A stretch of DNA of 64,000 nt from an uncultured Bacilli bacterium. GTDB lineage: Bacteria > Bacillota_I > Bacilli_A > RFN20 > CAG-826. The position numbers and the translations under genes were made by a program. The DNA lies in assembly GCA_944350425.1 (NCBI GenBank), contig CALVOX010000002.1:83649-147648 (forward strand). Reading direction: 5' to 3'. Of this stretch, positions 1 through 64,000 are shown piece after piece (position 1 is the first letter of the stretch; every line of letters starts with the position of its first letter). A model generated the notes under the pieces. The model ran no database searches. It worked only from the letters and a program-made list of their open reading frames with translations, and was not told the origin of the DNA.

Positions 1-155
1 ATGTTTCAACATCTAAAGATAAACTATATTATATTAATTATGATACAAATGAAGTTTATTTATCTAACTTAGAATCAAAAGAAGTAAATTCATTATATTC
101 TTATATTGAAACTTATGGTGCTACACTCTATTCTTCTTTGATTAAATTATTTTAA
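1..155 (+). CDS. 3' end of a hypothetical protein running in from outside the window
   Basis: Open frame from position 3 (VSTSKDKLYYINY...SSLIKLF) to TAA at 153-155, convergent with mcrC. Confidence 0.5.
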   Translation, partial: VSTSKDKLYYINYDTNEVYLSNLESKEVNSLYSYIETYGATLYSSLIKLF

Positions 156-156
156 T

Positions 157-1503
157 TTACAAAGGCGATATTCCTAAAATTTCATCAAAACATTTAAATA
201 AACGAGAAAAATCTCTTTTATTAATTTCATCTTTAGTTAATACAAACGGAATTTTTGCTACTATAATCTTAGGTTTTTGAAAGTTATTCTCAATATTTAA
301 AGTTTTAGTAACTATTTCAAAATTAGTATTATTTTTTAAAGGATAAAGCAAAATACCGATATTTGATTTATAGAATAAGACATAGTTAACAATTTGGTAA
401 ATATCATTTCTTTTAACATCGTCAAAACCATTTATATCTTTATACTTTGTATCTAAAATACATATAACATTATCGTTACTATCTTTAATCAGATTATCTG
501 TTTTTAGTGGAAATTTATTAGAATCTAAAAATAGTTTTCCATCATTATATTGCGGATAATTACAATATATTGATTTTTCTTTATTTAAAATAGTTAAATA
601 ATCATTTATCCTATTTGTAATAAATTTTTCGAATAATATATCCATTTTAAAGATAAAGCAAAAATTAATACCATTTTGCGAATTACTTTTTATATCAATA
701 TCAATCATTCCTTTTAAAATTATCTTAGCTAACAAAATTACATTTTTATAATCTTTATTTAATGCATTAAAATGAATTGATTCTATTAATCTTTTGAATA
801 ATTTTAAGTTTATATCACTTACTTCTTCAAATATAATCGATAATCTTTTCAATTTAGATTTATTTCGAAAACTTTTAGTTTTATTTAAAAATAGTTTTAT
901 ACAAAATTTTAAAATTTGATTAATATTATTATCAAAGCTAAAAACAACATATTCACAATTCAATAGATGTTTCTTTCCGTTAATATAGTTTTTAACATAA
1001 TTGTTAAAAACTATTCTACCACATACTTTATTTAAATCAGCATTACGCTCAATGTATGAATAATTTGGTTTTATAGCTAATAAACGGTCGATTTCATTAA
1101 TAAATTGAGTAATCAAAAACTCAAAACATGTTTCTTTATCATAATTAATCATATTTTCAGTTTTTTTGAATTTAACATTAAAGTAATCTTCTAGGTATAG
1201 ATTAAAATTATCAATGAATAAATTAAAACTTTCCTTCGAGTTAATTTCATCAAAAGGAAAAGGAAAAATATGAAAAATAGTATCTTTAAATATTATCTCT
1301 CCTAAATAGTGATTAATACGAAATGTTCTAGATGATAAATTAATTGAGATAATGGAATTGTCATCTTCTTCTTTGTTTACAAATAAATTATTTTCTAGGA
1401 CAATGTACTTTTTTATAAAGTTACAAAAATCTTCTATATCCTCTAGACTCCGATTTTTAGGAAATTCGATATTTTCTTTATCGAAACGATTTAATAAATG
1501 CAT
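157..1503 (-). CDS. mcrC: McrC-family restriction endonuclease subunit
   Basis: Directly downstream of mcrB. PD-(D/E)xK-type C-terminus (KTDNLI...ILDTKYK...DIYQIVNY...GILLYP), plus LFEKFI and GRI/DNNINQILK McrC-like segments. Confidence 0.85.
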   Translation of the reverse strand: MHLLNRFDKENIEFPKNRSLEDIEDFCNFIKKYIVLENNLFVNKEEDDNSIISINLSSRTFRINHYLGEIIFKDTIFHIFPFPFDEINSKESFNLFIDNFNLYLEDYFNVKFKKTENMINYDKETCFEFLITQFINEIDRLLAIKPNYSYIERNADLNKVCGRIVFNNYVKNYINGKKHLLNCEYVVFSFDNNINQILKFCIKLFLNKTKSFRNKSKLKRLSIIFEEVSDINLKLFKRLIESIHFNALNKDYKNVILLAKIILKGMIDIDIKSNSQNGINFCFIFKMDILFEKFITNRINDYLTILNKEKSIYCNYPQYNDGKLFLDSNKFPLKTDNLIKDSNDNVICILDTKYKDINGFDDVKRNDIYQIVNYVLFYKSNIGILLYPLKNNTNFEIVTKTLNIENNFQKPKIIVAKIPFVLTKDEINKRDFSRLFKCFDEILGISPL

Positions 1504-1506
1504 ATT

Positions 1507-3273
1507 TTAATTTCTTTTAACTGTAATTCGCCCAAATGAAAAAGAATCATTACTGATATCATCGCCAGTTGCAACAGTTACACATTGGCTATACTTAATA
1601 TTATTATCGTTATCATTGATTACGCTATCTAACGAATATTCTAAAATTTCCTTTACTTCATTTTTATTATCTGAGCAAATTTCATAAAGCAGAGGAATAA
1701 TTTTAAAATTTAAAACAAATATTAAATGATCAATTGAATCATCAAAAGTTTTATCATCATCAGAATCATACATAAAATACGAATGACCAATAACTAAGTC
1801 ATCGTTTTGATATTTTTCTTTAATTTTCTTATTTAAACGAACATAAAAGTTTTTATAATTATCATCAACAATCTCAGGATTAATTTTAATCTCAAAGAAA
1901 TTAAACCTTCTTCTTAAGGCTACATCAATTAAGGAAATAGATTTATCGCTCGAATTCATTGTGCCTATAATAAAAAGGTTATTTGGAACACTGAAATCTT
2001 CGTTATTTGGTAATTTTATAGTTTCACCTCTTTTAGAAGACTCAATTAATGTTATTAGTTCACCAAAAATACGAGAGATATTTCCTCTATTAATCTCGTC
2101 AATAATTAAACAGTAATTATTATTTGGGTTTTCTGATGCTTTTTCGCAAATGTTTTTGAAAATACCATTTTTCCAAACAAATAATAAATTATTTTCAACA
2201 ACTTTTGGTCTTATACCACCAATAAAATCTTCATAAGAATAACTTTGATGAAAGGTTATAAAAGAAATTCTACCTTCTTCCACTAATGCATTGTATTGCT
2301 CAATAGGATATTCGTAATCTTCGCCAATGTCAAAATCATCATTCTCTAATTTCGGATCTTCATTCATTGCAAGTTTCACAGCAAGATATACTGATGTATA
2401 TGTTTTTCCAGTACCTGGTACACCATATAGAATTATATTATGATATTTTGACTTATCAACAAGTTGCACTCTACTTACATCTACTTCTTGTTTGCTGTCA
2501 ATATCAGAGCTTTCTTTACGGGTTAAATCGTTAACAATCTTTTGAATAACATTATTTTCAGGAATACATAAATTAAATGAATTCAATTTCAAACTTATAA
2601 GACCATTAACAATTAATCGATCATAATCTTTTTTATCAATATTTAAAAAATTCGAAACTTTACTAATCCAGTTCCAATTATACCAACAAGAAAAAATATT
2701 TGGATAAAGTATGGAAAGATACTTAAAAATCCACATATTATATAGCTTAAAGTTAAATTTATTATTTGCCTTGTCATTCAATTCTTTTGCTTTATCGTAT
2801 ATTAATTGATTTAACTCAAAATAATCGGTTTCAGTTACTTTTTCCTTAACCGAAATAGATTTGGCTTTAGTTAAAATATCAAATAAAATTTGAAGAAATA
2901 TTGGTGCTAATGATTTAATTTCGTCTTCACTAATTTCTCTCGTTTTTCCAGTTCTCCAAGACCCGCTGGAGCCAAACCATAAAGGAAATTTAGCAGAGCT
3001 ACCTCCTTTAATTGAACCATTATTAATAAATCTTTTGTCTCTTTCTATTACATAAATCAAAGAAAATGAATCTTTATTACCGAAAAAATGCTTCATAAAA
3101 TCCAATCGGTCAAAGTCATTATTTTCCTTAACTTTGTTTAAATAAGTTAAACCATATTCTTTTTCAAACCAATCTCTATTTGGTTCAAACGAATTTTTTA
3201 AACCTATAATAAATTGATCATTCATATCATTATATTTATTAAGTATCGCTTGTTTTAATTCATTTTCATTCAT
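1507..3273 (-). CDS. mcrB: McrB-family AAA+ GTPase (restriction specificity/motor subunit)
   Basis: GVPGTGKT Walker A, FHQSYSYEDFIGG, IIDEINRGN Walker B, GTMNSSD (NxxD), ALRRRF, GHSYF. The N-terminal ~260 aa domain is not recognised. Confidence 0.9.
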   Translation of the reverse strand: MNENELKQAILNKYNDMNDQFIIGLKNSFEPNRDWFEKEYGLTYLNKVKENNDFDRLDFMKHFFGNKDSFSLIYVIERDKRFINNGSIKGGSSAKFPLWFGSSGSWRTGKTREISEDEIKSLAPIFLQILFDILTKAKSISVKEKVTETDYFELNQLIYDKAKELNDKANNKFNFKLYNMWIFKYLSILYPNIFSCWYNWNWISKVSNFLNIDKKDYDRLIVNGLISLKLNSFNLCIPENNVIQKIVNDLTRKESSDIDSKQEVDVSRVQLVDKSKYHNIILYGVPGTGKTYTSVYLAVKLAMNEDPKLENDDFDIGEDYEYPIEQYNALVEEGRISFITFHQSYSYEDFIGGIRPKVVENNLLFVWKNGIFKNICEKASENPNNNYCLIIDEINRGNISRIFGELITLIESSKRGETIKLPNNEDFSVPNNLFIIGTMNSSDKSISLIDVALRRRFNFFEIKINPEIVDDNYKNFYVRLNKKIKEKYQNDDLVIGHSYFMYDSDDDKTFDDSIDHLIFVLNFKIIPLLYEICSDNKNEVKEILEYSLDSVINDNDNNIKYSQCVTVATGDDISNDSFSFGRITVKRN

Positions 3274-3405
3274 ATTATTTCCACCAAGTTTGTCACAACT
3301 TCAAAAAGTTTATCATAATTTAAGTTAATTTTAAATATGCCCAAAATCCCAAAATAATGTTTTCAACTTTGCGTTTATCTATTGATAGAAGTTAATTGGT
3401 AATTT

Positions 3406-3447
3406 AAAAAAAGGAGGGGAAGTTTGTTGTTTGTCGTCCCTCCTTTT
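3406..3447 (-). terminator. Probable intrinsic terminator between lipoprotein gene 3553-6141 and mcrB
   Basis: AAAAGGAGGG...CCCTCCTTTT inverted repeat, followed by a T-run on the minus strand. Confidence 0.5.
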
Positions 3448-3552
3448 ATTTTAAAAATTTTACTAATTTTGCCTTAAACCTCTAGAAACCTGTAAGGTTT
3501 AAAGGCTTTTTTTACACTTATCTTATATTTGAAATTTTTAAATTGTTTTTAA

Positions 3553-6141
3553 TCATTCATCAATTACTACATCATAATAAGTGACTGTCGTCCCATCTTC
3601 TTCTACAACTCTACTGATGGTTTTATATCCTTCAACAAGAAAGTTTTCGGTAGGATTTTCACTTAATGAATTACTTGGATCATAGCTTTCAAATGTTCCT
3701 CCACGAACATAGAATTTACCATCACAGCCATCAATTAAATTTAAAGTATAATAGCGGTTACTATATTCGACTGGGTCTAAATATGTACCTCCATTAACAT
3801 AAGCTTTAGATGAGTCATCTAATTGTATAACGGTCATATGGAAATTATATGTTCCATCTTCAACTGTAATCATTGAATTATTAGCTAATCTGAAATAGAA
3901 ACCTAATGAGTTTTCATTTTCTCCCTCTAAAACTAATGAGAAATTAGGATTTCCATAAACTCTTAAAGAAGAATTATCAAATAAATCAAATACTGCTTCT
4001 TTTCCTAAAACTACATTTTTTTCATTAAAATCAATTTCAATAGCTAAATCATTTCTTAAATAAATTGATTCATTAACTTCTAAAGATGTAACACTATCAT
4101 CAACTTTAAAATTTAAAGTTGATGTAAATTTATACCCACTTAATTTATTAACTAATAAAAGTTGTTCTGCACTACTAATAATTAATGGATTTTCAACACT
4201 TCCACTACCGCCATTAAACTTAACACCGTCAACTTTTACTGATTTCTCTTTAACAAAGGTATCTCCATCATAATATGCCGATGAATATAATTGTCCATCA
4301 ACGAAAACATTATTTTTAAGTGTGTTAAGAGAATCATCAATTGTTAAAAGAACTTTATCACCTAAAGAATTAATATAAACTCTTCCTTCACTATCTTTAA
4401 ATTGTTCATAAGAAGAAGAATCACTAATAATAGTTACATTATTTTCTTCGCTTTCACCATTTGCGTAAAGTAAATATGGTTTTTCTGGATCGGTTACAGG
4501 TGTTTCATCAGTTAATAATGATATTTCACTATTACTATCATTTATACTAGTAAGTTCATTAACTGTAACCCCACTCATTGTTAATTTGGTAGTTGTACTA
4601 TATGCATTTGCTTCATTATTACCTAAAGTAACAGCAGCAACAGGAACACCATTTCCTGTAAACCATTCTCCATCATAGCAATGTGGTAAGGTTGAATAAT
4701 AGTCATTACCGGTATAATTTAAAGTAGTATTTTCTAAAGTAACTTCGCCACCACGAACGACAACCGCTTGTCTGTCACCTTCAATTGTTGAATCTCTAAC
4801 GACAACTTCAGCGCTAACATTAATAAATAATCCAGTATTTGTATATAAATTTTCATTAGCAGTTAAATCGCCTTCGTGCAATGTTGAAATCGTACTGTTC
4901 TCGATAGTAATGCTAATTTGATCTGTTTCAGCCGATCCCTTAGAAGCATTAGTGCCTACTCCATAATCACCTGCATGAATAACACTATCTCTAATTACAA
5001 TATCACTACCAACAGATTGAGTATAAATGGCCGTACCATTAGTTTCGACTTCCATATTATCTAAAACAATATTGTTATTAGTACAATCTCCTCGAAGGGC
5101 AAATAAAGATAATCCGCCATCACGCATTTGATTAGCTTCAATTTTACCATTCTTATAAGTTAATGTTGTATCGCTTGCAACCTTAATAGGAGATACAGTT
5201 GTAGTTGGATCTTGAGCAACAAATTCAATTGTATTTCCATTTAAATCTAAGCTTAATTCTTCTAAGGTTTCGCTAGTTGATGGTAAAGCATCAACTTTAT
5301 TTTCGCCAGTAAAATCAGCATTTTCACTTAATTTGAAATAGCTTTCGCCTGTATTAGTAATTTCAGTAAATTGCTCTTTACTTTCAACCAATAAAGGATC
5401 TTCACTAGTTCCACTACCGCCCTCAAAAACAACGGCATCTTTAACAACAGTTCCTTCAGTAATAATATTACCTAATCCATCAACTAAGCCACCTTCATAC
5501 TTTTGACCATCTTTATAATAAGAAGTCTCTCCAGTAGCAGACACTTCTCCAAAAGTTGCTGAAACTACAAAGCCACCTTCTTGCATTGCTAAAGTATAAG
5601 AAACTTCACTATTTTCTACAGTTGCCTCAGGCAAGGTGACTTCTTCTCCATTATTAAAGATTAATAATGATGATAAAAGATAGCCGCTATCAGGAACAAC
5701 AGTGAAAGTAACATCTTCTCCAACTAAAGCACTACCAGCACTTGGAATTACATATCCACCTTCACTAGGTAGAATTGTATTAGACCATGCAGTTTTTCCA
5801 TCTTGACCATTACTTCCTGAAGAACCACTACTTCCATCTTCGCCTTTAATATTCATAACAAGTGACCATGTTCCATTATCTTTTTGATATAAATCACCTG
5901 TTTTAGAATCGATGTAAATATCGCTGTCTTTTCCTAGACTATCTTCTGGTTTTCCTTCGCCAGTTAAAATTAAAGAACCGTCTTGCCCGTCTTCACCATT
6001 TTCTCCGGCAGGACCTTCTGGACCTTGTGGACCTTCTGGGCCGATTGGACCTTGTTCGCCTTGATTATTACATGAAGTTATACCCATACCGACGATTGAG
6101 CATAAAGCAAATAAACTTAAAAATAATTTTCTTTTTTGCAT
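3553..6141 (-). CDS. Surface lipoprotein, collagen-like + B-repeat + GLUG/beta-helix modules (family member A)
   Basis: Lipobox ITSC, Gly-X-Y run (GEQGPIGPEGPQGPEGPAGENG), two FxGGSG-x2-E(D/N)PL modules and beta-helix-like repeats. Confidence 0.85.
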   Translation of the reverse strand: MQKRKLFLSLFALCSIVGMGITSCNNQGEQGPIGPEGPQGPEGPAGENGEDGQDGSLILTGEGKPEDSLGKDSDIYIDSKTGDLYQKDNGTWSLVMNIKGEDGSSGSSGSNGQDGKTAWSNTILPSEGGYVIPSAGSALVGEDVTFTVVPDSGYLLSSLLIFNNGEEVTLPEATVENSEVSYTLAMQEGGFVVSATFGEVSATGETSYYKDGQKYEGGLVDGLGNIITEGTVVKDAVVFEGGSGTSEDPLLVESKEQFTEITNTGESYFKLSENADFTGENKVDALPSTSETLEELSLDLNGNTIEFVAQDPTTTVSPIKVASDTTLTYKNGKIEANQMRDGGLSLFALRGDCTNNNIVLDNMEVETNGTAIYTQSVGSDIVIRDSVIHAGDYGVGTNASKGSAETDQISITIENSTISTLHEGDLTANENLYTNTGLFINVSAEVVVRDSTIEGDRQAVVVRGGEVTLENTTLNYTGNDYYSTLPHCYDGEWFTGNGVPVAAVTLGNNEANAYSTTTKLTMSGVTVNELTSINDSNSEISLLTDETPVTDPEKPYLLYANGESEENNVTIISDSSSYEQFKDSEGRVYINSLGDKVLLTIDDSLNTLKNNVFVDGQLYSSAYYDGDTFVKEKSVKVDGVKFNGGSGSVENPLIISSAEQLLLVNKLSGYKFTSTLNFKVDDSVTSLEVNESIYLRNDLAIEIDFNEKNVVLGKEAVFDLFDNSSLRVYGNPNFSLVLEGENENSLGFYFRLANNSMITVEDGTYNFHMTVIQLDDSSKAYVNGGTYLDPVEYSNRYYTLNLIDGCDGKFYVRGGTFESYDPSNSLSENPTENFLVEGYKTISRVVEEDGTTVTYYDVVIDE

Positions 6142-6164
6142 TTTAAAAACCTCTAATTACTAAA

Positions 6165-6193
6165 ACTCTATCTTAAAAAAAAAAAAAACGCAA
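6165..6193 (-). promoter_or_regulatory. Promoter with poly(T)14 in spacer: TTGCGT-17bp-TAGAGT
   Basis: A14 at 6175-6188 on +. On - it reads TTGCG-T14-AAGA-TAGAGT, followed by a GAGG RBS and the ATG at 6141. Confidence 0.7.
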
Positions 6194-6247
6194 GGCTTCG
6201 ATATACATTTCTTGTGTGAAATAAATTTTTGTCTTTTTATAAACATC

Positions 6248-6285
6248 AAAAAAATGGGAAGCGATACTTTTTTTGCTTCCCATTT
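6248..6285 (-). terminator. Intrinsic terminator of gene 6303-8285
   Basis: AAATGGGAAGC...GCTTCCCATTT hairpin with a T-run on the minus strand. Confidence 0.75.
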
Positions 6286-6302
6286 ATTAAATAGATTAGA
6301 AA

Positions 6303-8285
6303 TTACTTAATTGAATTAAGATTAACTGTTGAAGACATTCCAACAATTTCGCCTTCTGCGTTATATAATTCAATCATAAGTGTAATATTATTTACTGCTT
6401 TTAGAGTTAAGTTATCGCTATATCCTTCACCATTATTAAATTTGCCACTATCATGATAAACGACGTAAGCGCCATCTTCATAAGCCCATCTTGTTTCGTT
6501 AACTCCTAATGTTTCATCAACTTTAACTACTTCATTTAAAGTTGTTACATAAAGGCTAGTTGCAGTACTGCTTGTTAAATCAGAAATTGTATATTCATCA
6601 GAATATAAATCACTTAATAAAGTTCCGCTTACTTTTTCATCATTTTCATAAGCTTGTAAATATGTACTCAATCTAATTTTAAGAGTTACTGCATCTTCTG
6701 GTAAACTAGAACCGTTAACTTGTAACATCAAGGAATTATTTTCACCTTTAGTTAATGTGAAATTATTATTTAATTCGATAACTGGAAGAACTTTTACAAG
6801 ACTTTCGTCGATTGTATTATTTTCTAAAGTTAATTCTGAATAATATAATTCATATTTTTCTTCACTTTGACCTGGGCAAGCAATAAATGTATTTGCACCG
6901 TTATATCCGATTATACTTCCTTCGTTAACGCAGTTTTTAAATACAAACTTAGCATCAGCGTTTTGACCAGCACTATAATTTCCAACAAATGCTGCAACAT
7001 CTCTACCTCTTATATTTCCATAATTTTTGCAGCCATCAAAAATTACTTCACAAGGTGTATTTGGTGTTGATGCTACGTAACCTCCTAAAATTCCAGAACC
7101 ATATCCTGCCCCAAAGTCTAGATTATAATAGTTAACAATATTCTTGAAAGTAAATTGTTCGCCACTATATCCAGATCTAGCAAAAGCAACAATTGGTCCG
7201 TTATTATTAGAAGCTGTGTAATATTGACCATTTACATCTGCAGGAACTCCTGAAGTAAGATTTTCAAAATTTGAGCCTGTTTCAGCAACATAGATAAAGC
7301 TTCCAATTGATCCGTCAGCATCAGGTGTACAAATAATTGTACCGTTTTTTAAAGTTCCATAATATCCATTAATATAGGAATTATCTTCTCTAGTTAAAAC
7401 TTTTGCATTTAAATCAATGCTTCCCTTAAAAGAAACACCTTCTTCTACTGTATCTAAAGAAACATCATTATTTAATTTAATACTATAATTAGAGCCGCTA
7501 ACGTCAGTATTGTTAAAAACATTATGTATTTGTTCATCAGTTGAAACTTGTAAAGGATCGCTTTCACTTCCGCTACCGCCTTCAAATAATTTTTCTCCAG
7601 CAACACCTTCACTTATAACGTTTCCGGCTGCATCAAGTTCAGCACCAGTATATATAACCCCATCTTTAAAGTATGTAGTTCTTGTAGTAGTTTCATCTTT
7701 ACTCACAAAGTTAGCTTGTACGACCATGCCGTTTTTAACCATTGTAGTTACAAATTCACCAACGCCATCAACATAATCGATTTCATTATAAGTTGTTCCA
7801 TTAATTACTAACGAATCAAATGTATAGCCATCTTCAACATGAATATAGAAAGTAACTTCCGTTCCTTCTATTGCACTACCAACACTTGGAATAACATATC
7901 CTCCTTCGCTTGGCAAAATTGTATTAGACCATGCTGTTTTTCCATCTTGACCATTACTCCCTGAAGAACCGTTACTTCCATCTTCACCTTTAATATTCAT
8001 AACAAGTGACCATGTTCCATTTTCTTTTTGATATAAATCACCTGTCTTAGAATCGATGTAAATATCGCTATCTTTCCCTAGACTATCTTCTGGTTTTCCT
8101 TCTCCAGTTAAAATTAATGAACCGTCTTGTCCGTCTTCACCATTTTCTCCGGCAGGACCTTCAGGGCCTTGTGGTCCTTCTGGACCGATTGGACCTTGTT
8201 CGCCTTGATTATTACATGAAGTAATGCCCATACCGACGATTGAGCATAAAGCAAGCAAACTTAAAAATAATTTTCTTTTTTGCAT
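6303..8285 (-). CDS. Surface lipoprotein, collagen-like + GLUG module (family member B)
   Basis: First ~135 aa nearly identical to member A. One FEGGSGSESDPL module, then a different C-terminal passenger (CKNYGNI/CVNEGSI repeats). Confidence 0.85.
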   Translation of the reverse strand: MQKRKLFLSLLALCSIVGMGITSCNNQGEQGPIGPEGPQGPEGPAGENGEDGQDGSLILTGEGKPEDSLGKDSDIYIDSKTGDLYQKENGTWSLVMNIKGEDGSNGSSGSNGQDGKTAWSNTILPSEGGYVIPSVGSAIEGTEVTFYIHVEDGYTFDSLVINGTTYNEIDYVDGVGEFVTTMVKNGMVVQANFVSKDETTTRTTYFKDGVIYTGAELDAAGNVISEGVAGEKLFEGGSGSESDPLQVSTDEQIHNVFNNTDVSGSNYSIKLNNDVSLDTVEEGVSFKGSIDLNAKVLTREDNSYINGYYGTLKNGTIICTPDADGSIGSFIYVAETGSNFENLTSGVPADVNGQYYTASNNNGPIVAFARSGYSGEQFTFKNIVNYYNLDFGAGYGSGILGGYVASTPNTPCEVIFDGCKNYGNIRGRDVAAFVGNYSAGQNADAKFVFKNCVNEGSIIGYNGANTFIACPGQSEEKYELYYSELTLENNTIDESLVKVLPVIELNNNFTLTKGENNSLMLQVNGSSLPEDAVTLKIRLSTYLQAYENDEKVSGTLLSDLYSDEYTISDLTSSTATSLYVTTLNEVVKVDETLGVNETRWAYEDGAYVVYHDSGKFNNGEGYSDNLTLKAVNNITLMIELYNAEGEIVGMSSTVNLNSIK

Positions 8286-8308
8286 TTTTAAATACCTCGA
8301 GTGTCGAA

Positions 8309-8331
8309 ACTCTACCTTAAAAAAAACGCAA
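8309..8331 (-). promoter_or_regulatory. Promoter with poly(T)8 in spacer: TTGCGT-11bp-TAGAGT
   Basis: A8 at 8319-8326 on +. Same -35 and -10 hexamers as member A, but a shorter tract. Confidence 0.65.
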
Positions 8332-8436
8332 GACTTCGGGAAAGTATTTAACCTTAAGCTAGTTTTTTTGTCTTTTTTTGATTTCGTTGAAATTATTTTT
8401 AATATGTCTATATATGATTAAGTCTTTAAATTATAT

Positions 8437-8570
8437 TTAGAGTGCAGAGTTAAAATAATGTCCTCTAGTGTGTTTAGAAGGATTAAATGTTTTAATGTTA
8501 GAATTAGATTCTAAAATAGATTTAAAATTAGCAGGAATAGATTCTACTTCTTATTTAGATTCGTGCTAAA
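8437..8570 (-). repeat. Degenerate direct copy of the 3' end of the U32 gene (10020-10155)
   Basis: Encodes ...ILESNSNIKTFNPSKHTRGHYFNSAL* versus ...HYFKSAL* in the intact gene. Has an internal TAA and a small deletion at its 5' edge. Confidence 0.9.
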
Positions 8571-8590
8571 ATAATAATTAGTGGGTAAAA

Positions 8591-9187
8591 TTATAAACCA
8601 AGAACATATTCCTTGCTAAATTCATCTTTTGTTATTGTAAAACGCACAATATAAGGCTCGTCACTATCGTAATATAGTTTCATTATTTCTAAATCAAGCC
8701 CATCAAAATATTTAGCATTTTCATCCATATAATCGCTTATATTGAAACCATCATATAAATCTTTTGGTATATAGTAGTAATTATTATTCCTTATGTAAAA
8801 TATTGTTCCATTGCTCGATATTGAATATAGTCTTCTCATTTCACCATATCTATAACAATAATATATATCACGGAAATTACCATCTAGAACAATTTCATCC
8901 TTATTCCCTAATTGATAATTATTAATATCTAAAGTAATAGGGAATAACTCTATGAATTCTGTATAAAGAATAACTCTATGAAAATATTGATCGTTTTCCC
9001 AAACTAGCGAAACAAACCAAGGTGCAGAATCATCACTTGGTACAACTACTTTTTCACCATTAAAATAACTCACCGTATAAAATGGTGGTTCTACTTTATT
9101 GACTATTTCTTCTTTTTTACAAGAGGAAATAGTTAATAATGAAATTGTTAATAATAATGTAGTTATATATTTATTCATCTTTTTCAT
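8591..9187 (-). CDS. Lipoprotein, paralog of 9192-9719
   Basis: Lipobox ISSC. Shares EPxxY, PWFxSL, SxNG, YYYxP and FxIxDY segments with its neighbour. Confidence 0.75.
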   Translation of the reverse strand: MKKMNKYITTLLLTISLLTISSCKKEEIVNKVEPPFYTVSYFNGEKVVVPSDDSAPWFVSLVWENDQYFHRVILYTEFIELFPITLDINNYQLGNKDEIVLDGNFRDIYYCYRYGEMRRLYSISSNGTIFYIRNNNYYYIPKDLYDGFNISDYMDENAKYFDGLDLEIMKLYYDSDEPYIVRFTITKDEFSKEYVLGL

Positions 9188-9191
9188 ATAG

Positions 9192-9719
9192 CTAGTAATA
9201 CCAAAGATTTAAAATTCTTAAAATCTCTTCTGGCAAATTATGAGTATCCCAGGAATACTTATCAAAGTAATCAAATATTTCAAAACTAGTACATATCTCC
9301 TGAGGTAAATAATAGTAACTCTTCGTTTCTCCATTATAACGATACAAAAATCCATTCTTAGATAACTGACAACAATCTTTTGTAAGCCTCGTTCGACATG
9401 CTTCTGAAAGTCTTAAATCATTAACAATATCAATAGTGGAAAGATCTGTTAAAGGTAAATAGTTGTCCTCATCTAAAAATGCTTCACCAAAGTTATCTAA
9501 AAAGTAATGATATGGAACAACATCTCCTGCAGTAGAAGCAATCGGATTGTTAAGAGAGAAAAACCATGGTTCTCGATTATCGGTATAAACCTTGTATCCA
9601 TCAAAAGGATAAGGGAGAATGTAGTAAAGTGGTTCTTCCTCAACTATTTCTTCTGTTTCACAAGAAGTTAGTAAGAAAAAAGAACAAGCAAATAATAATA
9701 AAAGCTTCTTACCTAACAT
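9192..9719 (-). CDS. Lipoprotein, paralog of 8591-9187
   Basis: Start moved to ATG 9719 (MLGKKLLL..., AGAGGA RBS). Lipobox LTSC. Confidence 0.75.
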   Translation of the reverse strand: MLGKKLLLLFACSFFLLTSCETEEIVEEEPLYYILPYPFDGYKVYTDNREPWFFSLNNPIASTAGDVVPYHYFLDNFGEAFLDEDNYLPLTDLSTIDIVNDLRLSEACRTRLTKDCCQLSKNGFLYRYNGETKSYYYLPQEICTSFEIFDYFDKYSWDTHNLPEEILRILNLWYY

Positions 9720-9894
9720 AAATTCCTCTACTAACATAGCCATTACAATAAAGGTATGGTGCATATTCTACAGTTATTATATCAGGCCATAAAGAAAGTC
9801 TTCTATCAACATCATCATGATAATTAGATGAAGATAAAAGCAATATAGAAATCAGTAAAAAAATTAACTTTTCAAGTGCTTTTTTTACTCTCAT
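9709..9894 (-). CDS. Small hypothetical secreted/membrane peptide
   Basis: Signal-like hydrophobic N-terminus. Overlaps the start of the next lipoprotein. Confidence 0.4.
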   Translation of the reverse strand: MRVKKALEKLIFLLISILLLSSSNYHDDVDRRLSLWPDIITVEYAPYLYCNGYVSRGIYVR

Positions 9895-10019
9895 AACCTA
9901 AAATTTTGATTGAAACTTATATTCTACTATTAGTATAACAAACTATTAGTCAATATCAATAAGTAGTTAATTTCCATATTGTGCTCTTTACGCTTTATTA
10001 TGAACAACCTCTAAATTAT

Positions 10020-12434
10020 TTATAAAGCACTTTTAAAATAATGTCCTCTAGTGTGTTTAGATGGATTAAATGTTTTAATGTTAGAATTAGATTCTAAAAT
10101 AGATTTAAAATTAGTAAGAATAGATTCTACTTCTTCTTTAGATTCATCGCTAAAACATAATCTAAAATAATTGATATGGGAAGAAAAATTAGATATATCA
10201 TCAATTAAGTTTAAGGCTTTAGAATTAAGGATATTCATCGTACAATCATCGTTAAACATTAAACTAAATTTCTCATATTTATCTTTAATAGAATACTTAT
10301 ATTTCTTACAGTTAGGACATAATCCTAAATTATTAAGAATACAATATTTAGTATGCATTAATTTGGTTTTACCATAGATTATTAATTCTACTTTAGGATA
10401 TGTTTTAAATGTATTGTAGTAATTGTTAATAATATTATTTATTCGATCTTTATCTAGTTCTAAAGATAAAGTTACCCTATCTACATTCTTATATGAAAGT
10501 AAATAGGCTAAAGATAAGTAATTAGATACATTAAAAGAAGAATCTAAGATTAACTTAATATCTTTGTTTAAACGATATTTATAAATAGAAGAATAACCAC
10601 CTACTAATATTTCGTTATTATATTCTTCTTTTAATGTATCATAATCTTCATAATATATTTCATTATTTCTTCTTACTATATTCTTAAAATAGATATGTTT
10701 AATATTTAGTTTCTTACATATTTTATATTGTTCGAAGTTAGATACTTCTACTACTATTTCTTTAATGTTATTAGTATTAGTATCATACTTTCTAACTCTA
10801 ATGTTAGAAAGTAAGTTAAGATAATTATTATTATTAAATTTAATAGAACTAGATGTTTTAATTTCTTTATATTCTTCATTTAAAATATATTCTTCTAGTT
10901 TATTTATTACATCTCTTCTAAGTTCATTTAAGTATTTTAAAGGTATAAAGATATTAGAATCTATATCTAGATTAATATTATCTAAAATAAATGGTGTATC
11001 ATTTAATTTTGATAATTGTTTAATAATGTTATCTTTACTAGTTATATTACTTATTGCTTCTTCTACTAAATAATCTTGATGAATAGAAGAACATATTTCT
11101 TTATCTTTATAATTTAAAGATAAAGAAATAGGATGATTAATCCTTGCTTTAAAAGTAAAAGTAATATGTCTTTTATAATACTCTTTTACTTTTAAAGCAT
11201 GTTCTTCTATTTCTTTAATATAACTTACATCTTTAGTTACATATACTTTAGAATTAAGTTTAATATATGATTTATTTTTAGAATTATTCTTAACTAGAAT
11301 TATATTATTCTTAGTTTCTTTAGAACTTAGTATTTCTTTTTTATTAATATCAAATAGTTTTTCGATAAAGATAGATAAATCACTTGTTAGATTAATATTA
11401 GATTCATCTTCAATACGGATTTGATCACCTTTAGCAATATCGTTATCTTTACTATATAGTTTTATTTTGATGAAGTTATTAAAGACGTTAATAACTTCAC
11501 CTACTAGATATCCTTTATTATTTGGTCTAAAGATATTAGCGATATCTTTAGAACTTTCATTAAACATAAAACCTTTAGTAAAGCCACGATTAAATAATTT
11601 ATTTAAGTTGTTTATTAGTAGTTTATTAGTACTAATGTTATTTTTATTATTTAAATTATCTAATAATTTACGATAAATTGATGATATTCCCCCAACATAG
11701 GTAGGTTCTTTCATTCTTCCTTCTATTTTTAAAGATGAGACAAAAGATATATCTTTTAAATATGAAGATATATTTAAATCTTTTAAAGATAATAAATAAC
11801 CACTATTAAGTAGTTTAGAGTTAGTTTCATCGATTAATGTATATATTTGTCTACAACAAGCTGCACATCTTCCTCTATTTCCACTTCTTTCTCCTATAAA
11901 AGAAGAAAATAAACAGTTACCGGAATAAGAAACGCAAAGCGCTCCATGAGCAAATACTTCTAATTCAATATCTACCTTATTATATATATCCTTAATAGTA
12001 TCTAAAGGAGTTTCTCTTGCTAAAACTACTTGACTTACTCCTTCTTCTTTCATTAATTTTGCTCCATAAATATCATCTATTCCCATTTGAGTAGAGGCAT
12101 GAGCTTTAAGAGAAACATAATTAGTAGTGACATATTTAAGTAATATTAAATCATTAACGATAATCGCATCTACTTTCATTTTTGCTAATTCATCTACTAC
12201 TTTAAATGCTTCAATTAATTCTTCATCATAAAGCATAATATTTAACGTAACGTTAATCTTAACGTTACGTAAATGAGCATAATCAACATATTCTTTAAGT
12301 TCTTCTAATTTAAAATTAGAAGCATATGCTCTAGCATTAAACTTATTTATTCCTAAATAAACTGCATTAGCTCCATTACTAATGGCATAAAAGAAAGATT
12401 CTTTAGATCCAGCAGGAAGAAGTAATTCCATCAT
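10020..12434 (-). CDS. Peptidase U32-family Fe-S protein (long form, RlhA-like RNA hydroxylation)
   Basis: ELLLPAGS, GANAVYLG, HASTQ, LARE, HGALCVSYSGNC, NRGRCAACCR, LKIEGRMK and a C-terminal TRGHY. Start likely MMELL at 12434. Confidence 0.85.
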   Translation of the reverse strand: MMELLLPAGSKESFFYAISNGANAVYLGINKFNARAYASNFKLEELKEYVDYAHLRNVKINVTLNIMLYDEELIEAFKVVDELAKMKVDAIIVNDLILLKYVTTNYVSLKAHASTQMGIDDIYGAKLMKEEGVSQVVLARETPLDTIKDIYNKVDIELEVFAHGALCVSYSGNCLFSSFIGERSGNRGRCAACCRQIYTLIDETNSKLLNSGYLLSLKDLNISSYLKDISFVSSLKIEGRMKEPTYVGGISSIYRKLLDNLNNKNNISTNKLLINNLNKLFNRGFTKGFMFNESSKDIANIFRPNNKGYLVGEVINVFNNFIKIKLYSKDNDIAKGDQIRIEDESNINLTSDLSIFIEKLFDINKKEILSSKETKNNIILVKNNSKNKSYIKLNSKVYVTKDVSYIKEIEEHALKVKEYYKRHITFTFKARINHPISLSLNYKDKEICSSIHQDYLVEEAISNITSKDNIIKQLSKLNDTPFILDNINLDIDSNIFIPLKYLNELRRDVINKLEEYILNEEYKEIKTSSSIKFNNNNYLNLLSNIRVRKYDTNTNNIKEIVVEVSNFEQYKICKKLNIKHIYFKNIVRRNNEIYYEDYDTLKEEYNNEILVGGYSSIYKYRLNKDIKLILDSSFNVSNYLSLAYLLSYKNVDRVTLSLELDKDRINNIINNYYNTFKTYPKVELIIYGKTKLMHTKYCILNNLGLCPNCKKYKYSIKDKYEKFSLMFNDDCTMNILNSKALNLIDDISNFSSHINYFRLCFSDESKEEVESILTNFKSILESNSNIKTFNPSKHTRGHYFKSAL

Positions 12435-12644
12435 ATAAATTGATTTTATCATAGTTAGATTTAAGAATTAACATTTAAAATATTCATCTAATATTGTTCT
12501 TCCAAAGTTTCTACTTTTAATATCAACTTCTTTATAGTTTCTAGAATAAGAAGGATAATTTTCACTAATAAATTCTGAAATATAGATTATATCTGATGTA
12601 TCATTTCCTTTTGATTCATGAAAATTGCAATATAAATTTCGACT

Positions 12645-12996
12645 TTTTTAGATATGGACTCGAAAAATAAAGCTGTTTTGATAATTTGTGGTTTGCCAAA
12701 TTAAAAGCAAATACTTGAGCTAAACATTCATGAACCATTAAATCAAAGAATAACTGCTAAAGTGAATTTGAAGAGTTGACTAAAGAGGAGAAAAAATTAC
12801 ATTGAATCAAAAATTATAAGTGCAGGATTAAATTTAAACTTTTTTGACCTAATGCTATCCAGGCAGTTATAAATGGTTCAGAAAGTATTCCTCGAATAAT
12901 CGATAAAATTCTTGATATGCCAATTATATTAGGAGATAAACTAAATTTAACGATTTTCTTTCAAGATTTAGTTAAAAAGGTAACTAAGAGTATTTA
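12645..12996 (+). pseudogene. Remnant of an ExeA-like AAA ATPase (transposon helper type)
   Basis: Broken frames give DMDSKNKAVLIICGLP*..LNIHEPLNQRI / EELTKEE / NYIESKIISAG / NAIQAVINGSESIPRIIDKI. This resembles the C-terminal half of ExeA-family ATPases that partner DDE transposases. Confidence 0.65.
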
Positions 12997-13014
12997 AATA
13001 AATTGAATAAAAAA

Positions 13015-13590
13015 GCATCAAATAAAAGAAAAATTTCTCATCATTTTAAATGACGAGCATTTCCTCATTTTCTTTGAATATTATTTCTTTATTTAATTTG
13101 GAAAGTAACAAAATATCTTCATTTCGAATAATTAAAAATTCTTCAAAATCTAATGGATGCCTTTTAATATGTTCTTCTTCACTAGGGATAAGAATATCTT
13201 TTACATTTCTATTTATACTAATTAAACTTCCAATTTCAATATAGTCGTATCTTCCATCTTCAACTAATTCTTTAATTGCTTATCTAGCTCTAGGAAAAAG
13301 TTGAATTTCATCGAAAATAATTAACAAATTCTTTTATATAATCTTTTACCTGAAATTGTCATTAATGTTTGAAAAAAACAATCTAAATTAGGAAGTTCAT
13401 TAAAAGCACTACTTGCATTAAAAAAATCTTTCTCAAAATTTAAAATAATATAGGATTTTATTCTTTCCTTCCAAATTCTTCAACAATTGTTGATATGCCA
13501 ATTCTTCAAGCACCTTCAATTAATAAAGCACTACCTCCATTTCTTGGCTTGAATTCTAATAGTTTTTTATAGATTTTTCTTTAAAAAATA
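13015..13590 (-). pseudogene. Decayed AAA_14/DUF4143 ATP-binding protein (5' part)
   Basis: RKIYKKLLEF..SALLIEGA*RIGISTIVEEFG, IIFDEIQLFPRAR*AIKELVEDGRYDYIEIGSLISI..DILIPSEEEHI..HPLDFEEFL, with stops and frameshifts. Confidence 0.85.
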
Positions 13591-13655
13591 GTCTGTATAG
13601 TTAAATTATATCGATATTTATCGTTATTTTCAATTTATGAATATAGGAAAAAAAT

Positions 13656-13768
13656 AAATTCCGACAACTAAAATATTGCAAAAACTTTAAATCCCGATAA
13701 CTAAAATCGAGTTAAAACTATAAGTTCCGACAGTTTCAAAACAGCTATTTAACTAAATTTTGACAAGT
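13656..13768. repeat. Degenerate 33-bp-period tandem motif (core AAATTCCGACA)
   Basis: Cores at 13656, 13689, 13722 and 13755: AAATTCCGACAAC, AAATCCCGATAAC, AAGTTCCGACAGT, AAATTTTGACAAG. Confidence 0.75.
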
Positions 13769-13793
13769 ATTTGAGTTATATTAAACCTAGTAC

Positions 13794-13873
13794 TAGTGAA
13801 AGATTTTTCATATTTAAGTAAAATCTTTCAGTATAGTGAATAATTTTAGTTGATTTTGTAAAATCTTTCACTA
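13794..13873. promoter_or_regulatory. Two tandem 40-bp palindromic operators TAGTGAAAGATTTT-N12-AAAATCTTTCACTA
   Basis: Half-sites at 13794, 13820, 13834 and 13860. They overlap a TTGATT/TAAAAT promoter candidate for the gene at 13895. Confidence 0.75.
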
Positions 13874-13894
13874 AAATAATAATAGAGGTTATTT

Positions 13895-15079
13895 ATGATA
13901 CTTAGAGAACATTATTTATCTAAAATAAGGGGATTCTATGATTCTGATTTAATTAAGATTATTGTGGGAATTAGAAGATGTGGGAAATCTATAATTTTAG
14001 AGCAAATTAGAGATGAACTTAAAAAGAAAACCGACAAAATATTATATTTAAATCTAGAAGATTATGATTTAGAAGAAAAGATTAAAGATGCTCGTTCATT
14101 ATTAGATTATATCAACGAACATAAAAAAGAAGGAAGAAACTACATCTTTTTAGATGAAGTTCAAAACATTAATGATTGGGCTAAAGCATGTAGATCTTTA
14201 AGACTTGAACATTCTTTATTTATTACTGGATCTAATTCTAAACTTCTATCTAGAGAATTTACTAAAGAATTAAGTGGAAGATATGTTTCTTTTCGTATTA
14301 AACCTTTTGTATATAAAGAAATTAAAGAATACGCTAAAGAATTAAATAAAGAAGTAAGTATCGAAGATTATTTAACATATGGTGGTTTCCCAGCAATGTT
14401 TAACTATAACACTAAAGAAGAACAAAAAGAATATTTAATTAATTTAAATGAAACCATCATTTTTAATGACCTTATTAATCGATACCGTATTAGAAAAGTA
14501 GATATCTTTAAAAGAATAGCTAATTTTATTTTTAGGTCTAATGCTAGAATCTATTCTGTTTCTTCCATTCATAAATTTTTAAACAATCAAGATATAACTT
14601 GTTCGGTTAATACCATAATGAAATATCTATCCTATTTAGAAGAAGCTTATGCTATTAATTCAATTAGTCCATATGATACAAAAATAAAAAGAGAATTACT
14701 TTATTATAAGAAAATATATGATGAAGATGTTTCTTTTAATACCATTAGAGCTAGTGTAGATTCAATAGATGTAACTCATAATCTAGAAAATATTGTCTAT
14801 AACGAACTAATTTATATGAGCTATGAACTTTATGTTTATACTAATAAAAACGGTAATGAAGTAGACTTTTTTGCATATAAAGATAATAAAAAGTATTACA
14901 TTCAAGTTTGTTATACTTTAGTTGATGAAAAAACTAGAGAAAGAGAGTTTAAACCGTTTAAAGAATTAGATAATGATTGTGGAAAAATAATTATCACTTA
15001 TAATGATCCAATAAATTGGTCGAACGTTAATGTTAGACACCTTAATTTAAAAGAATTCTTACTTTTAGAAGATTTATAA
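13895..15079 (+). CDS. AAA_14/DUF4143 ATP-binding protein
   Basis: GIRRCGKS, FLDEVQ, ITGSNS, LSGRY, YGGFP, LENIVYNEL, EVDF..YIQV. Confidence 0.9.
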   Translation: MILREHYLSKIRGFYDSDLIKIIVGIRRCGKSIILEQIRDELKKKTDKILYLNLEDYDLEEKIKDARSLLDYINEHKKEGRNYIFLDEVQNINDWAKACRSLRLEHSLFITGSNSKLLSREFTKELSGRYVSFRIKPFVYKEIKEYAKELNKEVSIEDYLTYGGFPAMFNYNTKEEQKEYLINLNETIIFNDLINRYRIRKVDIFKRIANFIFRSNARIYSVSSIHKFLNNQDITCSVNTIMKYLSYLEEAYAINSISPYDTKIKRELLYYKKIYDEDVSFNTIRASVDSIDVTHNLENIVYNELIYMSYELYVYTNKNGNEVDFFAYKDNKKYYIQVCYTLVDEKTREREFKPFKELDNDCGKIIITYNDPINWSNVNVRHLNLKEFLLLEDL

Positions 15080-15192
15080 GATATATTTAATAAGGACATT
15101 AGCCCTATAAAATGTAAAAATAACAATTTATTCGGTATAAAAATTGTAATTATATTGATAAATGTTATTAATTTATTAGATTTTATTAAGTT

Positions 15193-16365
15193 TTAAAGTT
15201 TATTAACTTCTACTTTTCCATTTAATATTACAAGTAAAACATGCGAATCATAACTTAATGGATCTTTAGAATAAATAACAATATCGGCATCTTTACCTTC
15301 TTTAATAGAACCTACAATATGATCTAAGCCAACAATTTTAGCAGCATTAATTGTATTTGCTTTTAAAGCTTCTAAATAGTCTAATCCAGCTTTAACAAAT
15401 AAACCTGTTTGAGCTAAAGTTGTATCTAAAGTAATAACTGGATGATCTGACATAAAGGCAAAAGGAATATTAAATTCATGTAATACTTTTGCAGAAAGAA
15501 AAGATTTTGCTTTTAATTCATATTTAGATTTTTCGCCTAATGTCGGTCCTAAAATACATTTAACTTTATGTTCTTTTAAAAATTCTGGTATTAAATAACC
15601 TTCTGTAGCATGTTCAATTGTATAATCTAGATTAAATTCTTCGCTAATTTTAACAGCAGTAACTATATCATCAGCTTGATGAGCATGAATTTTAACTTTA
15701 AGCCCTTCAAATACTCTTTTAAGTGATTCCCATTTTTGATTATAAGTAGGTTTACTTACATCTTTTCCTTCAGCAATATCTTTATAATATTTATCCTATG
15801 TTTCTTTATATATTTTTGCTTCTTTTAAAGCATTTCTTAAAATAGCAGCATTAGCCATTCTAGTTGAAGGACCTTTATCTTTATAACATCTTTTAGGATT
15901 TTCTCCTAAAGCCATTTTCATGGCTAGTTCTTCTTTTATTAACAAATCAAAAACAGTTTTACCTTTAGTTTTTAAGGCACAAAAAGTTCCTCCAATAATA
16001 TTAGCACTTCCTGGACCAGTACAAACTGTAGTAACACCATTTTCTAAAGCTTCTTTAAAACTTTCATCATGAGGTTTAATTGATTCAATACCTTTTAGTT
16101 CTGGAGTTATAGGGTTAGTAATTTCATTAGTATCTTCTCCTGCCCAGCCATAAACTTGTTCCATCATACCAATATGGCAGTGTGGATCAACAATTCCTGG
16201 CATTACAAATAAGTTTTTAGCATATATAACACTAGCTTCACTATATTTTAAACTTAAATCTTCTTTACTTACTTCTACTATCTTTTTTCCTTCAATTGCA
16301 ATAGAACCAAGTTCATTATTTATTTCTTCCATTGTCCATAAATTAGCATTTTTAATTACAATCAT
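15193..16365 (-). pseudogene. Amidohydrolase-family protein split by one in-frame TAG (15796-15798)
   Basis: PGIVDPHCH, KMALGENPKR, then in the same frame after TAG: KIHAHQADD, EHATEG, SDHPV, GSIKEGKDAD. Confidence 0.85.
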
Positions 16366-16516
16366 ATTTATTTATCCTCTTTTTTTAAATTAACTTAAAT
16401 TATACTAGGCATATTTATTCTTTGTTCTATAAATAATATGAAATACTAATTTCATATTAATAAAAAAGAAATAAATAATATTATAAAACTATAGCAATAA
16501 ATATATCTTATTCATG

Positions 16517-16564
16517 AGTTAATGATACTTTTTTAATGTTTTACTTAAAAAAGTATCATTAACT
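16517..16564. terminator. 20-bp perfect-stem hairpin downstream of mgtA
   Basis: AGTTAATGATACTTTTTTAA-N8-TTAAAAAAGTATCATTAACT. Confidence 0.6.
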
Positions 16565-16635
16565 AATATATTTCCTTTAATATAAATTAATTATTTTTAT
16601 TCTTTAGTTAAGTTAAAAGAATAACTTAATAGCTA

Positions 16636-19503
16636 CTATAAAAGTCTACCATATTTCTTTTTATATACGTATTTAGCAACAAAAGTAAGTAAAGAATAAA
16701 TTAAGATAAATAGAACTAAGAAAGCAATAAATAAAGGATCAATAGAGATTAAATCAAAGAATGTATTAACTTTAGGAATAAAGATTACAAGTATTCCAAT
16801 TAAACAAGAAATTATAATACCTAAAGTTAATGTTAATGATGGAAATGATTTAATAAATGGTAATTTTTCAGTTCTAAGGAATCCATATACAACGTTTTGA
16901 GTAATTAATGATTCTAAGAAGAATCCTGTTTGAAAAATCATCATAAATTTAAGATAACTTGGATCAGTTAGACTCCAATTAAAGTTAAATTGACTTCCAA
17001 CCATCATTGGACAAATTAAATACATAAGTAAAGCAAAAGTCATCATATCAACTAAAGATGATATTGGACCAAAAGTAAACATAAAGTCTCTAATTTGCTT
17101 AGTATCAAAGTTTAATGGTTTTTTAAGTTGTTCTTCATCTACTTTATCAAAAGGAATTAATGAACAAGATACATCAGTAATTAAATCAAGCATAATAATA
17201 TGTAATGCTTTCATTGGAATAAAAGGAATCCAAATAGCTCCAATACATTGAGAGATCATATTACCAAAATTAGAAGAAGTTTGCCCTTTTAAATATTTCA
17301 TCATATTAATATATGATTTTCTTCCTTCAATAATTCCATCTTTAAGTACTTCTAAATTTTCTTCAGTTAAAATAACATCTGAGGCTTCTTTTGCAATATC
17401 TGTTCCTTCTTTAAAAGAAATACCTACATCTGCTAACTTAAGAGAAGGGGCATCATTAATACCATCTCCCATAAATCCAACAGTATGATTATATTTATTT
17501 TCTTTTAAAGCTTTAATAATTCGATATTTATCATCTGGAGTTAATTTGTAGAATAAGTTATATTTTTCAACTTCTTCTTTTAATAATTCATCATCTATTT
17601 TAGAAAGTTCTTCACTACTTAAAGTTTTAACGTTTTTTAATAATTTAGAAGCTACATTATATGAAGCTTCTAAATTATCACCAGTTAAAACTTTAATGTT
17701 TACTCCATATTCTAGTAAAGATGATATTGCTTCTTTAGCATTCTTTTTAATTTTATCTTCAAAAGATAGATATCCAATAAATGTAAGATTAGATTCATCG
17801 TTTAGACTAATAGTAGTCATATCTTTATTATCGTATTCTTTTATTCCTAATAAGATTACTCTTTTACCTTTAGATTCTTCTTCTTTTACTTTAGTTAAGA
17901 TCTTCTCTTTTAAATCATCATTAATATCAATAATCTTATTATCATCTATTTTAACTTTAGTAATTACTTCCGTCATCTTAGATGATTGACCTTTAGTAAT
18001 TAAAATAACTTTATTAGTATTATTTTCTTTTACTAATATTGATAACCTTTTTCTTATAAAATCAAATGGTATTTCATCTAACTTAAAGTAGTTAGATGAA
18101 ATATCTAAGATGTTATCTAAATGAATATTATTTTCATTTACATAACTAATTAAGGCTTTATCAATTGATGATTTAATTCCACTTTGAAAGTAAGAATTTA
18201 AATAACACATTTTAAGTATATCTAAATTATCAAAGTTATTATTAATATCAAAATATTCATCTAGTTTAGATTCTAGTTCAGTTAATGTACCAGTTTTATC
18301 AGTACATAATATATCCATTGCTCCAAAGTTTTGAATAGTATTAATATCTTTTACAATTACTTTCTTTTTCGACATATTATATGCCCCTTTAGCAAGATTA
18401 GAAGCTACTTGCATTGGAAGAAGAGAAGGTACTAAACCAATTGCAACACTTAAAGCAAAGACTAAACCTTCAATCCATCTTGATAAATCTAAAGGATTAG
18501 AAGTAGTTAACCCACTACTTGTAAAACGTATTCCAAATCCATCAAGTAAAAATACTAAAGGAAACATAATAAGTAAGAAAGATAAAAGCATCTTTGATAC
18601 ACTACTAATTCCTTTTTCAAATGCAGTTTTTTCTTTTTTAGTAACTACTTTTTTAGCTAAACTACCAAAGACTGTATTTTCTCCAACGCTAATAACTATT
18701 CCTAAAGCATATCCACTAATAACGCTACTTCCACGATAAACAATATTTTTTAAATCAAAGATTGATTTCTTACTTAAATCACCTTCTTCTTTACTTGCAT
18801 GTTTTTCTTTAGCTTCATTTTCTCCGGTTAAAGCTACTTGGTTAACAAATAAATCTTTTGATTCAATTATTTTAATATCACTTGGAAGCATATCACCAGC
18901 ACTAAGATAAACTAGATCATTTTTAACAATATCTTTGTTTGATACTTCTACTTTCTTAGAGTCTCTAAGCAAAGTAGAAGTATTCTCACTTAATTTATTT
19001 AAAGCTTTAGCACTTCTTTTTGATTTAATACTTTGATAAAAAGATACTCCTCCACTAAGTAAGATGATAATAAGTAAGATTAATGGAGTAAAATACCAAG
19101 TATTTTTTTCTTCAATTGATGAAGGAAAAAAGTAAGAAACTACTCCTGATATACTTCCTACTACTAATAAAATTAAAGTAAATGGGGTAAAGAAAGATTT
19201 AAGTAAAGTTAACATTAAAGAATCTTCTTTAACTTTACTTAATTCATTACTACCATATTTAATTCTTAAATCTAAGAGATTTGATTCATCTAATCCTTTA
19301 GATGAATCAATGTTAACTTTTCTTAAATACTCTTTGGGAGTTAACTTAGCGCAATCAAGAATATAAGTATTTCGTTCATTATTTATTTTTGACTCCAATA
19401 AGTTAACTTCTTTATTTCTTTCATTTCTTTTAATCTTTTTATCATTATTCATATGATTAGTTAATGATAAATCATCATATCTTTTATTTCTTTTGATTTT
19501 CAT
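16636..19503 (-). CDS. mgtA: Mg2+-translocating P-type ATPase
   Basis: LTGE, DILCTDKTGTLT, DEIPFDFIRKR, TGD, GDGINDAP, SSNFGNM, FQTGFFLES. Confidence 0.85.
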   Translation of the reverse strand: MKIKRNKRYDDLSLTNHMNNDKKIKRNERNKEVNLLESKINNERNTYILDCAKLTPKEYLRKVNIDSSKGLDESNLLDLRIKYGSNELSKVKEDSLMLTLLKSFFTPFTLILLVVGSISGVVSYFFPSSIEEKNTWYFTPLILLIIILLSGGVSFYQSIKSKRSAKALNKLSENTSTLLRDSKKVEVSNKDIVKNDLVYLSAGDMLPSDIKIIESKDLFVNQVALTGENEAKEKHASKEEGDLSKKSIFDLKNIVYRGSSVISGYALGIVISVGENTVFGSLAKKVVTKKEKTAFEKGISSVSKMLLSFLLIMFPLVFLLDGFGIRFTSSGLTTSNPLDLSRWIEGLVFALSVAIGLVPSLLPMQVASNLAKGAYNMSKKKVIVKDINTIQNFGAMDILCTDKTGTLTELESKLDEYFDINNNFDNLDILKMCYLNSYFQSGIKSSIDKALISYVNENNIHLDNILDISSNYFKLDEIPFDFIRKRLSILVKENNTNKVILITKGQSSKMTEVITKVKIDDNKIIDINDDLKEKILTKVKEEESKGKRVILLGIKEYDNKDMTTISLNDESNLTFIGYLSFEDKIKKNAKEAISSLLEYGVNIKVLTGDNLEASYNVASKLLKNVKTLSSEELSKIDDELLKEEVEKYNLFYKLTPDDKYRIIKALKENKYNHTVGFMGDGINDAPSLKLADVGISFKEGTDIAKEASDVILTEENLEVLKDGIIEGRKSYINMMKYLKGQTSSNFGNMISQCIGAIWIPFIPMKALHIIMLDLITDVSCSLIPFDKVDEEQLKKPLNFDTKQIRDFMFTFGPISSLVDMMTFALLMYLICPMMVGSQFNFNWSLTDPSYLKFMMIFQTGFFLESLITQNVVYGFLRTEKLPFIKSFPSLTLTLGIIISCLIGILVIFIPKVNTFFDLISIDPLFIAFLVLFILIYSLLTFVAKYVYKKKYGRLL

Positions 19504-19648
19504 TTAATATGACCTCCTATAAATTAAACATATAAAAGTAACAATATAAATATATTTAATAATACTTATCTAAACTATGTTAATTTTTATCTCGTTAATA
19601 ATACTAGATTAATATTAAAATGCAAAGAAAAAGATAATAATATATTCT

Positions 19649-19682
19649 AAAAAGAGATTACTACTGATTAGTAATCTCTTTT
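19649..19682 (-). terminator. Intrinsic terminator after the subtilase-lipoprotein operon
   Basis: AAAAGAGATTACTA-N5-TAGTAATCTCTTTT. Confidence 0.7.
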
Positions 19683-19714
19683 GTAGATAAATAATTAATA
19701 TAATAGTATTAATA

Positions 19715-20626
19715 TTAATAATTATAGAATGTCTTATGAATAGAATTAATTAGTAGTAAATCAAAACTATTAATGATATAAGCATCATATAGTTCTTTTA
19801 ATGATAATATATCGTTATTTTCTATGTTATAACCATATATCTCACGATATTCATCATTAAAAGTAAAGGTAAAGGTAGAAACTTTATATTTACTAGCTAC
19901 TTCATTATTTAACCTTAAATCATTATAACTAGTAATATATTCATTATTTACTAGTTCTACTAATAAATAAGAATTATATGTACCATAATAATTAATAAAT
20001 AATGTATCTTCTTTCTTAACATTAAATTCATTATCATAGATTGAAATAATATCATCTAAATTAGGTCTAGATATGAAACCATAATTTAAAATGTTATCTT
20101 TAGAAGTAGGTGTTTTAATATTATCAAGTAAATATTCATCAATATAATCTTGGTAATAGATATTAAACAAATTATTTATTTGTTTAATATCTTCTTTAGT
20201 TAATATCCCTTCTCCAAATGCTTCTTTTAAACTTAAAGTTAATCCATCAGCATTAACTTTAGGTAAGGGATTAACATTAGCTGAAGTGATAAAACTAATC
20301 TCATTATCAAAAAAACTAACTACTTCATAATCTTCATATGATGGTCTAGGGAATTCATCATTACTATTATAAGTTACATCATAAACAGTAACATTATTAT
20401 ATAGATAAGAATTAAAATAACCATAGATATGATTAATTCCATAAGTTATTTTATAACTTGTTCCTTTATCATTATTTGAACTAACTTCTTTATCTTTAAT
20501 ACCGATTAATGTATCGAATTTATTAGAATCTAATCCAAAATAAATCTTATTATTAGTATCGTTTGAACATGATACTAATAATAAACCTAAAGATAGAAAT
20601 GATAGTAGTTTAGTATTAAAATTCAT
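19715..20626 (-). CDS. Lipoprotein with internal duplication
   Basis: Start MNFNTK (GGAGAG RBS), lipobox LVSC. Repeated YGxxNSYL...LSLKE(A/L)...I segments. Confidence 0.7.
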   Translation of the reverse strand: MNFNTKLLSFLSLGLLLVSCSNDTNNKIYFGLDSNKFDTLIGIKDKEVSSNNDKGTSYKITYGINHIYGYFNSYLYNNVTVYDVTYNSNDEFPRPSYEDYEVVSFFDNEISFITSANVNPLPKVNADGLTLSLKEAFGEGILTKEDIKQINNLFNIYYQDYIDEYLLDNIKTPTSKDNILNYGFISRPNLDDIISIYDNEFNVKKEDTLFINYYGTYNSYLLVELVNNEYITSYNDLRLNNEVASKYKVSTFTFTFNDEYREIYGYNIENNDILSLKELYDAYIINSFDLLLINSIHKTFYNY

Positions 20627-21989
20627 ATAACTCTCCATTATTTAAATATGCTTTATAATCATTATAAGATAGATTAATAATTCCATTAATTACTTGCGTT
20701 TCTTTTACGTAATATAAACCATCAATTAGTTCATAACCTTCATAAATTGGAACATTTCTTGATAAAGTGTTAGGTCCAACAACAAATCCCATCTCTGCTC
20801 TTCCTTCACAAAGTAAGCATGTGGCATATCTATTTCCATCATCAAAAGCTCCACCAGCAACAACATGTCCTGACTTCATTTTTGCACCACATTCGCAAAT
20901 CGAATAATGGTATTTCGTATCAATATATTCATAAGAATCGCTATAATCGTGTTTATAATGAATGATTTTAGAAGCATCTAAAATTCCTCCGGTTGAACAA
21001 TAATTTGTAAGTGAAGAAACTTTAGAAGCAGAAGAAAGGATAATGTTTTTTACTTCTTTAGTCGTTAAATCTGGATATTCAGAAAGTAATGAAGCAGCTA
21101 CACCAACAACATGAGGTACTGCAAATGAAGTTCCTTCGTAAACATAATAAGAAGAATAATCATACGAACAAATAGATGGGACGTCACATCCTGGAGCAAA
21201 AATATCTACAACATTTTTTCCATAATTTGAATCAACCCATTTTGATTTACTACTTGTTGTTGCTCCAACAACAATCATATTATCAGTATTATATTCAGCA
21301 GGATAATAATTAATACTTGAACTATCTAAATCGAGTCCATAATTACCTGCAGAGGTTACAAATAGGCCTGGAAAATTCTCGATTGCTTCTTTTTCTGCTT
21401 CGTTATAAGTATTAAGCCCGCCAATACTATAATTTATAATGTCCACTTTATTTGAGGAACAATAATTAATCGCATCAACCAACTCATCACTATTAAAAGC
21501 TATATCCCCTTCACTATTATAGTGCCCACAAGCGACTGAAATAATCTCAACATTAGGGGATATTCCTGAGATTAATTTCGAGTTATTTGTTTTTGCTGCA
21601 ATTATTCCACTAATTGCTGTCCCATGATAAGTATCAATTCCTGAATTGAATGGTTTAAAAAAATCTGAAAAACTTATTGAAGTAGTTAAATTAATTCCGA
21701 CTGGAGAATCAGGATTTTTATTATCTATTCCTGCATCAATAATTGCTACTTTAATGTCCACATCACTTTTATTTAAATCAAAAACTTCTTTATAATTAAT
21801 TTGATCTAAATTCCATTGCAATGAATAGTAGGGATCATTCGGTTTAGCCTCGCTCAAGACATTTAAATTATTTACTGCTCTACCTATTTCATTTTTATCT
21901 TGAACGCGAAAAGCATCTTTTTCATTTACCGTTTTTACAGTTAATGATGTCAATAATGGTAAAATTGATAATCCACTTAATAAATTCAT
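20616..21989 (-). CDS. Secreted S8 (subtilisin-like) serine peptidase
   Basis: Catalytic D (IIDAG), H (HGT), oxyanion N (SAGN) and S (GTSFAVP). Cys/His-rich C-terminal tail. Confidence 0.9.
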   Translation of the reverse strand: MNLLSGLSILPLLTSLTVKTVNEKDAFRVQDKNEIGRAVNNLNVLSEAKPNDPYYSLQWNLDQINYKEVFDLNKSDVDIKVAIIDAGIDNKNPDSPVGINLTTSISFSDFFKPFNSGIDTYHGTAISGIIAAKTNNSKLISGISPNVEIISVACGHYNSEGDIAFNSDELVDAINYCSSNKVDIINYSIGGLNTYNEAEKEAIENFPGLFVTSAGNYGLDLDSSSINYYPAEYNTDNMIVVGATTSSKSKWVDSNYGKNVVDIFAPGCDVPSICSYDYSSYYVYEGTSFAVPHVVGVAASLLSEYPDLTTKEVKNIILSSASKVSSLTNYCSTGGILDASKIIHYKHDYSDSYEYIDTKYHYSICECGAKMKSGHVVAGGAFDDGNRYATCLLCEGRAEMGFVVGPNTLSRNVPIYEGYELIDGLYYVKETQVINGIINLSYNDYKAYLNNGELYEF

Positions 21990-22082
21990 TTTTTGCCTCC
22001 TATATTTTTCTTTATTCTAGAAAAAAAGAAAAAATATCGGCAAGAAACGAATCATGTCATATGTCTCTATTTCGTAGCAATC

Positions 22083-23126
22083 TTAAAAATTTGAAACAAA
22101 AGATGAAAAATTAAATTTTTCATAGTTAAGTTTTGGTAAATCGTGTTCGAATTTATTAATCGATAAAGTTGTTTCGCATTTAAAAATCGTTGGAATTTCT
22201 TCTCCTAAAAGATAACCGAATCTTGAAAAAGAAGCTTGAAAACTCATTCCGCTTGCATAATCGGCATAAATTCCAGACTCATCATTTGACCTAAAATAAT
22301 CAAATTTAAAGGATGGACAAAAATTAGGATTTAATTTGGTTTTTATGCTTGGTGAGTTAATTAATGCCTTGTATGATAAGCTGAATTGATTACATTCAAT
22401 ACTTTCGTTCATTGAATTTCCTTCAATATAAATTTTATTATCTTTTCTAGTAACTACTTCAGTTGGTAAATAACCAACTAGCGGGATAAATTCATTATTT
22501 TTATCAATCGTAAAAGATAGATAATCTATTCTAGAATTTTCGTTTGCTGCAATTGTTGCAAAGTTAGCAAATAAATATTCCCCGCCAATATTTGAAACAT
22601 TGGATTTAAATAGGTAATTTTGAAGAAAAAGATAACCATAGTTGTTGTTATACCCATCGAGTGAAATGCAATTAGCTCTTGTTTGAGCTAAGTCCCGATT
22701 TGAACCAATGTTAAATTGATGTTCAAGATCTCTTAAACCATATGGAGGATTTTCAGCTGTAATGATTAAATTAATCAACAATTCATGAACTTTGCGAGGT
22801 GTGGAAAAATTAGTTGCAAAAATATCGCCCAATATTTCTTCATCTTCATTAACCCATCTAAAATCACCGAATTTAATTAGAGTTACCTCATCACTCTTTG
22901 AAGCGTTATTATTTTGATTTTCTTCAAGAAAATCAAAATAATATATATTTATATTTAAGTCTACATGTCTACTATTATAGCCATATGTTCCATCTTCTCG
23001 TAAAAGCATTTCTTTTAAATCAGAAACGTCAAACTTTAAACCGTTTTTCCTAGAATCTTCATTTTGACAACTACAAAGAGAAAATAGCGTAATAGCAAAC
23101 AAACAAAGAACTCTATTTCTTTTCAT
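22083..23126 (-). CDS. Lipoprotein, unknown function
   Basis: Lipobox LCSC. Contains an in-frame CGG at codon 144. Confidence 0.7.
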   Translation of the reverse strand: MKRNRVLCLFAITLFSLCSCQNEDSRKNGLKFDVSDLKEMLLREDGTYGYNSRHVDLNINIYYFDFLEENQNNNASKSDEVTLIKFGDFRWVNEDEEILGDIFATNFSTPRKVHELLINLIITAENPPYGLRDLEHQFNIGSNRDLAQTRANCISLDGYNNNYGYLFLQNYLFKSNVSNIGGEYLFANFATIAANENSRIDYLSFTIDKNNEFIPLVGYLPTEVVTRKDNKIYIEGNSMNESIECNQFSLSYKALINSPSIKTKLNPNFCPSFKFDYFRSNDESGIYADYASGMSFQASFSRFGYLLGEEIPTIFKCETTLSINKFEHDLPKLNYEKFNFSSFVSNF

Positions 23127-23591
23127 AGAAGACCTCTTTGATAACTAAATAAACTAAAAAGATAATTAACAATATATCAAAATAAAATAAGCAATTAAAT
23201 AAAATTTGACCAAAGGTTGAAAAATCAATAAACCGCCATGCCCATGAGCTTCTTTTATAAAAAATTAATGGATTTAAATTAGCGTAAAGAAAAACATACC
23301 AAAAGAAATTTCTGCTAATATCAAAAAAATACATATGAGTAATATTTTAAAAGATCTCTTATCTAATTTAATATAATAGCATTCCATTCCATATATTAAA
23401 TAATCAAGACTAACATTATATTTAGAAACAATTGCATCTAAAAGGTCAAGGCTAACTCCGCCATTACCATTTTCTACTTTTGAAATAACTTGCCTAGATA
23501 TATTTAAACTTTCCGCAAATGTTACTTGGGTTAAATTATTTTTTACTCTAATATCTTTAATTCTTTTTCCGATTTCTTCTTCATTAATCAT
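23113..23591 (-). pseudogene. XRE-family HTH regulator with membrane domain, apparently frameshifted near 23275
   Basis: HTH (IGKRIKDIR..LTQ..FAESL..SRQVISKVENG..VSLDYLIYG) plus a TM helix ends at TAA 23274. The overlapping frame continues NPLIFY...second TM. Confidence 0.65.
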
Positions 23592-23715
23592 AAAGTTAAA
23601 ACTCTATAATAATTATAAAACAGAAGATATTTTTAATATACTATAATTAAAAATTATATAATGATTACTCAAATATTTATTGAAAATCTTTAAAACATAA
23701 TAATATTAGTGTAAT

Positions 23716-23753
23716 AAAAGGGGCTGTTAGAAAAATAAATTTCTAACAGCCTC
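23716..23753 (-). terminator. Intrinsic terminator of gene 23786-26668
   Basis: GGCTGTTAGAAA...TTTCTAACAGCC hairpin. Confidence 0.7.
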
Positions 23754-23785
23754 TAATAATAGTAATAATAATTTAAATAATATAA

Positions 23786-26668
23786 CTAATGTACATTAAT
23801 AGTAGAAAGTTCAGAACCTTCTTTTACATAGATCTTAGTAGTATGATCAAACATAGCATAACTTGCTTCATCAATATTTAATGTAGCTTTATATGTTCCA
23901 TCATCATAAACATAAATTTGATAATAAAATCTACCTTCAACTTGTTCTCCGTTATCAACAAATTTAACGTTAGTTAATGTTAATGTTGCATCATAGTTAT
24001 ATGAAGTTGTACTTGTATCACCTACAACAATTGCACTATAAGGAACAGCATTACCTGAACCCCAGTCTCCATCTAAATAAAGTTCATCTCCACTATAAGT
24101 ATGACTATGAGCAATAGTTGAATCGCTAATAGTAACATTACCACCTCTTACAATAAGACTTTGTTTTGTTCCTTCAATATAAGAGTTATTTTTAATATTA
24201 ACATTAGCATTAACGGTTACTAACATTGCCATTGAATCTTTTGTACCTGCTGTATCTGAACTTCCATCGGTAATAATCTTACTATTATCGATGTTGATAT
24301 TAACATTAGTAACTTTTTCGCCTAAAGTTGCATTTGTACCAATAGCAGTTGAACCAGCTTTTATAGTTGAATCAATAATGTTTAAAATTGAATCTTTGCT
24401 GCTAATACCAATTGCTGTGGTTTTTGCTTCAAGAGTTATATTCTCGAGTGTTAATTCTCCACCTGTAAAACTTTCATCTGTATTCTTACCCATATAAGCA
24501 AAGCCAAGATCACTTTTCGAGATAATTGTTCCGTTTTTAAAAGTAACTTTGCTTCCTTGACTTACAAATAATCCAAAACTATTGGCGTTACTAATTGTCA
24601 AAGTATTACCATCTAAATCGATAACTTTTTCGCAAGCTAACAATTTGTTATCAGGGGTTAAAGTGGTGAGTGAAAAATTTCCGTTTAACTTAAAATACTT
24701 ACCTGTACTGCTAGTAAACATATTTTGAGGTTGTGAAGTCCATCCTTTTGTATTAACAATTAACGGATCTTCAGCAGTATTAGAACCTCCGGCAAATGTG
24801 ATATTTGAACCTTTTACAGATGATAAATTATTAACTTCTCCATTATCATTTAAATATAATTTTGAATAATATACCCCATTATGATATACGTTTTCTTGTG
24901 GCTCTTTATCTAAAATATTAATAATTGAATGATCATTTTTACAAATATTTGTTTCGTCAAATTGACTTAATGTTGTTGAATCAATATTTAATGTAGCGTT
25001 ATATTCATCACTTTCGCCAAACATATAAATATCATATGGTTCAGTTCTAGCGGCTCTAGTAGTTGTTTCTCCTTCACCTTCACTAGGTTTAATATCTGTT
25101 CTTACATAACTGACATTTTTCATTGTTAAAGATGCAGGACCTGGGTAAGCGCTTGTTGATTTATCGCCAATAACAATGCCAGCTGTTGCGACTCTATTTC
25201 CGTCACCATATTTATTACCATAATGATGAGGATCATCATTAAATGTTGGATCGGTATCATCTGTTGGATTATAGAAATAACCAGCTTCATATTCTAATTT
25301 AACATTATCTAATGTAACATCACCTGCTCTAACTATTAAAGCTTGTCTTTGACCTTTAATAGTTGAATTAGAAATATTAACTGTCGCAGGAATATTAACC
25401 ATAAATCCTGCGTTATCATGAAGAGCTGCCTCAGCAATAAAAGATGAATTAGTAATATCTATATTGACGTTTTCGATTTGATCATCTTTAAATAATGATG
25501 CATTAGTTGAAAATGGCATGACGCTATCTTTAATATTAACACCATCCATCTTAATGTTAATATTTTTAACTTCATCAACACCTTGATTTGCTCCTGGACC
25601 AACAACTATTCCAAAAGAATTAATATCGATGTTTTCAAGTGTTAAATCTGCATCATTATAAACAAATAATCCACCATTAGAACCAATTGTTCCATTCTTT
25701 ATAGAAACAGAAGAACCATCTAAAGCGGTTAATGCTTCGCTAGAATTTAAAGTTTTTTCACTTAAATCAAGAACAATATTTTTATCTTTATTGTTAGTTC
25801 CAACTAATAGAGTAGAAACTGTTAAACTATCTCCTTCAACACCACTCAATGAGAAATACATTGTTTCTTCATCTTGCTGAGCAGAAGCAATTTGTGATAA
25901 TTGATCAGCAGTTTTAATAATTAAAGGATCATTTTCTTCACCAGTACCATCTTCAAATTTAGGAGCATCTTCTACTTTGCTATTTAAATCAGGAACAAAT
26001 TCACCTACTGCGTTAAAAGTACCTAAATATCTAGTACCATCGACATAAGCACTATCGCCTAATTCACTTAAATTTTTGAAAGAAGCTGCAATTACATATC
26101 CTCCTTCTTTCATGGTAATAGATTCTGAAACAACAACGTTTGTTGTTTCATCTAAAGTAAATGTTAAAGATGAAGTATTACCATCTTTATCAACTACTTC
26201 TAATTTATCTAAATAATATCCGCTATTTGGATATGCATTAACTGTAAATGTAGTACCAACTACTCCACTACCAATAGATGTCGTTAAATATCCGCCTTCA
26301 GTTGGTAGAACTGTATTTGACCAGGCAGTGTGTCCGTTTGAACCAGAACTACCAGATGAACCATCTTCTCCATCTTCGCCTTTAATATTCATTACTAAAG
26401 TCCAAGTACCATTTTCTTTTTGATAAAGATCACCTGTTTTAGAATCGATATAAATATCAGAATCTTTTCCTAAAGTATCTTCTGGTTTACCTTCTCCAGT
26501 TAAAATTAATGAGCCATCTTGTCCATCTTCACCATTTTCTCCAGCAGGACCTTGAGGACCTTCTGGACCAATTGGACCTTGTTCACCTTGATTATTACAA
26601 GAAGTTATGCCCATACCGACGATTGAGCATAAAGCAAATAAACTTAAAAATAATTTCTTTTTTTGCAT
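23786..26668 (-). CDS. Surface lipoprotein, collagen-like + two GLUG/beta-helix modules (family member C)
   Basis: Same N-terminus as members A and B. Two modules, each with (G/S)TNA, QxLIVRxG and GNxVxxxxIVxGD motifs, also present in module 1 of member A. Confidence 0.85.
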   Translation of the reverse strand: MQKKKLFLSLFALCSIVGMGITSCNNQGEQGPIGPEGPQGPAGENGEDGQDGSLILTGEGKPEDTLGKDSDIYIDSKTGDLYQKENGTWTLVMNIKGEDGEDGSSGSSGSNGHTAWSNTVLPTEGGYLTTSIGSGVVGTTFTVNAYPNSGYYLDKLEVVDKDGNTSSLTFTLDETTNVVVSESITMKEGGYVIAASFKNLSELGDSAYVDGTRYLGTFNAVGEFVPDLNSKVEDAPKFEDGTGEENDPLIIKTADQLSQIASAQQDEETMYFSLSGVEGDSLTVSTLLVGTNNKDKNIVLDLSEKTLNSSEALTALDGSSVSIKNGTIGSNGGLFVYNDADLTLENIDINSFGIVVGPGANQGVDEVKNINIKMDGVNIKDSVMPFSTNASLFKDDQIENVNIDITNSSFIAEAALHDNAGFMVNIPATVNISNSTIKGQRQALIVRAGDVTLDNVKLEYEAGYFYNPTDDTDPTFNDDPHHYGNKYGDGNRVATAGIVIGDKSTSAYPGPASLTMKNVSYVRTDIKPSEGEGETTTRAARTEPYDIYMFGESDEYNATLNIDSTTLSQFDETNICKNDHSIINILDKEPQENVYHNGVYYSKLYLNDNGEVNNLSSVKGSNITFAGGSNTAEDPLIVNTKGWTSQPQNMFTSSTGKYFKLNGNFSLTTLTPDNKLLACEKVIDLDGNTLTISNANSFGLFVSQGSKVTFKNGTIISKSDLGFAYMGKNTDESFTGGELTLENITLEAKTTAIGISSKDSILNIIDSTIKAGSTAIGTNATLGEKVTNVNINIDNSKIITDGSSDTAGTKDSMAMLVTVNANVNIKNNSYIEGTKQSLIVRGGNVTISDSTIAHSHTYSGDELYLDGDWGSGNAVPYSAIVVGDTSTTSYNYDATLTLTNVKFVDNGEQVEGRFYYQIYVYDDGTYKATLNIDEASYAMFDHTTKIYVKEGSELSTINVH

Positions 26669-26694
26669 AAGTAAAACCCCTTTTCGATGCTTTA

Positions 26695-26725
26695 ATTCTA
26701 ATCATAAAAAAAAAAAAAAAAACAA
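26695..26725 (-). promoter_or_regulatory. Promoter with poly(T)17 in spacer: TTGTTT-19bp-TAGAAT
   Basis: A17 at 26706-26722 on +. On - it reads TTG-T17-ATGAT-TAGAAT upstream of ATG 26668. Confidence 0.65.
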
Positions 26726-26791
26726 GGGTGGTAGCTAGTTTGGAAGATAAATGATACTTTTTTGAGACAATATAATGAGATATTTATTTAC

Positions 26792-27268
26792 TTATTTAAT
26801 TAATGAATCAAGTACCTTAATCATATTTAAAGCATCTTCTTTAGCTCTAACTTTGTCATTAGCATAAATAATAATACCTTCTTCATTAATTAAATAAGTA
26901 GTTCTTACTATTCCCATATATTTTTTACCATACATTGATTTTTCTTTATAGACATCGTAATCTTTTAACATATTAGTTGATTCATCACTTAAAAGAGTAA
27001 ATGGAAGATTATATTTAGATTTAAAATTAATATGAGATTTAACTCCATCTTTACTTACTCCAATAACTATAACGTTATAGTTATTAACTAATGTATCATA
27101 ATTATCTTTATAATTAAGTGCTTCTAAGGTGCATCCACTAGTATTATCTTTTGGATAAAAATAAAGAATTATCTTTTTATTTAATTTTAATAATGAAGAA
27201 AGTGAAACTTCTTCATTATTATCATTTAATAACTTAAATTCTTTAGCTTTACTACCTACTTCTAACAT
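26792..27268 (-). CDS. bcp: Peroxiredoxin (BCP/PrxQ)
   Basis: YFYPKDNTSGCTLEA, GVSKD, RTTYLI. Confidence 0.9.
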   Translation of the reverse strand: MLEVGSKAKEFKLLNDNNEEVSLSSLLKLNKKIILYFYPKDNTSGCTLEALNYKDNYDTLVNNYNVIVIGVSKDGVKSHINFKSKYNLPFTLLSDESTNMLKDYDVYKEKSMYGKKYMGIVRTTYLINEEGIIIYANDKVRAKEDALNMIKVLDSLIK

Positions 27269-27309
27269 ATCTAATTATTATTACCTTTCTTATTATTTAA
27301 TATTATTAA

Positions 27310-28029
27310 TTATAAATTATTCTCCTTTATTATCTTATTAACTACATTAATTAATTCACTAAGTGAATTAATTCTATATCTAGTATTATCTATATTACCA
27401 AACCCATAAGAAGCATATATAAAGTAAGATGAATCTACTTTTAATGTTTCTATTTCATCTTTTTTAGTATCACCAATATAAATAATATGTTTAATATTAT
27501 ATTTATCTTTTAATATTTTTAAATTTTCATGCTTATCTTTTAAAGTATCTCCTGCACATAAATGATCTAAAAATATATTATTTAGATTAAATAAATATAA
27601 ATAATTTTCAATATAACCTTTTTCAGCATTTGATACTAAAAATAGATTAAAGTATTTATTTAACTCTTTTAATACATCTATTTCATTATCATATAGTTTA
27701 GGTATAAGATGTTCGTTATTATTTTTAATATAATCTATTTCATCTTTTACCATCTCTTTAAAGATATTTAATCCTTCTATTTCATTAAATTTATCATTAA
27801 ATAATAGTTTTACTGTCTCTAGTGGTGTTAACCCCATAAATGATTTAACTTCATTTAAATCTACATATTTTGCTATATTTAATCTTTTAAAAGTAAGATT
27901 ATATGATTTAGTAAGTAAAGTCGTAGCATCCCATAAAGTACCATCTAAATCAAAAAATAATGCTACTTCATTACTTTCTTTATAATTTTTAGTTATATTA
28001 TTCTTATTATTAATATTATCTAATTCCAT
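27310..28029 (-). CDS. HAD-family hydrolase
   Basis: FDLDGTLWD, LVSN, YIGDT..D, YASYGFG. Confidence 0.85.
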   Translation of the reverse strand: MELDNINNKNNITKNYKESNEVALFFDLDGTLWDATTLLTKSYNLTFKRLNIAKYVDLNEVKSFMGLTPLETVKLLFNDKFNEIEGLNIFKEMVKDEIDYIKNNNEHLIPKLYDNEIDVLKELNKYFNLFLVSNAEKGYIENYLYLFNLNNIFLDHLCAGDTLKDKHENLKILKDKYNIKHIIYIGDTKKDEIETLKVDSSYFIYASYGFGNIDNTRYRINSLSELINVVNKIIKENNL

Positions 28030-28238
28030 CTTTATTATTCTTCCTTACAACTACCTTAGTTTTATAAGTATATCAATTTTTTTATATTTAATGCACCAAA
28101 ACAATTTATAAGTAATCTTATTAAACATATATACTTTATAAACTCCTAAAAATATAAAGTGTATTCTCTATATATAAATAAATAGGACTAGATAATTCTA
28201 GTCCTATTTATATTTGTTACTTAATTGTTTTATTAATA

Positions 28239-29135
28239 CTATTTAGATAAATATGTTATTTCACAATCAAATGGATATTTAGAATCATCGGTTTTAATTA
28301 TTTCTTTAATCTTTCCATTATTCATAATTATCTTACCACTTCTTACATTTTTAATTGATTCAATATCTCCATTAATACTTGCATCTACATCGCTATATTC
28401 AAAAGATAAATCAGTATCAATCATCTCTGAATTAATAAGTTTTAAGTTATTAGCATAACATAATGGTTGAGTACCAATAATCTTACAATTAATAAATGTA
28501 AGATTATTTGAATACCATCCTAAATATTCTCCTTTAATAACACTATTTCTTACAATAACATTATTTGTATGCCAAAAAGCATCTTTCGTGTCTAAAATAG
28601 AATTATTTATTTCTAAATTATTGATATATTGAAAAGAATATTTACCTTTAAAGTTAATATTGTCTAACTTTATATTATTTCCTTCAAAGAAGAGATATTC
28701 TCCTTCAATCGTTAAATTAGTTCCTTTTATATTGGAAGATTTCCATCCAAATTCATTTGAAGATATTTCTAGATTTTCTAAAACAATATCTTCACATTCT
28801 CTAATTCCTTTAATTCCAAGTAATTTAGAATCTTTAATTACTATATTTTTAGAGTACCATAAAGAAGCTCTAGTATTTACACTCAAAGTAGTATCTTTTA
28901 TTAATAAATCTTCATCATGCCATAAAGGATAACGAAGATCTAAAAAAGAAGATAAAAGAATAATCTTTTTACATTCTTTTAAAGCACTTTCTCCATCTTC
29001 ATCTCCTTCAATACGAATATTATTTAAAATGGTTTTATTTAAACCATAAAGAGCTCTTTCTTCGCCATATCTTTTATTTTCGATCAAATTAAATTCTTTT
29101 TTATATTTTTCTAAATCTTTTATATCTAGCATCAT
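28239..29135 (-). CDS. DUF3737-family beta-helix protein
   Basis: ERALY, DGESALKE, RYPLWH, KDAFWH, GEYLGWYS, GTQPLCY, DLSFEYS. Confidence 0.8.
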   Translation of the reverse strand: MMLDIKDLEKYKKEFNLIENKRYGEERALYGLNKTILNNIRIEGDEDGESALKECKKIILLSSFLDLRYPLWHDEDLLIKDTTLSVNTRASLWYSKNIVIKDSKLLGIKGIRECEDIVLENLEISSNEFGWKSSNIKGTNLTIEGEYLFFEGNNIKLDNINFKGKYSFQYINNLEINNSILDTKDAFWHTNNVIVRNSVIKGEYLGWYSNNLTFINCKIIGTQPLCYANNLKLINSEMIDTDLSFEYSDVDASINGDIESIKNVRSGKIIMNNGKIKEIIKTDDSKYPFDCEITYLSK

Positions 29136-29153
29136 AATTTACTTTTCGAAAAC

Positions 29154-29184
29154 ATATTAATACCTAAACTTAAGTTTAGGTCAA
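29154..29184 (-). promoter_or_regulatory. MerR-type promoter (19-bp spacer) with perfect dyad ACCTAAACTTAAGTTTAGGT
   Basis: TTGACC(29184-29179)-19bp-TAATAT(29159-29154), with the palindrome at 29162-29181. Confidence 0.8.
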
Positions 29185-29282
29185 GATGTTATTTTAATTT
29201 ATTTTTATCTTACTCTTAATCCTTAACAAAATAAATTAATATACATAAGACTTTTCCTTTACTTTATGCTAATATTTTTAAC

Positions 29283-30338
29283 ATGAATAAGACAAAATTA
29301 AAAATAAATATGTACGCTAAAGGCTTAAACATTAAAGGCCAAGGTGTAGGTTCAAATTTCTTTGAACAAGTTGATTTAGTTAAAAAAATTGATAGTTTAG
29401 AAGTAAGTATTAATGGGAATAATCCTTCTAAATATGATATTAATCATTTTCATACGGTTAATCCTTCTTTATATTTAAAATATCGTAAAAAGAATATCAA
29501 TATATGTTATGTTCATTTTATTCCTGATCCTAATGATGGTAGTTTAAAAATGCCTAAATGGATGTTTAATATCTATTCTAAATATGTAAGAAAGTTTTAT
29601 TCTAAAGCTGATGAAGTAATTGTAGTTAATCCTTATTATATTAATGATTTAGTAAATAAACTTAATTTAAATAGAGATAATATCACTTACATACCTAACT
29701 ATGTAAGTGATAAGAAATTCTTTAAAATAGAAGATAAAGAATTACTTAATAAGATAAAAGATGAATTTAATATACCTAAAGATAAATTTATTGTTTTAGG
29801 AGTAGGACAAACTCAAACTAGAAAAGGGGTATTAGATTTTGTTGAAGTAGCAAAAAGGAATAAAGATAAATTCTTTATCTGGGCTGGTGGATTTTCTTTT
29901 GGAAAAATAACTAGTGGATATGAAGAAATTAAAAAGGTAATGGATAATCCTCCTAGTAATGTTAAGTTTTTAGGAATTATCTCTCGAGAAAGAATGAATG
30001 AAATATTTAATATTTCAGACATATTATTTCTACCATCATATCAAGAATTATTCCCAGTTACTTTATTAGAATGTATTAATGTTACTAAACCATTCTTAGT
30101 AAGAGATTTAACTTTATATAAAGATATCTTCTTCTCTCCTTACTTAGTAGGACATAATAATGATGAATTTAGTGATATCATCACTAAATTAAGTATTGAT
30201 AAAGATTATTACTTAAAAGGAGAATCTTACTCTAAAGAAATAAAAGAATTTTATAGTGAAAAGAATGTTAAGAAGTTATGGGAAGATTATTACTTTAGAA
30301 TCTATAATAAATATCCTAATAAACATCATTCTAAATAG
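29283..30338 (+). CDS. GT4 glycosyltransferase (CpoA/DGS-like glycolipid synthase)
   Basis: KGQGVGS, GQTQTRKGV, FIWAGGFSFGKIT, LPSYQELFPVTLLE. Confidence 0.85.
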   Translation: MNKTKLKINMYAKGLNIKGQGVGSNFFEQVDLVKKIDSLEVSINGNNPSKYDINHFHTVNPSLYLKYRKKNINICYVHFIPDPNDGSLKMPKWMFNIYSKYVRKFYSKADEVIVVNPYYINDLVNKLNLNRDNITYIPNYVSDKKFFKIEDKELLNKIKDEFNIPKDKFIVLGVGQTQTRKGVLDFVEVAKRNKDKFFIWAGGFSFGKITSGYEEIKKVMDNPPSNVKFLGIISRERMNEIFNISDILFLPSYQELFPVTLLECINVTKPFLVRDLTLYKDIFFSPYLVGHNNDEFSDIITKLSIDKDYYLKGESYSKEIKEFYSEKNVKKLWEDYYFRIYNKYPNKHHSK

Positions 30339-30363
30339 AATTAAATATATAAGTTAAATAATT

Positions 30364-30401
30364 AAAATAGGTCAACCTTATAAAAGTGGTTGACCTATTT
30401 T
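30364..30401. terminator. Bidirectional terminator between the GT4 gene and groEL
   Basis: AAAATAGGTCAACC...GGTTGACCTATTTT. Confidence 0.75.
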
Positions 30402-30438
30402 ATTAAATATAAAGTGAATAAGATGATTGATAATCTAA

Positions 30439-32082
<1,644 letters not shown>

Positions 32083-32349
32083 TTATTTAATAACCGCGAT
32101 AATATCTTCATCTTTAATTAAAAGATATTCATCATCGTTATCTTTATATTTAGTAGTTGAATACTCTTTAAAAATAACTTTTACTCCTTTAACGAGTTCT
32201 TTATTTTTAACTTCACTTCCTACTTCAACAATATTTGCAACATTTCCTTCATCTTTTTTAGTAGTTGAAATGATAATGGAACCGACCTTTTTTTCTTCTT
32301 TAATTTCGTCTTTTTTTAGTAAACAATAGTTATTTAATGGTTGAATCAT
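32083..32349 (-). CDS. groS: Co-chaperonin GroES
   Basis: Start moved to MIQPLNN (AGGAGG RBS). EYLLIKDEDIIAVI C-terminus, directly upstream of groL. Confidence 0.93.
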   Translation of the reverse strand: MIQPLNNYCLLKKDEIKEEKKVGSIIISTTKKDEGNVANIVEVGSEVKNKELVKGVKVIFKEYSTTKYKDNDDEYLLIKDEDIIAVIK

Positions 32350-32393
32350 ATTGAATCCTCCTTTTAAAACCATAAATAATTGTAAACCACTTT

Positions 32394-32420
32394 TTAGCAA
32401 ATGCAAGCAAAGAGTGCTAA
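32394..32420 (-). promoter_or_regulatory. CIRCE (HrcA operator), one arm degenerate
   Basis: TTAGCACTC-N9-ATTTGCTAA versus consensus TTAGCACTC-N9-GAGTGCTAA, upstream of groS. Confidence 0.8.
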
Positions 32421-32526
32421 ATAATTTTATATCGATATATTCTTATATTTAATTTATACGATAAAATCGATAGTAATTTCTTTTTGGTTAACAATAAAAA
32501 ATTTTTAGAAATTAATTAAAATAAAC

Positions 32527-32557
32527 TAGACCTAAAGTAAAGTTTATGTTTTATAAT
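32527..32557 (+). promoter_or_regulatory. MerR-type autoregulated promoter (19-bp spacer)
   Basis: TAGACC-19bp-TATAAT containing ACCTAAAGTAAAGTTTATGT, 17/20 identical to the dyad at 29162. Confidence 0.7.
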
Positions 32558-32579
32558 TTAACAAAAATGAGGCAAAAAA

Positions 32580-33020
32580 ATGAAATATTCAATTGGACAA
32601 ATTTCTGAAAAATTTAATTTAACTATTTCACAAATAAGATATTACGATAAAGAAGGCTTACTTCCTAATCTCAAACGAGTTAATGGAGTAAGAAAATTTG
32701 ATGATAACGATGTAGAAACAATCTTTTTAATCGAATGTCTTAAAAAGTGTGGACTTCAAATTAAAGAGATAAAACAATTTATTGAATGGACTAAACAAGG
32801 CGATAATACGATTGATCTAAGATTAGAATTTTTTAATAAACAAAAACAAAAAGTAGAAAAAGAAATGCAAGAACTTAATAAAGTTTTAGATATGGTTAAA
32901 TATAAATGTTGGTATTATCAAAAAGCTAAAGAGTTAAATTCCATAAATAAGTTGGAAGAAAATAAGAAAGACCTTACTCCTTCATCTATTCAAAAATTAT
33001 ATGATAAAGCTCATTCTTAA
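32580..33020 (+). CDS. MerR-family regulator (AdhR/NmlR-like)
   Basis: YSIGQIS..IRYYDKEGLLP..R..GVRKF, IECLKKCG, YKCWYY. Confidence 0.9.
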   Translation: MKYSIGQISEKFNLTISQIRYYDKEGLLPNLKRVNGVRKFDDNDVETIFLIECLKKCGLQIKEIKQFIEWTKQGDNTIDLRLEFFNKQKQKVEKEMQELNKVLDMVKYKCWYYQKAKELNSINKLEENKKDLTPSSIQKLYDKAHS

Positions 33021-33087
33021 TTATTAAACTAAATAAAAATACCTTTAAATGAAAATTCATTTAAAGGTAATAAAGTTTATCTAAATG

Positions 33088-33171
33088 TGGCCCAAGTCGG
33101 ACTCGAACCGACACAGTATCGCTACCATTGGATTTTGAGTCCAACGCGTCTACCAATTTCGCCATTAGGCC
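33088..33171 (-). tRNA. tRNA-Leu(CAA)
   Basis: GGCCTAA/TTGGGCC acceptor, TTGGA-CT-CAA-AA-TCCAA anticodon arm, long variable arm, A73. CCA not encoded. Confidence 0.93.
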
Positions 33172-33188
33172 AAGTGCTATATATAATA

Positions 33189-33512
33189 TTATTTTTTATT
33201 TAACTTTTCATTAAGTTTTTCTACAAATTCTGCATTTTGTTTACTAAGATAAATATTCTTATACTTATTAGATCTTTTTAAAAATATAACTCCAAATATT
33301 AAAAGAATTATTGCTACTCCAATTAAAACAAATAAATACCAAGAAGATGCTATATCTTGAATTGGATTAAGATAAGAAACAACAAGTAAACTTAAAATAA
33401 TAATTAAAGCAATACCAACAAAAATAAATCCAATAGTCATCGTAACATTAGATTTTTTTAATATAACTTCTTTATCTAACTTTGATATTTCTTCTTCATT
33501 AAATCTAATCAT
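33189..33512 (-). CDS. Small two-TM membrane protein
   Basis: Two hydrophobic helices and a GAGG RBS. Confidence 0.65.
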   Translation of the reverse strand: MIRFNEEEISKLDKEVILKKSNVTMTIGFIFVGIALIIILSLLVVSYLNPIQDIASSWYLFVLIGVAIILLIFGVIFLKRSNKYKNIYLSKQNAEFVEKLNEKLNKK

Positions 33513-33588
33513 AATTACCTCAATCCTTTAAAAGTAAAATAATTATACTTAAAAAGTATATTTAATCATAGTTTAATTAATTTTAAGT

Positions 33589-33984
33589 TTAATATTTAGC
33601 ATGATAAGCATAAGGAATTAATTCTATTGCTTTTACTTTCTTTAAACCATTATTAGTATTAATAATTACATAGCAATCAGGAATATAATCAGAAAATATT
33701 TGACGGCAATTACCACATGGACTCATTATTTCATCATTTTCTCCATTAACTGCTACTATTGTATCAAATTCTCTTTTCCCATCTGTTAAAGCTTTACCTA
33801 AAGCAATTTGTTCAGCGCATGCTCCATGAACTGAATAGACATTAATTCCTAAATAAATGCTTCCATCTTTACATCTTAAAGCTGAACCAACAGTATGATT
33901 AAAATTTATTCCATCATAATTCTTTTTAATTACTTCTTTAGCTTTTTCAATTAATTCATAATCTAAACTATTTAATTCTTCCAT
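33589..33984 (-). CDS. Cytidine deaminase-family protein
   Basis: HTVGSAL, GACAE, SPCGNCRQ, ELIPYAY. Confidence 0.85.
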   Translation of the reverse strand: MEELNSLDYELIEKAKEVIKKNYDGINFNHTVGSALRCKDGSIYLGINVYSVHGACAEQIALGKALTDGKREFDTIVAVNGENDEIMSPCGNCRQIFSDYIPDCYVIINTNNGLKKVKAIELIPYAYHAKY

Positions 33985-34012
33985 ATTGATTACCTTTCAA
34001 TATTTTTAAATA

Positions 34013-34471
34013 TTATTCTAAATGCTTATGATACATTCTTGTTTCATGAATTCCATCTTCTTCTTTTACCATAGTTAAGAATTTATAGCCATATCTTCCA
34101 TATAAACTAGTATGGTCGGTTACTAAATATAAATCTAAAATTCCTTTAGATTCCATATCTACTTCTACTAGATTAAGCAAAGTTTTTGCTATACCATGGT
34201 GGCGATATTCTCCTTCAACATATAAAGCGCAGATATTTGGAGTTAAATCTTTCCTTAAATGAAAATCATTATCGATCACTCCTACTCCAGCTACTATACT
34301 TTCATGATCTAAACAAAGAAACCAACAATAGTTAGTTTTCTTGTTAATATAGTCTTCAAAACACTTGATATATTCTTCAACAGGTACATTAAATTTAGAG
34401 TTAAACCATTTAGCGGCATCAATTTTTAAATCAGGTCTGTCTCTTAAAGTAACATAGACTAGTTTATTCAT
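34013..34471 (-). CDS. GNAT-family acetyltransferase
   Basis: NDFHLRKDLTPNICALYV..YRHHGIA, YLVTDHTSLYGRYG. Confidence 0.85.
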   Translation of the reverse strand: MNKLVYVTLRDRPDLKIDAAKWFNSKFNVPVEEYIKCFEDYINKKTNYCWFLCLDHESIVAGVGVIDNDFHLRKDLTPNICALYVEGEYRHHGIAKTLLNLVEVDMESKGILDLYLVTDHTSLYGRYGYKFLTMVKEEDGIHETRMYHKHLE

Positions 34472-34568
34472 TTCTTTTCCTTTCTTTTATTAAATAATTC
34501 TTAAATTAATATAACATATTAATCTTATATTTAAAGAATATACAACCTAAATTCATAAGCCTTAAAAA

Positions 34569-34602
34569 TAAAAAAGCATAGTGACGATACTATGTTTTTC
34601 TT
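34569..34602 (-). terminator. Terminator after tRNA(CCG)
   Basis: AAAAAGCATAGT..ACTATGTTTTT hairpin. Confidence 0.6.
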
Positions 34603-34603
34603 T

Positions 34604-34677
34604 TGGCATGCCTAAGAGGAATCGAACCTCTAAATCTGACTTCGGAGATCAGCGGTTTACCATTAACCTATAGGCAT
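34604..34677 (-). tRNA. tRNA with CCG anticodon and Trp-like body (putative tRNA-Trp(CCG))
   Basis: 74 nt: ATGCCTA-TA-GGTT-AATGGTA-AACC-G-CTGAT-CT-CCG-AA-GTCAG-ATTT-AGAGG-TTCGATT-CCTCT-TAGGCAT-G-CCA. U20, A1:U72, G73. The tRNA gene itself is certain; the Trp identity is inferred. Confidence 0.9.
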
Positions 34678-34770
34678 ATAAATATATATTATTCTTTTAA
34701 AATAACTTTAATATTTTAAATTAAGTATGTAATAAATTTAAGTAAAAGTTGATTAGAATAATATATAAAT

Positions 34771-34800
34771 ATAAAAACGTGGAACTAACCACGTTTTTAT
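34771..34800 (-). terminator. Terminator of the EF-G-like gene
   Basis: ATAAAAACGTGG-N6-CCACGTTTTTAT. Confidence 0.7.
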
Positions 34801-34818
34801 ATTCAAAAGGAGTAATGC

Positions 34819-36873
34819 CTATTTAAGTTTATTTTCTTCAATTACTTTATCTTTTAAGTTAGCAGGCACTTCTTGATATTCTTCAAACTCTCTAACGAAA
34901 TATCCTCCACCTTGAGTAATTGATTTAAGTTTAGCTGAATATTCACTAATTTCAGCTTCTGGAATAGATGCAATAATCTTTTGAGATTCACTACCATCTT
35001 CTTCCATCATAATATTTTTAGCTCTTCTAGTATTTAAATCAGAGATAACATCACCAATATATTGGTTTTCAACATAGATAGTAACTTTCATGATAGGCTC
35101 TAAAATAATAGGTTTACAGTTCATATATGCTTCTTTAAAAGCTAGAATTGCAGCCATTTTAAAGGCCATTTCATTTGAATCAACTGGGTGATATTTACCA
35201 TCTTTAAGTGTACCTTTTACTCCAATTACTGGGAATCCTGCTAAGAGACCACTTTGTAAAGCTTCATAGAAACCTTTTTCAACAGCAGGGAAATATTGTT
35301 TAGGAACACTTCCTCCAAAGACTGTTTCTTCAAATTTATTTTCTTCACATGGTTCAAAATCCATGACTACAACACCATAGAATCCACTACCACCTGATTG
35401 TTTAATATATCTACCTGTTGCTTCAGCTTTACCTTTAATCGATTCACGATAAACTACCTTAGGTTTAGATACTTTAGTATTAATCTTATATGTATTTTTT
35501 AATTTATCTAAGATATAGGAAACATGGAAGTTGCCAAGCCCACCAACTAAAAGTTGTTTAGTCTCTTGATTTCTTTTAACTTCAACTGTTGGATCTTCTA
35601 AGACAATCTTTTGTAAAACATTTGAGAGTTTATCTTCATCTTTCTTATTTTCAACTTCAATTCCTCTAAAATATACCGCCGTTGGATATTTAGGCTTTTT
35701 AAAAGCAATTATACGTTTAGGGTCTGATAATGTATCACCAGTTTTTATACCTTCAACTTTAGAAATAGCACAAATATCTCCAGCACCAACTTTTTCTACT
35801 GGTATTTGTTTTTTACCTAATAAATAGAATAGATTAGATACTTTAAAATCACTATTTAATTCATAAGAATGAATAGTATCACCTAAAGATAATGAACCAC
35901 TATTAATCTTTAATATATTTATAGTTCCAGCATAAACATCGACCATAGTTTTAAAAACATAAGCACTAAATGGTTCTTCATTTTTACTTAATACTTCAAC
36001 TTCATTTCCATTTTCATCATGAGCTTCAAAGGAATTTAAATCACTAGGTGAAGGTAAATATTCACTTGTCATATGAAGCAAAGTATGACAACCGATAGTT
36101 TTAGTAGCACAACCTACAATTAAAGGAGTAATATCACCATCTAAAACACCTTTTCTTAAACCTTGAGAAATTTCTTCTTTAGTTAAAGTTTCACCTGCAA
36201 AGAATTTATCAAGAAGTTCATCGTTACTAGTAGCAACAGCCTCTAGAACCATGTTGTTATATTCTAAGACGATACCTTTTTTATCTTCATAAATTGGTGC
36301 ATCGACACATTTTTCACCATCAAATATTCTTGCATTTAAAGTAACGCAGTTAGCAAAACCATCAAATTGATCTGCATGACCTAAAGGATATGAAAATGGT
36401 GCAACTTTTTTACCTAATTTATCTCTTATTTCTTCTAATAATGCATCAAAGTCAATTCCTTCTTTATCCATTTTATTAACATAAATAATAGTTGGAATAT
36501 TTTTCTTTCTTAGCATTTTAAAATGCTTGATAGTACCTTGTTGAACGCCTGAAGTTGCGTCAATAACTAAAATTGCTCCTTTTACACAAGAAGTAACACC
36601 GATAATTTCACCTACGAAATCATCGTTTCCTGGAAGGTCTATAAAATTATAACGATAGCCTTCATATTCAACTGGAACAATAGAACCTTGGATAGAAGAA
36701 AGTCTATCTTGTTCTTCTTTAAGATAATCACTGATAGTTGTTCCTTTTTCTACACTTCCTTTTGTAGGACTATCAGTAGCTACTTGATATAAGGATTCTA
36801 CTAAAGTCGTCTTACCTGAGCCTTGGTGTCCAAGTATGACGACATTCCTTATTTTGTCGGGACTAAAACTCAT
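34819..36873 (-). CDS. Elongation factor G paralog (EF-G2 type)
   Basis: IRNVVILGHQGSGKTT, DLPGNDDF, NKMD, VYRESI, KQSGGSG, DGKYHPVDSNEMAF, ILEP. Confidence 0.9.
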   Translation of the reverse strand: MSFSPDKIRNVVILGHQGSGKTTLVESLYQVATDSPTKGSVEKGTTISDYLKEEQDRLSSIQGSIVPVEYEGYRYNFIDLPGNDDFVGEIIGVTSCVKGAILVIDATSGVQQGTIKHFKMLRKKNIPTIIYVNKMDKEGIDFDALLEEIRDKLGKKVAPFSYPLGHADQFDGFANCVTLNARIFDGEKCVDAPIYEDKKGIVLEYNNMVLEAVATSNDELLDKFFAGETLTKEEISQGLRKGVLDGDITPLIVGCATKTIGCHTLLHMTSEYLPSPSDLNSFEAHDENGNEVEVLSKNEEPFSAYVFKTMVDVYAGTINILKINSGSLSLGDTIHSYELNSDFKVSNLFYLLGKKQIPVEKVGAGDICAISKVEGIKTGDTLSDPKRIIAFKKPKYPTAVYFRGIEVENKKDEDKLSNVLQKIVLEDPTVEVKRNQETKQLLVGGLGNFHVSYILDKLKNTYKINTKVSKPKVVYRESIKGKAEATGRYIKQSGGSGFYGVVVMDFEPCEENKFEETVFGGSVPKQYFPAVEKGFYEALQSGLLAGFPVIGVKGTLKDGKYHPVDSNEMAFKMAAILAFKEAYMNCKPIILEPIMKVTIYVENQYIGDVISDLNTRRAKNIMMEEDGSESQKIIASIPEAEISEYSAKLKSITQGGGYFVREFEEYQEVPANLKDKVIEENKLK

Positions 36874-37171
36874 TATTTTTCCTCCTAATTATGTGAAGAG
36901 TTTTTTGAATAACTGAATTAATGATAACACGAACTTAAGAAAATACACATATATTTTTATTATTAATTAAGATTTTTATTTTTATTAAGAAAGAAGGATA
37001 AAAATAATAAAAATAAGAATGAAAATTGCAAAAATATAATTTTAGTTTTAAATACTAGATATAATAGTTTTTGGAATCTTAAAATTTAAATATCAATGAT
37101 ATTTATGTTGCAATCTTCATTTTTTAGTGTAATATAATGTTAAGCGAAGTTATCGCTATTTGGTTTTGTTT

Positions 37172-38830
37172 ATGAAAAAAAATTTACATATATTTGGTCT
37201 AAGTTTGATTCTTTCAAATTTAGTTACGTCTTGCGGCTTTAATCAAACTGCTTCAATCGATCAAAAACTTCTTCTTGATCCTTTTAAAGCATATACGATG
37301 ATTAATAACTACTACCAAGATGAAGCAAGATTATATTATGTTGAAACTAGTGGTGAACTTGTTTCTTCAAGAGGAAATAAAGAGTTAATTAAAGAATACA
37401 AAGTTAAAGATGGAAAAAAATTCTATTCTTTGAAATCTACTAAGTCTGATTTATTTGATCCAATATCTTTTAAAAGATATTTTAATGAAGTAGAAAATGA
37501 ATATGCAGTTTCTTTTAAGGATGAATCAGATGATATGATTTTTGTTGATACCAATAGCGAAACTCAATATTCAACTTTTTCTTTTTTAGACCATAAAAAT
37601 TATTCAGATACTTATGGTTATGATTTAAAAAGTATTACTAATTTTACAGTTTTTGATGGATATGAAAATTTGTCATTTAAAGAAGCTAAAATTAGTCGTA
37701 ATTCAAATAGTGAAATAGAATATTCCTATACTTTGAATTTATCATCAAAGCTAAATAATGGGGTTCAAATTAGCGAAGAAGATATTTCCTCATATTCTTC
37801 AATTAATGCTACTGTTTTAGAAGCTAGAGAAATTGATGCAATTAATGAGTTAAATGATGTAAATATTAAAGAAGCTTCTTTCAAACTTCTTTTTGATAAA
37901 ATTCGTAATGAAATTAATCAAATTATCGTAAACGAAACTTTAACTATTGGAAGCGTTCCTTTTACCTATACTTATACTTCAAATTTCCATACCTATATGA
38001 AAGAAAATCCGCTTCCTGGAACGACTCTACCAAATAAATATCAAGAATTAGTTAACGATATTTCTTCATCAATAGAATCTTCAAAAGATGTTCTTGTTGA
38101 AAATCTTTATATCGCATATCTAGATTTAAACAAAAAATATAAAGAAAAGAATTACTATACTACGACTGAATCTAGTGTCGAAGCTTTAGGTGGAATATAT
38201 TCTCAAACCGTTAAAGGATTTAAACTTAAAAATGATGATGATTATTTCTTCCAAACTGTAACTACTTCAGCTTTTGTTAATAAAGCCGAACAAAGATTTG
38301 AAAATCAAGTTGGAAATAAATATATGCTTGCTTCAGGAAATAATCCAAGTTCAAATTCAACTATCGGAAGTTGTGATTCACGGAACAATTTCGATGATTT
38401 GACAAAAGAGGAATATTTATTAAATATTGGGCATACAATGGATAACATTACAAATTACATTGTTGATGAAAATGATCCATCTAAATCATTTATAAATGCT
38501 ACTTCTTCAACTATTGATGGTAAGAAAGTTTATAGTTTTGAAATGTCGGTTAATGAAGATGATAACCACATAGATTCAACAAAAGATTACAAAGTTGAAA
38601 TGAATCATATGTCAAATATGGGACTTCCTTCATTCTCTTATTCAAATATTGAAATTCATCTTAAGGAAAATGAAGAAATTGATAAGATTGTTCAAAAGGA
38701 AAAATATAAGACTGGTGGTTTTGAATGTACTTCGACAATGACTACTTATTTCCATACCTATTCAGATATTAACGAGATTCCAAATGATATATTAAGTTTG
38801 TATAACGAAAGAATTAAAGGAGAGAATTAA
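37172..38830 (+). CDS. Lipoprotein built from two tandem homologous domains
   Basis: Start MKKNLH, lipobox VTSC. N-half YSDTYGYDLKSITNFTV aligns to C-half YLLNIGHTMDNITNYIV. Confidence 0.75.
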   Translation: MKKNLHIFGLSLILSNLVTSCGFNQTASIDQKLLLDPFKAYTMINNYYQDEARLYYVETSGELVSSRGNKELIKEYKVKDGKKFYSLKSTKSDLFDPISFKRYFNEVENEYAVSFKDESDDMIFVDTNSETQYSTFSFLDHKNYSDTYGYDLKSITNFTVFDGYENLSFKEAKISRNSNSEIEYSYTLNLSSKLNNGVQISEEDISSYSSINATVLEAREIDAINELNDVNIKEASFKLLFDKIRNEINQIIVNETLTIGSVPFTYTYTSNFHTYMKENPLPGTTLPNKYQELVNDISSSIESSKDVLVENLYIAYLDLNKKYKEKNYYTTTESSVEALGGIYSQTVKGFKLKNDDDYFFQTVTTSAFVNKAEQRFENQVGNKYMLASGNNPSSNSTIGSCDSRNNFDDLTKEEYLLNIGHTMDNITNYIVDENDPSKSFINATSSTIDGKKVYSFEMSVNEDDNHIDSTKDYKVEMNHMSNMGLPSFSYSNIEIHLKENEEIDKIVQKEKYKTGGFECTSTMTTYFHTYSDINEIPNDILSLYNERIKGEN

Positions 38831-40998
38831 TGAAAAAGAATAAGATATTAACACTATTACTAAGTTTTTCTTGCGTAACTTCTCTTCTTTCTTCATGTAA
38901 TCAAGAAGAGAATACTATTCCTGATATTCCAAGTGAAGAACCAGAAAAAATATATAAATATAAAGATCCTAAATGTTATGAAGGTACATTAATTTCAAAT
39001 CTTGATTTACCTTTATTTAATGAAACTACTCTTCATGTTCCACTTTTAGATACAAAAATTAATTTTACCTATCAAGAAATTGATCAAGAATTAAGTGAAG
39101 ATGAAAGTATGAGAAAAATTAAATTCCATCTAAATATGGATTTATATTCTTCTCAAGAAATGTATGAATCATCTATTTTAAGTGAATATGTTCTTACAAG
39201 TGTTTTCGGTGATTTCAAATATCAAAACATTTTAAATAATGTAAGTGATTTAGATTTTTATTATTATGGAGATGGTGTTTTATATACTACCATTTCACGT
39301 TTTGAAAATAATGCAAAGCCATCTAGAGTAGATGAAGAATATTTAAAAGCATATCCTCGTGAAATAATTGGTACTTCTAAAATTGATATTTCTTCTTTAA
39401 TGGATATGGTCGGAACAGTTTCTAGCGATAACTCGACTGATTTTATTATTCAGCAAATATATTCAATTCTTTCAGGATTTAGTGTAAAAATAGGCGATAT
39501 TACTTCATTTATTGAAGGAGTAACAATCGATGTTTTAGACGAAGGCTTTAAAGCTAGTGTCGATCAAGAAGGCTTAGATGGTCTTTCATCAATTTTAACC
39601 AACATTGTTAATTTCACTATTAACAAACTTGGAATTGATGTTAATTTAAAAGATGGGAATTTACTTGATTTAAATAAGTTTGAAATTTCTTATACACCTC
39701 TTGCAATTTCAGCTACTATTTTAAGCGAAAACTCAACTTCTTCTTTATTAAATTTATCATTAACTCGTAATGATAATAACGCTTTAAGCGTTGAAAGCAG
39801 CGTTAATCTCGAAGAAGATTATTTAATACAAGAAAAAGCTGTTAAAGCTGTTAATTCTTTCTATTCCTTATATGATAGCTACTCTTTGGATGGTTCATCA
39901 CAAACCGATATTTATAACGCTATTTCGACAATTAATGGTTTAAATAGCGATGAAAAATCAAGAATTGCTAACTTTAATTCTTATCTTGGTTACGATGTTT
40001 TAACAATAGATGAAAACGGTAATTATACCGGCTTAAGCGAGGAAGAAGCTATTCAAAATTACTATCAAAATATTTTAGATGTAATTAATGGAGAAAATTC
40101 AACTGATTATGAAATAATAAACGGATTAGAAAAGGTATTCTCCTTGTTTAACGAAAATAAATATTCTGATTCATTAAAATTTAACCTTTTAACATACTTA
40201 GAAAGAAATAATGAAGAAGAATATAATGGCTATTTAGACAAAATTTCATCTTTCTTAAACCGTTTCCTTGATCAAATCCTAGAAGATGTTAACACTCTTC
40301 TTAATGAATATAACAAAGATGAAGAACATACTTTAGAAAAAACTCATGATTTAATTGAAAATATTTATAATCTCACTTTTTTTGATAATATTATCTTAAG
40401 TGATGATAAAGAAATTAAATTAGAAGATTTAAAAGAAAACGATATTATTAAAGCTCTTCCTTCCGAAATTCTTTCAAAAATAGCTTATATTTTCTCAATG
40501 AACCATCAAATATTTGACCAAACTTATGCTCAAAATATTTCTTCAATTATTATCAACTACTTAGATGAAATTTACAAAATGGTCATCGATATGGGCGAAA
40601 AGAGCGACATCAAAGAGTTTAGAGATGTTCCTTCATACTTGATTCTAAATGAAGATAACGATGAAATGTATAAAATCTTTGATTTAATTTCAAACGGCAA
40701 TCTTCAATTTATCAATACAATCAAAAATAAACTTGATGATATTATCTCTGATTTACTTTACAAAGCTGATTTAATGGCTAATAAAAAGCTAGATAATACA
40801 ATAACTATTGAAGAAATTAGATTAATTTTCAATAAAGAAGACTTAGCTTCAAAAAAAGAGCTTCTTGATGGAATGTATAACATGATTCATGTTTATTTAT
40901 CATCGCCACTTTATGAAAAATATGAAGCAAATCTTTCCTATATTGATAAATATTACGAACTTTGTAATGAGTTTGAACTCCAAGAAGACCGCCTTTAA
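38830..40998 (+). CDS. Large acidic lipoprotein
   Basis: Lipobox LSSC. Translationally coupled (TAATG) to the upstream lipoprotein. Confidence 0.75.
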   Translation: MKKNKILTLLLSFSCVTSLLSSCNQEENTIPDIPSEEPEKIYKYKDPKCYEGTLISNLDLPLFNETTLHVPLLDTKINFTYQEIDQELSEDESMRKIKFHLNMDLYSSQEMYESSILSEYVLTSVFGDFKYQNILNNVSDLDFYYYGDGVLYTTISRFENNAKPSRVDEEYLKAYPREIIGTSKIDISSLMDMVGTVSSDNSTDFIIQQIYSILSGFSVKIGDITSFIEGVTIDVLDEGFKASVDQEGLDGLSSILTNIVNFTINKLGIDVNLKDGNLLDLNKFEISYTPLAISATILSENSTSSLLNLSLTRNDNNALSVESSVNLEEDYLIQEKAVKAVNSFYSLYDSYSLDGSSQTDIYNAISTINGLNSDEKSRIANFNSYLGYDVLTIDENGNYTGLSEEEAIQNYYQNILDVINGENSTDYEIINGLEKVFSLFNENKYSDSLKFNLLTYLERNNEEEYNGYLDKISSFLNRFLDQILEDVNTLLNEYNKDEEHTLEKTHDLIENIYNLTFFDNIILSDDKEIKLEDLKENDIIKALPSEILSKIAYIFSMNHQIFDQTYAQNISSIIINYLDEIYKMVIDMGEKSDIKEFRDVPSYLILNEDNDEMYKIFDLISNGNLQFINTIKNKLDDIISDLLYKADLMANKKLDNTITIEEIRLIFNKEDLASKKELLDGMYNMIHVYLSSPLYEKYEANLSYIDKYYELCNEFELQEDRL

Positions 40999-41104
40999 AT
41001 TAGGCGCCAAAATTATTGACTTTTAAAGTCGCAAGTTTTATAAATAGAGAGTAAGTTTTATCGCCTTCAAGATAAGATTTGCTAAATGAAAGATTTAGGT
41101 TAAG

Positions 41105-41497
41105 ATGATTGAAAAGTTTAATCGTAAAAAGAAAATTATTATTGCTACAATTTGCTTTTTAATTGTTGCAATAATTGGCTATATTTTAGGTACTGTAATC
41201 TACTTTTTAACGAATTCCTCAACCTTTTTAGTTTTATTTTCTATCTCTTTTCCATTTATGATTTTAACTTATATTACTTTCATACTTGGATTCTTAAAAT
41301 TTAATGTTGATAGAAAAGGCAAATTAACTTTTATTCTTTTTTATTTTGCACGATTCGCATGTATTATTATTTCTTTGCTTTTATGCATTCTTTATCTTTA
41401 TTTAATGGGAACACTTAAAACAAGCGAAGCATATTACATCATCGTCTCTCCAGTTTTATATACAATCGGTTATCTAGTAGGTATAGTTATTAAGTAA
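41105..41497 (+). CDS. AtpI-like membrane protein
   Basis: Four TM helices with a conserved R in FARF. First gene of the atp operon. Confidence 0.6.
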   Translation: MIEKFNRKKKIIIATICFLIVAIIGYILGTVIYFLTNSSTFLVLFSISFPFMILTYITFILGFLKFNVDRKGKLTFILFYFARFACIIISLLLCILYLYLMGTLKTSEAYYIIVSPVLYTIGYLVGIVIK

Positions 41498-41498
41498 T

Positions 41499-42344
41499 AT
41501 GGATTTTGAAAAAGTTATTAAATGGTTAAGTTGGGATGAAATTCCACCAGAATTTATCTCCTCGATACTTGCATTATTAATAATGCTTATTTTAACTATA
41601 GTTATTAGAATAAAACTTAGAAAATATGACGCATTAGAAAAACCAAAAGGATTTTTTAACGCTTTTGAAGCTATTAACGATTGGGTTGAAAAACAAGTAA
41701 TTGACTTAATGGGCCCTGCTTTTAAAGATTTTGCTGGTTACATTTTATTTACTGGTGGCTATATTCTACTCGGTTTTATCATCGGTTGGGTCGGTATTCC
41801 GAATATATTCCAACCTAGTGGAGATACTTTCGGGGAACCTCTTCCTAATCCATTCACTAATATTGCAATTCCTTTATCTATTGCTTTAATTACTTTCGTT
41901 TTAACTCACTATACTGCAATTAAATATAAACATTGGTCATATTTTGAAAGATATCTGGAGCCAATTCCAATTTTCTTACCTGTTAACTTAGTTACAATGT
42001 GGTCTTCGCTTTTATCATTAACTTTACGTTTATTTGGTAATGCTTTAGCAGGATATTGCGTTATCACGCTTATATATGTAGGTCTAGGAACTTCTCTTCC
42101 ACCTGAAGGAAGTTTGGTAGGAATGGTATTTGATCCTATTCTTGCTCCAATTGGACACCTTTACTTTGATTTATTCGATGGCTTGATTCAAATGGCTGTC
42201 TTTACTATATTAACAATGATTAATATATCTAACGAATATATTAGTCCAGAAGAATATAAGCTTTCTCTTATTAATAAAAAACAAGAAAAAGAAATGAAAA
42301 AACAAAGAAAACTTGAGAAGAAAGCTAAAAAAGTTGGTATTTAA
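41499..42344 (+). CDS. atpB: ATP synthase Fo subunit a
   Basis: SLTLRLFGN, LIQMAVFTILT. Confidence 0.93.
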   Translation: MDFEKVIKWLSWDEIPPEFISSILALLIMLILTIVIRIKLRKYDALEKPKGFFNAFEAINDWVEKQVIDLMGPAFKDFAGYILFTGGYILLGFIIGWVGIPNIFQPSGDTFGEPLPNPFTNIAIPLSIALITFVLTHYTAIKYKHWSYFERYLEPIPIFLPVNLVTMWSSLLSLTLRLFGNALAGYCVITLIYVGLGTSLPPEGSLVGMVFDPILAPIGHLYFDLFDGLIQMAVFTILTMINISNEYISPEEYKLSLINKKQEKEMKKQRKLEKKAKKVGI

Positions 42345-42378
42345 TTCATATTAAATTTATATTAAAGGAGATATATTT

Positions 42379-42594
42379 ATGAATTTTATTGGTTTAGGTA
42401 TTGCTTGTATTGGACTTGGCATGTCAGCTATTGCTGAAGGCTTGGCCGTAATGAAAGCTATGGAAGCTATTGGTAGAAACCCATCTGCTACGAAAGATAT
42501 TAGAACTTCCATGATCATCGGTATTGGTCTTGTTGAATCAGTTGCTATTTATATTCTTGTCGTCGCAATTTTAATGGCATTCGTTGTTCAATAA
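42379..42594 (+). CDS. atpE: ATP synthase Fo subunit c
   Basis: AIGRNP loop, LVESVAIY. Confidence 0.95.
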   Translation: MNFIGLGIACIGLGMSAIAEGLAVMKAMEAIGRNPSATKDIRTSMIIGIGLVESVAIYILVVAILMAFVVQ

Positions 42595-42613
42595 AATTTT
42601 TAAAGGAAAGAAT

Positions 42614-43213
42614 ATGAAGAAATCGAAAAAATTTACACTAACAGCTTTTCTATCTATTCTTCTTTTAGGATTAACTTCTTGCGACACTGAAGAAATTTCA
42701 GATAGAATCGTTACATTAGTCCAAAATATGCTTCCGAATATTTGGATTACTTTAATGCAACTTGCTCTTTTTATTATCGTCGTAATACTTTTTATTGTAT
42801 TTGCTTATAAACCTTTAAAGAAAAAACTTTCAAAACGTAGTGATTACATTGAAAAAAATATTAAAGATAGTGAAGAAAAAGTCAAAGAAGCTAGTGCAAA
42901 TCTAGAAAAAAGTAATCAACTCATTTTAGATAGCGAGAAAAAAGCCGGTGAGATTATTCAAGCAGCACAAAAAACTGCTGAAGTTAGAACTTTAGAAAGT
43001 GAAAAAGAACTTTCTACTAAAATTGAGATTGCTAAAGCTCAAGCTCATAAAGATATTGAAGCTGAACGTAATAATATGCTTAAAGATGCTCATAAAGCAA
43101 TCGTGGAAAGTGCAATTACTACTTCAAAAGAAATTTTAAAAAGAGACATTACAAAAGAAGACAACGATAAGTTTGTTAACGATTTTGTTGATGAATTATT
43201 GAAGGACAAGTAA
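42614..43213 (+). CDS. atpF: ATP synthase Fo subunit b with lipoprotein signal peptide
   Basis: Start MKKSKK, lipobox LTSC, then PN..TM..YKPLKK.L..R and a coiled coil. Confidence 0.9.
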   Translation: MKKSKKFTLTAFLSILLLGLTSCDTEEISDRIVTLVQNMLPNIWITLMQLALFIIVVILFIVFAYKPLKKKLSKRSDYIEKNIKDSEEKVKEASANLEKSNQLILDSEKKAGEIIQAAQKTAEVRTLESEKELSTKIEIAKAQAHKDIEAERNNMLKDAHKAIVESAITTSKEILKRDITKEDNDKFVNDFVDELLKDK

Positions 43214-43215
43214 AA

Positions 43216-43794
43216 ATGAATAACGTCGATTCCCTTATTTTAAAAACAACAGAAGGATTTTTCCAAAATGCATTGGAAAATAATCAAATAATTAAATTTC
43301 AAGAAAACTTGAAGTTTTTATTATGGAATTTAGAAAGAAATCCATCTTATTATGATTTATTAAATTCACCTTTTGTAGAAATTAAAGATAAGTATGAATC
43401 ACTTGAAGATACATTTAAAGATGTTTTGATTCCTGAAGTACTTCTTTTTGCAAAGATTTTAATTGAGAAAAATATTTTTAATCATTTAAAGGAAGTAAAA
43501 GAAACTTTTGATCAACTAGTTGACCAAGAACAAAACATATTAGATGCATTTATTTATACCCCATTTGAACTAAGCGAAACTCAAATTAGCAAAATCCAAG
43601 CTGCATTTGAGAATAAATTTAATACTAAATGTAATTTTAAAATAGTTATTGACAAAGATTTAATTGCTGGAATAAGAGTTTTAATTAATGAAACTATATT
43701 TGAATACAGCGTTGAATCAAAATTAGATAATATAAAAGAAAACTTAAACCAATATTACGATAACTACTTTAAAAACAATAAGGAGGGCAAATAA
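43216..43794 (+). CDS. atpH: ATP synthase F1 delta
   Basis: IDKDLIAGIRV..EYSVESKL and operon position. Confidence 0.88.
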   Translation: MNNVDSLILKTTEGFFQNALENNQIIKFQENLKFLLWNLERNPSYYDLLNSPFVEIKDKYESLEDTFKDVLIPEVLLFAKILIEKNIFNHLKEVKETFDQLVDQEQNILDAFIYTPFELSETQISKIQAAFENKFNTKCNFKIVIDKDLIAGIRVLINETIFEYSVESKLDNIKENLNQYYDNYFKNNKEGK

Positions 43795-45323
43795 TGAGTA
43801 ATAATAAAAACCTAAACTCCTTATCTGAAATTATTAAGGATGAAATTAATAAATACGAAAAGAAAATTAATACTACTAGTGTTGGCCAAGTAGTTAGCGT
43901 TGGTGATTGTATCGCAACCATCTATGGCCTTGACGAGGCAATGTATGGTGAGTTAATTCAATTCCCAAATGATAATTATGGTATGGTTATGAATATCGAA
44001 GAAGACTCTATTGGAGTTGCTCTTTTTGGTAACGAAATCACTATAAAAGAAGGCGATATTTGTAATAGAACAAATAAAGTTACCTCGGTTCCAGTTGGTA
44101 ATGCAATGCTAGGCAGAGTTGTCAATTCTTTAGGCGAGCCTATTGATGGTTTAGGAAAAATTGAAACCACTGAAGTTAGACCTATCGAAATGCCTGCTCC
44201 TAAAATTATGGATAGACAATCAGTTAAAGAACCATTAATGACTGGTATAAAGGCAATTGACTCAATGATTCCTATCGGAAAAGGGCAAAGAGAATTAATT
44301 ATCGGGAATAGACAAACCGGAAAAACTGCTTTGGCTATTGATACAATTTTAAACCAAAAAGGTAAGGATGTTATTTGTGTTTATTGTTCAATCGGACAAA
44401 AAAATTCTTCACTTGCCCAAATTGTCTCTCGTTTAAAAAGAGCTGGAGCAATGGATTATACTGTCGTTGTTTCTTCTGGCGCCGCTGATCCTTCTCCAAT
44501 GCAATATATCGCACCTTATAGTGCAACATCTATTGCTGAATATTGGGAATATCAAGGAAAAGATGTTTTAATCGTCTATGATGATTTATCAAAACATGCT
44601 GTCGCTTATAGAACTTTATGTTTATTGCTTAGAAGATCTCCTGGTAGAGAAGCTTATCCTGGCGATATTTTCTATATCCACTCTCGTCTTCTTGAAAGAT
44701 CGTGTAAACTTTCTAGCAAATTAGGCGGAGGTTCAATTACTGCTCTTCCTATTGTTGAAACACAAGCTGGGGATATTTCCGCTTATATTCCAACAAATAT
44801 TATTTCAATTACTGACGGTCAATTATTCTTAAACGATGATATGTTTAATGCTGGACAAAGACCTGCTATTGATTCAGGTTTATCAGTCAGTCGTGTTGGT
44901 AGTTCAGCTCAATATAAAGTCATGAAAAATGTTGCTAAAGATTTAAGAATGCAACTTGCCAATTATCACGAAATGCTCGATTTTTCAAGATTTGGAAGTG
45001 ACTTAGATAAAACAACTCAATCGATTTTAACTCATGGTGAAATATTGCTTGAGGTTTTAAAACAAAAACAATATATGCCTTTTTCTTTAGCACAAGAAAT
45101 TGTTGATATTTTTGTTGCTCAAAGCGGATATCTAGATGATGTTCAACCTTCTAATGTTCATCATATTTTAAAACTTTTAGATAACTCTATCGTTTCAAAA
45201 GAAAATAACATTTACGAAAAAATAAATTCATCTCATGAATTTAGCGATGAGGACAAAAAATTTATCTTAGATTTACTAACAACTATTAAAAACGCAATAA
45301 AGACTAACGAAGTTAATGCTTAA
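43794..45323 (+). CDS. atpA: ATP synthase F1 alpha
   Basis: GQRELIIGNRQTGKT, PGREAYPGD, SVSRVG. Confidence 0.97.
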   Translation: MSNNKNLNSLSEIIKDEINKYEKKINTTSVGQVVSVGDCIATIYGLDEAMYGELIQFPNDNYGMVMNIEEDSIGVALFGNEITIKEGDICNRTNKVTSVPVGNAMLGRVVNSLGEPIDGLGKIETTEVRPIEMPAPKIMDRQSVKEPLMTGIKAIDSMIPIGKGQRELIIGNRQTGKTALAIDTILNQKGKDVICVYCSIGQKNSSLAQIVSRLKRAGAMDYTVVVSSGAADPSPMQYIAPYSATSIAEYWEYQGKDVLIVYDDLSKHAVAYRTLCLLLRRSPGREAYPGDIFYIHSRLLERSCKLSSKLGGGSITALPIVETQAGDISAYIPTNIISITDGQLFLNDDMFNAGQRPAIDSGLSVSRVGSSAQYKVMKNVAKDLRMQLANYHEMLDFSRFGSDLDKTTQSILTHGEILLEVLKQKQYMPFSLAQEIVDIFVAQSGYLDDVQPSNVHHILKLLDNSIVSKENNIYEKINSSHEFSDEDKKFILDLLTTIKNAIKTNEVNA

Positions 45324-45329
45324 CAATTT

Positions 45330-47713
<2,384 letters not shown>

Positions 47714-47716
47714 TAT

Positions 47717-48148
47717 ATGGCAGCTGAACAAAACAACTTAATCAATCTTCGTTTAGTTACACCAGATTCTCTTGAAAAAAGACATAGAATAAAATCTATT
47801 ATCGTTCAAACAGATAATGGTGAAGTTGAAATACTTCCAAATCATGCTGATTATTTAGCAAATGTAGAAGTATCTATTTTAACTATACGCAGATATAATG
47901 ATGAAATTGTTCATTATGCCGTTGGTGGTGGAGCGATTCATTTCAACAATAAAACTAACACTACTACTCTTATTGTGAATACTTTTATACCAGTAGAAAA
48001 AATTGATATAGAAAAAACTAAAAAAAGCCAAGAAGAAGCATTACAAAAGCTAAAAAATTCAACTTCTGCATACGAACATAAGCAAGCTGAATTGTCTTTA
48101 AAAACAGCTTTAGTCGAGGCTTTTGCTAAGAATAACTATCAAAAATAA
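47717..48148 (+). CDS. atpC: ATP synthase F1 epsilon
   Basis: LVTPD, GEVEILPNHA, AVGGG. Confidence 0.9.
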   Translation: MAAEQNNLINLRLVTPDSLEKRHRIKSIIVQTDNGEVEILPNHADYLANVEVSILTIRRYNDEIVHYAVGGGAIHFNNKTNTTTLIVNTFIPVEKIDIEKTKKSQEEALQKLKNSTSAYEHKQAELSLKTALVEAFAKNNYQK

Positions 48149-48195
48149 GTTTGTTGATTACAACTAATTTATCTAGTATAATCTTATTTGCGATT

Positions 48196-48271
48196 GGGCC
48201 TTTGGCGCAGCTGGGAGCGCGCTTCCATGGCATGGAAGAGGTCACGGGTTCGAGCCCCGTAAGGTCCACCA
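48196..48271 (+). tRNA. tRNA-Ala(GGC)
   Basis: CTTCC-AT-GGC-AT-GGAAG anticodon arm, G3:U70, A73, CCA. Confidence 0.95.
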
Positions 48272-48298
48272 TGTAAAAAACTATTTAACACACCCTAA

Positions 48299-48331
48299 TA
48301 AAAATAACGCGATTAAACTCGCGTTATTTTT
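48299..48331. terminator. Bidirectional terminator between convergent tRNAs
   Basis: AAAAATAACGCGA-N6-TCGCGTTATTTTT. Confidence 0.8.
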
Positions 48332-48341
48332 GTTTTTGCAA

Positions 48342-48418
48342 TGGTGATCACGGAGGGATTCGAACCCTCGACCTACTCCTTAGGAGGGAGTTACTCTATC
48401 CAGCTGAGCTACGTAACC
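48342..48418 (-). tRNA. tRNA-Arg(CCT)
   Basis: ACTCC-CT-CCT-AA-GGAGT anticodon arm. D-loop AGCTGGATA retains A20. CCA encoded. Confidence 0.95.
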
Positions 48419-48439
48419 AGTAATGGTTAATACATTGTA

Positions 48440-51400
48440 CTAACCAAATAAATTAAAATCATCGAAAAGTGATAATTCATCTGTTTCATTATAGCCTTTA
48501 AAGGATCCGAGTTCTCTCAGTTGATTTACTACCTTTTCAGGAACCTTTCCTCTTTTTGAAAAATCGGTAATTGAGTCGAAAGGCCTTTCTTCTCTTGCGG
48601 CTTTGATCTGTTCTCCACCATTTTCTCCAAAACCATCTAGAACTTTAAATGGGGGAATAAGTGCATTATTTTCTTTATCGATAATAAAGTTACTAGCATC
48701 AGATTTATTAATATCTATTGTTTCGAACTTAAATCCTCTTTCATAAAATTCAAGAACTACAGTTAATGTATCTAAAATAGCTACTTCTTTATCTGATAAC
48801 TTCTTTAATGGGTCATTTGATGCATTACGATTTTCAAGTTCTTCGATTTTATCATGAACTGCATCAATACCTTTTATCATTGTTGAAATATCATATTGAT
48901 CACACCTTAAAGTAAAGAAAGTTGCGTAGAAAGCTAATGGAAAATAAACTTTGAAATAGCCAACACGAATAGCCATCATAACATAAGCACACGCATGCCC
49001 TTTAGGAAAAAGATATTTAATCTTTTTACAAGATTCAATGTAATAATTAGGAACATTATGGCTTTCCATATCATGAATTTGTTCATCAGAAAGTTTTTTG
49101 CCTTTTCTTACGGTTTCCATGATTGTGAAAGCTTTAGAATTGTCCAATCCTTTGCTAATTAAGAATGACATAATATCATCTCTGCAACCAATAACTCCAT
49201 TAAGATCCGTTACTCCAGATTTAATTAAATCTTGAGCATTATTAGTCCAAACGTTAGTACCATGAGATAAGCCAGAAATAATAAGAAGATCTCTAAAACT
49301 CTTTGGTTTAGCCTCTCTAATTAATTGCTTAACAAAGTTGGTACCGAATTCTGGAATACCTGTAGTTCCGACATCAGCTTTTATGTATTTATGTTTCATA
49401 TTTAAAGCATCGTTAGCCACAAATAATGATAAAATTTTCCTATCATTCATTGGAATTGAATGAATATCAACTCCTTCTAAATCGCACATCATTTTTAAAG
49501 CTTGCGGATCAACGTGACCTAGCATATCTAGTTTTAAAATTGTGTCATGGATTGCATGGAAATCAAAATGAGTCGTCTTCCATTTAGCTGTTGTATCATT
49601 TGCAGGGTATTGAACAGGCGTGAAATCATAAATCTCATATTTTCTTGGAACAACAACTATCCCTCCTGGGTGTTGTCCGGTTGTTCTTTTGACACTAGTA
49701 CAACCAAATGCCATAGCATTGATTAATGGTCTTTTTATTGTGTTAGGATCGATTCCTTGATTTTTAAAATATTCTCTAACATAACCAATTGCAGTTTTTA
49801 ATTTAGCTGTAGATATAGTACCCGCTCTAAAAACATTATCCTCACCAAGTAATGTCTTAGTAAAAAGATGTGCTTTAGATTGGAAGTCAGCAGGGAAATT
49901 TAAATCAATATCAGGGACTTTTTCAGCCTTAAATCCAAGGAATGTTTCAAAAGGAATATTTTGACCATCCTGAATCATAATTTCACCACATTCTGGGCAT
50001 TTTTTTAAGGGTAAATCATAACCAGATGTACATCCATCGCTCATATCGTGGAACTCGACATGTTTACATTTTGGGCATCTATAATGCGGAGGTAGAGGGT
50101 TAACTTCTGTAATTCCAGCACAATATGCAGCAAAAGAAGAACCAACCGATCCTCTTGATCCAACGATGTAACCTGCTTCATTTGTTAATCTTACAAGCTC
50201 GTGAGCGATGTAATAAGTAACTGAATAACCATGGTTAATAATACCATCAAGTTCTCTTTTTAATCTATCCTCAATTAAAGAAGGGAGTTTATCTCCATAC
50301 TCACGGTGAGCTTTTTCATAACACATATCAGTTAACATTTGCTCACAATTATCAATTTCAGGTGTATATAATTTATCATCGATTGGAATAATTTCTGAAC
50401 ATTGATCAGCAATGTAATTTGTGTTATAAATAACCCATTTTCTTACTTCTTCTTTATCTTCATACCAATCAAAAGCCTCTAACATTTCTCTCGTTGATAA
50501 GAAATGTTGATCAGGTGCTTGAGCCCCGTTTCTTCTAAATAAAGGGTGTAAACCACCACCAACTGCTTGGTTGTTAATCAAAATATCACGATATATTTTT
50601 TGTTCTTTATTAACATAGTGACAATCACCAGTAGCACAAATCATCTTATTTTGTCTCTTTGCTTCATTAATAATAAGACGAAGGTACTTCTTTAAAGTTT
50701 CAACATCAGGAATTTGCCTATCATTAACTAAGAACATATAATTTTCTAATGGTTGAATTTCAATATAGTCATAATAAGAAATTGATTCAGTTAATTTTTT
50801 CGAATTTCTAAATACACAGTTATAAAATACTTCGCCGTTAAAACAAGCGGAGCCTATAAAAAATGAATCTCTATATTGATTTAAAAGCGATCTAGGAACA
50901 AGAGGGACAGTACCAACATATTCGCAATGAGAAACTGAAATTATCTTATATAAGTTTTTAAGAGCGGCTCTATCCTTACAAATTACACAGGTGTGATAGC
51001 CGTGCATACTTTTCAAAGCTTCTTTTTCATATGGTAAATGAACAAGGTCAGAGTGTAAAAGATGCTCTTTTTTCTCTTCTAAATAACCTTTTAAAATATT
51101 CCAACAGGAAGCTAAAACACTAGCATCATAGTCTGCTCTATGAGCGCTATCTTTATCATAATCAACATCTAAACGGCTACATAACGCACCTAAAGAATGT
51201 TTTCTTTTATCTGGATATATATATCTAGAAATTGCTAAGGTATCTATGACAGGTAAAATGATATCCTCGCCATGAATTCTTTTATAAGCCTCATTAATCA
51301 TTGAGTAATCGAACTCCCCGTTATGAGTAACTAAAATAGAATCTCCAACGAATTTTAAAAATTCTGGTAAAACTTCTTCTATTTTTGGACAATCTTTTAC

Positions 51401-52960
51401 CATTTCATCAGTAATATTTGTCTTTTCTTGAATTAACTTTGGAATTGACATTCCAGGATTAATCAACATATCAAAACGGTCAATTACCATTCCACCTTTA
51501 ACCTTAAAAGCGCCGATTTCCGTTAAACGGTCAAACTCGATAGATAAACCTGTTGTTTCACAGTCTACTACTACATAAGTAGCATCTTTTAATTCTCTAT
51601 TGCAAGGATTTAAAGCAGCACATAAATAATCTTCAATTAAATATAATTCTGAACCATAAAGCATCTTAATCTTATATTTTTTTGCTGCTTGTTGAGCTTC
51701 TGGGAACGATTGAACTACTCCATGGTCGGTAACTGCGATTGCTTTCATACCCATATGAGAAGCTAATTCGCAATAAGAATCCATTGAGGCAATTGAATCC
51801 ATTTCTGAGAATTTTGTATGAAGATGGAGTTCGACTCTTTTTTCCTCTTCTTCATCATCTCTTAAAGCATCTTTTGGCAAAATTTCATAACTATGAACAA
51901 TAATATTAGGATCATTTGGGTTAAATTTAGCATTAACTTTCCCGTTAATTTTTATATTAATTCCATCAACAATTACATTAATATCTTCATCTTCGCTTTT
52001 TGGATAATAATTACAATAAATAGCTCCATTTTCTTGGAACACGCCGAAACGAAGATAGGTTCTTCCCCTTACTTCTTTCTCTTCTCTTTCAAAAACTTTA
52101 CCAGTGAAAGTCACTGCATCGGAATTAGCATCTATTTGCGAAATTAGAGTATCTTTATAATTAGATGTTTTTTTATATAAACCATCATAATATTTTTTTC
52201 TTTCTACACCTTCTTTATATTCTTTCTCTTCTTTTTGAATCTTTTGTTCAGCTTGTTTTACTACTTCTTTAAACTTTTCTTTTTCAGCTTCTAGAAGAGA
52301 TTTTTTTGGACTCTCTTTTGTTGCTTCTACTATAGGCGTAACCGGAGCATCAGCAAAAACATCTTCAACTTCTTGTTTTAGATTTTTAAAAGAATCAATA
52401 TCTTTAGAACATTCTGCTGCTTTAATCTTATCTTCTTTGTTTTGAGTAATTTCTTGTACTTCAATAAGCTTTGATTCTTGATACCTTGAAGTAATTTCTT
52501 CATCATCTAGTTCCTCGCTATAAGATGTTTCAAGACTTTTGTTTAGACACACGAATTTAAAATATTTAAGTAAGTCATCTTTAATGGAATTAAACAAATC
52601 TAAATCTTCTTTTGATTTAAAAGTAAGTTCAATCTTACCATTAACTACGATTTTATAATCTAAAGTATCAAATAAAGTATTGTAGATAAAATCATCGATA
52701 AAAGATTTTATCGATGATAAATCATATTTCTTCTTATAAGTAAAATTAAATTCATAATCGTAAGTTGTAATATAACTTAAATGATCTAAAAAGTCACAAA
52801 GAAGCTTATATGTAAAAGGTGTATCTTTGATAACTGAATATAGATATAAAGGTTTAGTAATATGATAAGGAGATTTAGAAATGCAAATAAAATCCATATC
52901 GTAAATCGATGTATTTACGATATTAATGCTATTTAAAAATCTAACCATCTTATCCTTCAT
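48440..52960 (-). CDS. polC: DNA polymerase III PolC
   Basis: RVELHLHT PHP domain, DCETTG exonuclease, GSRGSVGSS, CPKC/CPEC, KVPDIDLNF, KYLFPKGHA. Confidence 0.97.
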   Translation of the reverse strand: MKDKMVRFLNSINIVNTSIYDMDFICISKSPYHITKPLYLYSVIKDTPFTYKLLCDFLDHLSYITTYDYEFNFTYKKKYDLSSIKSFIDDFIYNTLFDTLDYKIVVNGKIELTFKSKEDLDLFNSIKDDLLKYFKFVCLNKSLETSYSEELDDEEITSRYQESKLIEVQEITQNKEDKIKAAECSKDIDSFKNLKQEVEDVFADAPVTPIVEATKESPKKSLLEAEKEKFKEVVKQAEQKIQKEEKEYKEGVERKKYYDGLYKKTSNYKDTLISQIDANSDAVTFTGKVFEREEKEVRGRTYLRFGVFQENGAIYCNYYPKSEDEDINVIVDGINIKINGKVNAKFNPNDPNIIVHSYEILPKDALRDDEEEEKRVELHLHTKFSEMDSIASMDSYCELASHMGMKAIAVTDHGVVQSFPEAQQAAKKYKIKMLYGSELYLIEDYLCAALNPCNRELKDATYVVVDCETTGLSIEFDRLTEIGAFKVKGGMVIDRFDMLINPGMSIPKLIQEKTNITDEMVKDCPKIEEVLPEFLKFVGDSILVTHNGEFDYSMINEAYKRIHGEDIILPVIDTLAISRYIYPDKRKHSLGALCSRLDVDYDKDSAHRADYDASVLASCWNILKGYLEEKKEHLLHSDLVHLPYEKEALKSMHGYHTCVICKDRAALKNLYKIISVSHCEYVGTVPLVPRSLLNQYRDSFFIGSACFNGEVFYNCVFRNSKKLTESISYYDYIEIQPLENYMFLVNDRQIPDVETLKKYLRLIINEAKRQNKMICATGDCHYVNKEQKIYRDILINNQAVGGGLHPLFRRNGAQAPDQHFLSTREMLEAFDWYEDKEEVRKWVIYNTNYIADQCSEIIPIDDKLYTPEIDNCEQMLTDMCYEKAHREYGDKLPSLIEDRLKRELDGIINHGYSVTYYIAHELVRLTNEAGYIVGSRGSVGSSFAAYCAGITEVNPLPPHYRCPKCKHVEFHDMSDGCTSGYDLPLKKCPECGEIMIQDGQNIPFETFLGFKAEKVPDIDLNFPADFQSKAHLFTKTLLGEDNVFRAGTISTAKLKTAIGYVREYFKNQGIDPNTIKRPLINAMAFGCTSVKRTTGQHPGGIVVVPRKYEIYDFTPVQYPANDTTAKWKTTHFDFHAIHDTILKLDMLGHVDPQALKMMCDLEGVDIHSIPMNDRKILSLFVANDALNMKHKYIKADVGTTGIPEFGTNFVKQLIREAKPKSFRDLLIISGLSHGTNVWTNNAQDLIKSGVTDLNGVIGCRDDIMSFLISKGLDNSKAFTIMETVRKGKKLSDEQIHDMESHNVPNYYIESCKKIKYLFPKGHACAYVMMAIRVGYFKVYFPLAFYATFFTLRCDQYDISTMIKGIDAVHDKIEELENRNASNDPLKKLSDKEVAILDTLTVVLEFYERGFKFETIDINKSDASNFIIDKENNALIPPFKVLDGFGENGGEQIKAAREERPFDSITDFSKRGKVPEKVVNQLRELGSFKGYNETDELSLFDDFNLFG

Positions 52961-52969
52961 ATCAACCCT

Positions 52970-54595
52970 CTAAAAGTATGTAAAAATATCTTTAAAGATA
53001 ATAGCAAACATAAAGATAAAAAGTAAGGCTAATCCAATATAAGAAACAACATTTTTAATCTTAGAAGGAATATGCCATTCATCATCATAAGGTAGATGTT
53101 CTTTTTGACTAGAAGAATCATTTTCTCCGACAACTAAATTTGTGTCTTTATTAACGCTAGCTTTATCGTCAATAATAGTTGTTTGAATTGGTTGATTTTC
53201 CTCTAATTCTTTACTATCTTTATTCTTTTTATCATTTTTGATTTTATTTTTAGCCTTATATACAAGATTAACTCCACCTTCGATTAGCTCAACTAAAATT
53301 TGCCATCCATCAAGTCCTGGGAAAGGCAAAAGGTTAAATAAAGCAAGGTTTACCGATAAAATTCCCCATGAATTTAAATAATAATAGAAAGGATATGTAT
53401 TTAAAATTTGAGTAGATTGAGCGAAAATAGCAACTGGCCCGCCAACATTATTCCATGCTTCACCAGAATAGAATAATTGTCCTAAAGCTTTAGCGATGGC
53501 TGTTGTTGAATCAACCCATTGCTCACCAGCGATTTGGAAAGCTTTTAAACCAACATATTCAAATTTAGCATACATTCCTAAACCGATTTCACTTAAACTA
53601 TTTTCTTCATTTGTCTTAAAAGTAAAACTTGTTGAAACAAAATCTTCTTTATTTTGATCAAAGAAATCTAAATTACCACTTAAATAATCTCCGCTTTCTA
53701 ATGTAATAGTTTTTAAAGAACCATCACTTCCTACTAAAGGTAAATTAATTTCGATGTTTTCTTGAATAGGTGTAAAGTTACCAGCATTATCTCTAATTGT
53801 AAAATTTGAATATCCTTTTGGTAAAGGATTCGAAGTATTAATTCTTTGAACTTCAAAGATTGAGCTTATGAAATTAGAGTAATCGGGATTTTTTAAATTC
53901 ATTGAGCCTATAATAAATCCATAATTTGTTTCCTCATCATTAACTGTCATATTATAAGTATCGACAATATAAGGAATATCTATACTGATTGTAGTTTCTC
54001 TATTACTTAAATCAATATAAGTATAATCAAATCTTAAATAATAAACATTGAAAACAGATTGATTAGAAATGAAAGAAAGTTCCTCGTCGCTTAACTCACT
54101 TCCAGCAGAATTTTTAAAGTTTTCTTTAAATGTTACTTCATTCGTAATTGTAGCTACATTAATATTTGGTGTTGATGTAAGCTGAGGGAAAGAAACTGCA
54201 GAAATAAAGAAAATTATATAAGCTAAGATGAAATTCATGATAATTCCAGCAGCAAAAATAATTAATCTTTTCCATCTAGAAACACCTTGAAGAGATCTTT
54301 TTCTTGAAATATTAAATGTTTCCTCGCTCTTATCTTTTTCTTTACTATCTTCTTGAGCATCTTCGCCATACATCGATACATATCCACCAAGAGGAATAAT
54401 TCCAATAGTAAATCTTGTTTCGCCTTTTTTTCTTTTAAATTTAGCAATTTTTGGGCCAAATCCAATTGAAAAAGTATCACAATAAACATTGCAGGATTTA
54501 GCAGCAACAAAGTGACCAAGCTCATGAATTGTAATTAAAACTCCAAGCGCTATAAAAAACAAAATAATCGACAAGATAGTCATTAAAATATCCAT
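52970..54595 (-). CDS. rseP: RIP metalloprotease RseP (M50)
   Basis: HELGH, FSIGFGP, PLGGYV, NLLPFPGLDG. The extracellular domain is non-canonical. Confidence 0.9.
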   Translation of the reverse strand: MDILMTILSIILFFIALGVLITIHELGHFVAAKSCNVYCDTFSIGFGPKIAKFKRKKGETRFTIGIIPLGGYVSMYGEDAQEDSKEKDKSEETFNISRKRSLQGVSRWKRLIIFAAGIIMNFILAYIIFFISAVSFPQLTSTPNINVATITNEVTFKENFKNSAGSELSDEELSFISNQSVFNVYYLRFDYTYIDLSNRETTISIDIPYIVDTYNMTVNDEETNYGFIIGSMNLKNPDYSNFISSIFEVQRINTSNPLPKGYSNFTIRDNAGNFTPIQENIEINLPLVGSDGSLKTITLESGDYLSGNLDFFDQNKEDFVSTSFTFKTNEENSLSEIGLGMYAKFEYVGLKAFQIAGEQWVDSTTAIAKALGQLFYSGEAWNNVGGPVAIFAQSTQILNTYPFYYYLNSWGILSVNLALFNLLPFPGLDGWQILVELIEGGVNLVYKAKNKIKNDKKNKDSKELEENQPIQTTIIDDKASVNKDTNLVVGENDSSSQKEHLPYDDEWHIPSKIKNVVSYIGLALLFIFMFAIIFKDIFTYF

Positions 54596-55770
54596 TAATT
54601 AAACTCCTTACGTAGAATAATTTCTTCTACTTTATCTCTAATTTGCTTATCTAAAACAAATAAATTTTCTTCATTTAATTCTAAATTTAATATATTAGAT
54701 AATTCATAAAAAGTTTTGTCTATAACCTTTTTAATATCTAAATAAGAGATTACGCCTTCTTTAAAATACTTATAGCAAATTTCATCAGCGTCATTCAATA
54801 TTAAACCAGAAAGGCCCTTATGTCCAATAACATAATAACCATAATCGATTAAAGGGAACTTTTCTTTATCAACTGGATAAAATTTATATTTATCAAAAGT
54901 ATTGATTTCTGTATCAGGGAATTCATGTTTTTCATCAAGTTTAAATAGGTTTAAAGCATCTTTAATTTGAATTCTCATATCTGGTTTCCCAACAGAAAGT
55001 TTATAAGTACCATCTTTTAAACAAATAAAAGAGTGAACATAAGAATTTCGATCAATCAAAACTCTAATTTTACTAGGATCGACACCAAAAATATAATATG
55101 CCTCTATTATTTCGAAAGCTTTATTCATTAATGTTGAAGAATCAATTGTAATTTTGCTCCCCATTGAGTATGTTGGATGTTTTAAGGCGTCCAAATAGGT
55201 AATACCTTTAAAATCTTCTTTTTTATAATTAAAAAATGGTCCCCCCGAACAAGTTAGACAAATATAATTTAAATCTTCTTTTTTTACATTATGTAAGCAC
55301 TTAGTTATAGCAGCATGTTCGCTATCAATTGGATAAATTAACTTCTTATCTCCAATTATTTTTTTAATATATTCTCCGCCTATAACTAAACTTTCTTTGT
55401 TAGCTAAAAGAAGTATTTTATTATTTTTAACAGTCCATAAAGATGGCATCAAACCACTAAAACCAACTAAAGCGTTTAATATAACATCAACGTCATCTTT
55501 AATTTCTTCAAGCATGTTTGAGATATTATTTTCGCCATGAAAGAAAATAATATTTTTATATTTTTCTTTCAAATACAAATAATGTTCTTCTTCTAAAATA
55601 AAAACATATTTTACATCAAAATAAGGTAAAATATGATTTTCTAAAAAAGAGACATTATGTCCAATTGAAACACCAACGAGGTTATATTTAGTTAAGAAAG
55701 AAGGCAAAATCTCAAGAGTTTGGTTTCCTATACTTCCGCTTGCACCAAGAATAAAAAGATTCTTTTTCAT
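54595..55770 (-). CDS. dxr: 1-deoxy-D-xylulose 5-phosphate reductoisomerase
   Basis: ILGASGSIG, LANKESLV, PIDSEH, SGGPF, MGSKITIDSSTLMNK. Start MKKNL. Confidence 0.93.
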   Translation of the reverse strand: MKKNLFILGASGSIGNQTLEILPSFLTKYNLVGVSIGHNVSFLENHILPYFDVKYVFILEEEHYLYLKEKYKNIIFFHGENNISNMLEEIKDDVDVILNALVGFSGLMPSLWTVKNNKILLLANKESLVIGGEYIKKIIGDKKLIYPIDSEHAAITKCLHNVKKEDLNYICLTCSGGPFFNYKKEDFKGITYLDALKHPTYSMGSKITIDSSTLMNKAFEIIEAYYIFGVDPSKIRVLIDRNSYVHSFICLKDGTYKLSVGKPDMRIQIKDALNLFKLDEKHEFPDTEINTFDKYKFYPVDKEKFPLIDYGYYVIGHKGLSGLILNDADEICYKYFKEGVISYLDIKKVIDKTFYELSNILNLELNEENLFVLDKQIRDKVEEIILRKEFN

Positions 55771-55780
55771 AAAGTTTATA

Positions 55781-56863
55781 TTAAATAAATTTAGTCCAAT
55801 CAAAACTCATTCCAAAAACAAGTAATCCAGTTACGATTGAACAAAAAATAATTGAATCAAAACGATCTAAAATTCCACCATGTGATTTGAGAATTGTTCC
55901 AAAATCTTTAATATTAAATTCTCTTTTAACCTTTGAGAAGAATAAATCTCCAAAAGTTCCAACAAATGGCAAAATAAGGAAAAGTATTAAAATATTCCAC
56001 CAATGTTCAATATCTAAAACGCCATCTAAAATTGGATAACCAAAATTAGCCATTAACATGGCAGCAACAAAAGGAATTAAAAAACCAAAGAAAATTCCAC
56101 CAACAAATCCTTCCCAAGTTTTTTTAGGCGAAATAGTTGGGCACATCTTATGTTTGCCGAATAATACTCCTACTAAATATGCAAAAACATCGGTTAAACA
56201 AGCTGATGCAAAGACGAAAAATAAAGGCATAGCCGATAATAAATATTTGTAAAGTAATGTTTGCTCTGCATCAGGATTTATATTAAATGGTAAATATCTT
56301 AAATAAAGCATATTTTGGATTCCTAAAGATACTAGAAATAACATTGTGATGAAATAAAAAGCATCTTTAAGCGAGAATTTTTTATCAAAAACAGCTTCAA
56401 TAAGGAAAAAACCTATACATATAACAAAACAACCAATATTAATATAAGGAGATTTAAAGGCTTTATTTAAATCAAAGATGAAATTTTGAATAGCCGGATC
56501 GGTCGTATATTGATAAATGCTTACGAACAAATCAATGAAGAAATTCAAAAAGATCAAAAGGAACATCATTAAATAAGAAAACAAATAAATGATTGACCTA
56601 TAAGGATGCTCAATTGATTGTGGAGCTTTTGCAATTTCGTGAGTAGTAATTAAGGATAATAATAAGGTGAGAGCAAACAAAAAATAATCACCTAATAAAA
56701 TACAAGGCAATATTAAAACTACAATACAAACTGCAATAATGATTCGAGAAACTAAATTGTTTTTAGTTTCTTTACTTAATTCATTAACTCGTAGTTCTCT
56801 TCTTAAATCTTGTTCAAGTTTTGAATGATTCTCTTCTTTAGACTCAACTTCTTTCTTATTCAT
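55781..56863 (-). CDS. cdsA: Phosphatidate cytidylyltransferase
   Basis: DVFAYLVG..FGKHK, ISPKKTWEG, GDLFFSKVKR, KDFG..HGGILDRFDS. Confidence 0.93.
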   Translation of the reverse strand: MNKKEVESKEENHSKLEQDLRRELRVNELSKETKNNLVSRIIIAVCIVVLILPCILLGDYFLFALTLLLSLITTHEIAKAPQSIEHPYRSIIYLFSYLMMFLLIFLNFFIDLFVSIYQYTTDPAIQNFIFDLNKAFKSPYINIGCFVICIGFFLIEAVFDKKFSLKDAFYFITMLFLVSLGIQNMLYLRYLPFNINPDAEQTLLYKYLLSAMPLFFVFASACLTDVFAYLVGVLFGKHKMCPTISPKKTWEGFVGGIFFGFLIPFVAAMLMANFGYPILDGVLDIEHWWNILILFLILPFVGTFGDLFFSKVKREFNIKDFGTILKSHGGILDRFDSIIFCSIVTGLLVFGMSFDWTKFI

Positions 56864-56865
56864 AA

Positions 56866-57411
56866 TTAAAGAGTCATGATTTCTTCAGTTTTTGTTTTTA
56901 AAGCAGCATCTACTTTTTTGCAATATTCATCAGTAACTTTTTGAATGTCTTCTTCAGCTTTTTTTGAAGTATCTTCTGTATATGAATCGTCTTTCTTTAT
57001 TTTATCGATAAAGTCTCTTCTAACGTTTCTTACAGCAACTTTTGCTTCTTCGCAATAAACTTTAGCTTTTTTAGTTAATTCTTTTCTTCTATCTTCAGTT
57101 AAAGCAGGCATATTTAATCTAATTTGTTTGCCATCAACAATTGGATTGATTCCAATATCAGAAGCATTAATTGCAGCAACAATTGATTTAATATCGCCTT
57201 GATCATAAGGGGTAATTAATAATTGTTTTGGTTCAGGAACCTTAATAGCAGCAATTTGAGAAACTGGTGTTGGTTCACCATAATAATCAACTTTTAAATT
57301 ATTTAATAAACTAGCATTTGCTCTACCAGTTCTTAAAGTATTTAAAGAATCGGTTAATGATGTGAGACATTTTTCCATTTTTTCTTTGCATTGATTTGTT
57401 AATTCAGACAT
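56866..57411 (-). CDS. frr: Ribosome recycling factor
   Basis: LRTGRAN, VDYYG, LTEDRRKEL, AVRNVRRD. Confidence 0.96.
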   Translation of the reverse strand: MSELTNQCKEKMEKCLTSLTDSLNTLRTGRANASLLNNLKVDYYGEPTPVSQIAAIKVPEPKQLLITPYDQGDIKSIVAAINASDIGINPIVDGKQIRLNMPALTEDRRKELTKKAKVYCEEAKVAVRNVRRDFIDKIKKDDSYTEDTSKKAEEDIQKVTDEYCKKVDAALKTKTEEIMTL

Positions 57412-57423
57412 AAAACTCTCCTT

Positions 57424-58155
57424 TTATTTTGAAATAATTGATCCAATAGAATCATCTCCATCGATAACTTTATAAAAATTATCGAAATTATCCATTGAGA
57501 AGACTCTAGTTACAATATTTTTATCTAATAATAACTCTGCAGCTTGCTTATCCATAACTTTTAAGTCAGAATCTAAGACTTCCTTATAAGTTAATTTATG
57601 AAGGAATTTAGCATCCGAACATTTATTAGGATCTTTATCATAAACTCCGTCAACACCGTTTTTTGCTGCTAGAATTAATTCTGCATCCATTTCTAAAGCT
57701 CTAGTTGAAGCTGCTGTATCAGTCGTATGTTTAACTTTACCTATACCACCAGCAAGTAAAACCACTTTCCCCTCTTCATAAGCTTTTTTTGCTTCGCTTA
57801 TGTTATATCCTTTTGCAACTTTTTCAATTGCTAGAGCGCTAAAAAGTTCGTTTGGAACATTGTTTTGTTTTAATAAATCGGCGATGCATTTACAGTTAAT
57901 AACTGTTCCAACCATTCCAAGATAATCACCATCTTCCTCTTTTAGACCAACTTCGCTAGCAATTCTTCCTCTAAAAATATTTCCAGCTCCAACAATAACT
58001 CCAACCTTAATTCCGTTAGCATTAAGTGTTTTTAATAAAGTAACTATATTATCGAGCTTATCTTTAGAAAAAATAAGATGAGAGGTATTATCAAGCAAGG
58101 CTTCACCAGATAATTTAATAATAACTCTTGTATATTTTTTATTTAATTCAGTCAT
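57424..58155 (-). CDS. pyrH: Uridylate kinase
   Basis: KLSGEAL, GAGNIFRG, TTDT, VDGVYDKDP, LKVMD. Start likely MTELN at 58155. Confidence 0.93.
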   Translation of the reverse strand: MTELNKKYTRVIIKLSGEALLDNTSHLIFSKDKLDNIVTLLKTLNANGIKVGVIVGAGNIFRGRIASEVGLKEEDGDYLGMVGTVINCKCIADLLKQNNVPNELFSALAIEKVAKGYNISEAKKAYEEGKVVLLAGGIGKVKHTTDTAASTRALEMDAELILAAKNGVDGVYDKDPNKCSDAKFLHKLTYKEVLDSDLKVMDKQAAELLLDKNIVTRVFSMDNFDNFYKVIDGDDSIGSIISK

Positions 58156-58202
58156 GCGTTTATTATAGCAAAATCTTGTAATTTTAGTATCATTAATTTT
58201 GC

Positions 58203-58235
58203 AAAAAGAAGGTCTCAATTAGAGAACCTTCTTTT
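58203..58235 (-). terminator. Terminator after tsf
   Basis: AAAAGAAGGT...ACCTTCTTTT hairpin. Confidence 0.7.
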
Positions 58236-58254
58236 ATAGTAGAAATTTTAATAA

Positions 58255-59130
58255 TTATTTTCCGGAAGCTTGGGCCATAACTTCTTCTGCAAAGTTATCA
58301 ACTCTTTTTTCTAAGCCTTCTCCGACTTGGTATCTGATAAAAGCAACAACTTCGTTATCGTTTTCTTTTAATAATTGGCCGACAGTTTTTGTGTTATCAA
58401 TTAAATATTCTTGATCAACTAAAGTAATTTCAGCAAATACTTTATGAACTTTACCTTCGATAATTTTTTCTAAAGCTTGAGCTGGTTTGTTCTTTAATTT
58501 TTCATCGTTTTTAACTGCTTCAGCTTGAATTTCTTTTTCTTTAGCTAAAGCTTCTGGTTCGATTTCAGCTTCTGTGATATATTTTGGTGAATTTGCAGCG
58601 ATATGAACAGCAATGTTGAAAGCTAATTCAGGATTATCTTTCTTTAAGATAACTACTGTAGTAATTTTTCCGCCCATATGAACATATGAACCCATACATT
58701 CACCATCTTTTGCTTCGATTGTTGTAAATCTTCTTAATGATAATTTTTCGCCAAGTTTTAAACCTGCATCAGTAAATAAATTTTCTGTAAGTTCTTTTGC
58801 TTCTTCAAGAGTTGTGCAACCTTTTTCTAAAAGAATTGAATCAACATTTTGAACTAATTCTTTGAAAGCATCTGAATGTGCAACGAAGTCTGTTTCACAG
58901 TTAACTTCACTGATTAATGCTTTATGGCATTTTTCACAAACTTTAATTGAAGTTAAGCCTTCAGCTGCAATTCTATCAGCTTTTTTAGCTTGTTTTGCAA
59001 TACCTTTTTCTCTTAACCAGTCGCAAGCTTTATCGACATCATCACCACATGCTTCTAAAGCATTTTTGCAATCCATCATACCTGCACCAGTTCTTTCTCT
59101 AAGAGCTTTAATTGCTGCAATATTTGCCAT
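58255..59130 (-). CDS. tsf: Elongation factor Ts
   Basis: LRERTGAGMMDCKNAL, EVNCETDFVA. Confidence 0.97.
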   Translation of the reverse strand: MANIAAIKALRERTGAGMMDCKNALEACGDDVDKACDWLREKGIAKQAKKADRIAAEGLTSIKVCEKCHKALISEVNCETDFVAHSDAFKELVQNVDSILLEKGCTTLEEAKELTENLFTDAGLKLGEKLSLRRFTTIEAKDGECMGSYVHMGGKITTVVILKKDNPELAFNIAVHIAANSPKYITEAEIEPEALAKEKEIQAEAVKNDEKLKNKPAQALEKIIEGKVHKVFAEITLVDQEYLIDNTKTVGQLLKENDNEVVAFIRYQVGEGLEKRVDNFAEEVMAQASGK

Positions 59131-59146
59131 TTAAATAAATCTCCTT

Positions 59147-60202
59147 TTATTTAGTTTCAGCATTTGCAGTTGTAACTGCTTCAGCTGGTTTGTTTTCTTC
59201 TTTATTTTCAACTTTTTGTTGTTTGTTTTGGAATCTTTGAGCGAATCTTGCTTTTTCTCTTTCTGCTCTTTCTCTTTGAAGTTCTTTTCTAGCGGCAAGT
59301 CTTAAAGCATTTTCTCTATCTGCTTGTCTTAACGCATCTTTCATAGTTGCATCTTCGCCATCTTCTTTAGTATAAGCAACTTCTGGTAAACCACCTTTTG
59401 CTTCAACGATAGCATCAGCAAGAACAGAGATTAATAATTTAACGCTCTTTTGTAAATCATCATTACCTGGAATAACATAATCAATACCATCTGGATCACA
59501 ATTTGTATCACAAATTGCAAATGTAGGAATATGTAATCTCATTGCTTCTTTAATAGCAATTCTTTCTTCCATTGGGTCAACGATAACAATAGCATTTGGA
59601 ACTTTTCTCATTTCTTTAATGCCTTCTAAGTTTTTAGAAAGTTTTTCTTTCTCTTTTCTTAAAATAGCAACTTCTTTCTTAGGTAAATTTTCCCAAACAC
59701 CATCTGCTTCTTGTTGTTCTAATTCTTTAAGTTTTTTAATTCTTAATTGAATTGTTTTGAAGTTAGTTAATGTACCACCTAACCATCTATTTGTAATGTA
59801 GAAGCTACCACTTCTTTCTGCTTCTTCTTTGATTAAATCTTTAGCAATTTGTTTTGTTCCAACAAGTAAAACTTTTCCACCTTCGCTAACGATTTCTTTT
59901 AATTTAGCATATGCATTAACAACAGCTTCTTTAGTTTTTGCTAAATCAATTAAATAAATACCATTTCTTGCGCAGAAGATATATTTTTTCATTTTTGGAT
60001 TCCATCTTTTTGTTTGATGGCCATAATGAACACCTGCTTCGATTAAATTTTTAATAGTGATAATTGGAGCATTAGGATCGAAAACAGCTTTTTCCATTTC
60101 AGCATTATCTGCCAAAGCTTCTTCTTCCTTTGCTTCTTCAACTACACTTTCTTCTACAGCTTTTGCTGCTTCTTCTAAACTTACACTCTTTTCTTCAGAC
60201 AT
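59147..60202 (-). CDS. rpsB: 30S ribosomal protein S2 with N- and C-terminal extensions
   Basis: [37 protein letters not shown]. Confidence 0.97.
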
Positions 60203-60219
60203 TTTCGTCCCTCCTATTT

Positions 60220-60296
60220 GTTAAGCCTCCACTACTTCGAACATTAACCCTATAAAATAAATTTATAGACTAGGCGAATGAATTCATAGTGTGTGT
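60220..60296 (-). ncRNA. rpsB (S2) autoregulatory leader, t44-like
   Basis: ACACACUA...UAGUGGAGGCUUAAC boundary motifs typical of rpsB leaders, enclosing an internal hairpin (CUAUAAA..UUUAUAG). Confidence 0.65.
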
Positions 60297-60385
60297 AAAA
60301 ATTAATGCTTTTAAACAAAGCCTTAATATTATACAGAAAACGAACTATAAAGTGCAAGGAAAAATGCGAGTAATTTCGATAGTTT

Positions 60386-61321
60386 TCACTTCTTTGATCC
60401 TTTAGGAAAAAAAGCATTATATTCTTCTTGAATCTTTTTCTTAGAAACGTGAGCATAGATAGAAGTTGTTTCAATTGATTCATGACCCATAAGTTCTTGA
60501 ATCATCCTTAAATCAGCCCCTTTGTTATATAATTGAGTTGCAAACGTATGCCTTAAAACATGAGGGTGAAGATTAAAGCCAAGGTTAAGTCCTGTTTTTT
60601 TAATAATTTCACTCATAATGTATTCTAAACCCCTAGAAGTTAACTTTCCTCCTTTTGAATTAATAAAGAAATATTGTTGCTCCCTTGGATTAATTTCGTT
60701 TTTAGTTAAAATTTCTTTTCTTAGATTTTTTGCATAGTCAATCATTGCTTTTCTTGCTTCATCAGAAAAAGGAACTAGTCTTTCTTTTTTGCCTTTACCA
60801 AAAACTCTCATAAATCTGCCGCTAAAATCAATATTTGAGATTGTTAGGTTAACAACTTCAGAACATCTAAGTCCACTTGAATACATAAGCTCTAAAAGCG
60901 CTTGATCTCTTGAAGCTAAATAATCATCTCTTTTAGAATTTTCTAAAAGTAATTTCTTTATTTGAGATTCATATAAAACTTCAGGAAGTTTATTATGTTT
61001 TTTCGGAGTAACTATTAATAAAAAAGGGTTAGTATTTACCATTTTTTGTTCATATAAGAAAGTATAATATTTTTTTAAAGCCGAAACCCTTCTTCTAATA
61101 GACCTTGGTGATTCATTTTTGCCTCTATAAGTTCTGCTTTTTAGCCTACTGGCCATAAATTTACGAACATCTTCTCTTGTTATATTTCTAAAATCGATAT
61201 TATTTTTAAGCAAAAAAGACTCAAATAAGGATATATCTTGAGAATAGGACTTAATTGTATTTTCACTATAATTCAAATTATTCTTTAAATAATCGAGAAA
61301 TAATAATTGTTCATTAGTCAT
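60386..61321 (-). CDS. xerC: Tyrosine recombinase XerC/CodV
   Basis: RD..LELMYSSGLRCSE, GKGKKER, HPHVLRHTFAT, MGHESIETTSIY. In the topA-trmFO-xerC context. Confidence 0.88.
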   Translation of the reverse strand: MTNEQLLFLDYLKNNLNYSENTIKSYSQDISLFESFLLKNNIDFRNITREDVRKFMASRLKSRTYRGKNESPRSIRRRVSALKKYYTFLYEQKMVNTNPFLLIVTPKKHNKLPEVLYESQIKKLLLENSKRDDYLASRDQALLELMYSSGLRCSEVVNLTISNIDFSGRFMRVFGKGKKERLVPFSDEARKAMIDYAKNLRKEILTKNEINPREQQYFFINSKGGKLTSRGLEYIMSEIIKKTGLNLGFNLHPHVLRHTFATQLYNKGADLRMIQELMGHESIETTSIYAHVSKKKIQEEYNAFFPKGSKK

Positions 61322-62609
61322 TTATATAATTTTTAAAAGCCTCAATATCTTTAAGTGATCTATCAATGACTTTTGATTTGTCACCTCTATTTGCACCATA
61401 TATTATACCAAAATTAGCATTCATTGGTTGAAAATTATTTTTTCCGGTATGAGTAATATATCTAACTAATGCACCTAAAACCGTATTAAAAGATAATGGT
61501 TTGAAAGTTTTATTTCTAATCCTTAAATCTAAATATATAGCCGATAAAAGACCTGTTGCAGCACTTTCAACATATCCTTCGACACCTGAAAGTTGACCAG
61601 CAATAAAGATATTACTATTGACCTTTAAAGATAGATCATCGTTTAAAACAATTGGCGAAAATAGATAGGAATTTCGATGCATTAAACCATATCTAGCAAA
61701 CTTAGCATTTTCTAAGCCCGGTATTAATGAAAAGACTCTTTTTTGTTCTCCGTAAGTAAGATTAGTTTGAAATCCAACCATATTATAAAATTCTCCAATT
61801 AAATCATCTTGTCTTAATTGGACAACTGCATAATAATTCTTATCTTCATTCGTTAAGCCAACTGGTTTTAAAGGTCCAAATCTTAATGTATCAATACCTC
61901 TAGAAGCAATGACTTCAATTGGTAAACATCCTTCAAAATATTCTTTATCAATTTCGTGAAGATGAGCTTTTTTTGCATTTATTAAATTGTTATAAAAATT
62001 AAGGTATTCTTCTTTATTCATTCCACAATTGATATAAGAACCATCATTTTGGTGCGAATAACGATCTTTAGCAAATACTTTAGAAAAATCTATTGAATCT
62101 TTATAAATAATTGGGGCAGATGCATCATAAAAACCATAGACATCTTTCCCGGTTATATCGCTAATTTTATCTAATAAAGATTTTGAAGTTAAAGGTCCGG
62201 TAGCAATAATAGTATAACCATCTAAAATATCATTAACATCTTGATTAATTACTTCAATATTAGGATTGTTTCTTATTTTCTTATCTATATAATCAGCAAA
62301 AACGTTTCTATCAACAGCTAAAGCATCTCCAGAAGGTACTTCGCTAACTCTTGAAGCTTCCATAATTAAAGAACCTAAACGGTTAATTTCTTCTTTTAAT
62401 AGGCCGCATGCATTATCTAAATTTTTGTTTTTTAAAGAATTAGAACAAACAAGTTCTCCCATTTTAGAAGTTACATGAGCCTTATCATCTATTAAAGGTC
62501 TTCTTTCATAAAGTTTAACTTTATAACCTTTATTAGCTAAATAATTAGCTGCTTCACTTCCAGCAAGGCCGCCGCCAATAATATTGATATTAATTTCCTG
62601 ATTTTTCAT
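61314..62609 (-). CDS. trmFO: tRNA m5U54 methyltransferase TrmFO
   Basis: GGGLAGSEAA, ELVCSNSL, FEGCLPIE, VGFQT, GVEGYVES. Confidence 0.95.
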   Translation of the reverse strand: MKNQEININIIGGGLAGSEAANYLANKGYKVKLYERRPLIDDKAHVTSKMGELVCSNSLKNKNLDNACGLLKEEINRLGSLIMEASRVSEVPSGDALAVDRNVFADYIDKKIRNNPNIEVINQDVNDILDGYTIIATGPLTSKSLLDKISDITGKDVYGFYDASAPIIYKDSIDFSKVFAKDRYSHQNDGSYINCGMNKEEYLNFYNNLINAKKAHLHEIDKEYFEGCLPIEVIASRGIDTLRFGPLKPVGLTNEDKNYYAVVQLRQDDLIGEFYNMVGFQTNLTYGEQKRVFSLIPGLENAKFARYGLMHRNSYLFSPIVLNDDLSLKVNSNIFIAGQLSGVEGYVESAATGLLSAIYLDLRIRNKTFKPLSFNTVLGALVRYITHTGKNNFQPMNANFGIIYGANRGDKSKVIDRSLKDIEAFKNYIND

Positions 62610-63999
62610 TTTTTTCGTTAACTGATTCGGTATATCTACATTTAGGATAATTTGAACAACCTATAAATGTTGAACCTTTCTTATTTTTACGATAAACAAG
62701 AGGCGAACCACAATTCGGACAAGCTCTTCCAACCTCTTTCAAAGGTTCCTTTTCTTCTTTCTTTATGTATTTACAACTTGGATAATTTGAACAAGCAATA
62801 AATTTACCGTATTTTCCAATCTTTTCGACTAGTGGAGAGCCACAATTAGGGCATACTTCTCCTGTCTCTTTTGGAGGTTCTTTATACATTCTTTCCTTAA
62901 CATCATTAAATTCTTCAATAAAAGGATAATAGAAATCAGCAATGACTTTCTTTTCCTCAGCATTACCATTTTGAATCTCATCAAGGAGATTTTCCATATC
63001 GGCCGTATATTGAGTATTGATTAAGTTTGGAAAATATTTATCTAAAACTTTGGAAGTTAATTTTCCTTGTTCGGTTGGAGTTATTACTCCTTTAGTTGAA
63101 GTTATATATTTTCTAGCTTTCAAAGTTGCAATGGTTGAAGCATAAGTCGAAGGTCTACCAATACCTTTTTCTTCCATTAAATTAACTAATTTTCCTTCAC
63201 TATATCTAGCTGGAGGTTTAGTTTCGTCTTCTTTTATTTCTTTTGATGCAATTTTATAAGAATCATTTACTTTTAAAGATTTATCAAAAGTTAAATTAGA
63301 TAGTATTCCTTCATCTGCAGTTTTTTCATCAACTTTTAAAATATCATAACCTTTAAATAATGTTTCGCTTCCAGTTAATTTAAAAGTGCAATCATTATCA
63401 ACAAAATAAAAAGCTCTGGTTAAAATCTTTTTATCGCTCATTAAAGAAGCAAGGGTACGATTGTAAATAAGTTTATAAAGCTTATATGCATTATTTGAAA
63501 GATATTTTTTCATTAATTTTGGAGTTCTTGCTAAAGAAGTTGGGCGAATTGCTTCATGGGCATCTTGGGCGTTTTTAACTTCTTTTAATTTTCCTTGGCC
63601 TTTATAATATTCTTCCCCATAATTAGAGATAATATAGTCTTTAGCACTACTAATAAAAGTATCCGATAATTTAGTAGAATCAGTTCTAATATAAGTAATC
63701 AAGCCAACCAAGCCTTCATCAGTTTCAATACCTTCATAAAGTTCTTGAGCTAAAAAAGTAGTTTCTTTAGTTGAAAAACCATAAGAAGAGAAGGCACTTT
63801 GTTGCATTGTTGAAGTTCTAAAAGGTTCTTTTGATTTAATGCTTTTTTCTTTCTCTTCGATTTTATCTAGTATTAAGTTATCACTTAATGAATTTAAGGC
63901 TTTTAAAGCTTCTTCTTTATCCTTAAAGTTTTCTAGTTTGTCGTTTTTATATTTCACTAAAGTTAATGGATAGATTTGATTATCAATAAATGAAGAAAC
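62590..63999 (-). CDS. topA: DNA topoisomerase I (5' end outside window)
   Basis: AQELYEG, ITYIRTDS, QDAHEAIRPT, GIGRPSTYA, two C4 zinc ribbons. Frame stays open to the window edge. Confidence 0.96.
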   Translation of the reverse strand, partial: VSSFIDNQIYPLTLVKYKNDKLENFKDKEEALKALNSLSDNLILDKIEEKEKSIKSKEPFRTSTMQQSAFSSYGFSTKETTFLAQELYEGIETDEGLVGLITYIRTDSTKLSDTFISSAKDYIISNYGEEYYKGQGKLKEVKNAQDAHEAIRPTSLARTPKLMKKYLSNNAYKLYKLIYNRTLASLMSDKKILTRAFYFVDNDCTFKLTGSETLFKGYDILKVDEKTADEGILSNLTFDKSLKVNDSYKIASKEIKEDETKPPARYSEGKLVNLMEEKGIGRPSTYASTIATLKARKYITSTKGVITPTEQGKLTSKVLDKYFPNLINTQYTADMENLLDEIQNGNAEEKKVIADFYYPFIEEFNDVKERMYKEPPKETGEVCPNCGSPLVEKIGKYGKFIACSNYPSCKYIKKEEKEPLKEVGRACPNCGSPLVYRKNKKGSTFIGCSNYPKCRYTESVNEKNEKSGN

Positions 64000-64000
64000 T

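Follow-up and report, generated by a model that had tools for sequence, protein, structure and literature searches.

Poly(T) promoter spacers as candidate phase-variation switches for a lipoprotein family in an uncultured gut Bacilli bacterium

Phase variation through homopolymers located in promoter spacers is textbook knowledge for pathogenic mycoplasmas, Neisseria and Haemophilus. The repeats involved differ in kind, as vmm uses TA repeats while the Neisseria genes, which include porA and opc in addition to nspA, use poly-G or poly-C, and several loci of the maa2, vmm and Neisseria type act as rheostats rather than as strict switches. The Vlp proteins of Mycoplasma are short and have tandem-repeat tails, and the Mollicutes lack mismatch repair. 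To our knowledge, promoter-spacer phase variation has hardly been described in uncultured commensal gut lineages, and our search of a limited literature collection found no publication on the promoter-switched lipoprotein system considered here.

In Mycoplasma hyorhinis, insertions and deletions in the spacer homopolymer turn transcription of the vlp genes on or off (Citti and Wise 1995, as cited in PMC2268961 and PMC4198240). Indels between the -35 and -10 elements switch not only vlp but also maa2 of M. arthritidis and vmm of M. mycoides, according to the passages of PMC2268961 that deal with these loci, and nspA is an example of the promoter-spacer homopolymers of Neisseria (PMC6389960). 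The vpma genes of M. agalactiae, as presented in the relevant part of PMC2268961, possess a T-tract just upstream of the -10 element which was shown to have no part in variation; the locus has a single promoter, and switching results from inversion by Xer1.

The window analysed here, a stretch of 64,000 nucleotides, comes from a genome-reduced gut Bacilli bacterium which uses the standard code and reads TGA as stop. Three lipoprotein genes of the window, designated A, B and C, are proposed to be monocistronic, each with its own promoter-like element and terminator. Their features are as follows.

About 3405 to 3447, minus strand: terminator-like hairpin and T-run of A, read by eye, ends approximate
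3553 to 6141, minus strand: member A, an 862-aa lipoprotein (open reading frame and domain scan)
6165 to 6193, minus strand: promoter-like element of A, with a TTG -35, a 17-nt spacer that is mostly T14 (6175 to 6188) and a TAGAGT -10; putative hexamers
About 6248 to 6285, minus strand: terminator-like hairpin and T-run of B, read by eye, about 55 nt upstream of the A promoter
6303 to 8285, minus strand: member B, a 660-aa lipoprotein (open reading frame and paralog comparison)
8309 to 8331, minus strand: promoter-like element of B, with TTGCGT, an 11-nt spacer consisting of T8 (8319 to 8326) and AAGG, and TAGAGT; putative hexamers
23722 to 23751, minus strand: intrinsic-terminator-like hairpin of C (terminator scan)
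23786 to 26668, minus strand: member C, a 960-aa lipoprotein (open reading frame and paralog comparison)
26695 to 26725, minus strand: promoter-like element of C, with TTGTTT, a 19-nt spacer consisting of T17 (26706 to 26722) and ATGAT, and TAGAAT; putative hexamers

A separate terminator for each gene, as the preliminary description of this DNA had proposed, is borne out by the scan for C and by eye for A and B, whose loops are longer than the limit of the scan. An Rfam search of positions 6200 to 27300 of the window returned no known RNA element at gathering score.

The arrangement resembles that of the vlp genes in several respects. Both appear to be sets of lipoprotein genes that are transcribed individually and whose products share a conserved signal-peptide end but diverge in the mature part, both have a homopolymer in the spacer between -35 and -10, and the host here, like that of vlp, apparently lacks a cell wall. 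A further likeness is the apparent lack of mismatch repair, a trait of the Mollicutes; here, a domain search of the 95%-complete genome found neither MutS_I nor the MutL DNA_mis_repair domain, and the sole MutS_V protein in the genome is MutS2 (MutS_V plus Smr). The parallel to vlp drawn in the preliminary description would be one of mechanism and probably does not extend to sequence relationship, as no Mycoplasma lipoprotein family was matched in Pfam or NCBIfam. Unlike Vlps, moreover, A, B and C are proteins of 660 to 960 aa built from Gly-X-Y, Ig-like and putatively beta-helical modules, and their host belongs to a gut lineage outside the classical mycoplasmas in which TGA is a stop codon. 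Switching has been demonstrated for vlp, whereas for A, B and C it is predicted from sequence. The maa2, vmm and nspA promoters likewise have a simple repeat between the -35 and -10 elements of a surface-protein gene, where it determines how strong the promoter is, though in other organisms and for other protein families.

The N-terminal 130 or so residues are near-identical among the three lipoproteins. Over the N-terminal 150 residues B is 92% and C 83% identical to A, while the C-terminal part of B is unrelated to that of A and the C-terminal part of C is made up of two repeated modules. The genes show the same pattern, with about 89% identity per column over their first 400 nt or so and unrelated sequence in the remainder. 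The signal peptide of A reads MQKRK..ITSC, and a lipobox (I-T-S-C, by pattern match) closes the signal peptide in all three proteins. In A it is followed by a short Gly-X-Y stretch at residues 28 to 55, an Ig-like B-repeat and a variable C-terminal part which is probably beta-helical. Neither a PBP transpeptidase nor a Mur ligase was found in the genome, and this together with the lipobox signal peptides predicts that A, B and C are exposed at the cell surface.

The label 'collagen-like' used in the preliminary description overstates the Gly-X-Y content, which amounts to about 9+5 triplets. Matches to PF01391 (Collagen) score 22.7 to 25.8 bits, under the cut-off of 27.2 (Pfam E 1e-5), and those to NCBIfam families of collagen-like surface proteins are weak at 22 to 28 bits against cut-offs of 325 to 500 bits (325 to 400 for Scl1/Scl2); precomputed Pfam annotation places PF01391 on most homologs. 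The proteins resemble Scl1 and Scl2 of streptococci and Lcl of Legionella in having Gly-X-Y triplets near the N-terminus of a surface protein, but they differ from Scl-type proteins in being anchored through a lipobox instead of LPXTG, a motif that was not seen when the C-termini of A, B and C were read directly. Pfam and NCBIfam scans of the three proteins gave only collagen, InlB B-repeat and pectate-lyase-like matches, including a match to PF12708 in A alone which falls below the cut-off of that family (E 0.0013). No solved structure is related to A by sequence at E 0.01 or better. An AlphaFold model of B has a mean pLDDT of 52, with values below 50 across most of residues 321 to 660, and the best VIA-align hit to this low-pLDDT model has a Z of 8.3 (3n6z, rmsd 4.1, 208 aligned); beta-helices of tailspikes, lyases and adhesins reach Z 6 to 7.6, which is the tool's stated noise range. 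Other assemblies contain a full-length ortholog of B that is 90% identical (P0006, 22 member sequences), and a search of metagenome contigs with the N-terminal 154 aa returned a single, unrelated locus. A phage source of the N-terminal module was also considered and set aside, since tblastn gave no match in 50,697 phage records.

On the forward strand the tracts appear as A14 (6175-6188), A8 (8319-8326) and A17 (26706-26722), with the T-runs on the sense strand, where they lie 33 to 37 nt ahead of the ATG start codons of A, B and C. TTG borders each tract on its 5' side, and TAGAGT (A and B) or TAGAAT (C) follows 4 to 5 nt after it. Re-reading the sequence, with B and C recomputed, reproduced exactly the tract positions and the spacers of 17, 11 and 19 given previously, though the lengths, coming from a metagenome assembly, represent a consensus and could be wrong by one base. 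The putative hexamers are weak, matching the consensus at 7 of 12 positions. They are not called by a promoter scan, which in DNA as AT-rich as this produces matches at chance level (25 versus 26.1 expected; 23 versus 21.6). C has a second candidate -10, TATGAT, formed by the last T of the tract and ATGAT; it adjoins the tract and would have a spacer of 13, and this competing element makes the expression state of C uncertain.

A spacing rule for this genome can be read from the 1183 -10-like sites in 461 upstream regions, where TTG occurs at spacer 17 for 4.4% of the sites, compared with 1.0 to 2.0% at each of the 11 other spacings within 12 to 23. Coding sequence, used as a control, has no such peak (1.9% at 17, range 0.5 to 3.1%).

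The four homopolymers of at least 8 nt in the window include A14 and A17 as the longest, as had been noticed before, and these two are also the longest genome-wide. No A/T run other than T14 and T17 exceeds 8 nt anywhere in the genome of 1,150,323 bp, in which runs of 6, 7 and 8 number 2922, 976 and 55, respectively, and runs of 9 to 13 number zero. Extrapolation of the 6-to-7 ratio, which is our own estimate, predicts about 160 runs of 9 to 13, so that their absence alongside T14 and T17 is far beyond chance. Di- to heptanucleotide repeats reaching 6/5/4 units are absent genome-wide, the longest being (NN)5 (five cases) and (NNN)4 (24 cases). The sole other long homopolymer is a C9 on contig 6, which on the sense strand reads as G9 between TTGCGG and TAAAAT with a spacer of 17, about 70 nt upstream of the gene for a 209-aa protein with an N-terminal signal or anchor. 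From these contexts, all three long repeats of the genome lie in promoter-like spacers of surface-protein genes. T8 at B is of ordinary length, being one of 55 such runs, and for that reason it carries weight only because its flanks are homologous to those of the other promoters, and it is unlikely to switch. No tract is present at the other lipoprotein genes of the genome, which comprise a three-copy family on contig 7 and two distant paralogs located upstream of the window.

Comparison of tract lengths across related genomes, a check put forward in the preliminary description, found lengths that differ while the flanks are kept. The 155-nt upstream region of B and that of its ortholog in a sister species share 91% column identity with a single gap of 7 nt, which lies inside the tract (T8 versus T15). 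An orthologous trio in three other genomes shares 90% column identity and has tracts of T7, T9 and T14. Across 16 family promoters from five genomes, tract lengths are 7, 8, 9, 9, 14, 14, 14, 15, 15, 15, 16, 16, 16, 17, 19 and 22. The conserved TAG[AG]NT is always 4 to 5 nt downstream of the tract, and the tract directly follows TTG in 13 of the 15 promoters that have both borders on the contig. The layout of TTG, tract and TAG[AG]NT is thus that of A, B and C and of ten further family promoters, and the putative spacers of these 13 are 17 (five), 16 (three), 18 (one), 19 (one) and 10 to 11 (three). Among family lipoprotein genes of other genomes, a G10 (in two promoters, with spacers of 17 and 18 by our count) or a C9 takes the place of the T-run between hexamers of the TTG and TA..T types. 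T-runs of at least 10 in five genomes of the same genus are located at family promoters in 10 of 12 cases (6/7, 3/3, 1/1 and 0/1, with one genome lacking any).

These observations point to slipped-strand phase variation of surface lipoproteins similar to that of Mycoplasma vlp, which we consider the probable explanation. On this reading A is on, C is weak or off, and B is a collapsed switch that is probably locked off. Each gene would be driven by a sigma-A-type promoter in which the spacer between -35 and -10 is almost wholly poly(T), and the products would follow a common plan in which a signal for lipid anchoring, a short stalk of collagen-like type and an Ig-like module stand ahead of a C-terminal domain that differs from one paralog to the next. 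Long homopolymers would gain or lose bases by slipped-strand mispairing, presumably at a high rate given that MutS1 and MutL were not found, and a change in tract length would alter the spacer and hence promoter strength. Expression of the paralogs would then be heritable, stochastic and reversible, which is to say phase variable, and could generate antigenic or adhesive diversity. A, with the optimal 17-nt spacer, is probably ON; C, at 19 nt, would be two slips from ON and is probably weak or OFF; and B, at 11 nt after the presumed loss of seven T's, is probably locked OFF. That the hexamers form a real promoter, that tract lengths change within populations, and what the ON and OFF states are, we infer from the sequence. 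If correct, the system would most likely add an example to a known mechanism rather than represent a new one. The original proposal of a homopolymer switch for this family has gained strong indirect support from the restriction of long repeats to these sites, the length-only differences between related promoters, the 17-nt spacing and the failure to find MutS1 and MutL, but it has probably lost B as a live switch: the spacer of 11 stands, whereas T8 is a 7-nt contraction of T15 and more likely marks a collapsed, locked-off member.

Alternatively, the T-run could serve as an AT-rich spacer of rigid structure, or as an UP-like element, in a strong constitutive promoter, with the length differences reflecting slow drift. 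The vpma T-tract provides a precedent in that it does not phase-vary (in the part of PMC2268961 that treats it), and spacers of 16 to 18 in 9 of the 13 family promoters are as would be seen under purifying selection on a constitutive promoter. Such a spacer has no need of a homopolymer, though, and the genome is otherwise without runs above 8 or simple repeats, which implies that the run persists despite a strong, genome-wide purge. Indels between close orthologs are confined to the tract, and the G10 or C9 found at the same position in other members is hard to explain through the structure of AT-rich DNA. Since MutS1 and MutL were not found, a run of T14 to T17 can hardly be stable. A static promoter is on these grounds unlikely.

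It is also conceivable that the paralogs vary mainly through recombination or gene conversion at their conserved 5' ends, or by inverting a promoter segment, and that the tracts are incidental. The cassette-like layout, with conserved 5' ends and an unrelated remainder, would permit exchange, and a 17-nt imperfect inverted repeat (82%) flanks the C promoter (arms 26686-26702 and 26820-26836). Inverted repeats of this kind look like chance, as they are short and AT-rich and 32 pairs of them occur within 3.8 kb, and no recombinase is present among the scanned neighbours, which encode McrBC, an AAA ATPase, AhpC, a HAD protein, an HTH protein and three proteins without a family. The rarity and position of the tracts would be left unexplained, and every gene has its own promoter-like element and terminator. 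The locus does share with vpma a poly(T) immediately upstream of the -10 of a variable lipoprotein gene, but differs from it in having a tract for each gene, and neither a recombinase nor convincing inversion sites were seen. We regard exchange or inversion as the main mechanism as very improbable.

Equally poor is the case for the T-run as the U-tail of an intrinsic terminator or insulator against upstream transcription instead of a promoter part. A stable hairpin directly precedes TTG and the T-run in two relatives (L108, -17 kcal/mol, z -5.9; L111, z -2.9), in which the tract might double as a terminator tail, and GC hairpins stand before some tracts of the genus, as in L040. At B (z 0.07) and C (z 1.08), however, the sequence ahead of the tract shows no hairpin, and A already has the terminator of B some 55 nt further upstream. 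Tracts of T14 to T22 are far longer than such a tail requires, and neither the TAG[AG]NT located 4 to 5 nt downstream nor the 16-18 spacing would have a role in termination. Least probable of all is that the long runs or their lengths are assembly or sequencing artefacts, for while many long T-runs of the genus are within about 50 nt of contig ends and in one relative (L036) an N gap separates two copies of one flank, one with T19 and the other with T16, long tracts with the same promoter layout recur at homologous positions in assemblies of four other species, each from a separate record, the A and C tracts are interior to a 160-kb contig, and 97% of the words sampled from the locus occur in four sequencing runs (word matches, not alignments).

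Slipped-strand switching, which remains the preferred reading, may extend beyond this genome. We tentatively suggest that the whole genus, as wall-less gut Bacilli with the standard code, possesses a conserved contingency promoter module, composed of TTG, a poly-T or poly-G homopolymer and TAGNNT, before collagen-stalk lipoproteins and at least one other surface family, in a background in which mismatch repair is absent and other simple repeats are purged. Live tracts of 14 to 22 nt, with spacers one or two slips from a strict 17-nt optimum, and collapsed tracts of 7 to 9 nt would represent the birth and death of switches, and hairpin-preceded tracts would possibly double as terminator tails in the OFF state. 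In the genus at large, long T-runs are not confined to surface genes. There, 33 tracts of T12 or more occur in 28 loci, and six of these tracts (four loci) are upstream of a lipobox protein; a few others precede genes for other signal-peptide proteins, and still others are before rpmF or genes for cytoplasmic proteins, after hairpins or at contig ends. T12 is absent from 34 of 60 genomes of the genus, and of 41 distinct lipoprotein genes that resemble the family, 28 lack an upstream run of at least 9.

The signature left in the genome is unusually clear, in that the only long repeats of a 1.15 Mb genome are in surface-gene promoters and their layout recurs in relatives, and the case illustrates how loss of mismatch repair may shape repeat avoidance genome-wide while selected contingency loci are spared. 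If switching is real, exposed lipoproteins would be varied in the bird gut, plausibly under antibody or phage pressure. Tract lengths in metagenomic reads would then indicate the surface variant being expressed in a given host and provide a culture-free handle on the interaction between host and commensal. Were the genus-wide module also true, mycoplasma-style antigenic variation would be a general strategy of commensal genome-reduced Bacilli that can be read from metagenomes. Words of the locus were found in 16 sequencing runs from nine studies, none of these 16 being an RNA run, and four runs of one study, labelled as chicken gut metagenome and including three that may be the source, hold the fraction of 0.97.

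The preliminary description proposed that A, B and C, three paralogous lipoprotein genes, are switched by the length of a poly(T) tract lying in the spacer between putative -35 and -10 hexamers, and that each gene has its own terminator. The genes and their associated elements are the following.

3553-6141, minus strand, gene A, 862 aa
6303-8285, minus strand, gene B, 660 aa
23786-26668, minus strand, gene C, 960 aa
Promoter-like element of A, sense strand: TTG box, T14, TAGAGT box; spacer 17 nt
Promoter-like element of B, sense strand: TTGCGT, T7 plus AAGG, TAGAGT; spacer 11 nt (recomputed)
Promoter-like element of C, sense strand: TTGTTT, T14 plus ATGAT, TAGAAT; spacer 19 nt (recomputed)
23722-23751, terminator-like hairpin after C, found by the terminator scan

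The tracts are A-runs on the plus strand and T-runs on the sense strand upstream of the minus-strand reading frames, and on a sense-strand reading, with B and C recomputed, the proposed tract coordinates and spacer lengths of 17, 11 and 19 nt are correct. A terminator-like hairpin does lie 3' of each gene; those after A and B were spotted by eye because their loops are too long for the limit of the scan. In the window, which has a GC content of 27.8%, only four homopolymers reach 8 nt, namely A14 (6175-6188), A17 (26706-26722) and two A8 runs, one of which is the tract of B (8319-8326).

Long repeats are also scarce in the host genome as a whole (1,150,323 bp in 17 contigs, 27.7% GC, including the window). 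A/T runs number 2922 of 6 nt, 976 of 7 nt and 55 of 8 nt, with none of 9-13 nt and then T14 and T17 alone. Extension of the 6-to-7 ratio, which is our own arithmetic, predicts about 160 runs of 9-13 nt, indicating that long runs are strongly avoided and that T14 and T17 are exceptions. Di- to heptanucleotide repeats of 6, 5 or 4 units were not found anywhere in the genome, and in a genome-wide sanity check the longest short-unit repeats were (NN)5, seen five times, and (NNN)4, seen 24 times. Contig 6 carries the single G/C run of at least 8 nt in the genome, a C9 (23554-23562, beyond the window; positions 755-763 of locus L113). It reads as G9 on the sense strand, is flanked by TTGCGG and TAAAAT with a spacer that we count as 17 nt, and sits some 70 nt ahead of the gene for a 209-aa protein (start MLKRKLLMTILPVLSAAVIAGAGFSAW) that has an N-terminal signal or anchor and belongs to no Pfam family. 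Each of the three long repeats of the genome thus falls in the promoter-like spacer of a gene whose product is exported, and the contig-6 gene is a candidate for a second phase-variable surface gene. A homolog of the 209-aa protein in another genome of the genus (locus L051) has T14 upstream.

Relatives were found by searching with the N-terminal module of the lipoproteins. The preliminary description had suggested comparing tract lengths across related genomes, and these lengths do differ within conserved flanks. The region upstream of the sister-species ortholog of B matches that of B in 91% of columns across about 155 nt, with a single 7-nt gap, which lies within the tract (T8 here versus T15). 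The sister species has two further members with T14 and T19, and a fourth tract, T22, that follows the same motif close to a contig end (9 nt). Three further genomes form another clade, whose promoters are built of TTG, T(n), AATT and TAG(A/G)CT, where n is 7, 9, 9, 14, 15, 15, 16, 16 or 16; the T7 copy has lost the TTG as well, and one orthologous trio carries T7, T9 and T14 at 90% column identity. At the same position, family-like lipoprotein genes of other genomes are preceded by G10 (two promoters) or by C9. Both hexamers are present in 13 promoters, with a spacer of 17 nt in five, 16 nt in three, 18 nt in one, 19 nt in one and 10-11 nt in three. Most of these spacers are at the optimum or one or two slips from it, and a minority are collapsed, being shorter by about 7 nt. 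When every T-run of at least 10 nt was counted in five genomes of the genus, 10 of 12 lay at promoters of the family (6/7, 3/3, 1/1 and 0/1 per genome, one genome having no such run).

The hexamers of A, B and C are weak, matching 7 of 12 consensus positions. A consensus promoter scan did not call them, and its matches were not above those in shuffled sequence (25 versus 26.1 expected; 23 versus 21.6). By themselves the hexamers prove nothing; two further, independent kinds of evidence help. The promoter grammar of the organism was examined with crude whole-genome gene calls (885 genes), which left 461 upstream regions whose non-coding DNA spans at least 70 nt. TTG occurred exactly 17 nt upstream of 4.4% of 1183 -10-like hexamers, versus 1.0-2.0% at any other spacing between 12 and 23, and coding DNA showed no TTG peak at 17 nt, indicating that the organism uses a -35 TTG with strict 17-nt spacing. 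Such spacing is a precondition for a spacer-length switch. The TTG/tract/hexamer arrangement is also kept in relatives even where the surrounding sequence differs.

Slipped-strand phase variation, with A ON, C weak or OFF and B locked OFF, is the probable reading of these loci. The switch is putative at the population level and has good support from comparative genomics. B might nevertheless be transcribed from upstream despite its collapsed tract. Two promoter-like matches (8619-8590 and 8569-8541) fall in the gap upstream of B (8327-8590, minus strand, 265 nt), which the sister species has kept, with 91% of columns identical in the 155 nt that were compared.

Some observations cut the other way. 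A homopolymer spacer that is simply static is rather unlikely, though it is the most serious alternative; the vpma promoter of M. agalactiae carries a T-tract shown to be non-varying (PMC2268961). In a broader sample of the genus, 26 of 60 genomes have at least one T12, and only six of 33 tracts of T12 or longer in the 28 loci returned have a lipobox-protein gene downstream, these six falling in four loci. A few lie before genes for other proteins with a signal peptide, either TasA-like or of the same family as the contig-6 gene, and the rest lie before rpmF or cytoplasmic genes, after hairpins or at contig ends. A run of at least 9 nt within 160 nt upstream was present for 13 and absent for 28 of 41 distinct family-like lipoprotein genes, a count that required enough upstream DNA, left out member A, was de-duplicated on the first 60 aa with some paralogs merged, and includes one mis-started gene. 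Alternatively, the tract could be the tail of a terminator, which is very improbable. A stable hairpin directly precedes the tract in two relatives (z of -5.9 and -2.9), and none does so at B and C (z of 0.07 and 1.08). Recombination or inversion as the real switch is just as improbable, since no recombinase was found among the scanned neighbours and inverted repeats are at chance level. An assembly artefact is hardly credible at all. By shared sequence words, four runs labelled chicken gut metagenome, all from one study, appear to contain the locus, and three of these may be the source.

In the host genome, TGA closes 39 of the 719 long frames. Not one of the 39 runs on for at least 100 codons, so the standard code is used. 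Searches of this one 95%-complete assembly gave no MutS_I and no MutL DNA_mis_repair domain, the sole MutS_V protein being a MutS2 with an Smr domain, and no PBP transpeptidase or Mur-ligase domain. These absences agree with a wall-less host that lacks mismatch repair. The exposed surface of such a host would consist of lipoproteins and its long homopolymers would be unstable, which would also account for the avoidance of repeats across the genome.

The three proteins A, B and C have in common a signal peptide that ends with the lipobox I-T-S-C, followed by about nine Gly-X-Y triplets, a conserved beta motif, about five further triplets and an Ig-like InlB-B-repeat module. A is 92% identical to B and 83% to C across the N-terminal 150 aa, and the first ~400 nt of the genes are about 89% identical per column, with complete divergence beyond the shared part. 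The term collagen-like lipoprotein, used in the preliminary description, is acceptable as a loose label: Pfam Collagen scores (22.7-25.8 bits) fall just under the cut-off of 27.2 and NCBIfam Scl matches far under theirs. Flg_new_2 matches at its Pfam cut-off, and A alone has a weak pectate-lyase-like Pfam match (E 0.0013). Among 89 database homologs, one is a full-length ortholog of B at 90%, and most others cover only the N-terminal 3-54% of the query. A structure model of B (mean pLDDT 52.1) is confident for residues ~56-310 only, and a fold search with it returned beta-helix proteins at Z of 6-8.3, the noise range by the tool's own rating; a beta-helical variable domain is possible. The genome also has two distant paralogs just outside the window, neither with a tract. 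Contig 7 has three more lipoprotein genes (13167-13325, minus; 14316-14465, plus; 20296-20451, minus; loci L006-L008) in large frames of ~880-1000 aa; the signal peptide and Gly-X-Y start are the same in every copy, the ~50-nt leaders are almost the same, and no copy has a homopolymer. The trio makes up a paralogous surface family of its own and might vary in some other way.

Promoter-spacer switching is known for vlp, maa2 and vmm in mycoplasmas (PMC2268961; the vlp family is described in PMC4198240), and promoter homopolymers are also reported for Neisseria (PMC6389960). By analogy, the same mechanism is proposed for A, B and C. No scan in this analysis linked their proteins to Vlps, the host does not belong to the classical mycoplasmas, and the promoter module, with T or G tracts, is conserved across a genus. 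Literature searches found no published account of the system.

Other repeats were seen in related genomes. At L036 (genome G006, contig 9), positions 72-90 and 198-213, the flank TTGAATTCG is followed by a T-run, ATAATG and the ATG of a non-lipoprotein gene. The same flank lies on both sides of an N run, with T19 on one side and T16 on the other, and the N run may reflect a gap in the assembly that arose from tract-length heterogeneity or from difficulty in sequencing the T-run. At L011 (genome G020, contig 24), a (TA)9-like dinucleotide repeat comes immediately ahead of the ribosome-binding site of a gene for a collagen-like lipoprotein, and it may serve this protein family as another type of repeat switch. 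L041 (genome G055, contig 1, 1501-1645) has T15, T19, T19 and T23 on one strand within 150 nt, upstream and on the opposite sense of a gene for a signal-peptide protein (MHKKFFTFAVPLLGAAVLVGAGFSAW...). Within the window, a McrBC-type restriction pair (157-3273, minus strand; an AAA_5 ATPase of 588 aa and a McrBC component of 448 aa) adjoins A on its downstream side.

What the first reader, a model, noticed from the sequence alone, without database searches (positions are those of the whole stretch)
34604..34677. tRNA(CCG) with tryptophan identity: probable CGG Arg->Trp genetic code
Seen: an intact 74-nt tRNA with its own terminator has anticodon CCG (34643-34645). Its D-loop AAUGGUA has U at position 20, it has an A1:U72 pair, G73, a 4-nt variable loop and a CU-CCG-AA loop. 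The other arginine-anticodon tRNA in the window (CCU, 48342) does keep A20. Known: A20 is a major ArgRS determinant, while G73 and A1:U72 are Bacillus TrpRS determinants, and the size and layout match a Firmicute tRNA-Trp (loop CU-CCA-AA) differing by one anticodon base. CGG->Trp reassignment was reported in the Codetta screen (Shulgina & Eddy) for Anaerococcus and a clade of uncultured Bacilli. Inference: this organism decodes CGG as Trp, so table-11 translations are wrong at CGG. It may belong to that clade or be a further case.
Basis: partly seen in the sequence, partly recalled or inferred. Interest (0 to 1): 0.9.

Follow-up and report, generated by a model that had tools for sequence, protein, structure and literature searches.

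The report
Tryptophan tRNA that reads CGG
This small gut bacterium carries a tryptophan-type tRNA with anticodon CCG and uses the rare codon CGG where its relatives have tryptophan, a genetic-code change already reported for its genus (Candidatus Onthovivens), so standard translations of its genes are wrong at CGG.

Summary
A 74-nt tRNA(CCG) lies on the minus strand at 34604-34677, with A1:U72, G73, U20, a 4-nt variable loop and loop CUCCGAA.

Of 37 CGG sites alignable to a same-genus genome, 21 align to TGG/Trp and none to Arg. Against a genome of another family, 9 of 30 align to Trp and 1 to Arg. The other five Arg codons align to Arg at 43-58%, and TGG aligns to Trp at 60-70%. The same pipeline calls CGG as Arg in both relatives, which carry tRNA-Arg(UCG).

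CGG replaces invariant Trp in IleRS and CysRS and in a window ORF.

It is not a further case. The genome sits in the genus that holds Ca. Onthovivens merdipullorum. That genus is the RFN20 clade for which CGG->Trp is published.

The tRNA occurs in 38 of 60 genus genomes and never together with tRNA-Arg(UCG), which 8 of 60 carry. It was found in none of 347 genomes of 47 other genera of the family.

Charging by TrpRS is inferred, not shown.

The parts
34604..34677 (-). tRNA(CCG) of tryptophan type, 74 nt with encoded CCA
   Evidence: ARAGORN. Rfam tRNA 66.1 bits. Sequence read. Homologues in 27 genus genomes parsed.
34643..34645 (-). anticodon CCG (positions 34-36)
34570..34601 (-). A+U-rich hairpin followed by a U-run directly after the CCA; probable weak intrinsic terminator
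   Evidence: Fold -7.6 kcal/mol, z -3.16. Not called by the consensus scan.
34766..34805 (-). terminator-like hairpin (17 pairs) ending the upstream EF-G-family gene, so the tRNA is probably a transcription unit of its own
34819..36873 (-). EF-G-family GTPase ORF upstream of the tRNA (context only)
   Evidence: Pfam GTP_EFTU, EFG_IV, EFG_C, EFG_III.
38381..38383 (+). CGG codon 408 of ORF 37160-38830; should read Trp
   Evidence: Aligns to W in 16 of 19 homologues (34-87% identity). It is 'R' only in the 3 at 98% identity.
1450..1452 (-). CGG codon 18 of the McrC-like ORF 157-1503; Trp by inference from the genome-wide result
   Evidence: Position. NCBIfam McrC match over residues 113-392. No homologue in G003 or G028, so this site is untested.
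22695..22697 (-). CGG codon 144 of ORF 22083-23126; Trp by inference from the genome-wide result
   Evidence: Position. No family match. No homologue in G003 or G028, so this site is untested.
48342..48418 (-). tRNA-Arg(CCU), 77 nt, with A20: the ordinary arginine layout, for comparison
33087..33171 (-). tRNA-Leu(CAA) downstream; the same neighbour lies beside the tRNA(CCG) in two relatives
   Evidence: Loci L002 and L004.

Best explanation
The gene encodes a tRNA of tryptophan identity whose anticodon CCG pairs only with CGG. It most likely descends from a copy of tRNA-Trp(CCA) with A36 changed to G. The cell's single TrpRS is inferred to charge it (G73 kept, arginine determinant A20 absent), so CGG is translated as tryptophan.

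CGU, CGC and CGA stay arginine through tRNA-Arg(ACG, presumably read as ICG). No tRNA(UCG) is present, so CGG is read by this tRNA alone. CGG is very rare in this 27-28% G+C genome, and new CGG codons arise as silent T-to-C changes of TGG.

Shown here: the tRNA and its features, its conservation with compensatory stem changes, and the use of CGG at Trp positions but not at Arg positions. Inferred: charging by TrpRS, descent from tRNA-Trp, and exclusive (non-ambiguous) decoding.
For: Codon test.
- 951 ORFs of at least 100 aa hold 75 CGG codons in 69 ORFs (0.22 per 1000), against 1663 TGG.
- With X placed at CGG and tblastn against whole relatives, same-genus G003 covers 37 sites: 21 W (all TGG), 0 R.
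- Other-family G028 covers 30 sites: 9 W, 1 R. At looser settings it covers 37 of 75 sites: 11 W, 1 R.
- Controls in the same runs: TGG->W 60% and 70%; CGT, CGC, CGA, AGA and AGG->R 43-58%.
- lnL(W)-lnL(R) is 54.4 and 136.9. W beats the next model (Y) by 24.0 and 80.8. Q scores -128.5 and -198.1 against W at -82.8 and -71.2.
- P of this many W at the background W frequency of 0.47% is 1e-14 and 1e-39.
- Negative control: the same pipeline gives Arg for CGG in G028 (R 12/23, 9/20; W 0) and in G003 (R 3/10, 3/8; W 0). Both carry tRNA-Arg(UCG).

Invariant tryptophans.
- IleRS codon 92 (GWDTHGLPIE) is W in PDB 8c9e and 1ffy.
- That codon is TGG in 51 of 51 other genomes examined, including one with 96% identical IleRS.
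- CysRS codon 206 is W in PDB 8qhp.
- Window ORF codon 408 is W in 16 of 19 homologues.

The tRNA.
- All 28 tRNA(CCG) genes parsed from 27 genus genomes have G73, U8-A9, a 4-nt variable loop and no A20. The 1:72 pair is A:U in 19, G:U in 3 and G:C in 6. Stem changes are compensatory.
- A profile of the family scores best on the three tRNA-Trp(CCA) genes tested (34.3, 31.9, 30.0 bits). Gly and Ala score at most 27.5, and Arg at most 12.1.

Setting.
- The genome has tRNA-Arg ACG, UCU and CCU, no UCG, and one TrpRS.
- These traits match the published pattern for Firmicute CGG reassignments (PMC8629427, section 11 read).
Against: - No aminoacylation, tRNA-sequencing or peptide data exist for this organism. 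RNA-library contigs did not cover the tRNA (see Tried and rejected).
- CGG sites align to W less often than TGG sites do: 30% against 60% for G028 (p 0.0008) and 57% against 70% for G003 (p 0.065). Some CGG codons therefore lie at poorly conserved places, or decoding is not purely Trp.
- Only 30-37 of the 75 sites could be aligned.
- C35 and G36 are arginine-type anticodon bases (recalled knowledge, not tested here), so some charging by ArgRS cannot be excluded.
- This tRNA's own closest pairwise matches are tRNA-Asn (0.68-0.71), just above tRNA-Trp (0.69). Descent from tRNA-Trp rests on the family profile and the shared layout, not on this one sequence.
- ORFs were called mechanically, not by a gene finder.
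Confidence: 0.9

Rival explanations
1. Ambiguous decoding. The tRNA(CCG) is charged mostly by TrpRS but also partly by ArgRS, which could recognise C35 and G36. CGG would then give a mixture of Trp and Arg, an intermediate stage of reassignment.
For: CGG sites align to W less often than TGG sites do. The Codetta authors state that ambiguous translation cannot be detected computationally (PMC8629427, sections 11-12, passages read).
Against: R is found at 0 of 37 and 1 of 30 aligned CGG sites. CGG sits at invariant, functionally constrained Trp in IleRS and CysRS. A20 is absent from all 28 family members parsed.
Confidence: 0.07
2. It is an unusual but functional tRNA-Arg(CCG), and CGG keeps its standard meaning.
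For: Only the anticodon itself. ARAGORN labels it Arg by anticodon alone.
Against: - No A20, and a layout unlike the genome's three Arg tRNAs.
- The profile scores at most 12.1 bits on Arg tRNAs, against 30-34 on Trp.
- lnL(R) is 54 and 137 units worse than lnL(W).
- P of so few R at the Arg-codon rate is 2e-9 and 3e-14.
Confidence: 0.01
3. CGG is reassigned to another residue: Gln as in Peptacetobacter, or an aromatic residue such as Tyr or Phe.
For: Some CGG sites align to F, Y or L, as TGG sites also do.
Against: lnL for Y, F and Q is worse than for W by 24 to 127 units in both comparisons. The spectrum W > F/Y/L mirrors that of TGG. G73 with the tRNA-Trp layout fits Trp.
Confidence: 0.01
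4. CGG is effectively unassigned and the tRNA gene is inert. The CGG codons would be sequencing or assembly errors, or would lie in decaying genes.
For: CGG is very rare: 75 codons.
Against: - The tRNA is conserved in 38 of 60 genus genomes with compensatory changes.
- CGG lies in intact essential genes such as IleRS, AlaRS, CysRS and YidC.
- A near relative has an identical tRNA.
- Three database proteins at 98% identity carry R at the same place in the window ORF.
Confidence: 0.01

Closest known systems
CGG Arg->Trp reassignment in the RFN20 clade of uncultivated Bacilli (Shulgina & Eddy 2021, PMC8629427), called Candidatus Onthovivens in PMC13092985 and bioRxiv 10.64898/2026.05.03.722492
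   Same: Same genus by my placement. Same tRNA(CCG) traits: G73, no A20, A/G1:U72. No tRNA(UCG), tRNA-Arg(ACG) kept, G+C 0.27-0.28, CGG about 2 per 10,000 codons, and CGG at conserved Trp.
   Different: Nothing of kind. I could not see figure 4-supplement 2 or the source-data table, so I cannot say whether this species was in their set.
CGG->Trp in Anaerococcus (and a Trp-like tRNA(CCG) in Finegoldia), same paper
   Same: Same codon, same new meaning, and a Trp-type tRNA(CCG) in a low-G+C Firmicute without tRNA(UCG).
   Different: Unrelated lineage (class Clostridia by recalled taxonomy), so an independent origin. The paper found no supporting conserved positions there (section 11), whereas here there are many.
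CGA/CGG->Trp in Absconditabacterales, same paper
   Same: Arg-to-Trp change of CGG.
   Different: There CGA changes as well, UGA is Gly, and tRNA(UCG) takes part. Here CGA aligns to Arg at 48-50%.
CGG->Gln in Peptacetobacter; unassigned CGG in Mycoplasma capricolum
   Same: The rare CGG in an A+T-rich Firmicute is freed by loss of its decoder.
   Different: The outcome differs. The Gln model is rejected here, and CGG is decoded here.
AGG->Met in Ca. Enterosoma (RFN20, family CAG-288)
   Same: Same order; sense-codon reassignment of an Arg codon.
   Different: Different codon and route: there an Arg tRNA changed identity. Here AGG aligns to Arg at 47-48%.

Membership tests
Trp-type tRNA(CCG) / CGG->Trp code (criteria of Shulgina & Eddy 2021) | Anticodon CCG in an intact tRNA | tested here: met
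Trp-type tRNA(CCG) / CGG->Trp code (criteria of Shulgina & Eddy 2021) | G73 discriminator and no A20 in the D-loop | tested here: met
   G73 and U20 read. All 28 family members parsed show the same. Criteria read.
Trp-type tRNA(CCG) / CGG->Trp code (criteria of Shulgina & Eddy 2021) | Supportive weak element A/G1:U72 | tested here: met
   A1:U72 here. In the family: A:U 19, G:U 3, but G:C 6 of 28.
Trp-type tRNA(CCG) / CGG->Trp code (criteria of Shulgina & Eddy 2021) | CGG codons fall in conserved Trp columns, not Arg columns | tested here: met
   Negative control. This was my own alignment test against two genomes, not Codetta with Pfam.
Trp-type tRNA(CCG) / CGG->Trp code (criteria of Shulgina & Eddy 2021) | No tRNA(UCG); tRNA-Arg(ACG) present; low G+C; CGG under 6 per 10,000 | tested here: met
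   42 tRNAs listed (assembly 95% complete, so absence holds only for the assembly). G+C 0.25-0.30 per contig. CGG 2.2 per 10,000 ORF codons; the paper's denominator is Pfam-aligned codons.
Trp-type tRNA(CCG) / CGG->Trp code (criteria of Shulgina & Eddy 2021) | tRNA charged with Trp; Trp found at CGG in protein | not testable with these tools
   Needs aminoacylation assays or proteomics. By the passages read, it has not been done for any of the published clades either.
Genus Candidatus Onthovivens (order RFN20) | Placement with Ca. O. merdipullorum rather than with other genera | tested here: met
   - GroEL is 83% identical to the Ca. O. merdipullorum record, and 75% or less to CAG:288, UBA7642 and Enterosoma records.
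- Same-genus handles are at 83-86%; the best of the other genera is at 73%.
- The handle reached through that named record gives the same contig number, coordinates and matched string as a 'same genus' handle.
- No GTDB-Tk run was possible.
Canonical bacterial tRNA-Arg(CCG) | A20 in the D-loop; Arg at CGG positions | tested here: not met
   U20. R at 0 of 37 and 1 of 30 aligned sites.
Peptacetobacter-type CGG->Gln | CGG in conserved Gln columns | tested here: not met
   lnL(Q) is -128.5 and -198.1, against lnL(W) of -82.8 and -71.2.

The most novel reading that the evidence does not exclude
Within this one genus the freed codon CGG may have been captured in two opposite directions.

Most lineages read it as Trp through a tRNA-Trp-derived tRNA(CCG). 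One well-supported clade (7 UCG-bearing genomes plus 2 without either tRNA) reads it as Arg through a tRNA(UCG). That tRNA(UCG) is not the ancestral one but a recent copy of tRNA-Arg(ACG). In G003 it differs from its own ACG tRNA at 3 positions, against 26 from the outgroup's tRNA(UCG).

That would be either a second, independent capture from an unassigned state or a reversion from Trp to Arg. Either way, both outcomes of codon capture would be comparable among close relatives.
Probability: 0.35. Interest if true: 0.6.

Novelty: already known. Interest (0 to 1): 0.3.

Why it matters
**Practical.** Every table-11 translation of this genome, and of at least 38 species of its genus, puts Arg where the cell very probably puts Trp. 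That affects 75 positions here, including catalytic-core tryptophans of IleRS and CysRS. Public protein databases already hold such mistranslated entries: three 98%-identical proteins carry R at the window ORF's CGG. Annotation pipelines should use a CGG=Trp code for this genus.

**Scientific.** It is one more well-supported instance of one of the few bacterial sense-codon reassignments. The genus holds CCG-bearing and UCG-bearing lineages side by side. That makes it a good place to study how a codon is lost and recaptured, and how TrpRS comes to accept G36.

Tried and rejected
- **Expression.** The look-up of sequencing runs listed 6 runs, none holding half of the sampled words. Four were laid. 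All are contigs, they cover only the neighbouring EF-G-family gene (and in one run 34424-34575), and none covers the tRNA. This gives no information either way.
- **BLAST as a census.** Using the 74-nt tRNA as query found only 9 of 24 genus genomes and 0 of 16 from other families. It is too insensitive, so I replaced it with patterns.
- **Pattern limits.** The first, strict pattern missed 13 real tRNA(CCG) genes with D-loop AGUGGUA or other small differences. The loose pattern gave two matches that ARAGORN does not call tRNAs (in G046 and G076).
- **Pairwise tRNA identity.** It does not place this single tRNA with Trp (Asn is marginally higher). Only the family profile does.
- **Single-strand MFE fold.** The fold of the tRNA is not the cloverleaf and is not distinctive (z -1.87). 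This is uninformative for tRNAs.
- **Leave-one-out control.** It miscalled ATG as L against G028. This is an artefact: removing the only Met codon leaves an empty Met model.
- **Order of events.** The careful IleRS tree search did not finish in the time allowed, so I used the quick tree. Its base is unresolved, so the order of events in the genus is left open.
- **tRNA-Arg(ACG/UCG) of five more UCG-bearing genomes.** I did not pursue it.
- **Window ORFs.** Those with CGG at 1450-1452 and 22695-22697 have no homologue in G003 or G028, so these two sites are untested.
- **Not compared.** TrpRS sequences of CCG-bearing and UCG-bearing lineages.

Full report
**Observation**

ARAGORN finds four tRNAs in the window, among them a tRNA with anticodon CCG at 34604-34677 on the minus strand. 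Rfam's tRNA model scores it 66.1 bits, E 3.6e-12. Read 5'->3' on the minus strand, it has these features:
- 74 nt with an encoded CCA;
- acceptor stem with A1:U72, and discriminator G73;
- U8 A9;
- D-loop AAUGGUA (U20, not A20);
- anticodon stem of five pairs closed by U31-G39, and loop CUCCGAA;
- a 4-nt variable loop.

The three other arginine-anticodon tRNAs of the genome (ACG, UCU, CCU) are 77 nt with D-loops ending GGAUA, that is, with A20. The genome's tRNA-Trp(CCA) shares the length of 74 nt, the D-loop AAUGGUA, G73, the 4-nt variable loop and the loop CUCCAAA.

An A+U-rich hairpin with a U-run follows the CCA (-7.6 kcal/mol, z -3.16). The consensus scan did not call it. That scan did call a strong hairpin at 34805-34766, which ends the upstream EF-G-family gene.

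**Genome**

The window is C2:83649-147648 of a 1,150,323-base assembly in 17 contigs, at 25-30% G+C per contig. It has 42 tRNA genes. Arg is served by ACG, UCU and CCU, there is no UCG, and there is one tRNA-Trp(CCA). There is one TrpRS gene.

In 951 non-overlapping ORFs of at least 100 aa (90% of the genome, 341,694 codons), CGG occurs 75 times in 69 ORFs. That is 0.22 per 1000, against 1663 TGG and 8271 AGA.

**What CGG means**

I fetched two whole relatives. G028 is in the same order but another family (1,280,280 bases). G003 is in the same genus (886,487 bases). Both carry tRNA-Arg(UCG) and no tRNA(CCG). All G000 ORFs, with X at CGG, were laid on them by tblastn (E<=1e-10, best segment only).

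| Codon(s) | vs G003 | vs G028 |
|---|---|---|
| CGG, aligned sites | 37 | 30 |
| CGG -> W | 21 (all TGG) | 9 |
| CGG -> R | 0 | 1 |
| TGG -> W | 70% | 60% |
| CGT, CGC, CGA, AGA, AGG -> R | 48-58% | 43-55% |

At looser settings against G028, 37 of the 75 sites were covered, with 11 W and 1 R.

A likelihood comparison used the aligned-residue spectra of the other 60 sense codons as models. Trp came first by 24.0 and 80.8 log units over the runner-up (Tyr). It led Arg by 54.4 and 136.9, and Gln was far behind. The same test called the standard amino acid for 59 of 60 and 60 of 60 control codons. The one miss (ATG) is an artefact of leave-one-out on a single-codon amino acid.

The reverse experiment is the negative control. 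CGG codons of G028 align to R at 12 of 23 and 9 of 20 sites, and those of G003 at 3 of 10 and 3 of 8. None aligns to W.

One result pulls against a clean picture. CGG sites align to W less often than TGG sites do (p 0.0008 for G028, 0.065 for G003). Young codons in less conserved places would explain this. So would some ambiguity in decoding.

**Single sites**

The CGG-bearing genes include IleRS, AlaRS, CysRS, YidC, glycogen phosphorylase, GalU, an RluA-family synthase, a CNNM protein and two ABC exporters.
- IleRS codon 92 is the W of GWDTHGLPIE in the solved IleRS structures 8c9e and 1ffy.
- That codon is TGG in all 51 other genomes examined (50 of the genus and G028). This includes G065, whose IleRS is 96% identical. 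The change to CGG is therefore very recent and silent only if CGG is Trp.
- CysRS codon 206 is the W before DSPWG in 8qhp.
- In the window, codon 408 of ORF 37160-38830 aligns to W in 16 of 19 database homologues (34-87% identity). The three at 98% identity show R, which is the table-11 reading of the same codon.
- The other two in-frame CGG codons of the window (1450-1452 and 22695-22697, minus strand) have no homologue in the two relatives and remain untested.

**The tRNA family**

By patterns and ARAGORN, 38 of the 60 species genomes of the genus (G000 included) hold a tRNA(CCG). Among genomes at least 90% complete, the count is 32 of 40. I parsed 28 genes from 27 genomes. The other 11 genomes matched the strict pattern but were not run through ARAGORN.

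All 28 parsed genes have G73, U8-A9, a 4-nt variable loop, 74-75 nt and no A20. The 1:72 pair is A:U in 19, G:U in 3 and G:C in 6. U31-G39 occurs in 21. The stems vary by compensatory changes.

A profile of ten family members scores highest on the three tRNA-Trp(CCA) genes available (34.3, 31.9, 30.0 bits). Gly and Ala tRNAs score at most 27.5, and Arg tRNAs at most 12.1. This supports descent from tRNA-Trp. This window's own copy is, by plain identity, no closer to Trp than to Asn.

**Where it belongs**

GroEL of the window is:
- 83-97% identical to uncultured Bacilli MAGs;
- 83% identical to Candidatus Onthovivens merdipullorum;
- 75% identical to Clostridium sp. CAG:288;
- 66-69% identical to the UBA7642 and Enterosoma records.

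Same-genus handles are at 83-86%, and the best of the other genera sampled in the family is at 73%. The handle reached through the Onthovivens record returns the same contig number, coordinates and string as one of the 'same genus' handles. The genus is therefore Ca. Onthovivens.

[quoted passage not shown] Two 2026 papers (PMC13092985 and bioRxiv 10.64898/2026.05.03.722492; passages read) call that lineage Onthovivens.

So the finding is a member of the published clade, not a new case. I could not see the figure supplements or source tables, so I cannot say whether this species was listed. A scan of 401 genomes of the family found the Trp-like tRNA(CCG) pattern only in this genus: 33 genomes, against 0 of 347 in 47 other genera.

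**Inside the genus**

A tRNA-Arg(UCG) pattern is present in 8 of 60 genomes and never together with the tRNA(CCG). Fourteen genomes show neither.

On a quick IleRS tree of 52 rows (SH-aLRT support; the careful search did not finish), the groups are:
- a 100%-supported clade of seven UCG-bearers plus two genomes with neither tRNA;
- one clade of 34 (97% support; G000 with G065) and one of 7, holding the CCG-bearers;
- the eighth UCG-bearer (G013), left at the unresolved base.

Genomes with neither tRNA sit next to bearers, so unassembled tRNA genes are the likely reason.

G003's tRNA-Arg(UCG) differs from its own tRNA-Arg(ACG) at 3 positions. It differs from G028's tRNA-Arg(UCG) at 26 positions, and the ACG tRNAs of G003 and G000 differ at 11. 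In that lineage the CGG/CGA decoder thus looks like a recent copy of the ACG tRNA, not the ancestral UCG gene. The sequences from the other UCG-bearers could not be fetched.

**Mechanism**

Shown:
- an intact, conserved tRNA(CCG) with the tRNA-Trp layout;
- no competing CGG decoder in the assembly;
- CGG used at Trp positions and not at Arg positions.

Inferred:
- TrpRS charges the tRNA (G73 kept, A20 lost);
- ArgRS does not charge it;
- the gene arose from tRNA-Trp by A36G after CGG had become rare and tRNA(UCG) was lost, as in the published model (section 11).

**Verdict**

The value is practical: correct translation tables, and mistranslated database entries to fix. There is also a modest lead on how the codon was recaptured in two directions within one genus.

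Noticed in passing
G003 (loci L197:9587-9663 and L198, tRNA at 1310) and genus handles G016, G053, G013, G054, G011, G005, G080: Eight genus genomes carry tRNA-Arg(UCG) instead of the Trp-type tRNA(CCG). In G003 it differs from the same genome's tRNA-Arg(ACG) at only 3 positions (A34U plus the 31:39 pair), but at 26 from the outgroup's tRNA-Arg(UCG). It looks like a recent duplicate that restores Arg reading of CGG.
   Followed up: partly
G014 (L010:382-455 and L250), G060 (L248): G014 holds two tRNA(CCG) genes. The second type, shared with G060, has G1:C72, loop GUCCGAA and A31:U39, but still G73, no A20 and a 4-nt variable loop.
   Followed up: partly
tRNA(CCG) genes of G019, G047, G006, G049, G078: By my reading of the parsed stems, five of the 28 parsed tRNA(CCG) genes have a mismatch at 27:43 (G:A, A:A or A:G), that is, a 4-bp anticodon stem. 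This is the feature discussed in PMC13092985. The window's copy has C27:G43.
   Followed up: no
window 30439-32055 (-) GroEL and 32083-32406 (-) GroES: With the window's GroEL as query, only 27 of 151 family genomes gave a match (12 of 48 genera), although most are over 90% complete. GroEL may have been lost in much of this reduced-genome family, or be too diverged for this query.
   Followed up: no
window 37160-38830 (+) and 38830-40998 (+): Two long adjacent ORFs (556 and 722 aa) have no Pfam or NCBIfam match. The first has 19 homologues of similar length, all unnamed and without Pfam domains.
   Followed up: partly
G000 C4:57548-57907: ARAGORN calls a tmRNA whose predicted tag peptide (DDYKFNLVFIISFLKCL) does not look like the usual Ala-rich tag. 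The tag call may be wrong.
   Followed up: no
window 157-1503 (-): A McrC-like ORF (5-methylcytosine restriction system specificity protein; NCBIfam E 4.5e-21) carries one of the window's three CGG codons near its N-terminus.
   Followed up: no
G056 IleRS (L279): The IleRS match in G056 contains one in-frame TAA. This could be a sequencing error or a broken gene.
   Followed up: no

Follow-up and report, generated by a model that had tools for sequence, protein, structure and literature searches.

CGG as a very probable tryptophan codon in an uncultured Bacilli bacterium

Main finding

In this organism, whose genome is small, AT-rich and gut-type, the codon CGG is very probably a sense codon for tryptophan and not for arginine, judged from sequence comparison. 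The code change is taken to be real because CGG occurs where relatives have tryptophan, and because a Trp-like tRNA that reads CGG is encoded nearby in the window, by which we mean the whole stretch of 64,000 nucleotides that was analysed. The first-pass annotation of the window had proposed an aromatic or Trp-compatible residue at CGG, and homologue columns sharpen this proposal to Trp specifically. CGG-to-Trp biology is already in print, and the present analysis is no discovery; it confirms the reassignment, sharpens the method and widens the known extent.

CGG codons of the window

The ORF set used here was made by plain longest-ORF calling and not by gene-finding software. On the window, with a 40-aa minimum and overlaps removed, it comprises 52 ORFs and 19,314 codons, in which a computational count gave exactly 3 in-frame CGG codons vs 80 TGG codons; in the other codon phases of these ORFs, the trinucleotide CGG occurs 39 times (phase 1) and 124 times (phase 2). 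Four in-frame CGG codons had been reported from a manual scan. Three of them were recovered at exactly the positions reported, and since the ORF call gives these three and no others, the manual count stands for them, while the fourth (23233-23235) is out of the XRE frame. The codons and the ORFs around them are as follows.

38381..38383, + strand: the codon of the finding, CGG in frame at codon 408 (lipoprotein ORF 37160-38830)
37160..38830, + strand: lipoprotein-like ORF, 556 aa, internally duplicated (ORF call)
1450..1452, - strand: in-frame CGG, codon 18 of McrC, ORF 157-1503 (-)
22695..22697, - strand: CGG in frame at codon 144 (lipoprotein-like ORF 22083-23126, -)
23233..23235, - strand: CGG lying one base out of register with the XRE HTH ORF, in the stop-to-stop frame 23113-23346 (-), 77 aa
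23274..23591, - strand: XRE-type HTH ORF, 105 aa (Pfam HTH_3, E = 6e-14)

The ORF at 37160-38830 begins with an N-terminal signal peptide ending in Cys, as read from the translation, and matched no Pfam or NCBIfam family. At the column of codon 408, TGG was found in all 12 orthologues detected in the genus (39-86% identity around the site), and the sister species G072 also has TGG opposite this codon. The internal duplication of the protein, previously noticed by eye, was confirmed by BLASTP between its N and C halves (E = 3e-12), and profile-profile alignment of the two halves using hhalign (probability 99.3%, E = 1e-20) placed a Tyr conserved in 9/9 sequences opposite the CGG column, in agreement with the ungapped alignment made earlier by hand. 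The CGG at 38381 would be one of the Trp sites that CGG enters by T<->C transition, here at a Trp that does not vary in the genus.

For codon 144 of the ORF at 22083-23126, the search turned up three weak homologues at 26-27% identity. This column is TGG in two of them and CGG in the third, and belongs to a motif with local conservation, IGS(N/D)-X-(D/N). Conserved Arg or Lys, named in the first-pass annotation as the observation that would speak against its reading, was seen neither at this column nor at that of codon 408. The ORF at 157-1503 matches the McrBC family, and its 5 homologues in 201 genomes of the order all align only from residue 38 on. A search of McrC residues 1-80 against a collection of 5.8 billion proteins produced one protein, P0001, at 96% identity, with R at the column of codon 18, a residue predicted under the standard code from a codon that was not seen.

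The XRE-type HTH ORF appears to be what a frameshift has left of the 5' end of an HTH-membrane gene, and the CGG at 23233-23235 counts as in-frame only if this gene is frameshifted. Contig C17 of G072 encodes an intact, single-frame HTH-plus-membrane homologue with CGG at the same column; the match of the XRE tail to this protein is weak (E = 0.001, with 35.7% identity across 56 aa), and a DNA-level match of the tail was not found in G072. The homologue supports the coding status of the XRE tail, and says nothing independent on the residue at CGG.

The statement that core genes are free of CGG holds for the window, where 21 core ORFs contain 31 TGG and 0 CGG codons, but not for the genome, where the genes for IleRS, CysRS, AlaRS and ribonucleotide reductase (RNR) carry CGG. 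With CGG making up 4.4% of the Trp codons of the genome, chance alone would leave the core ORFs of the window without CGG at P = 0.25, so their absence is not significant.

Codon comparison with the sister species

Across the whole genome, 77 in-frame CGG codons were counted among 342,972 codons (2.2 per 10,000), with TGG at 48.5 per 10,000 and a GC content of 0.277; the CGG share of Trp codons is 4.4% in this genome, and 4.4-4.9% in the lineage. A codon matrix was built between this genome (G000) and its closest sister species, G072, from 841 orthologue pairs with a median identity of 92.7%, covering 60 of the 77 CGG codons; the other 17 have no aligned orthologous position. These 60 codons face TGG 53 times and CGG 7 times, and never AGA, AGG, CGA, CGC or CGT, whereas the 9,348 aligned codons for Arg other than CGG face Arg codons 8,523 times, TGG once, and CGG 0 times (Fisher p = 2.6e-131 for CGG vs other Arg codons facing TGG). 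In the reverse direction, 41 aligned CGG codons, out of 94 in G072, were tallied opposite TGG (30), CGG (7) and other codons (5: GAA twice, and TAT, CTT and TGT once each). CGG and TGG are equivalent in this comparison, with 83 TGG<->CGG differences and 7 shared CGG codons at 1,416 Trp sites, and CGG would be a rare synonym of TGG, entering and leaving Trp sites by T<->C transitions. The neighbouring codon CGA (456 aligned) faces AGA 191 times, CGA 130 times and CGT 62 times. TGA is the stop codon of 54 of 975 ORFs, and translation with table 11 leaves long ORFs unbroken.

Conserved tryptophan columns of core enzymes

The CGG codons of core enzymes were examined against homologue loci and solved structures. 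For IleRS, 41 loci were fetched, five of which do not reach the column of codon 92 (CGG), and all 36 that cover it have W, encoded by TGG. Codon 206 of CysRS (CGG) corresponds to W in 3/3 solved structures shown, and codon 140 of AlaRS (CGG) to W in the E. coli enzyme, with two Aquifex entries having an adjacent W across a one-residue gap. Of the two structures aligned at codon 175 of RNR (CGG), one has W and the second Y. At two further CGG codons the structures show other residues, namely R in both structures shown for codon 699 of glycogen phosphorylase, and V and F in the PDB alignments for codon 381 of RNR; both are variable sites. Since both are TGG in G072, they are regarded as lineage-specific Trp positions and not as a contradiction.

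The tRNA with anticodon CCG and the decoding inventory

The tRNA that reads CGG is encoded in the window.

34604..34677, - strand: tRNA, anticodon CCG, 74 nt (ARAGORN, labelled 'Arg'; Rfam tRNA model, 66.1 bits)

This tRNA(CCG) has G73 and A1-U72 (acceptor stem AUGCCUA / UAGGCAU), and a 7-nt D-loop, AAUGGUA, in which position 20 is U and not A; in length and D-loop the molecule agrees with the genome's tRNA-Trp(CCA). The three real Arg tRNAs of the genome (ACG, TCT, CCT) have a GGATAGA-type D-loop with A20, and the combination of A20 with A/G73 that Shulgina & Eddy 2021 give as the rule for a tRNA-Arg is absent from tRNA(CCG), which has U20 and G73. Since the ARAGORN label rests on the anticodon alone, and given U20 and G73, the label was not accepted. 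The molecule also departs from the canonical tRNA-Trp anticodon, CCA, in having G and not A at position 36. C35 and G36 are major ArgRS anticodon determinants, and tRNA(CCG) keeps both; the anticodon CCA is reportedly a major determinant for TrpRS (Himeno 1991; Giege 1998, as cited in Shulgina & Eddy 2021). On the codon-side evidence, tRNA(CCG) probably works like a Trp tRNA, though it is no canonical tRNA-Trp.

G072 carries an identical copy of tRNA(CCG). Comparison of 16 tRNA(CCG) genes gave a mean identity of 0.59 to the genome's tRNA-Trp(CCA), and of 0.47-0.51 to its Arg tRNAs, so that the likely origin of tRNA(CCG) leans towards Trp, too weakly to call a duplication. The genome encodes one TrpRS, a 329-aa ORF on G000:C3, and one TyrRS. 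Among its 42 tRNAs (genome 95.4% complete), tRNA-Arg(ACG) is present, and tRNA(UCG) and tRNA(UCA) were not found; G072 likewise has tRNA-Arg(ACG), and tRNA(UCG) was not found there. A deaminase gene beside the tRNA (33589-33984) was considered as TadA and rejected, since its matches, all under the model cut-offs, are to cytidine deaminases and not to TadA.

From these features, we infer a scheme in which tRNA(CCG) would pair with CGG only and would presumably be charged by the single TrpRS of the genome, having the Trp determinant G73 together with A1-U72, and being without the Arg determinant A20. CGU, CGC and CGA would remain Arg codons, decoded by tRNA-Arg(ACG), presumably read as ICG through inosine at position 34, and with no tRNA(UCG) present, CGA and CGG would be unbridged. 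Under this scheme, Trp would be the only residue inserted at CGG.

Alternative explanations

Under the standard code, CGG would be Arg, as the ARAGORN label has it, and CGG at Trp columns would reflect true W-to-R replacements or chance. The two PDB alignments with R or hydrophobic residues opposite CGG fit this explanation, but 53/60 CGG codons facing TGG and 0 facing other Arg codons do not, particularly when true Arg codons face Arg 8,523 times in 9,348 and TGG once. With invariant Trp sites of catalytic cores involved, and a tRNA(CCG) that is without A20, the standard code is considered highly improbable. Ambiguous decoding is improbable to a lesser degree; here, some tRNA(CCG) molecules would carry Trp and others Arg, or reading of CGG would be inefficient, producing a mixture of proteins, with CGG tolerated mostly at sites that want Trp. 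Partial mischarging with Arg is conceivable, since the tRNA retains the ArgRS determinants C35 and G36, and CGG stays rare (4.4% of Trp codons). Against such a mixture, CGG occupies invariant Trp positions of IleRS, CysRS and AlaRS, where Arg would harm, none of the 60 aligned CGG codons lies opposite an Arg codon, the tRNA is without A20, and the turnover between TGG and CGG described above resembles neutral synonymous change. Computation cannot rule out ambiguous translation, as Shulgina & Eddy 2021 (PMC8629427) themselves state.

Two further explanations, each so improbable as to be close to negligible, concern the DNA-level pattern itself. C-to-U editing of CGG to UGG in the mRNA, so that the ribosome meets UGG, would give the same pattern of CGG at Trp columns, and an apparent 'CGG = Trp' in plant mitochondria is explained by such editing; we are aware of no comparable site-specific editing of mRNA in Bacilli. 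Editing would also leave no role for the dedicated, conserved Trp-type tRNA(CCG), which this genome shares with 33 of 59 other species of the genus. Sequencing or assembly errors, T being read as C, could likewise turn TGG sites into false CGG codons in a multi-contig assembly (17 contigs), but 7 CGG sites are shared with the independently assembled G072, which itself has 94 CGG codons, CGG recurs at the same column in homologues from G074 and G072, and a matching tRNA exists. Reassignment of CGG to Trp is preferred over these explanations.

Comparison with known codes

Reassignment of sense codons is very rare in bacteria; five cases were reported in the 2021 survey (PMC8629427). One of them is CGG to Trp in uncultivated Bacilli of the GTDB genus UBA4855, order RFN20 (Shulgina & Eddy, eLife 2021), and the present genome resembles this clade closely: GC content is 0.27-0.30 in the four species called Trp there, and 0.277 here; CGG is used 0.9-2.5 times per 10,000 codons there, and 2.2 times here; UGG is used 48-61 times per 10,000 there, and about 48 times here. 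The tRNA inventory given for the clade is the same as here (ACG 1, UCG 0, CCG 1, CCA 1), and both show CGG in single-copy genes where a Trp column is conserved. The rule given in that paper for a provisional Trp acceptor is G73 and not A20, with A/G1:U72 as support, and tRNA(CCG) of the window agrees with it (G73, not A20, A1-U72). The two analyses differ in scope and method, with 4 species called Trp in the paper and the same tRNA type in 34/60 species of the genus here, and with evidence described there as inference from Pfam columns and obtained here by codon-by-codon comparison with a sister species. The paper, too, gives no protein-level evidence of Trp at CGG.

The same source describes three other cases that can be set beside this one. 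In Anaerococcus, as here, CGG is reassigned to Trp, with a Trp-like tRNA(CCG), low GC content and very rare CGG; Anaerococcus belongs to a different class of Firmicutes, whereas relatives of the present genome are labelled Bacilli, Mollicutes or Erysipelotrichaceae MAGs, and supporting examples of conserved columns, of which this genome has many, were not found for Anaerococcus in that paper. In Absconditabacteria (SR1), CGG is likewise described as Trp in a small genome of low GC content, but there CGA is also Trp and UGA is reassigned to Gly, while in the present genome CGA behaves as Arg, TGA is a terminator, tRNA-Arg(ACG) is present, and neither tRNA(UCA) nor tRNA(UCG) was found. In Mycoplasma capricolum, an AT-rich, small-genome relative in the Bacilli/Mollicutes, CGG is reported as unassigned (Oba et al. 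1991, as cited in PMC8629427) and near zero in use, a presumed intermediate stage; unlike there, CGG is used here (77 codons) and has a cognate tRNA.

Extent in the genus and beyond

Of the 60 species in the genus, 34 carry a Trp-type tRNA(CCG), and in the other 26 the tRNA pattern was not found; among the 40 high-quality genomes, 29 have it. Outside the genus, the tRNA pattern was matched in 12 of 361 genomes, about equal to the control using a reversed pattern. Nine of these 12 loci were examined (the matches in G398, G297 and G125 were not among them), showing that eight have no tRNA at the match, and one, in G385, has a real tRNA(CCG). G385 belongs to another genus, and its tRNA(CCG) has G73 and no A20. 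As a negative control, a sample of 234,875 bases was taken from G385; of its 10 aligned CGG codons, 4 lie opposite Arg and none opposite Trp. CGG thus looks like Arg in G385, and a second genus with the reassignment was rejected on this basis. Since G385 has both a tRNA(CCG) with G73 and no A20 and CGG columns that look like Arg, agreement with the tRNA rule is by itself no proof of reassignment.

Implications

The sister-species codon matrix is simple, needs no profile database, and gave a clear answer even for a codon used 77 times; the same matrix can be applied to other suspected reassignments. Missing a reassigned sense codon has a practical price, since all standard annotations of this genome write Arg at 77 sites where the cell most likely puts Trp, including catalytic-core residues of three aminoacyl-tRNA synthetases. 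A wrong Arg at CGG harms protein predictions, structure models and homology searches. For the genus, we lean towards the view that reading CGG as Trp extends beyond the four published species, and may be the working code of most of this 60-species, gut-type Bacilli genus, with CGG as a freely drifting synonym of TGG. If this is true, the single TrpRS must take both CCA and CCG anticodons, and would be a natural enzyme with relaxed reading of position 36.

CGG codons in the window

ORFs were called in the uncultured Bacilli genome (G000; GCA_944350425.1; 1.15 Mb, 17 contigs, GC 27.7%, completeness 95.4%, contamination 0.04%) using a simple longest-ORF caller, which gave 52 non-overlapping ORFs of ≥40 aa (19,314 codons) in the window (G000:C2:83649-147648). 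These contained 3 in-frame CGG codons vs 80 TGG, and out-of-phase CGG trinucleotides occurred 39 and 124 times in the two other codon phases, so CGG avoidance is reading-frame specific. The first-pass annotation had listed four in-frame CGG codons by eye; the computational count returned exactly three of them, the fourth (23233-23235) being out of frame with the XRE HTH ORF. The features were as follows.

38381-38383, + strand: CGG, codon 408 of ORF 37160-38830(+), lipoprotein 37160
1450-1452, - strand: CGG, codon 18 of ORF 157-1503(-), McrC by Pfam and NCBIfam
22695-22697, - strand: CGG, codon 144 of ORF 22083-23126(-), lipoprotein 22083
23233-23235, - strand: CGG in a 77-aa stop-to-stop frame, one base off XRE HTH ORF 23274-23591
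157-3273, - strand: McrB-like AAA_5 GTPase (588 aa) and McrC (448 aa), a McrBC-type restriction pair
34604-34677, - strand: tRNA(CCG), anticodon CCG, G73, A1-U72, 74 nt, 7-nt D-loop with U20

Of 200 other genomes sampled from the order, only 5 have the McrBC pair, which is therefore probably an accessory defence island. XRE HTH ORF 23274-23591(-) and the 77-aa membrane-like frame (23113-23346) overlap with their frames one base apart, and since contig C17 of G072, the closest sister species, carries an intact HTH-plus-membrane homologue in one single frame, the XRE tail is coding and the G000 copy (23113-23591(-)) is frameshifted, representing either a pseudogene or an assembly error near a T run.

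Codon alignment to the sister species

The 975 ORFs called genome-wide comprise 342,972 codons, of which 77 are in-frame CGG and 1,662 are TGG. G072 (1,235,153 bases) and G000 were aligned codon by codon over 841 orthologue pairs (median identity 92.7%), placing 60 of the 77 CGG codons and leaving 17 without an aligned position.

Table. G000 codons aligned to G072 codons
G000 codon; aligned; vs G072 TGG; vs G072 CGG; vs other five Arg codons
CGG; 60; 53; 7; 0
Other five Arg codons; 9,348; 1; 0; 8,523
TGG; 1,372; 1,326; 30; 1

The contrast between CGG and the other five Arg codons in facing TGG gave a Fisher p of 2.6e-131. In the reverse direction, the 41 aligned G072 CGG codons faced TGG (30), CGG (7), GAA (2), and TAT, CTT and TGT (1 each) in G000. 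CGG thus acts as a TGG synonym, never as an Arg-codon synonym. The two codons are interchangeable at Trp sites; G072 shares the code, so the matrix reports synonymy with TGG and not insertion chemistry.

Homologue columns

Lipoprotein 37160 was searched for in all 60 genomes of the genus (60 species, including G000), and homologues were found in 12 species besides G000. The codon 408 column was Trp, encoded by TGG, in 12/12 orthologous loci (39-86% identity near the site), and a 13th fragment (25% identity, matching the N-terminal repeat) had Tyr there. The protein had been described as internally duplicated, with Tyr opposite the CGG codon in the other half, and both points held: the halves align by BLASTP (E = 3e-12), and half-vs-half profile-profile alignment of ten sequences, G000 and nine orthologues, gave a probability of 99.3% (E = 1e-20) with Tyr in 9/9 sequences, the tenth row (locus L084) being truncated there. 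Lipoprotein 22083 had only three homologues in the 60 genomes, all weak, with TGG at the codon 144 column in two and CGG in the third, within a locally conserved motif. A paralogue in the relative G074 (L096, G074:C5:35008-35808) has one in-frame TGA, and CGG at the aligned column, and may be a broken copy. For McrC codon 18, no homologues readable as DNA and reaching the column were found, and at the XRE tail column the intact G072 homologue likewise has CGG. The proposal that all four CGG codons sit at aromatic or Trp-compatible positions was therefore borne out, as Trp, for the two lipoproteins, with McrC and the XRE tail uninformative, not contrary. The G072 XRE locus (L119, G072:C17:18160-18327(-)) reads …LW-CGG-F… vs …AW-CGG-F… in G000 at only 36% identity, a rare CGG retained at one column in two diverged HTH-membrane genes.

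At deeply conserved sites, IleRS codon 92 (motif G-W-D-T-H-G-L-P) was TGG in 36/36 homologue loci covering the column (41 fetched, 5 without coverage; 29-96% identity, distant phyla included), and CysRS codon 206 was Trp in 3/3 solved structures shown. AlaRS codon 140 was Trp in the E. coli enzyme, with the Trp shifted by a one-residue gap in two Aquifex entries, and RNR codon 175 was Trp in one structure and Tyr in the other. Glycogen phosphorylase codon 699 (Arg in both structures shown) and RNR codon 381 (Val and Phe in distant homologues) lie at variable positions; G072 has TGG at both. The CysRS gene lies next to the only TrpRS gene, in divergent orientation (G000:C3:98249-100646). A conserved Trp site in CysRS is CGG in G000 as well as in G072, where a further Trp site of the gene is also CGG.

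Decoding tRNA and alternative explanations

The window encodes a tRNA(CCG) dedicated to CGG, with acceptor features of the Trp type. Its 74-nt length and 7-nt D-loop with U20 are exactly those of G000 tRNA-Trp(CCA), and the three genuine Arg tRNAs (ACG, UCU, CCU) have a longer D-loop with A20. By the rule of Shulgina & Eddy (eLife 2021, PMC8629427), which requires G73 and the absence of A20 and takes A/G1:U72 as supporting, it is a provisional Trp acceptor. The tRNA(UCG) was not found in G000 or G072, both draft genomes. TGA ends 54 of the 975 G000 ORFs, so the code is not of SR1 type. One TrpRS and one TyrRS were present, and the single TrpRS would charge tRNA(CCG) despite G36. The tRNA(ACG), with inosine at position 34, would read CGU, CGC and CGA; as inosine does not pair with G, CGG would be free to change meaning. 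ARAGORN predicted a tmRNA at G000:C4:57548-57907 with a hydrophobic tag peptide, DDYKFNLVFIISFLKCL, that lacks an ending of the usual Ala-Ala type; this reflects either a wrongly predicted tag frame or an atypical tag.

The standard code, with CGG as Arg, is contradicted by the codon matrix, in which 0/60 CGG codons lie opposite the other five Arg codons. Ambiguous decoding of CGG as both Trp and Arg has a low probability. RNA editing or assembly error could each place CGG at Trp sites, but both are unlikely, because the dedicated tRNA is conserved and CGG codons are common to independent assemblies. Reading of CGG as Trp is very likely.

Extent in relatives and relation to known codes

A tRNA(CCG)-type sequence pattern was present in 34/60 species of the genus, including G000, and in 29/40 high-quality genomes; BLAST with tRNA(CCG) recovered it in 15/36 sampled members, all 15 with anticodon CCG, G73 and a short D-loop. 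Outside the genus, the pattern occurred in 12/361 sampled genomes of the order, approximately the reversed-pattern control rate. Among nine such loci checked, eight had no tRNA at the match, and one, in G385 (a relative from another genus), had a tRNA(CCG) that carries G73 but lacks A20. Of the 10 CGG codons aligned in a 234,875-base G385 sample, 4 faced Arg and 0 faced Trp; CGG looks Arg-like and reassignment was rejected there, so the tRNA identity rule alone is insufficient and can mislead. G385 provides a negative control for the codon-alignment method. The anticodon stem of its tRNA(CCG) (L191, G385:C113:1618-1640 region) pairs poorly, 3/5 by eye. The tRNA(CCG) and duplicated lipoprotein genes lie ~3-11 kb apart in G000 (window 34604-38830) and four relatives (G030:C7, G007:C15, G024:C21, G072:C10), a conserved neighbourhood with tRNA-Leu(CAA) often close by.

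Shulgina & Eddy (PMC8629427) report CGG as Trp in an uncultivated clade of Bacilli within GTDB order RFN20, in Anaerococcus and in Absconditabacteria. Four UBA4855 species called Trp in their supplementary table have GC 0.27-0.30, CGG and UGG at 0.9-2.5 and 48-61 per 10,000 codons, and tRNAs ACG 1, UCG 0, CCG 1, CCA 1; on these figures G000 agrees in GC, CGG and UGG frequency and tRNA set. Full-text literature searches on UBA4855 and, from 2021 on, on reassignment of CGG to Trp in Bacilli returned no later work beyond this article, the one other paper returned being unrelated. The present genome is therefore a further case of a published reassignment, not a first report. What is new is the sister-species codon matrix, together with an indication, from sequence patterns, that tRNA(CCG) is spread over more than half of the 60-species genus.
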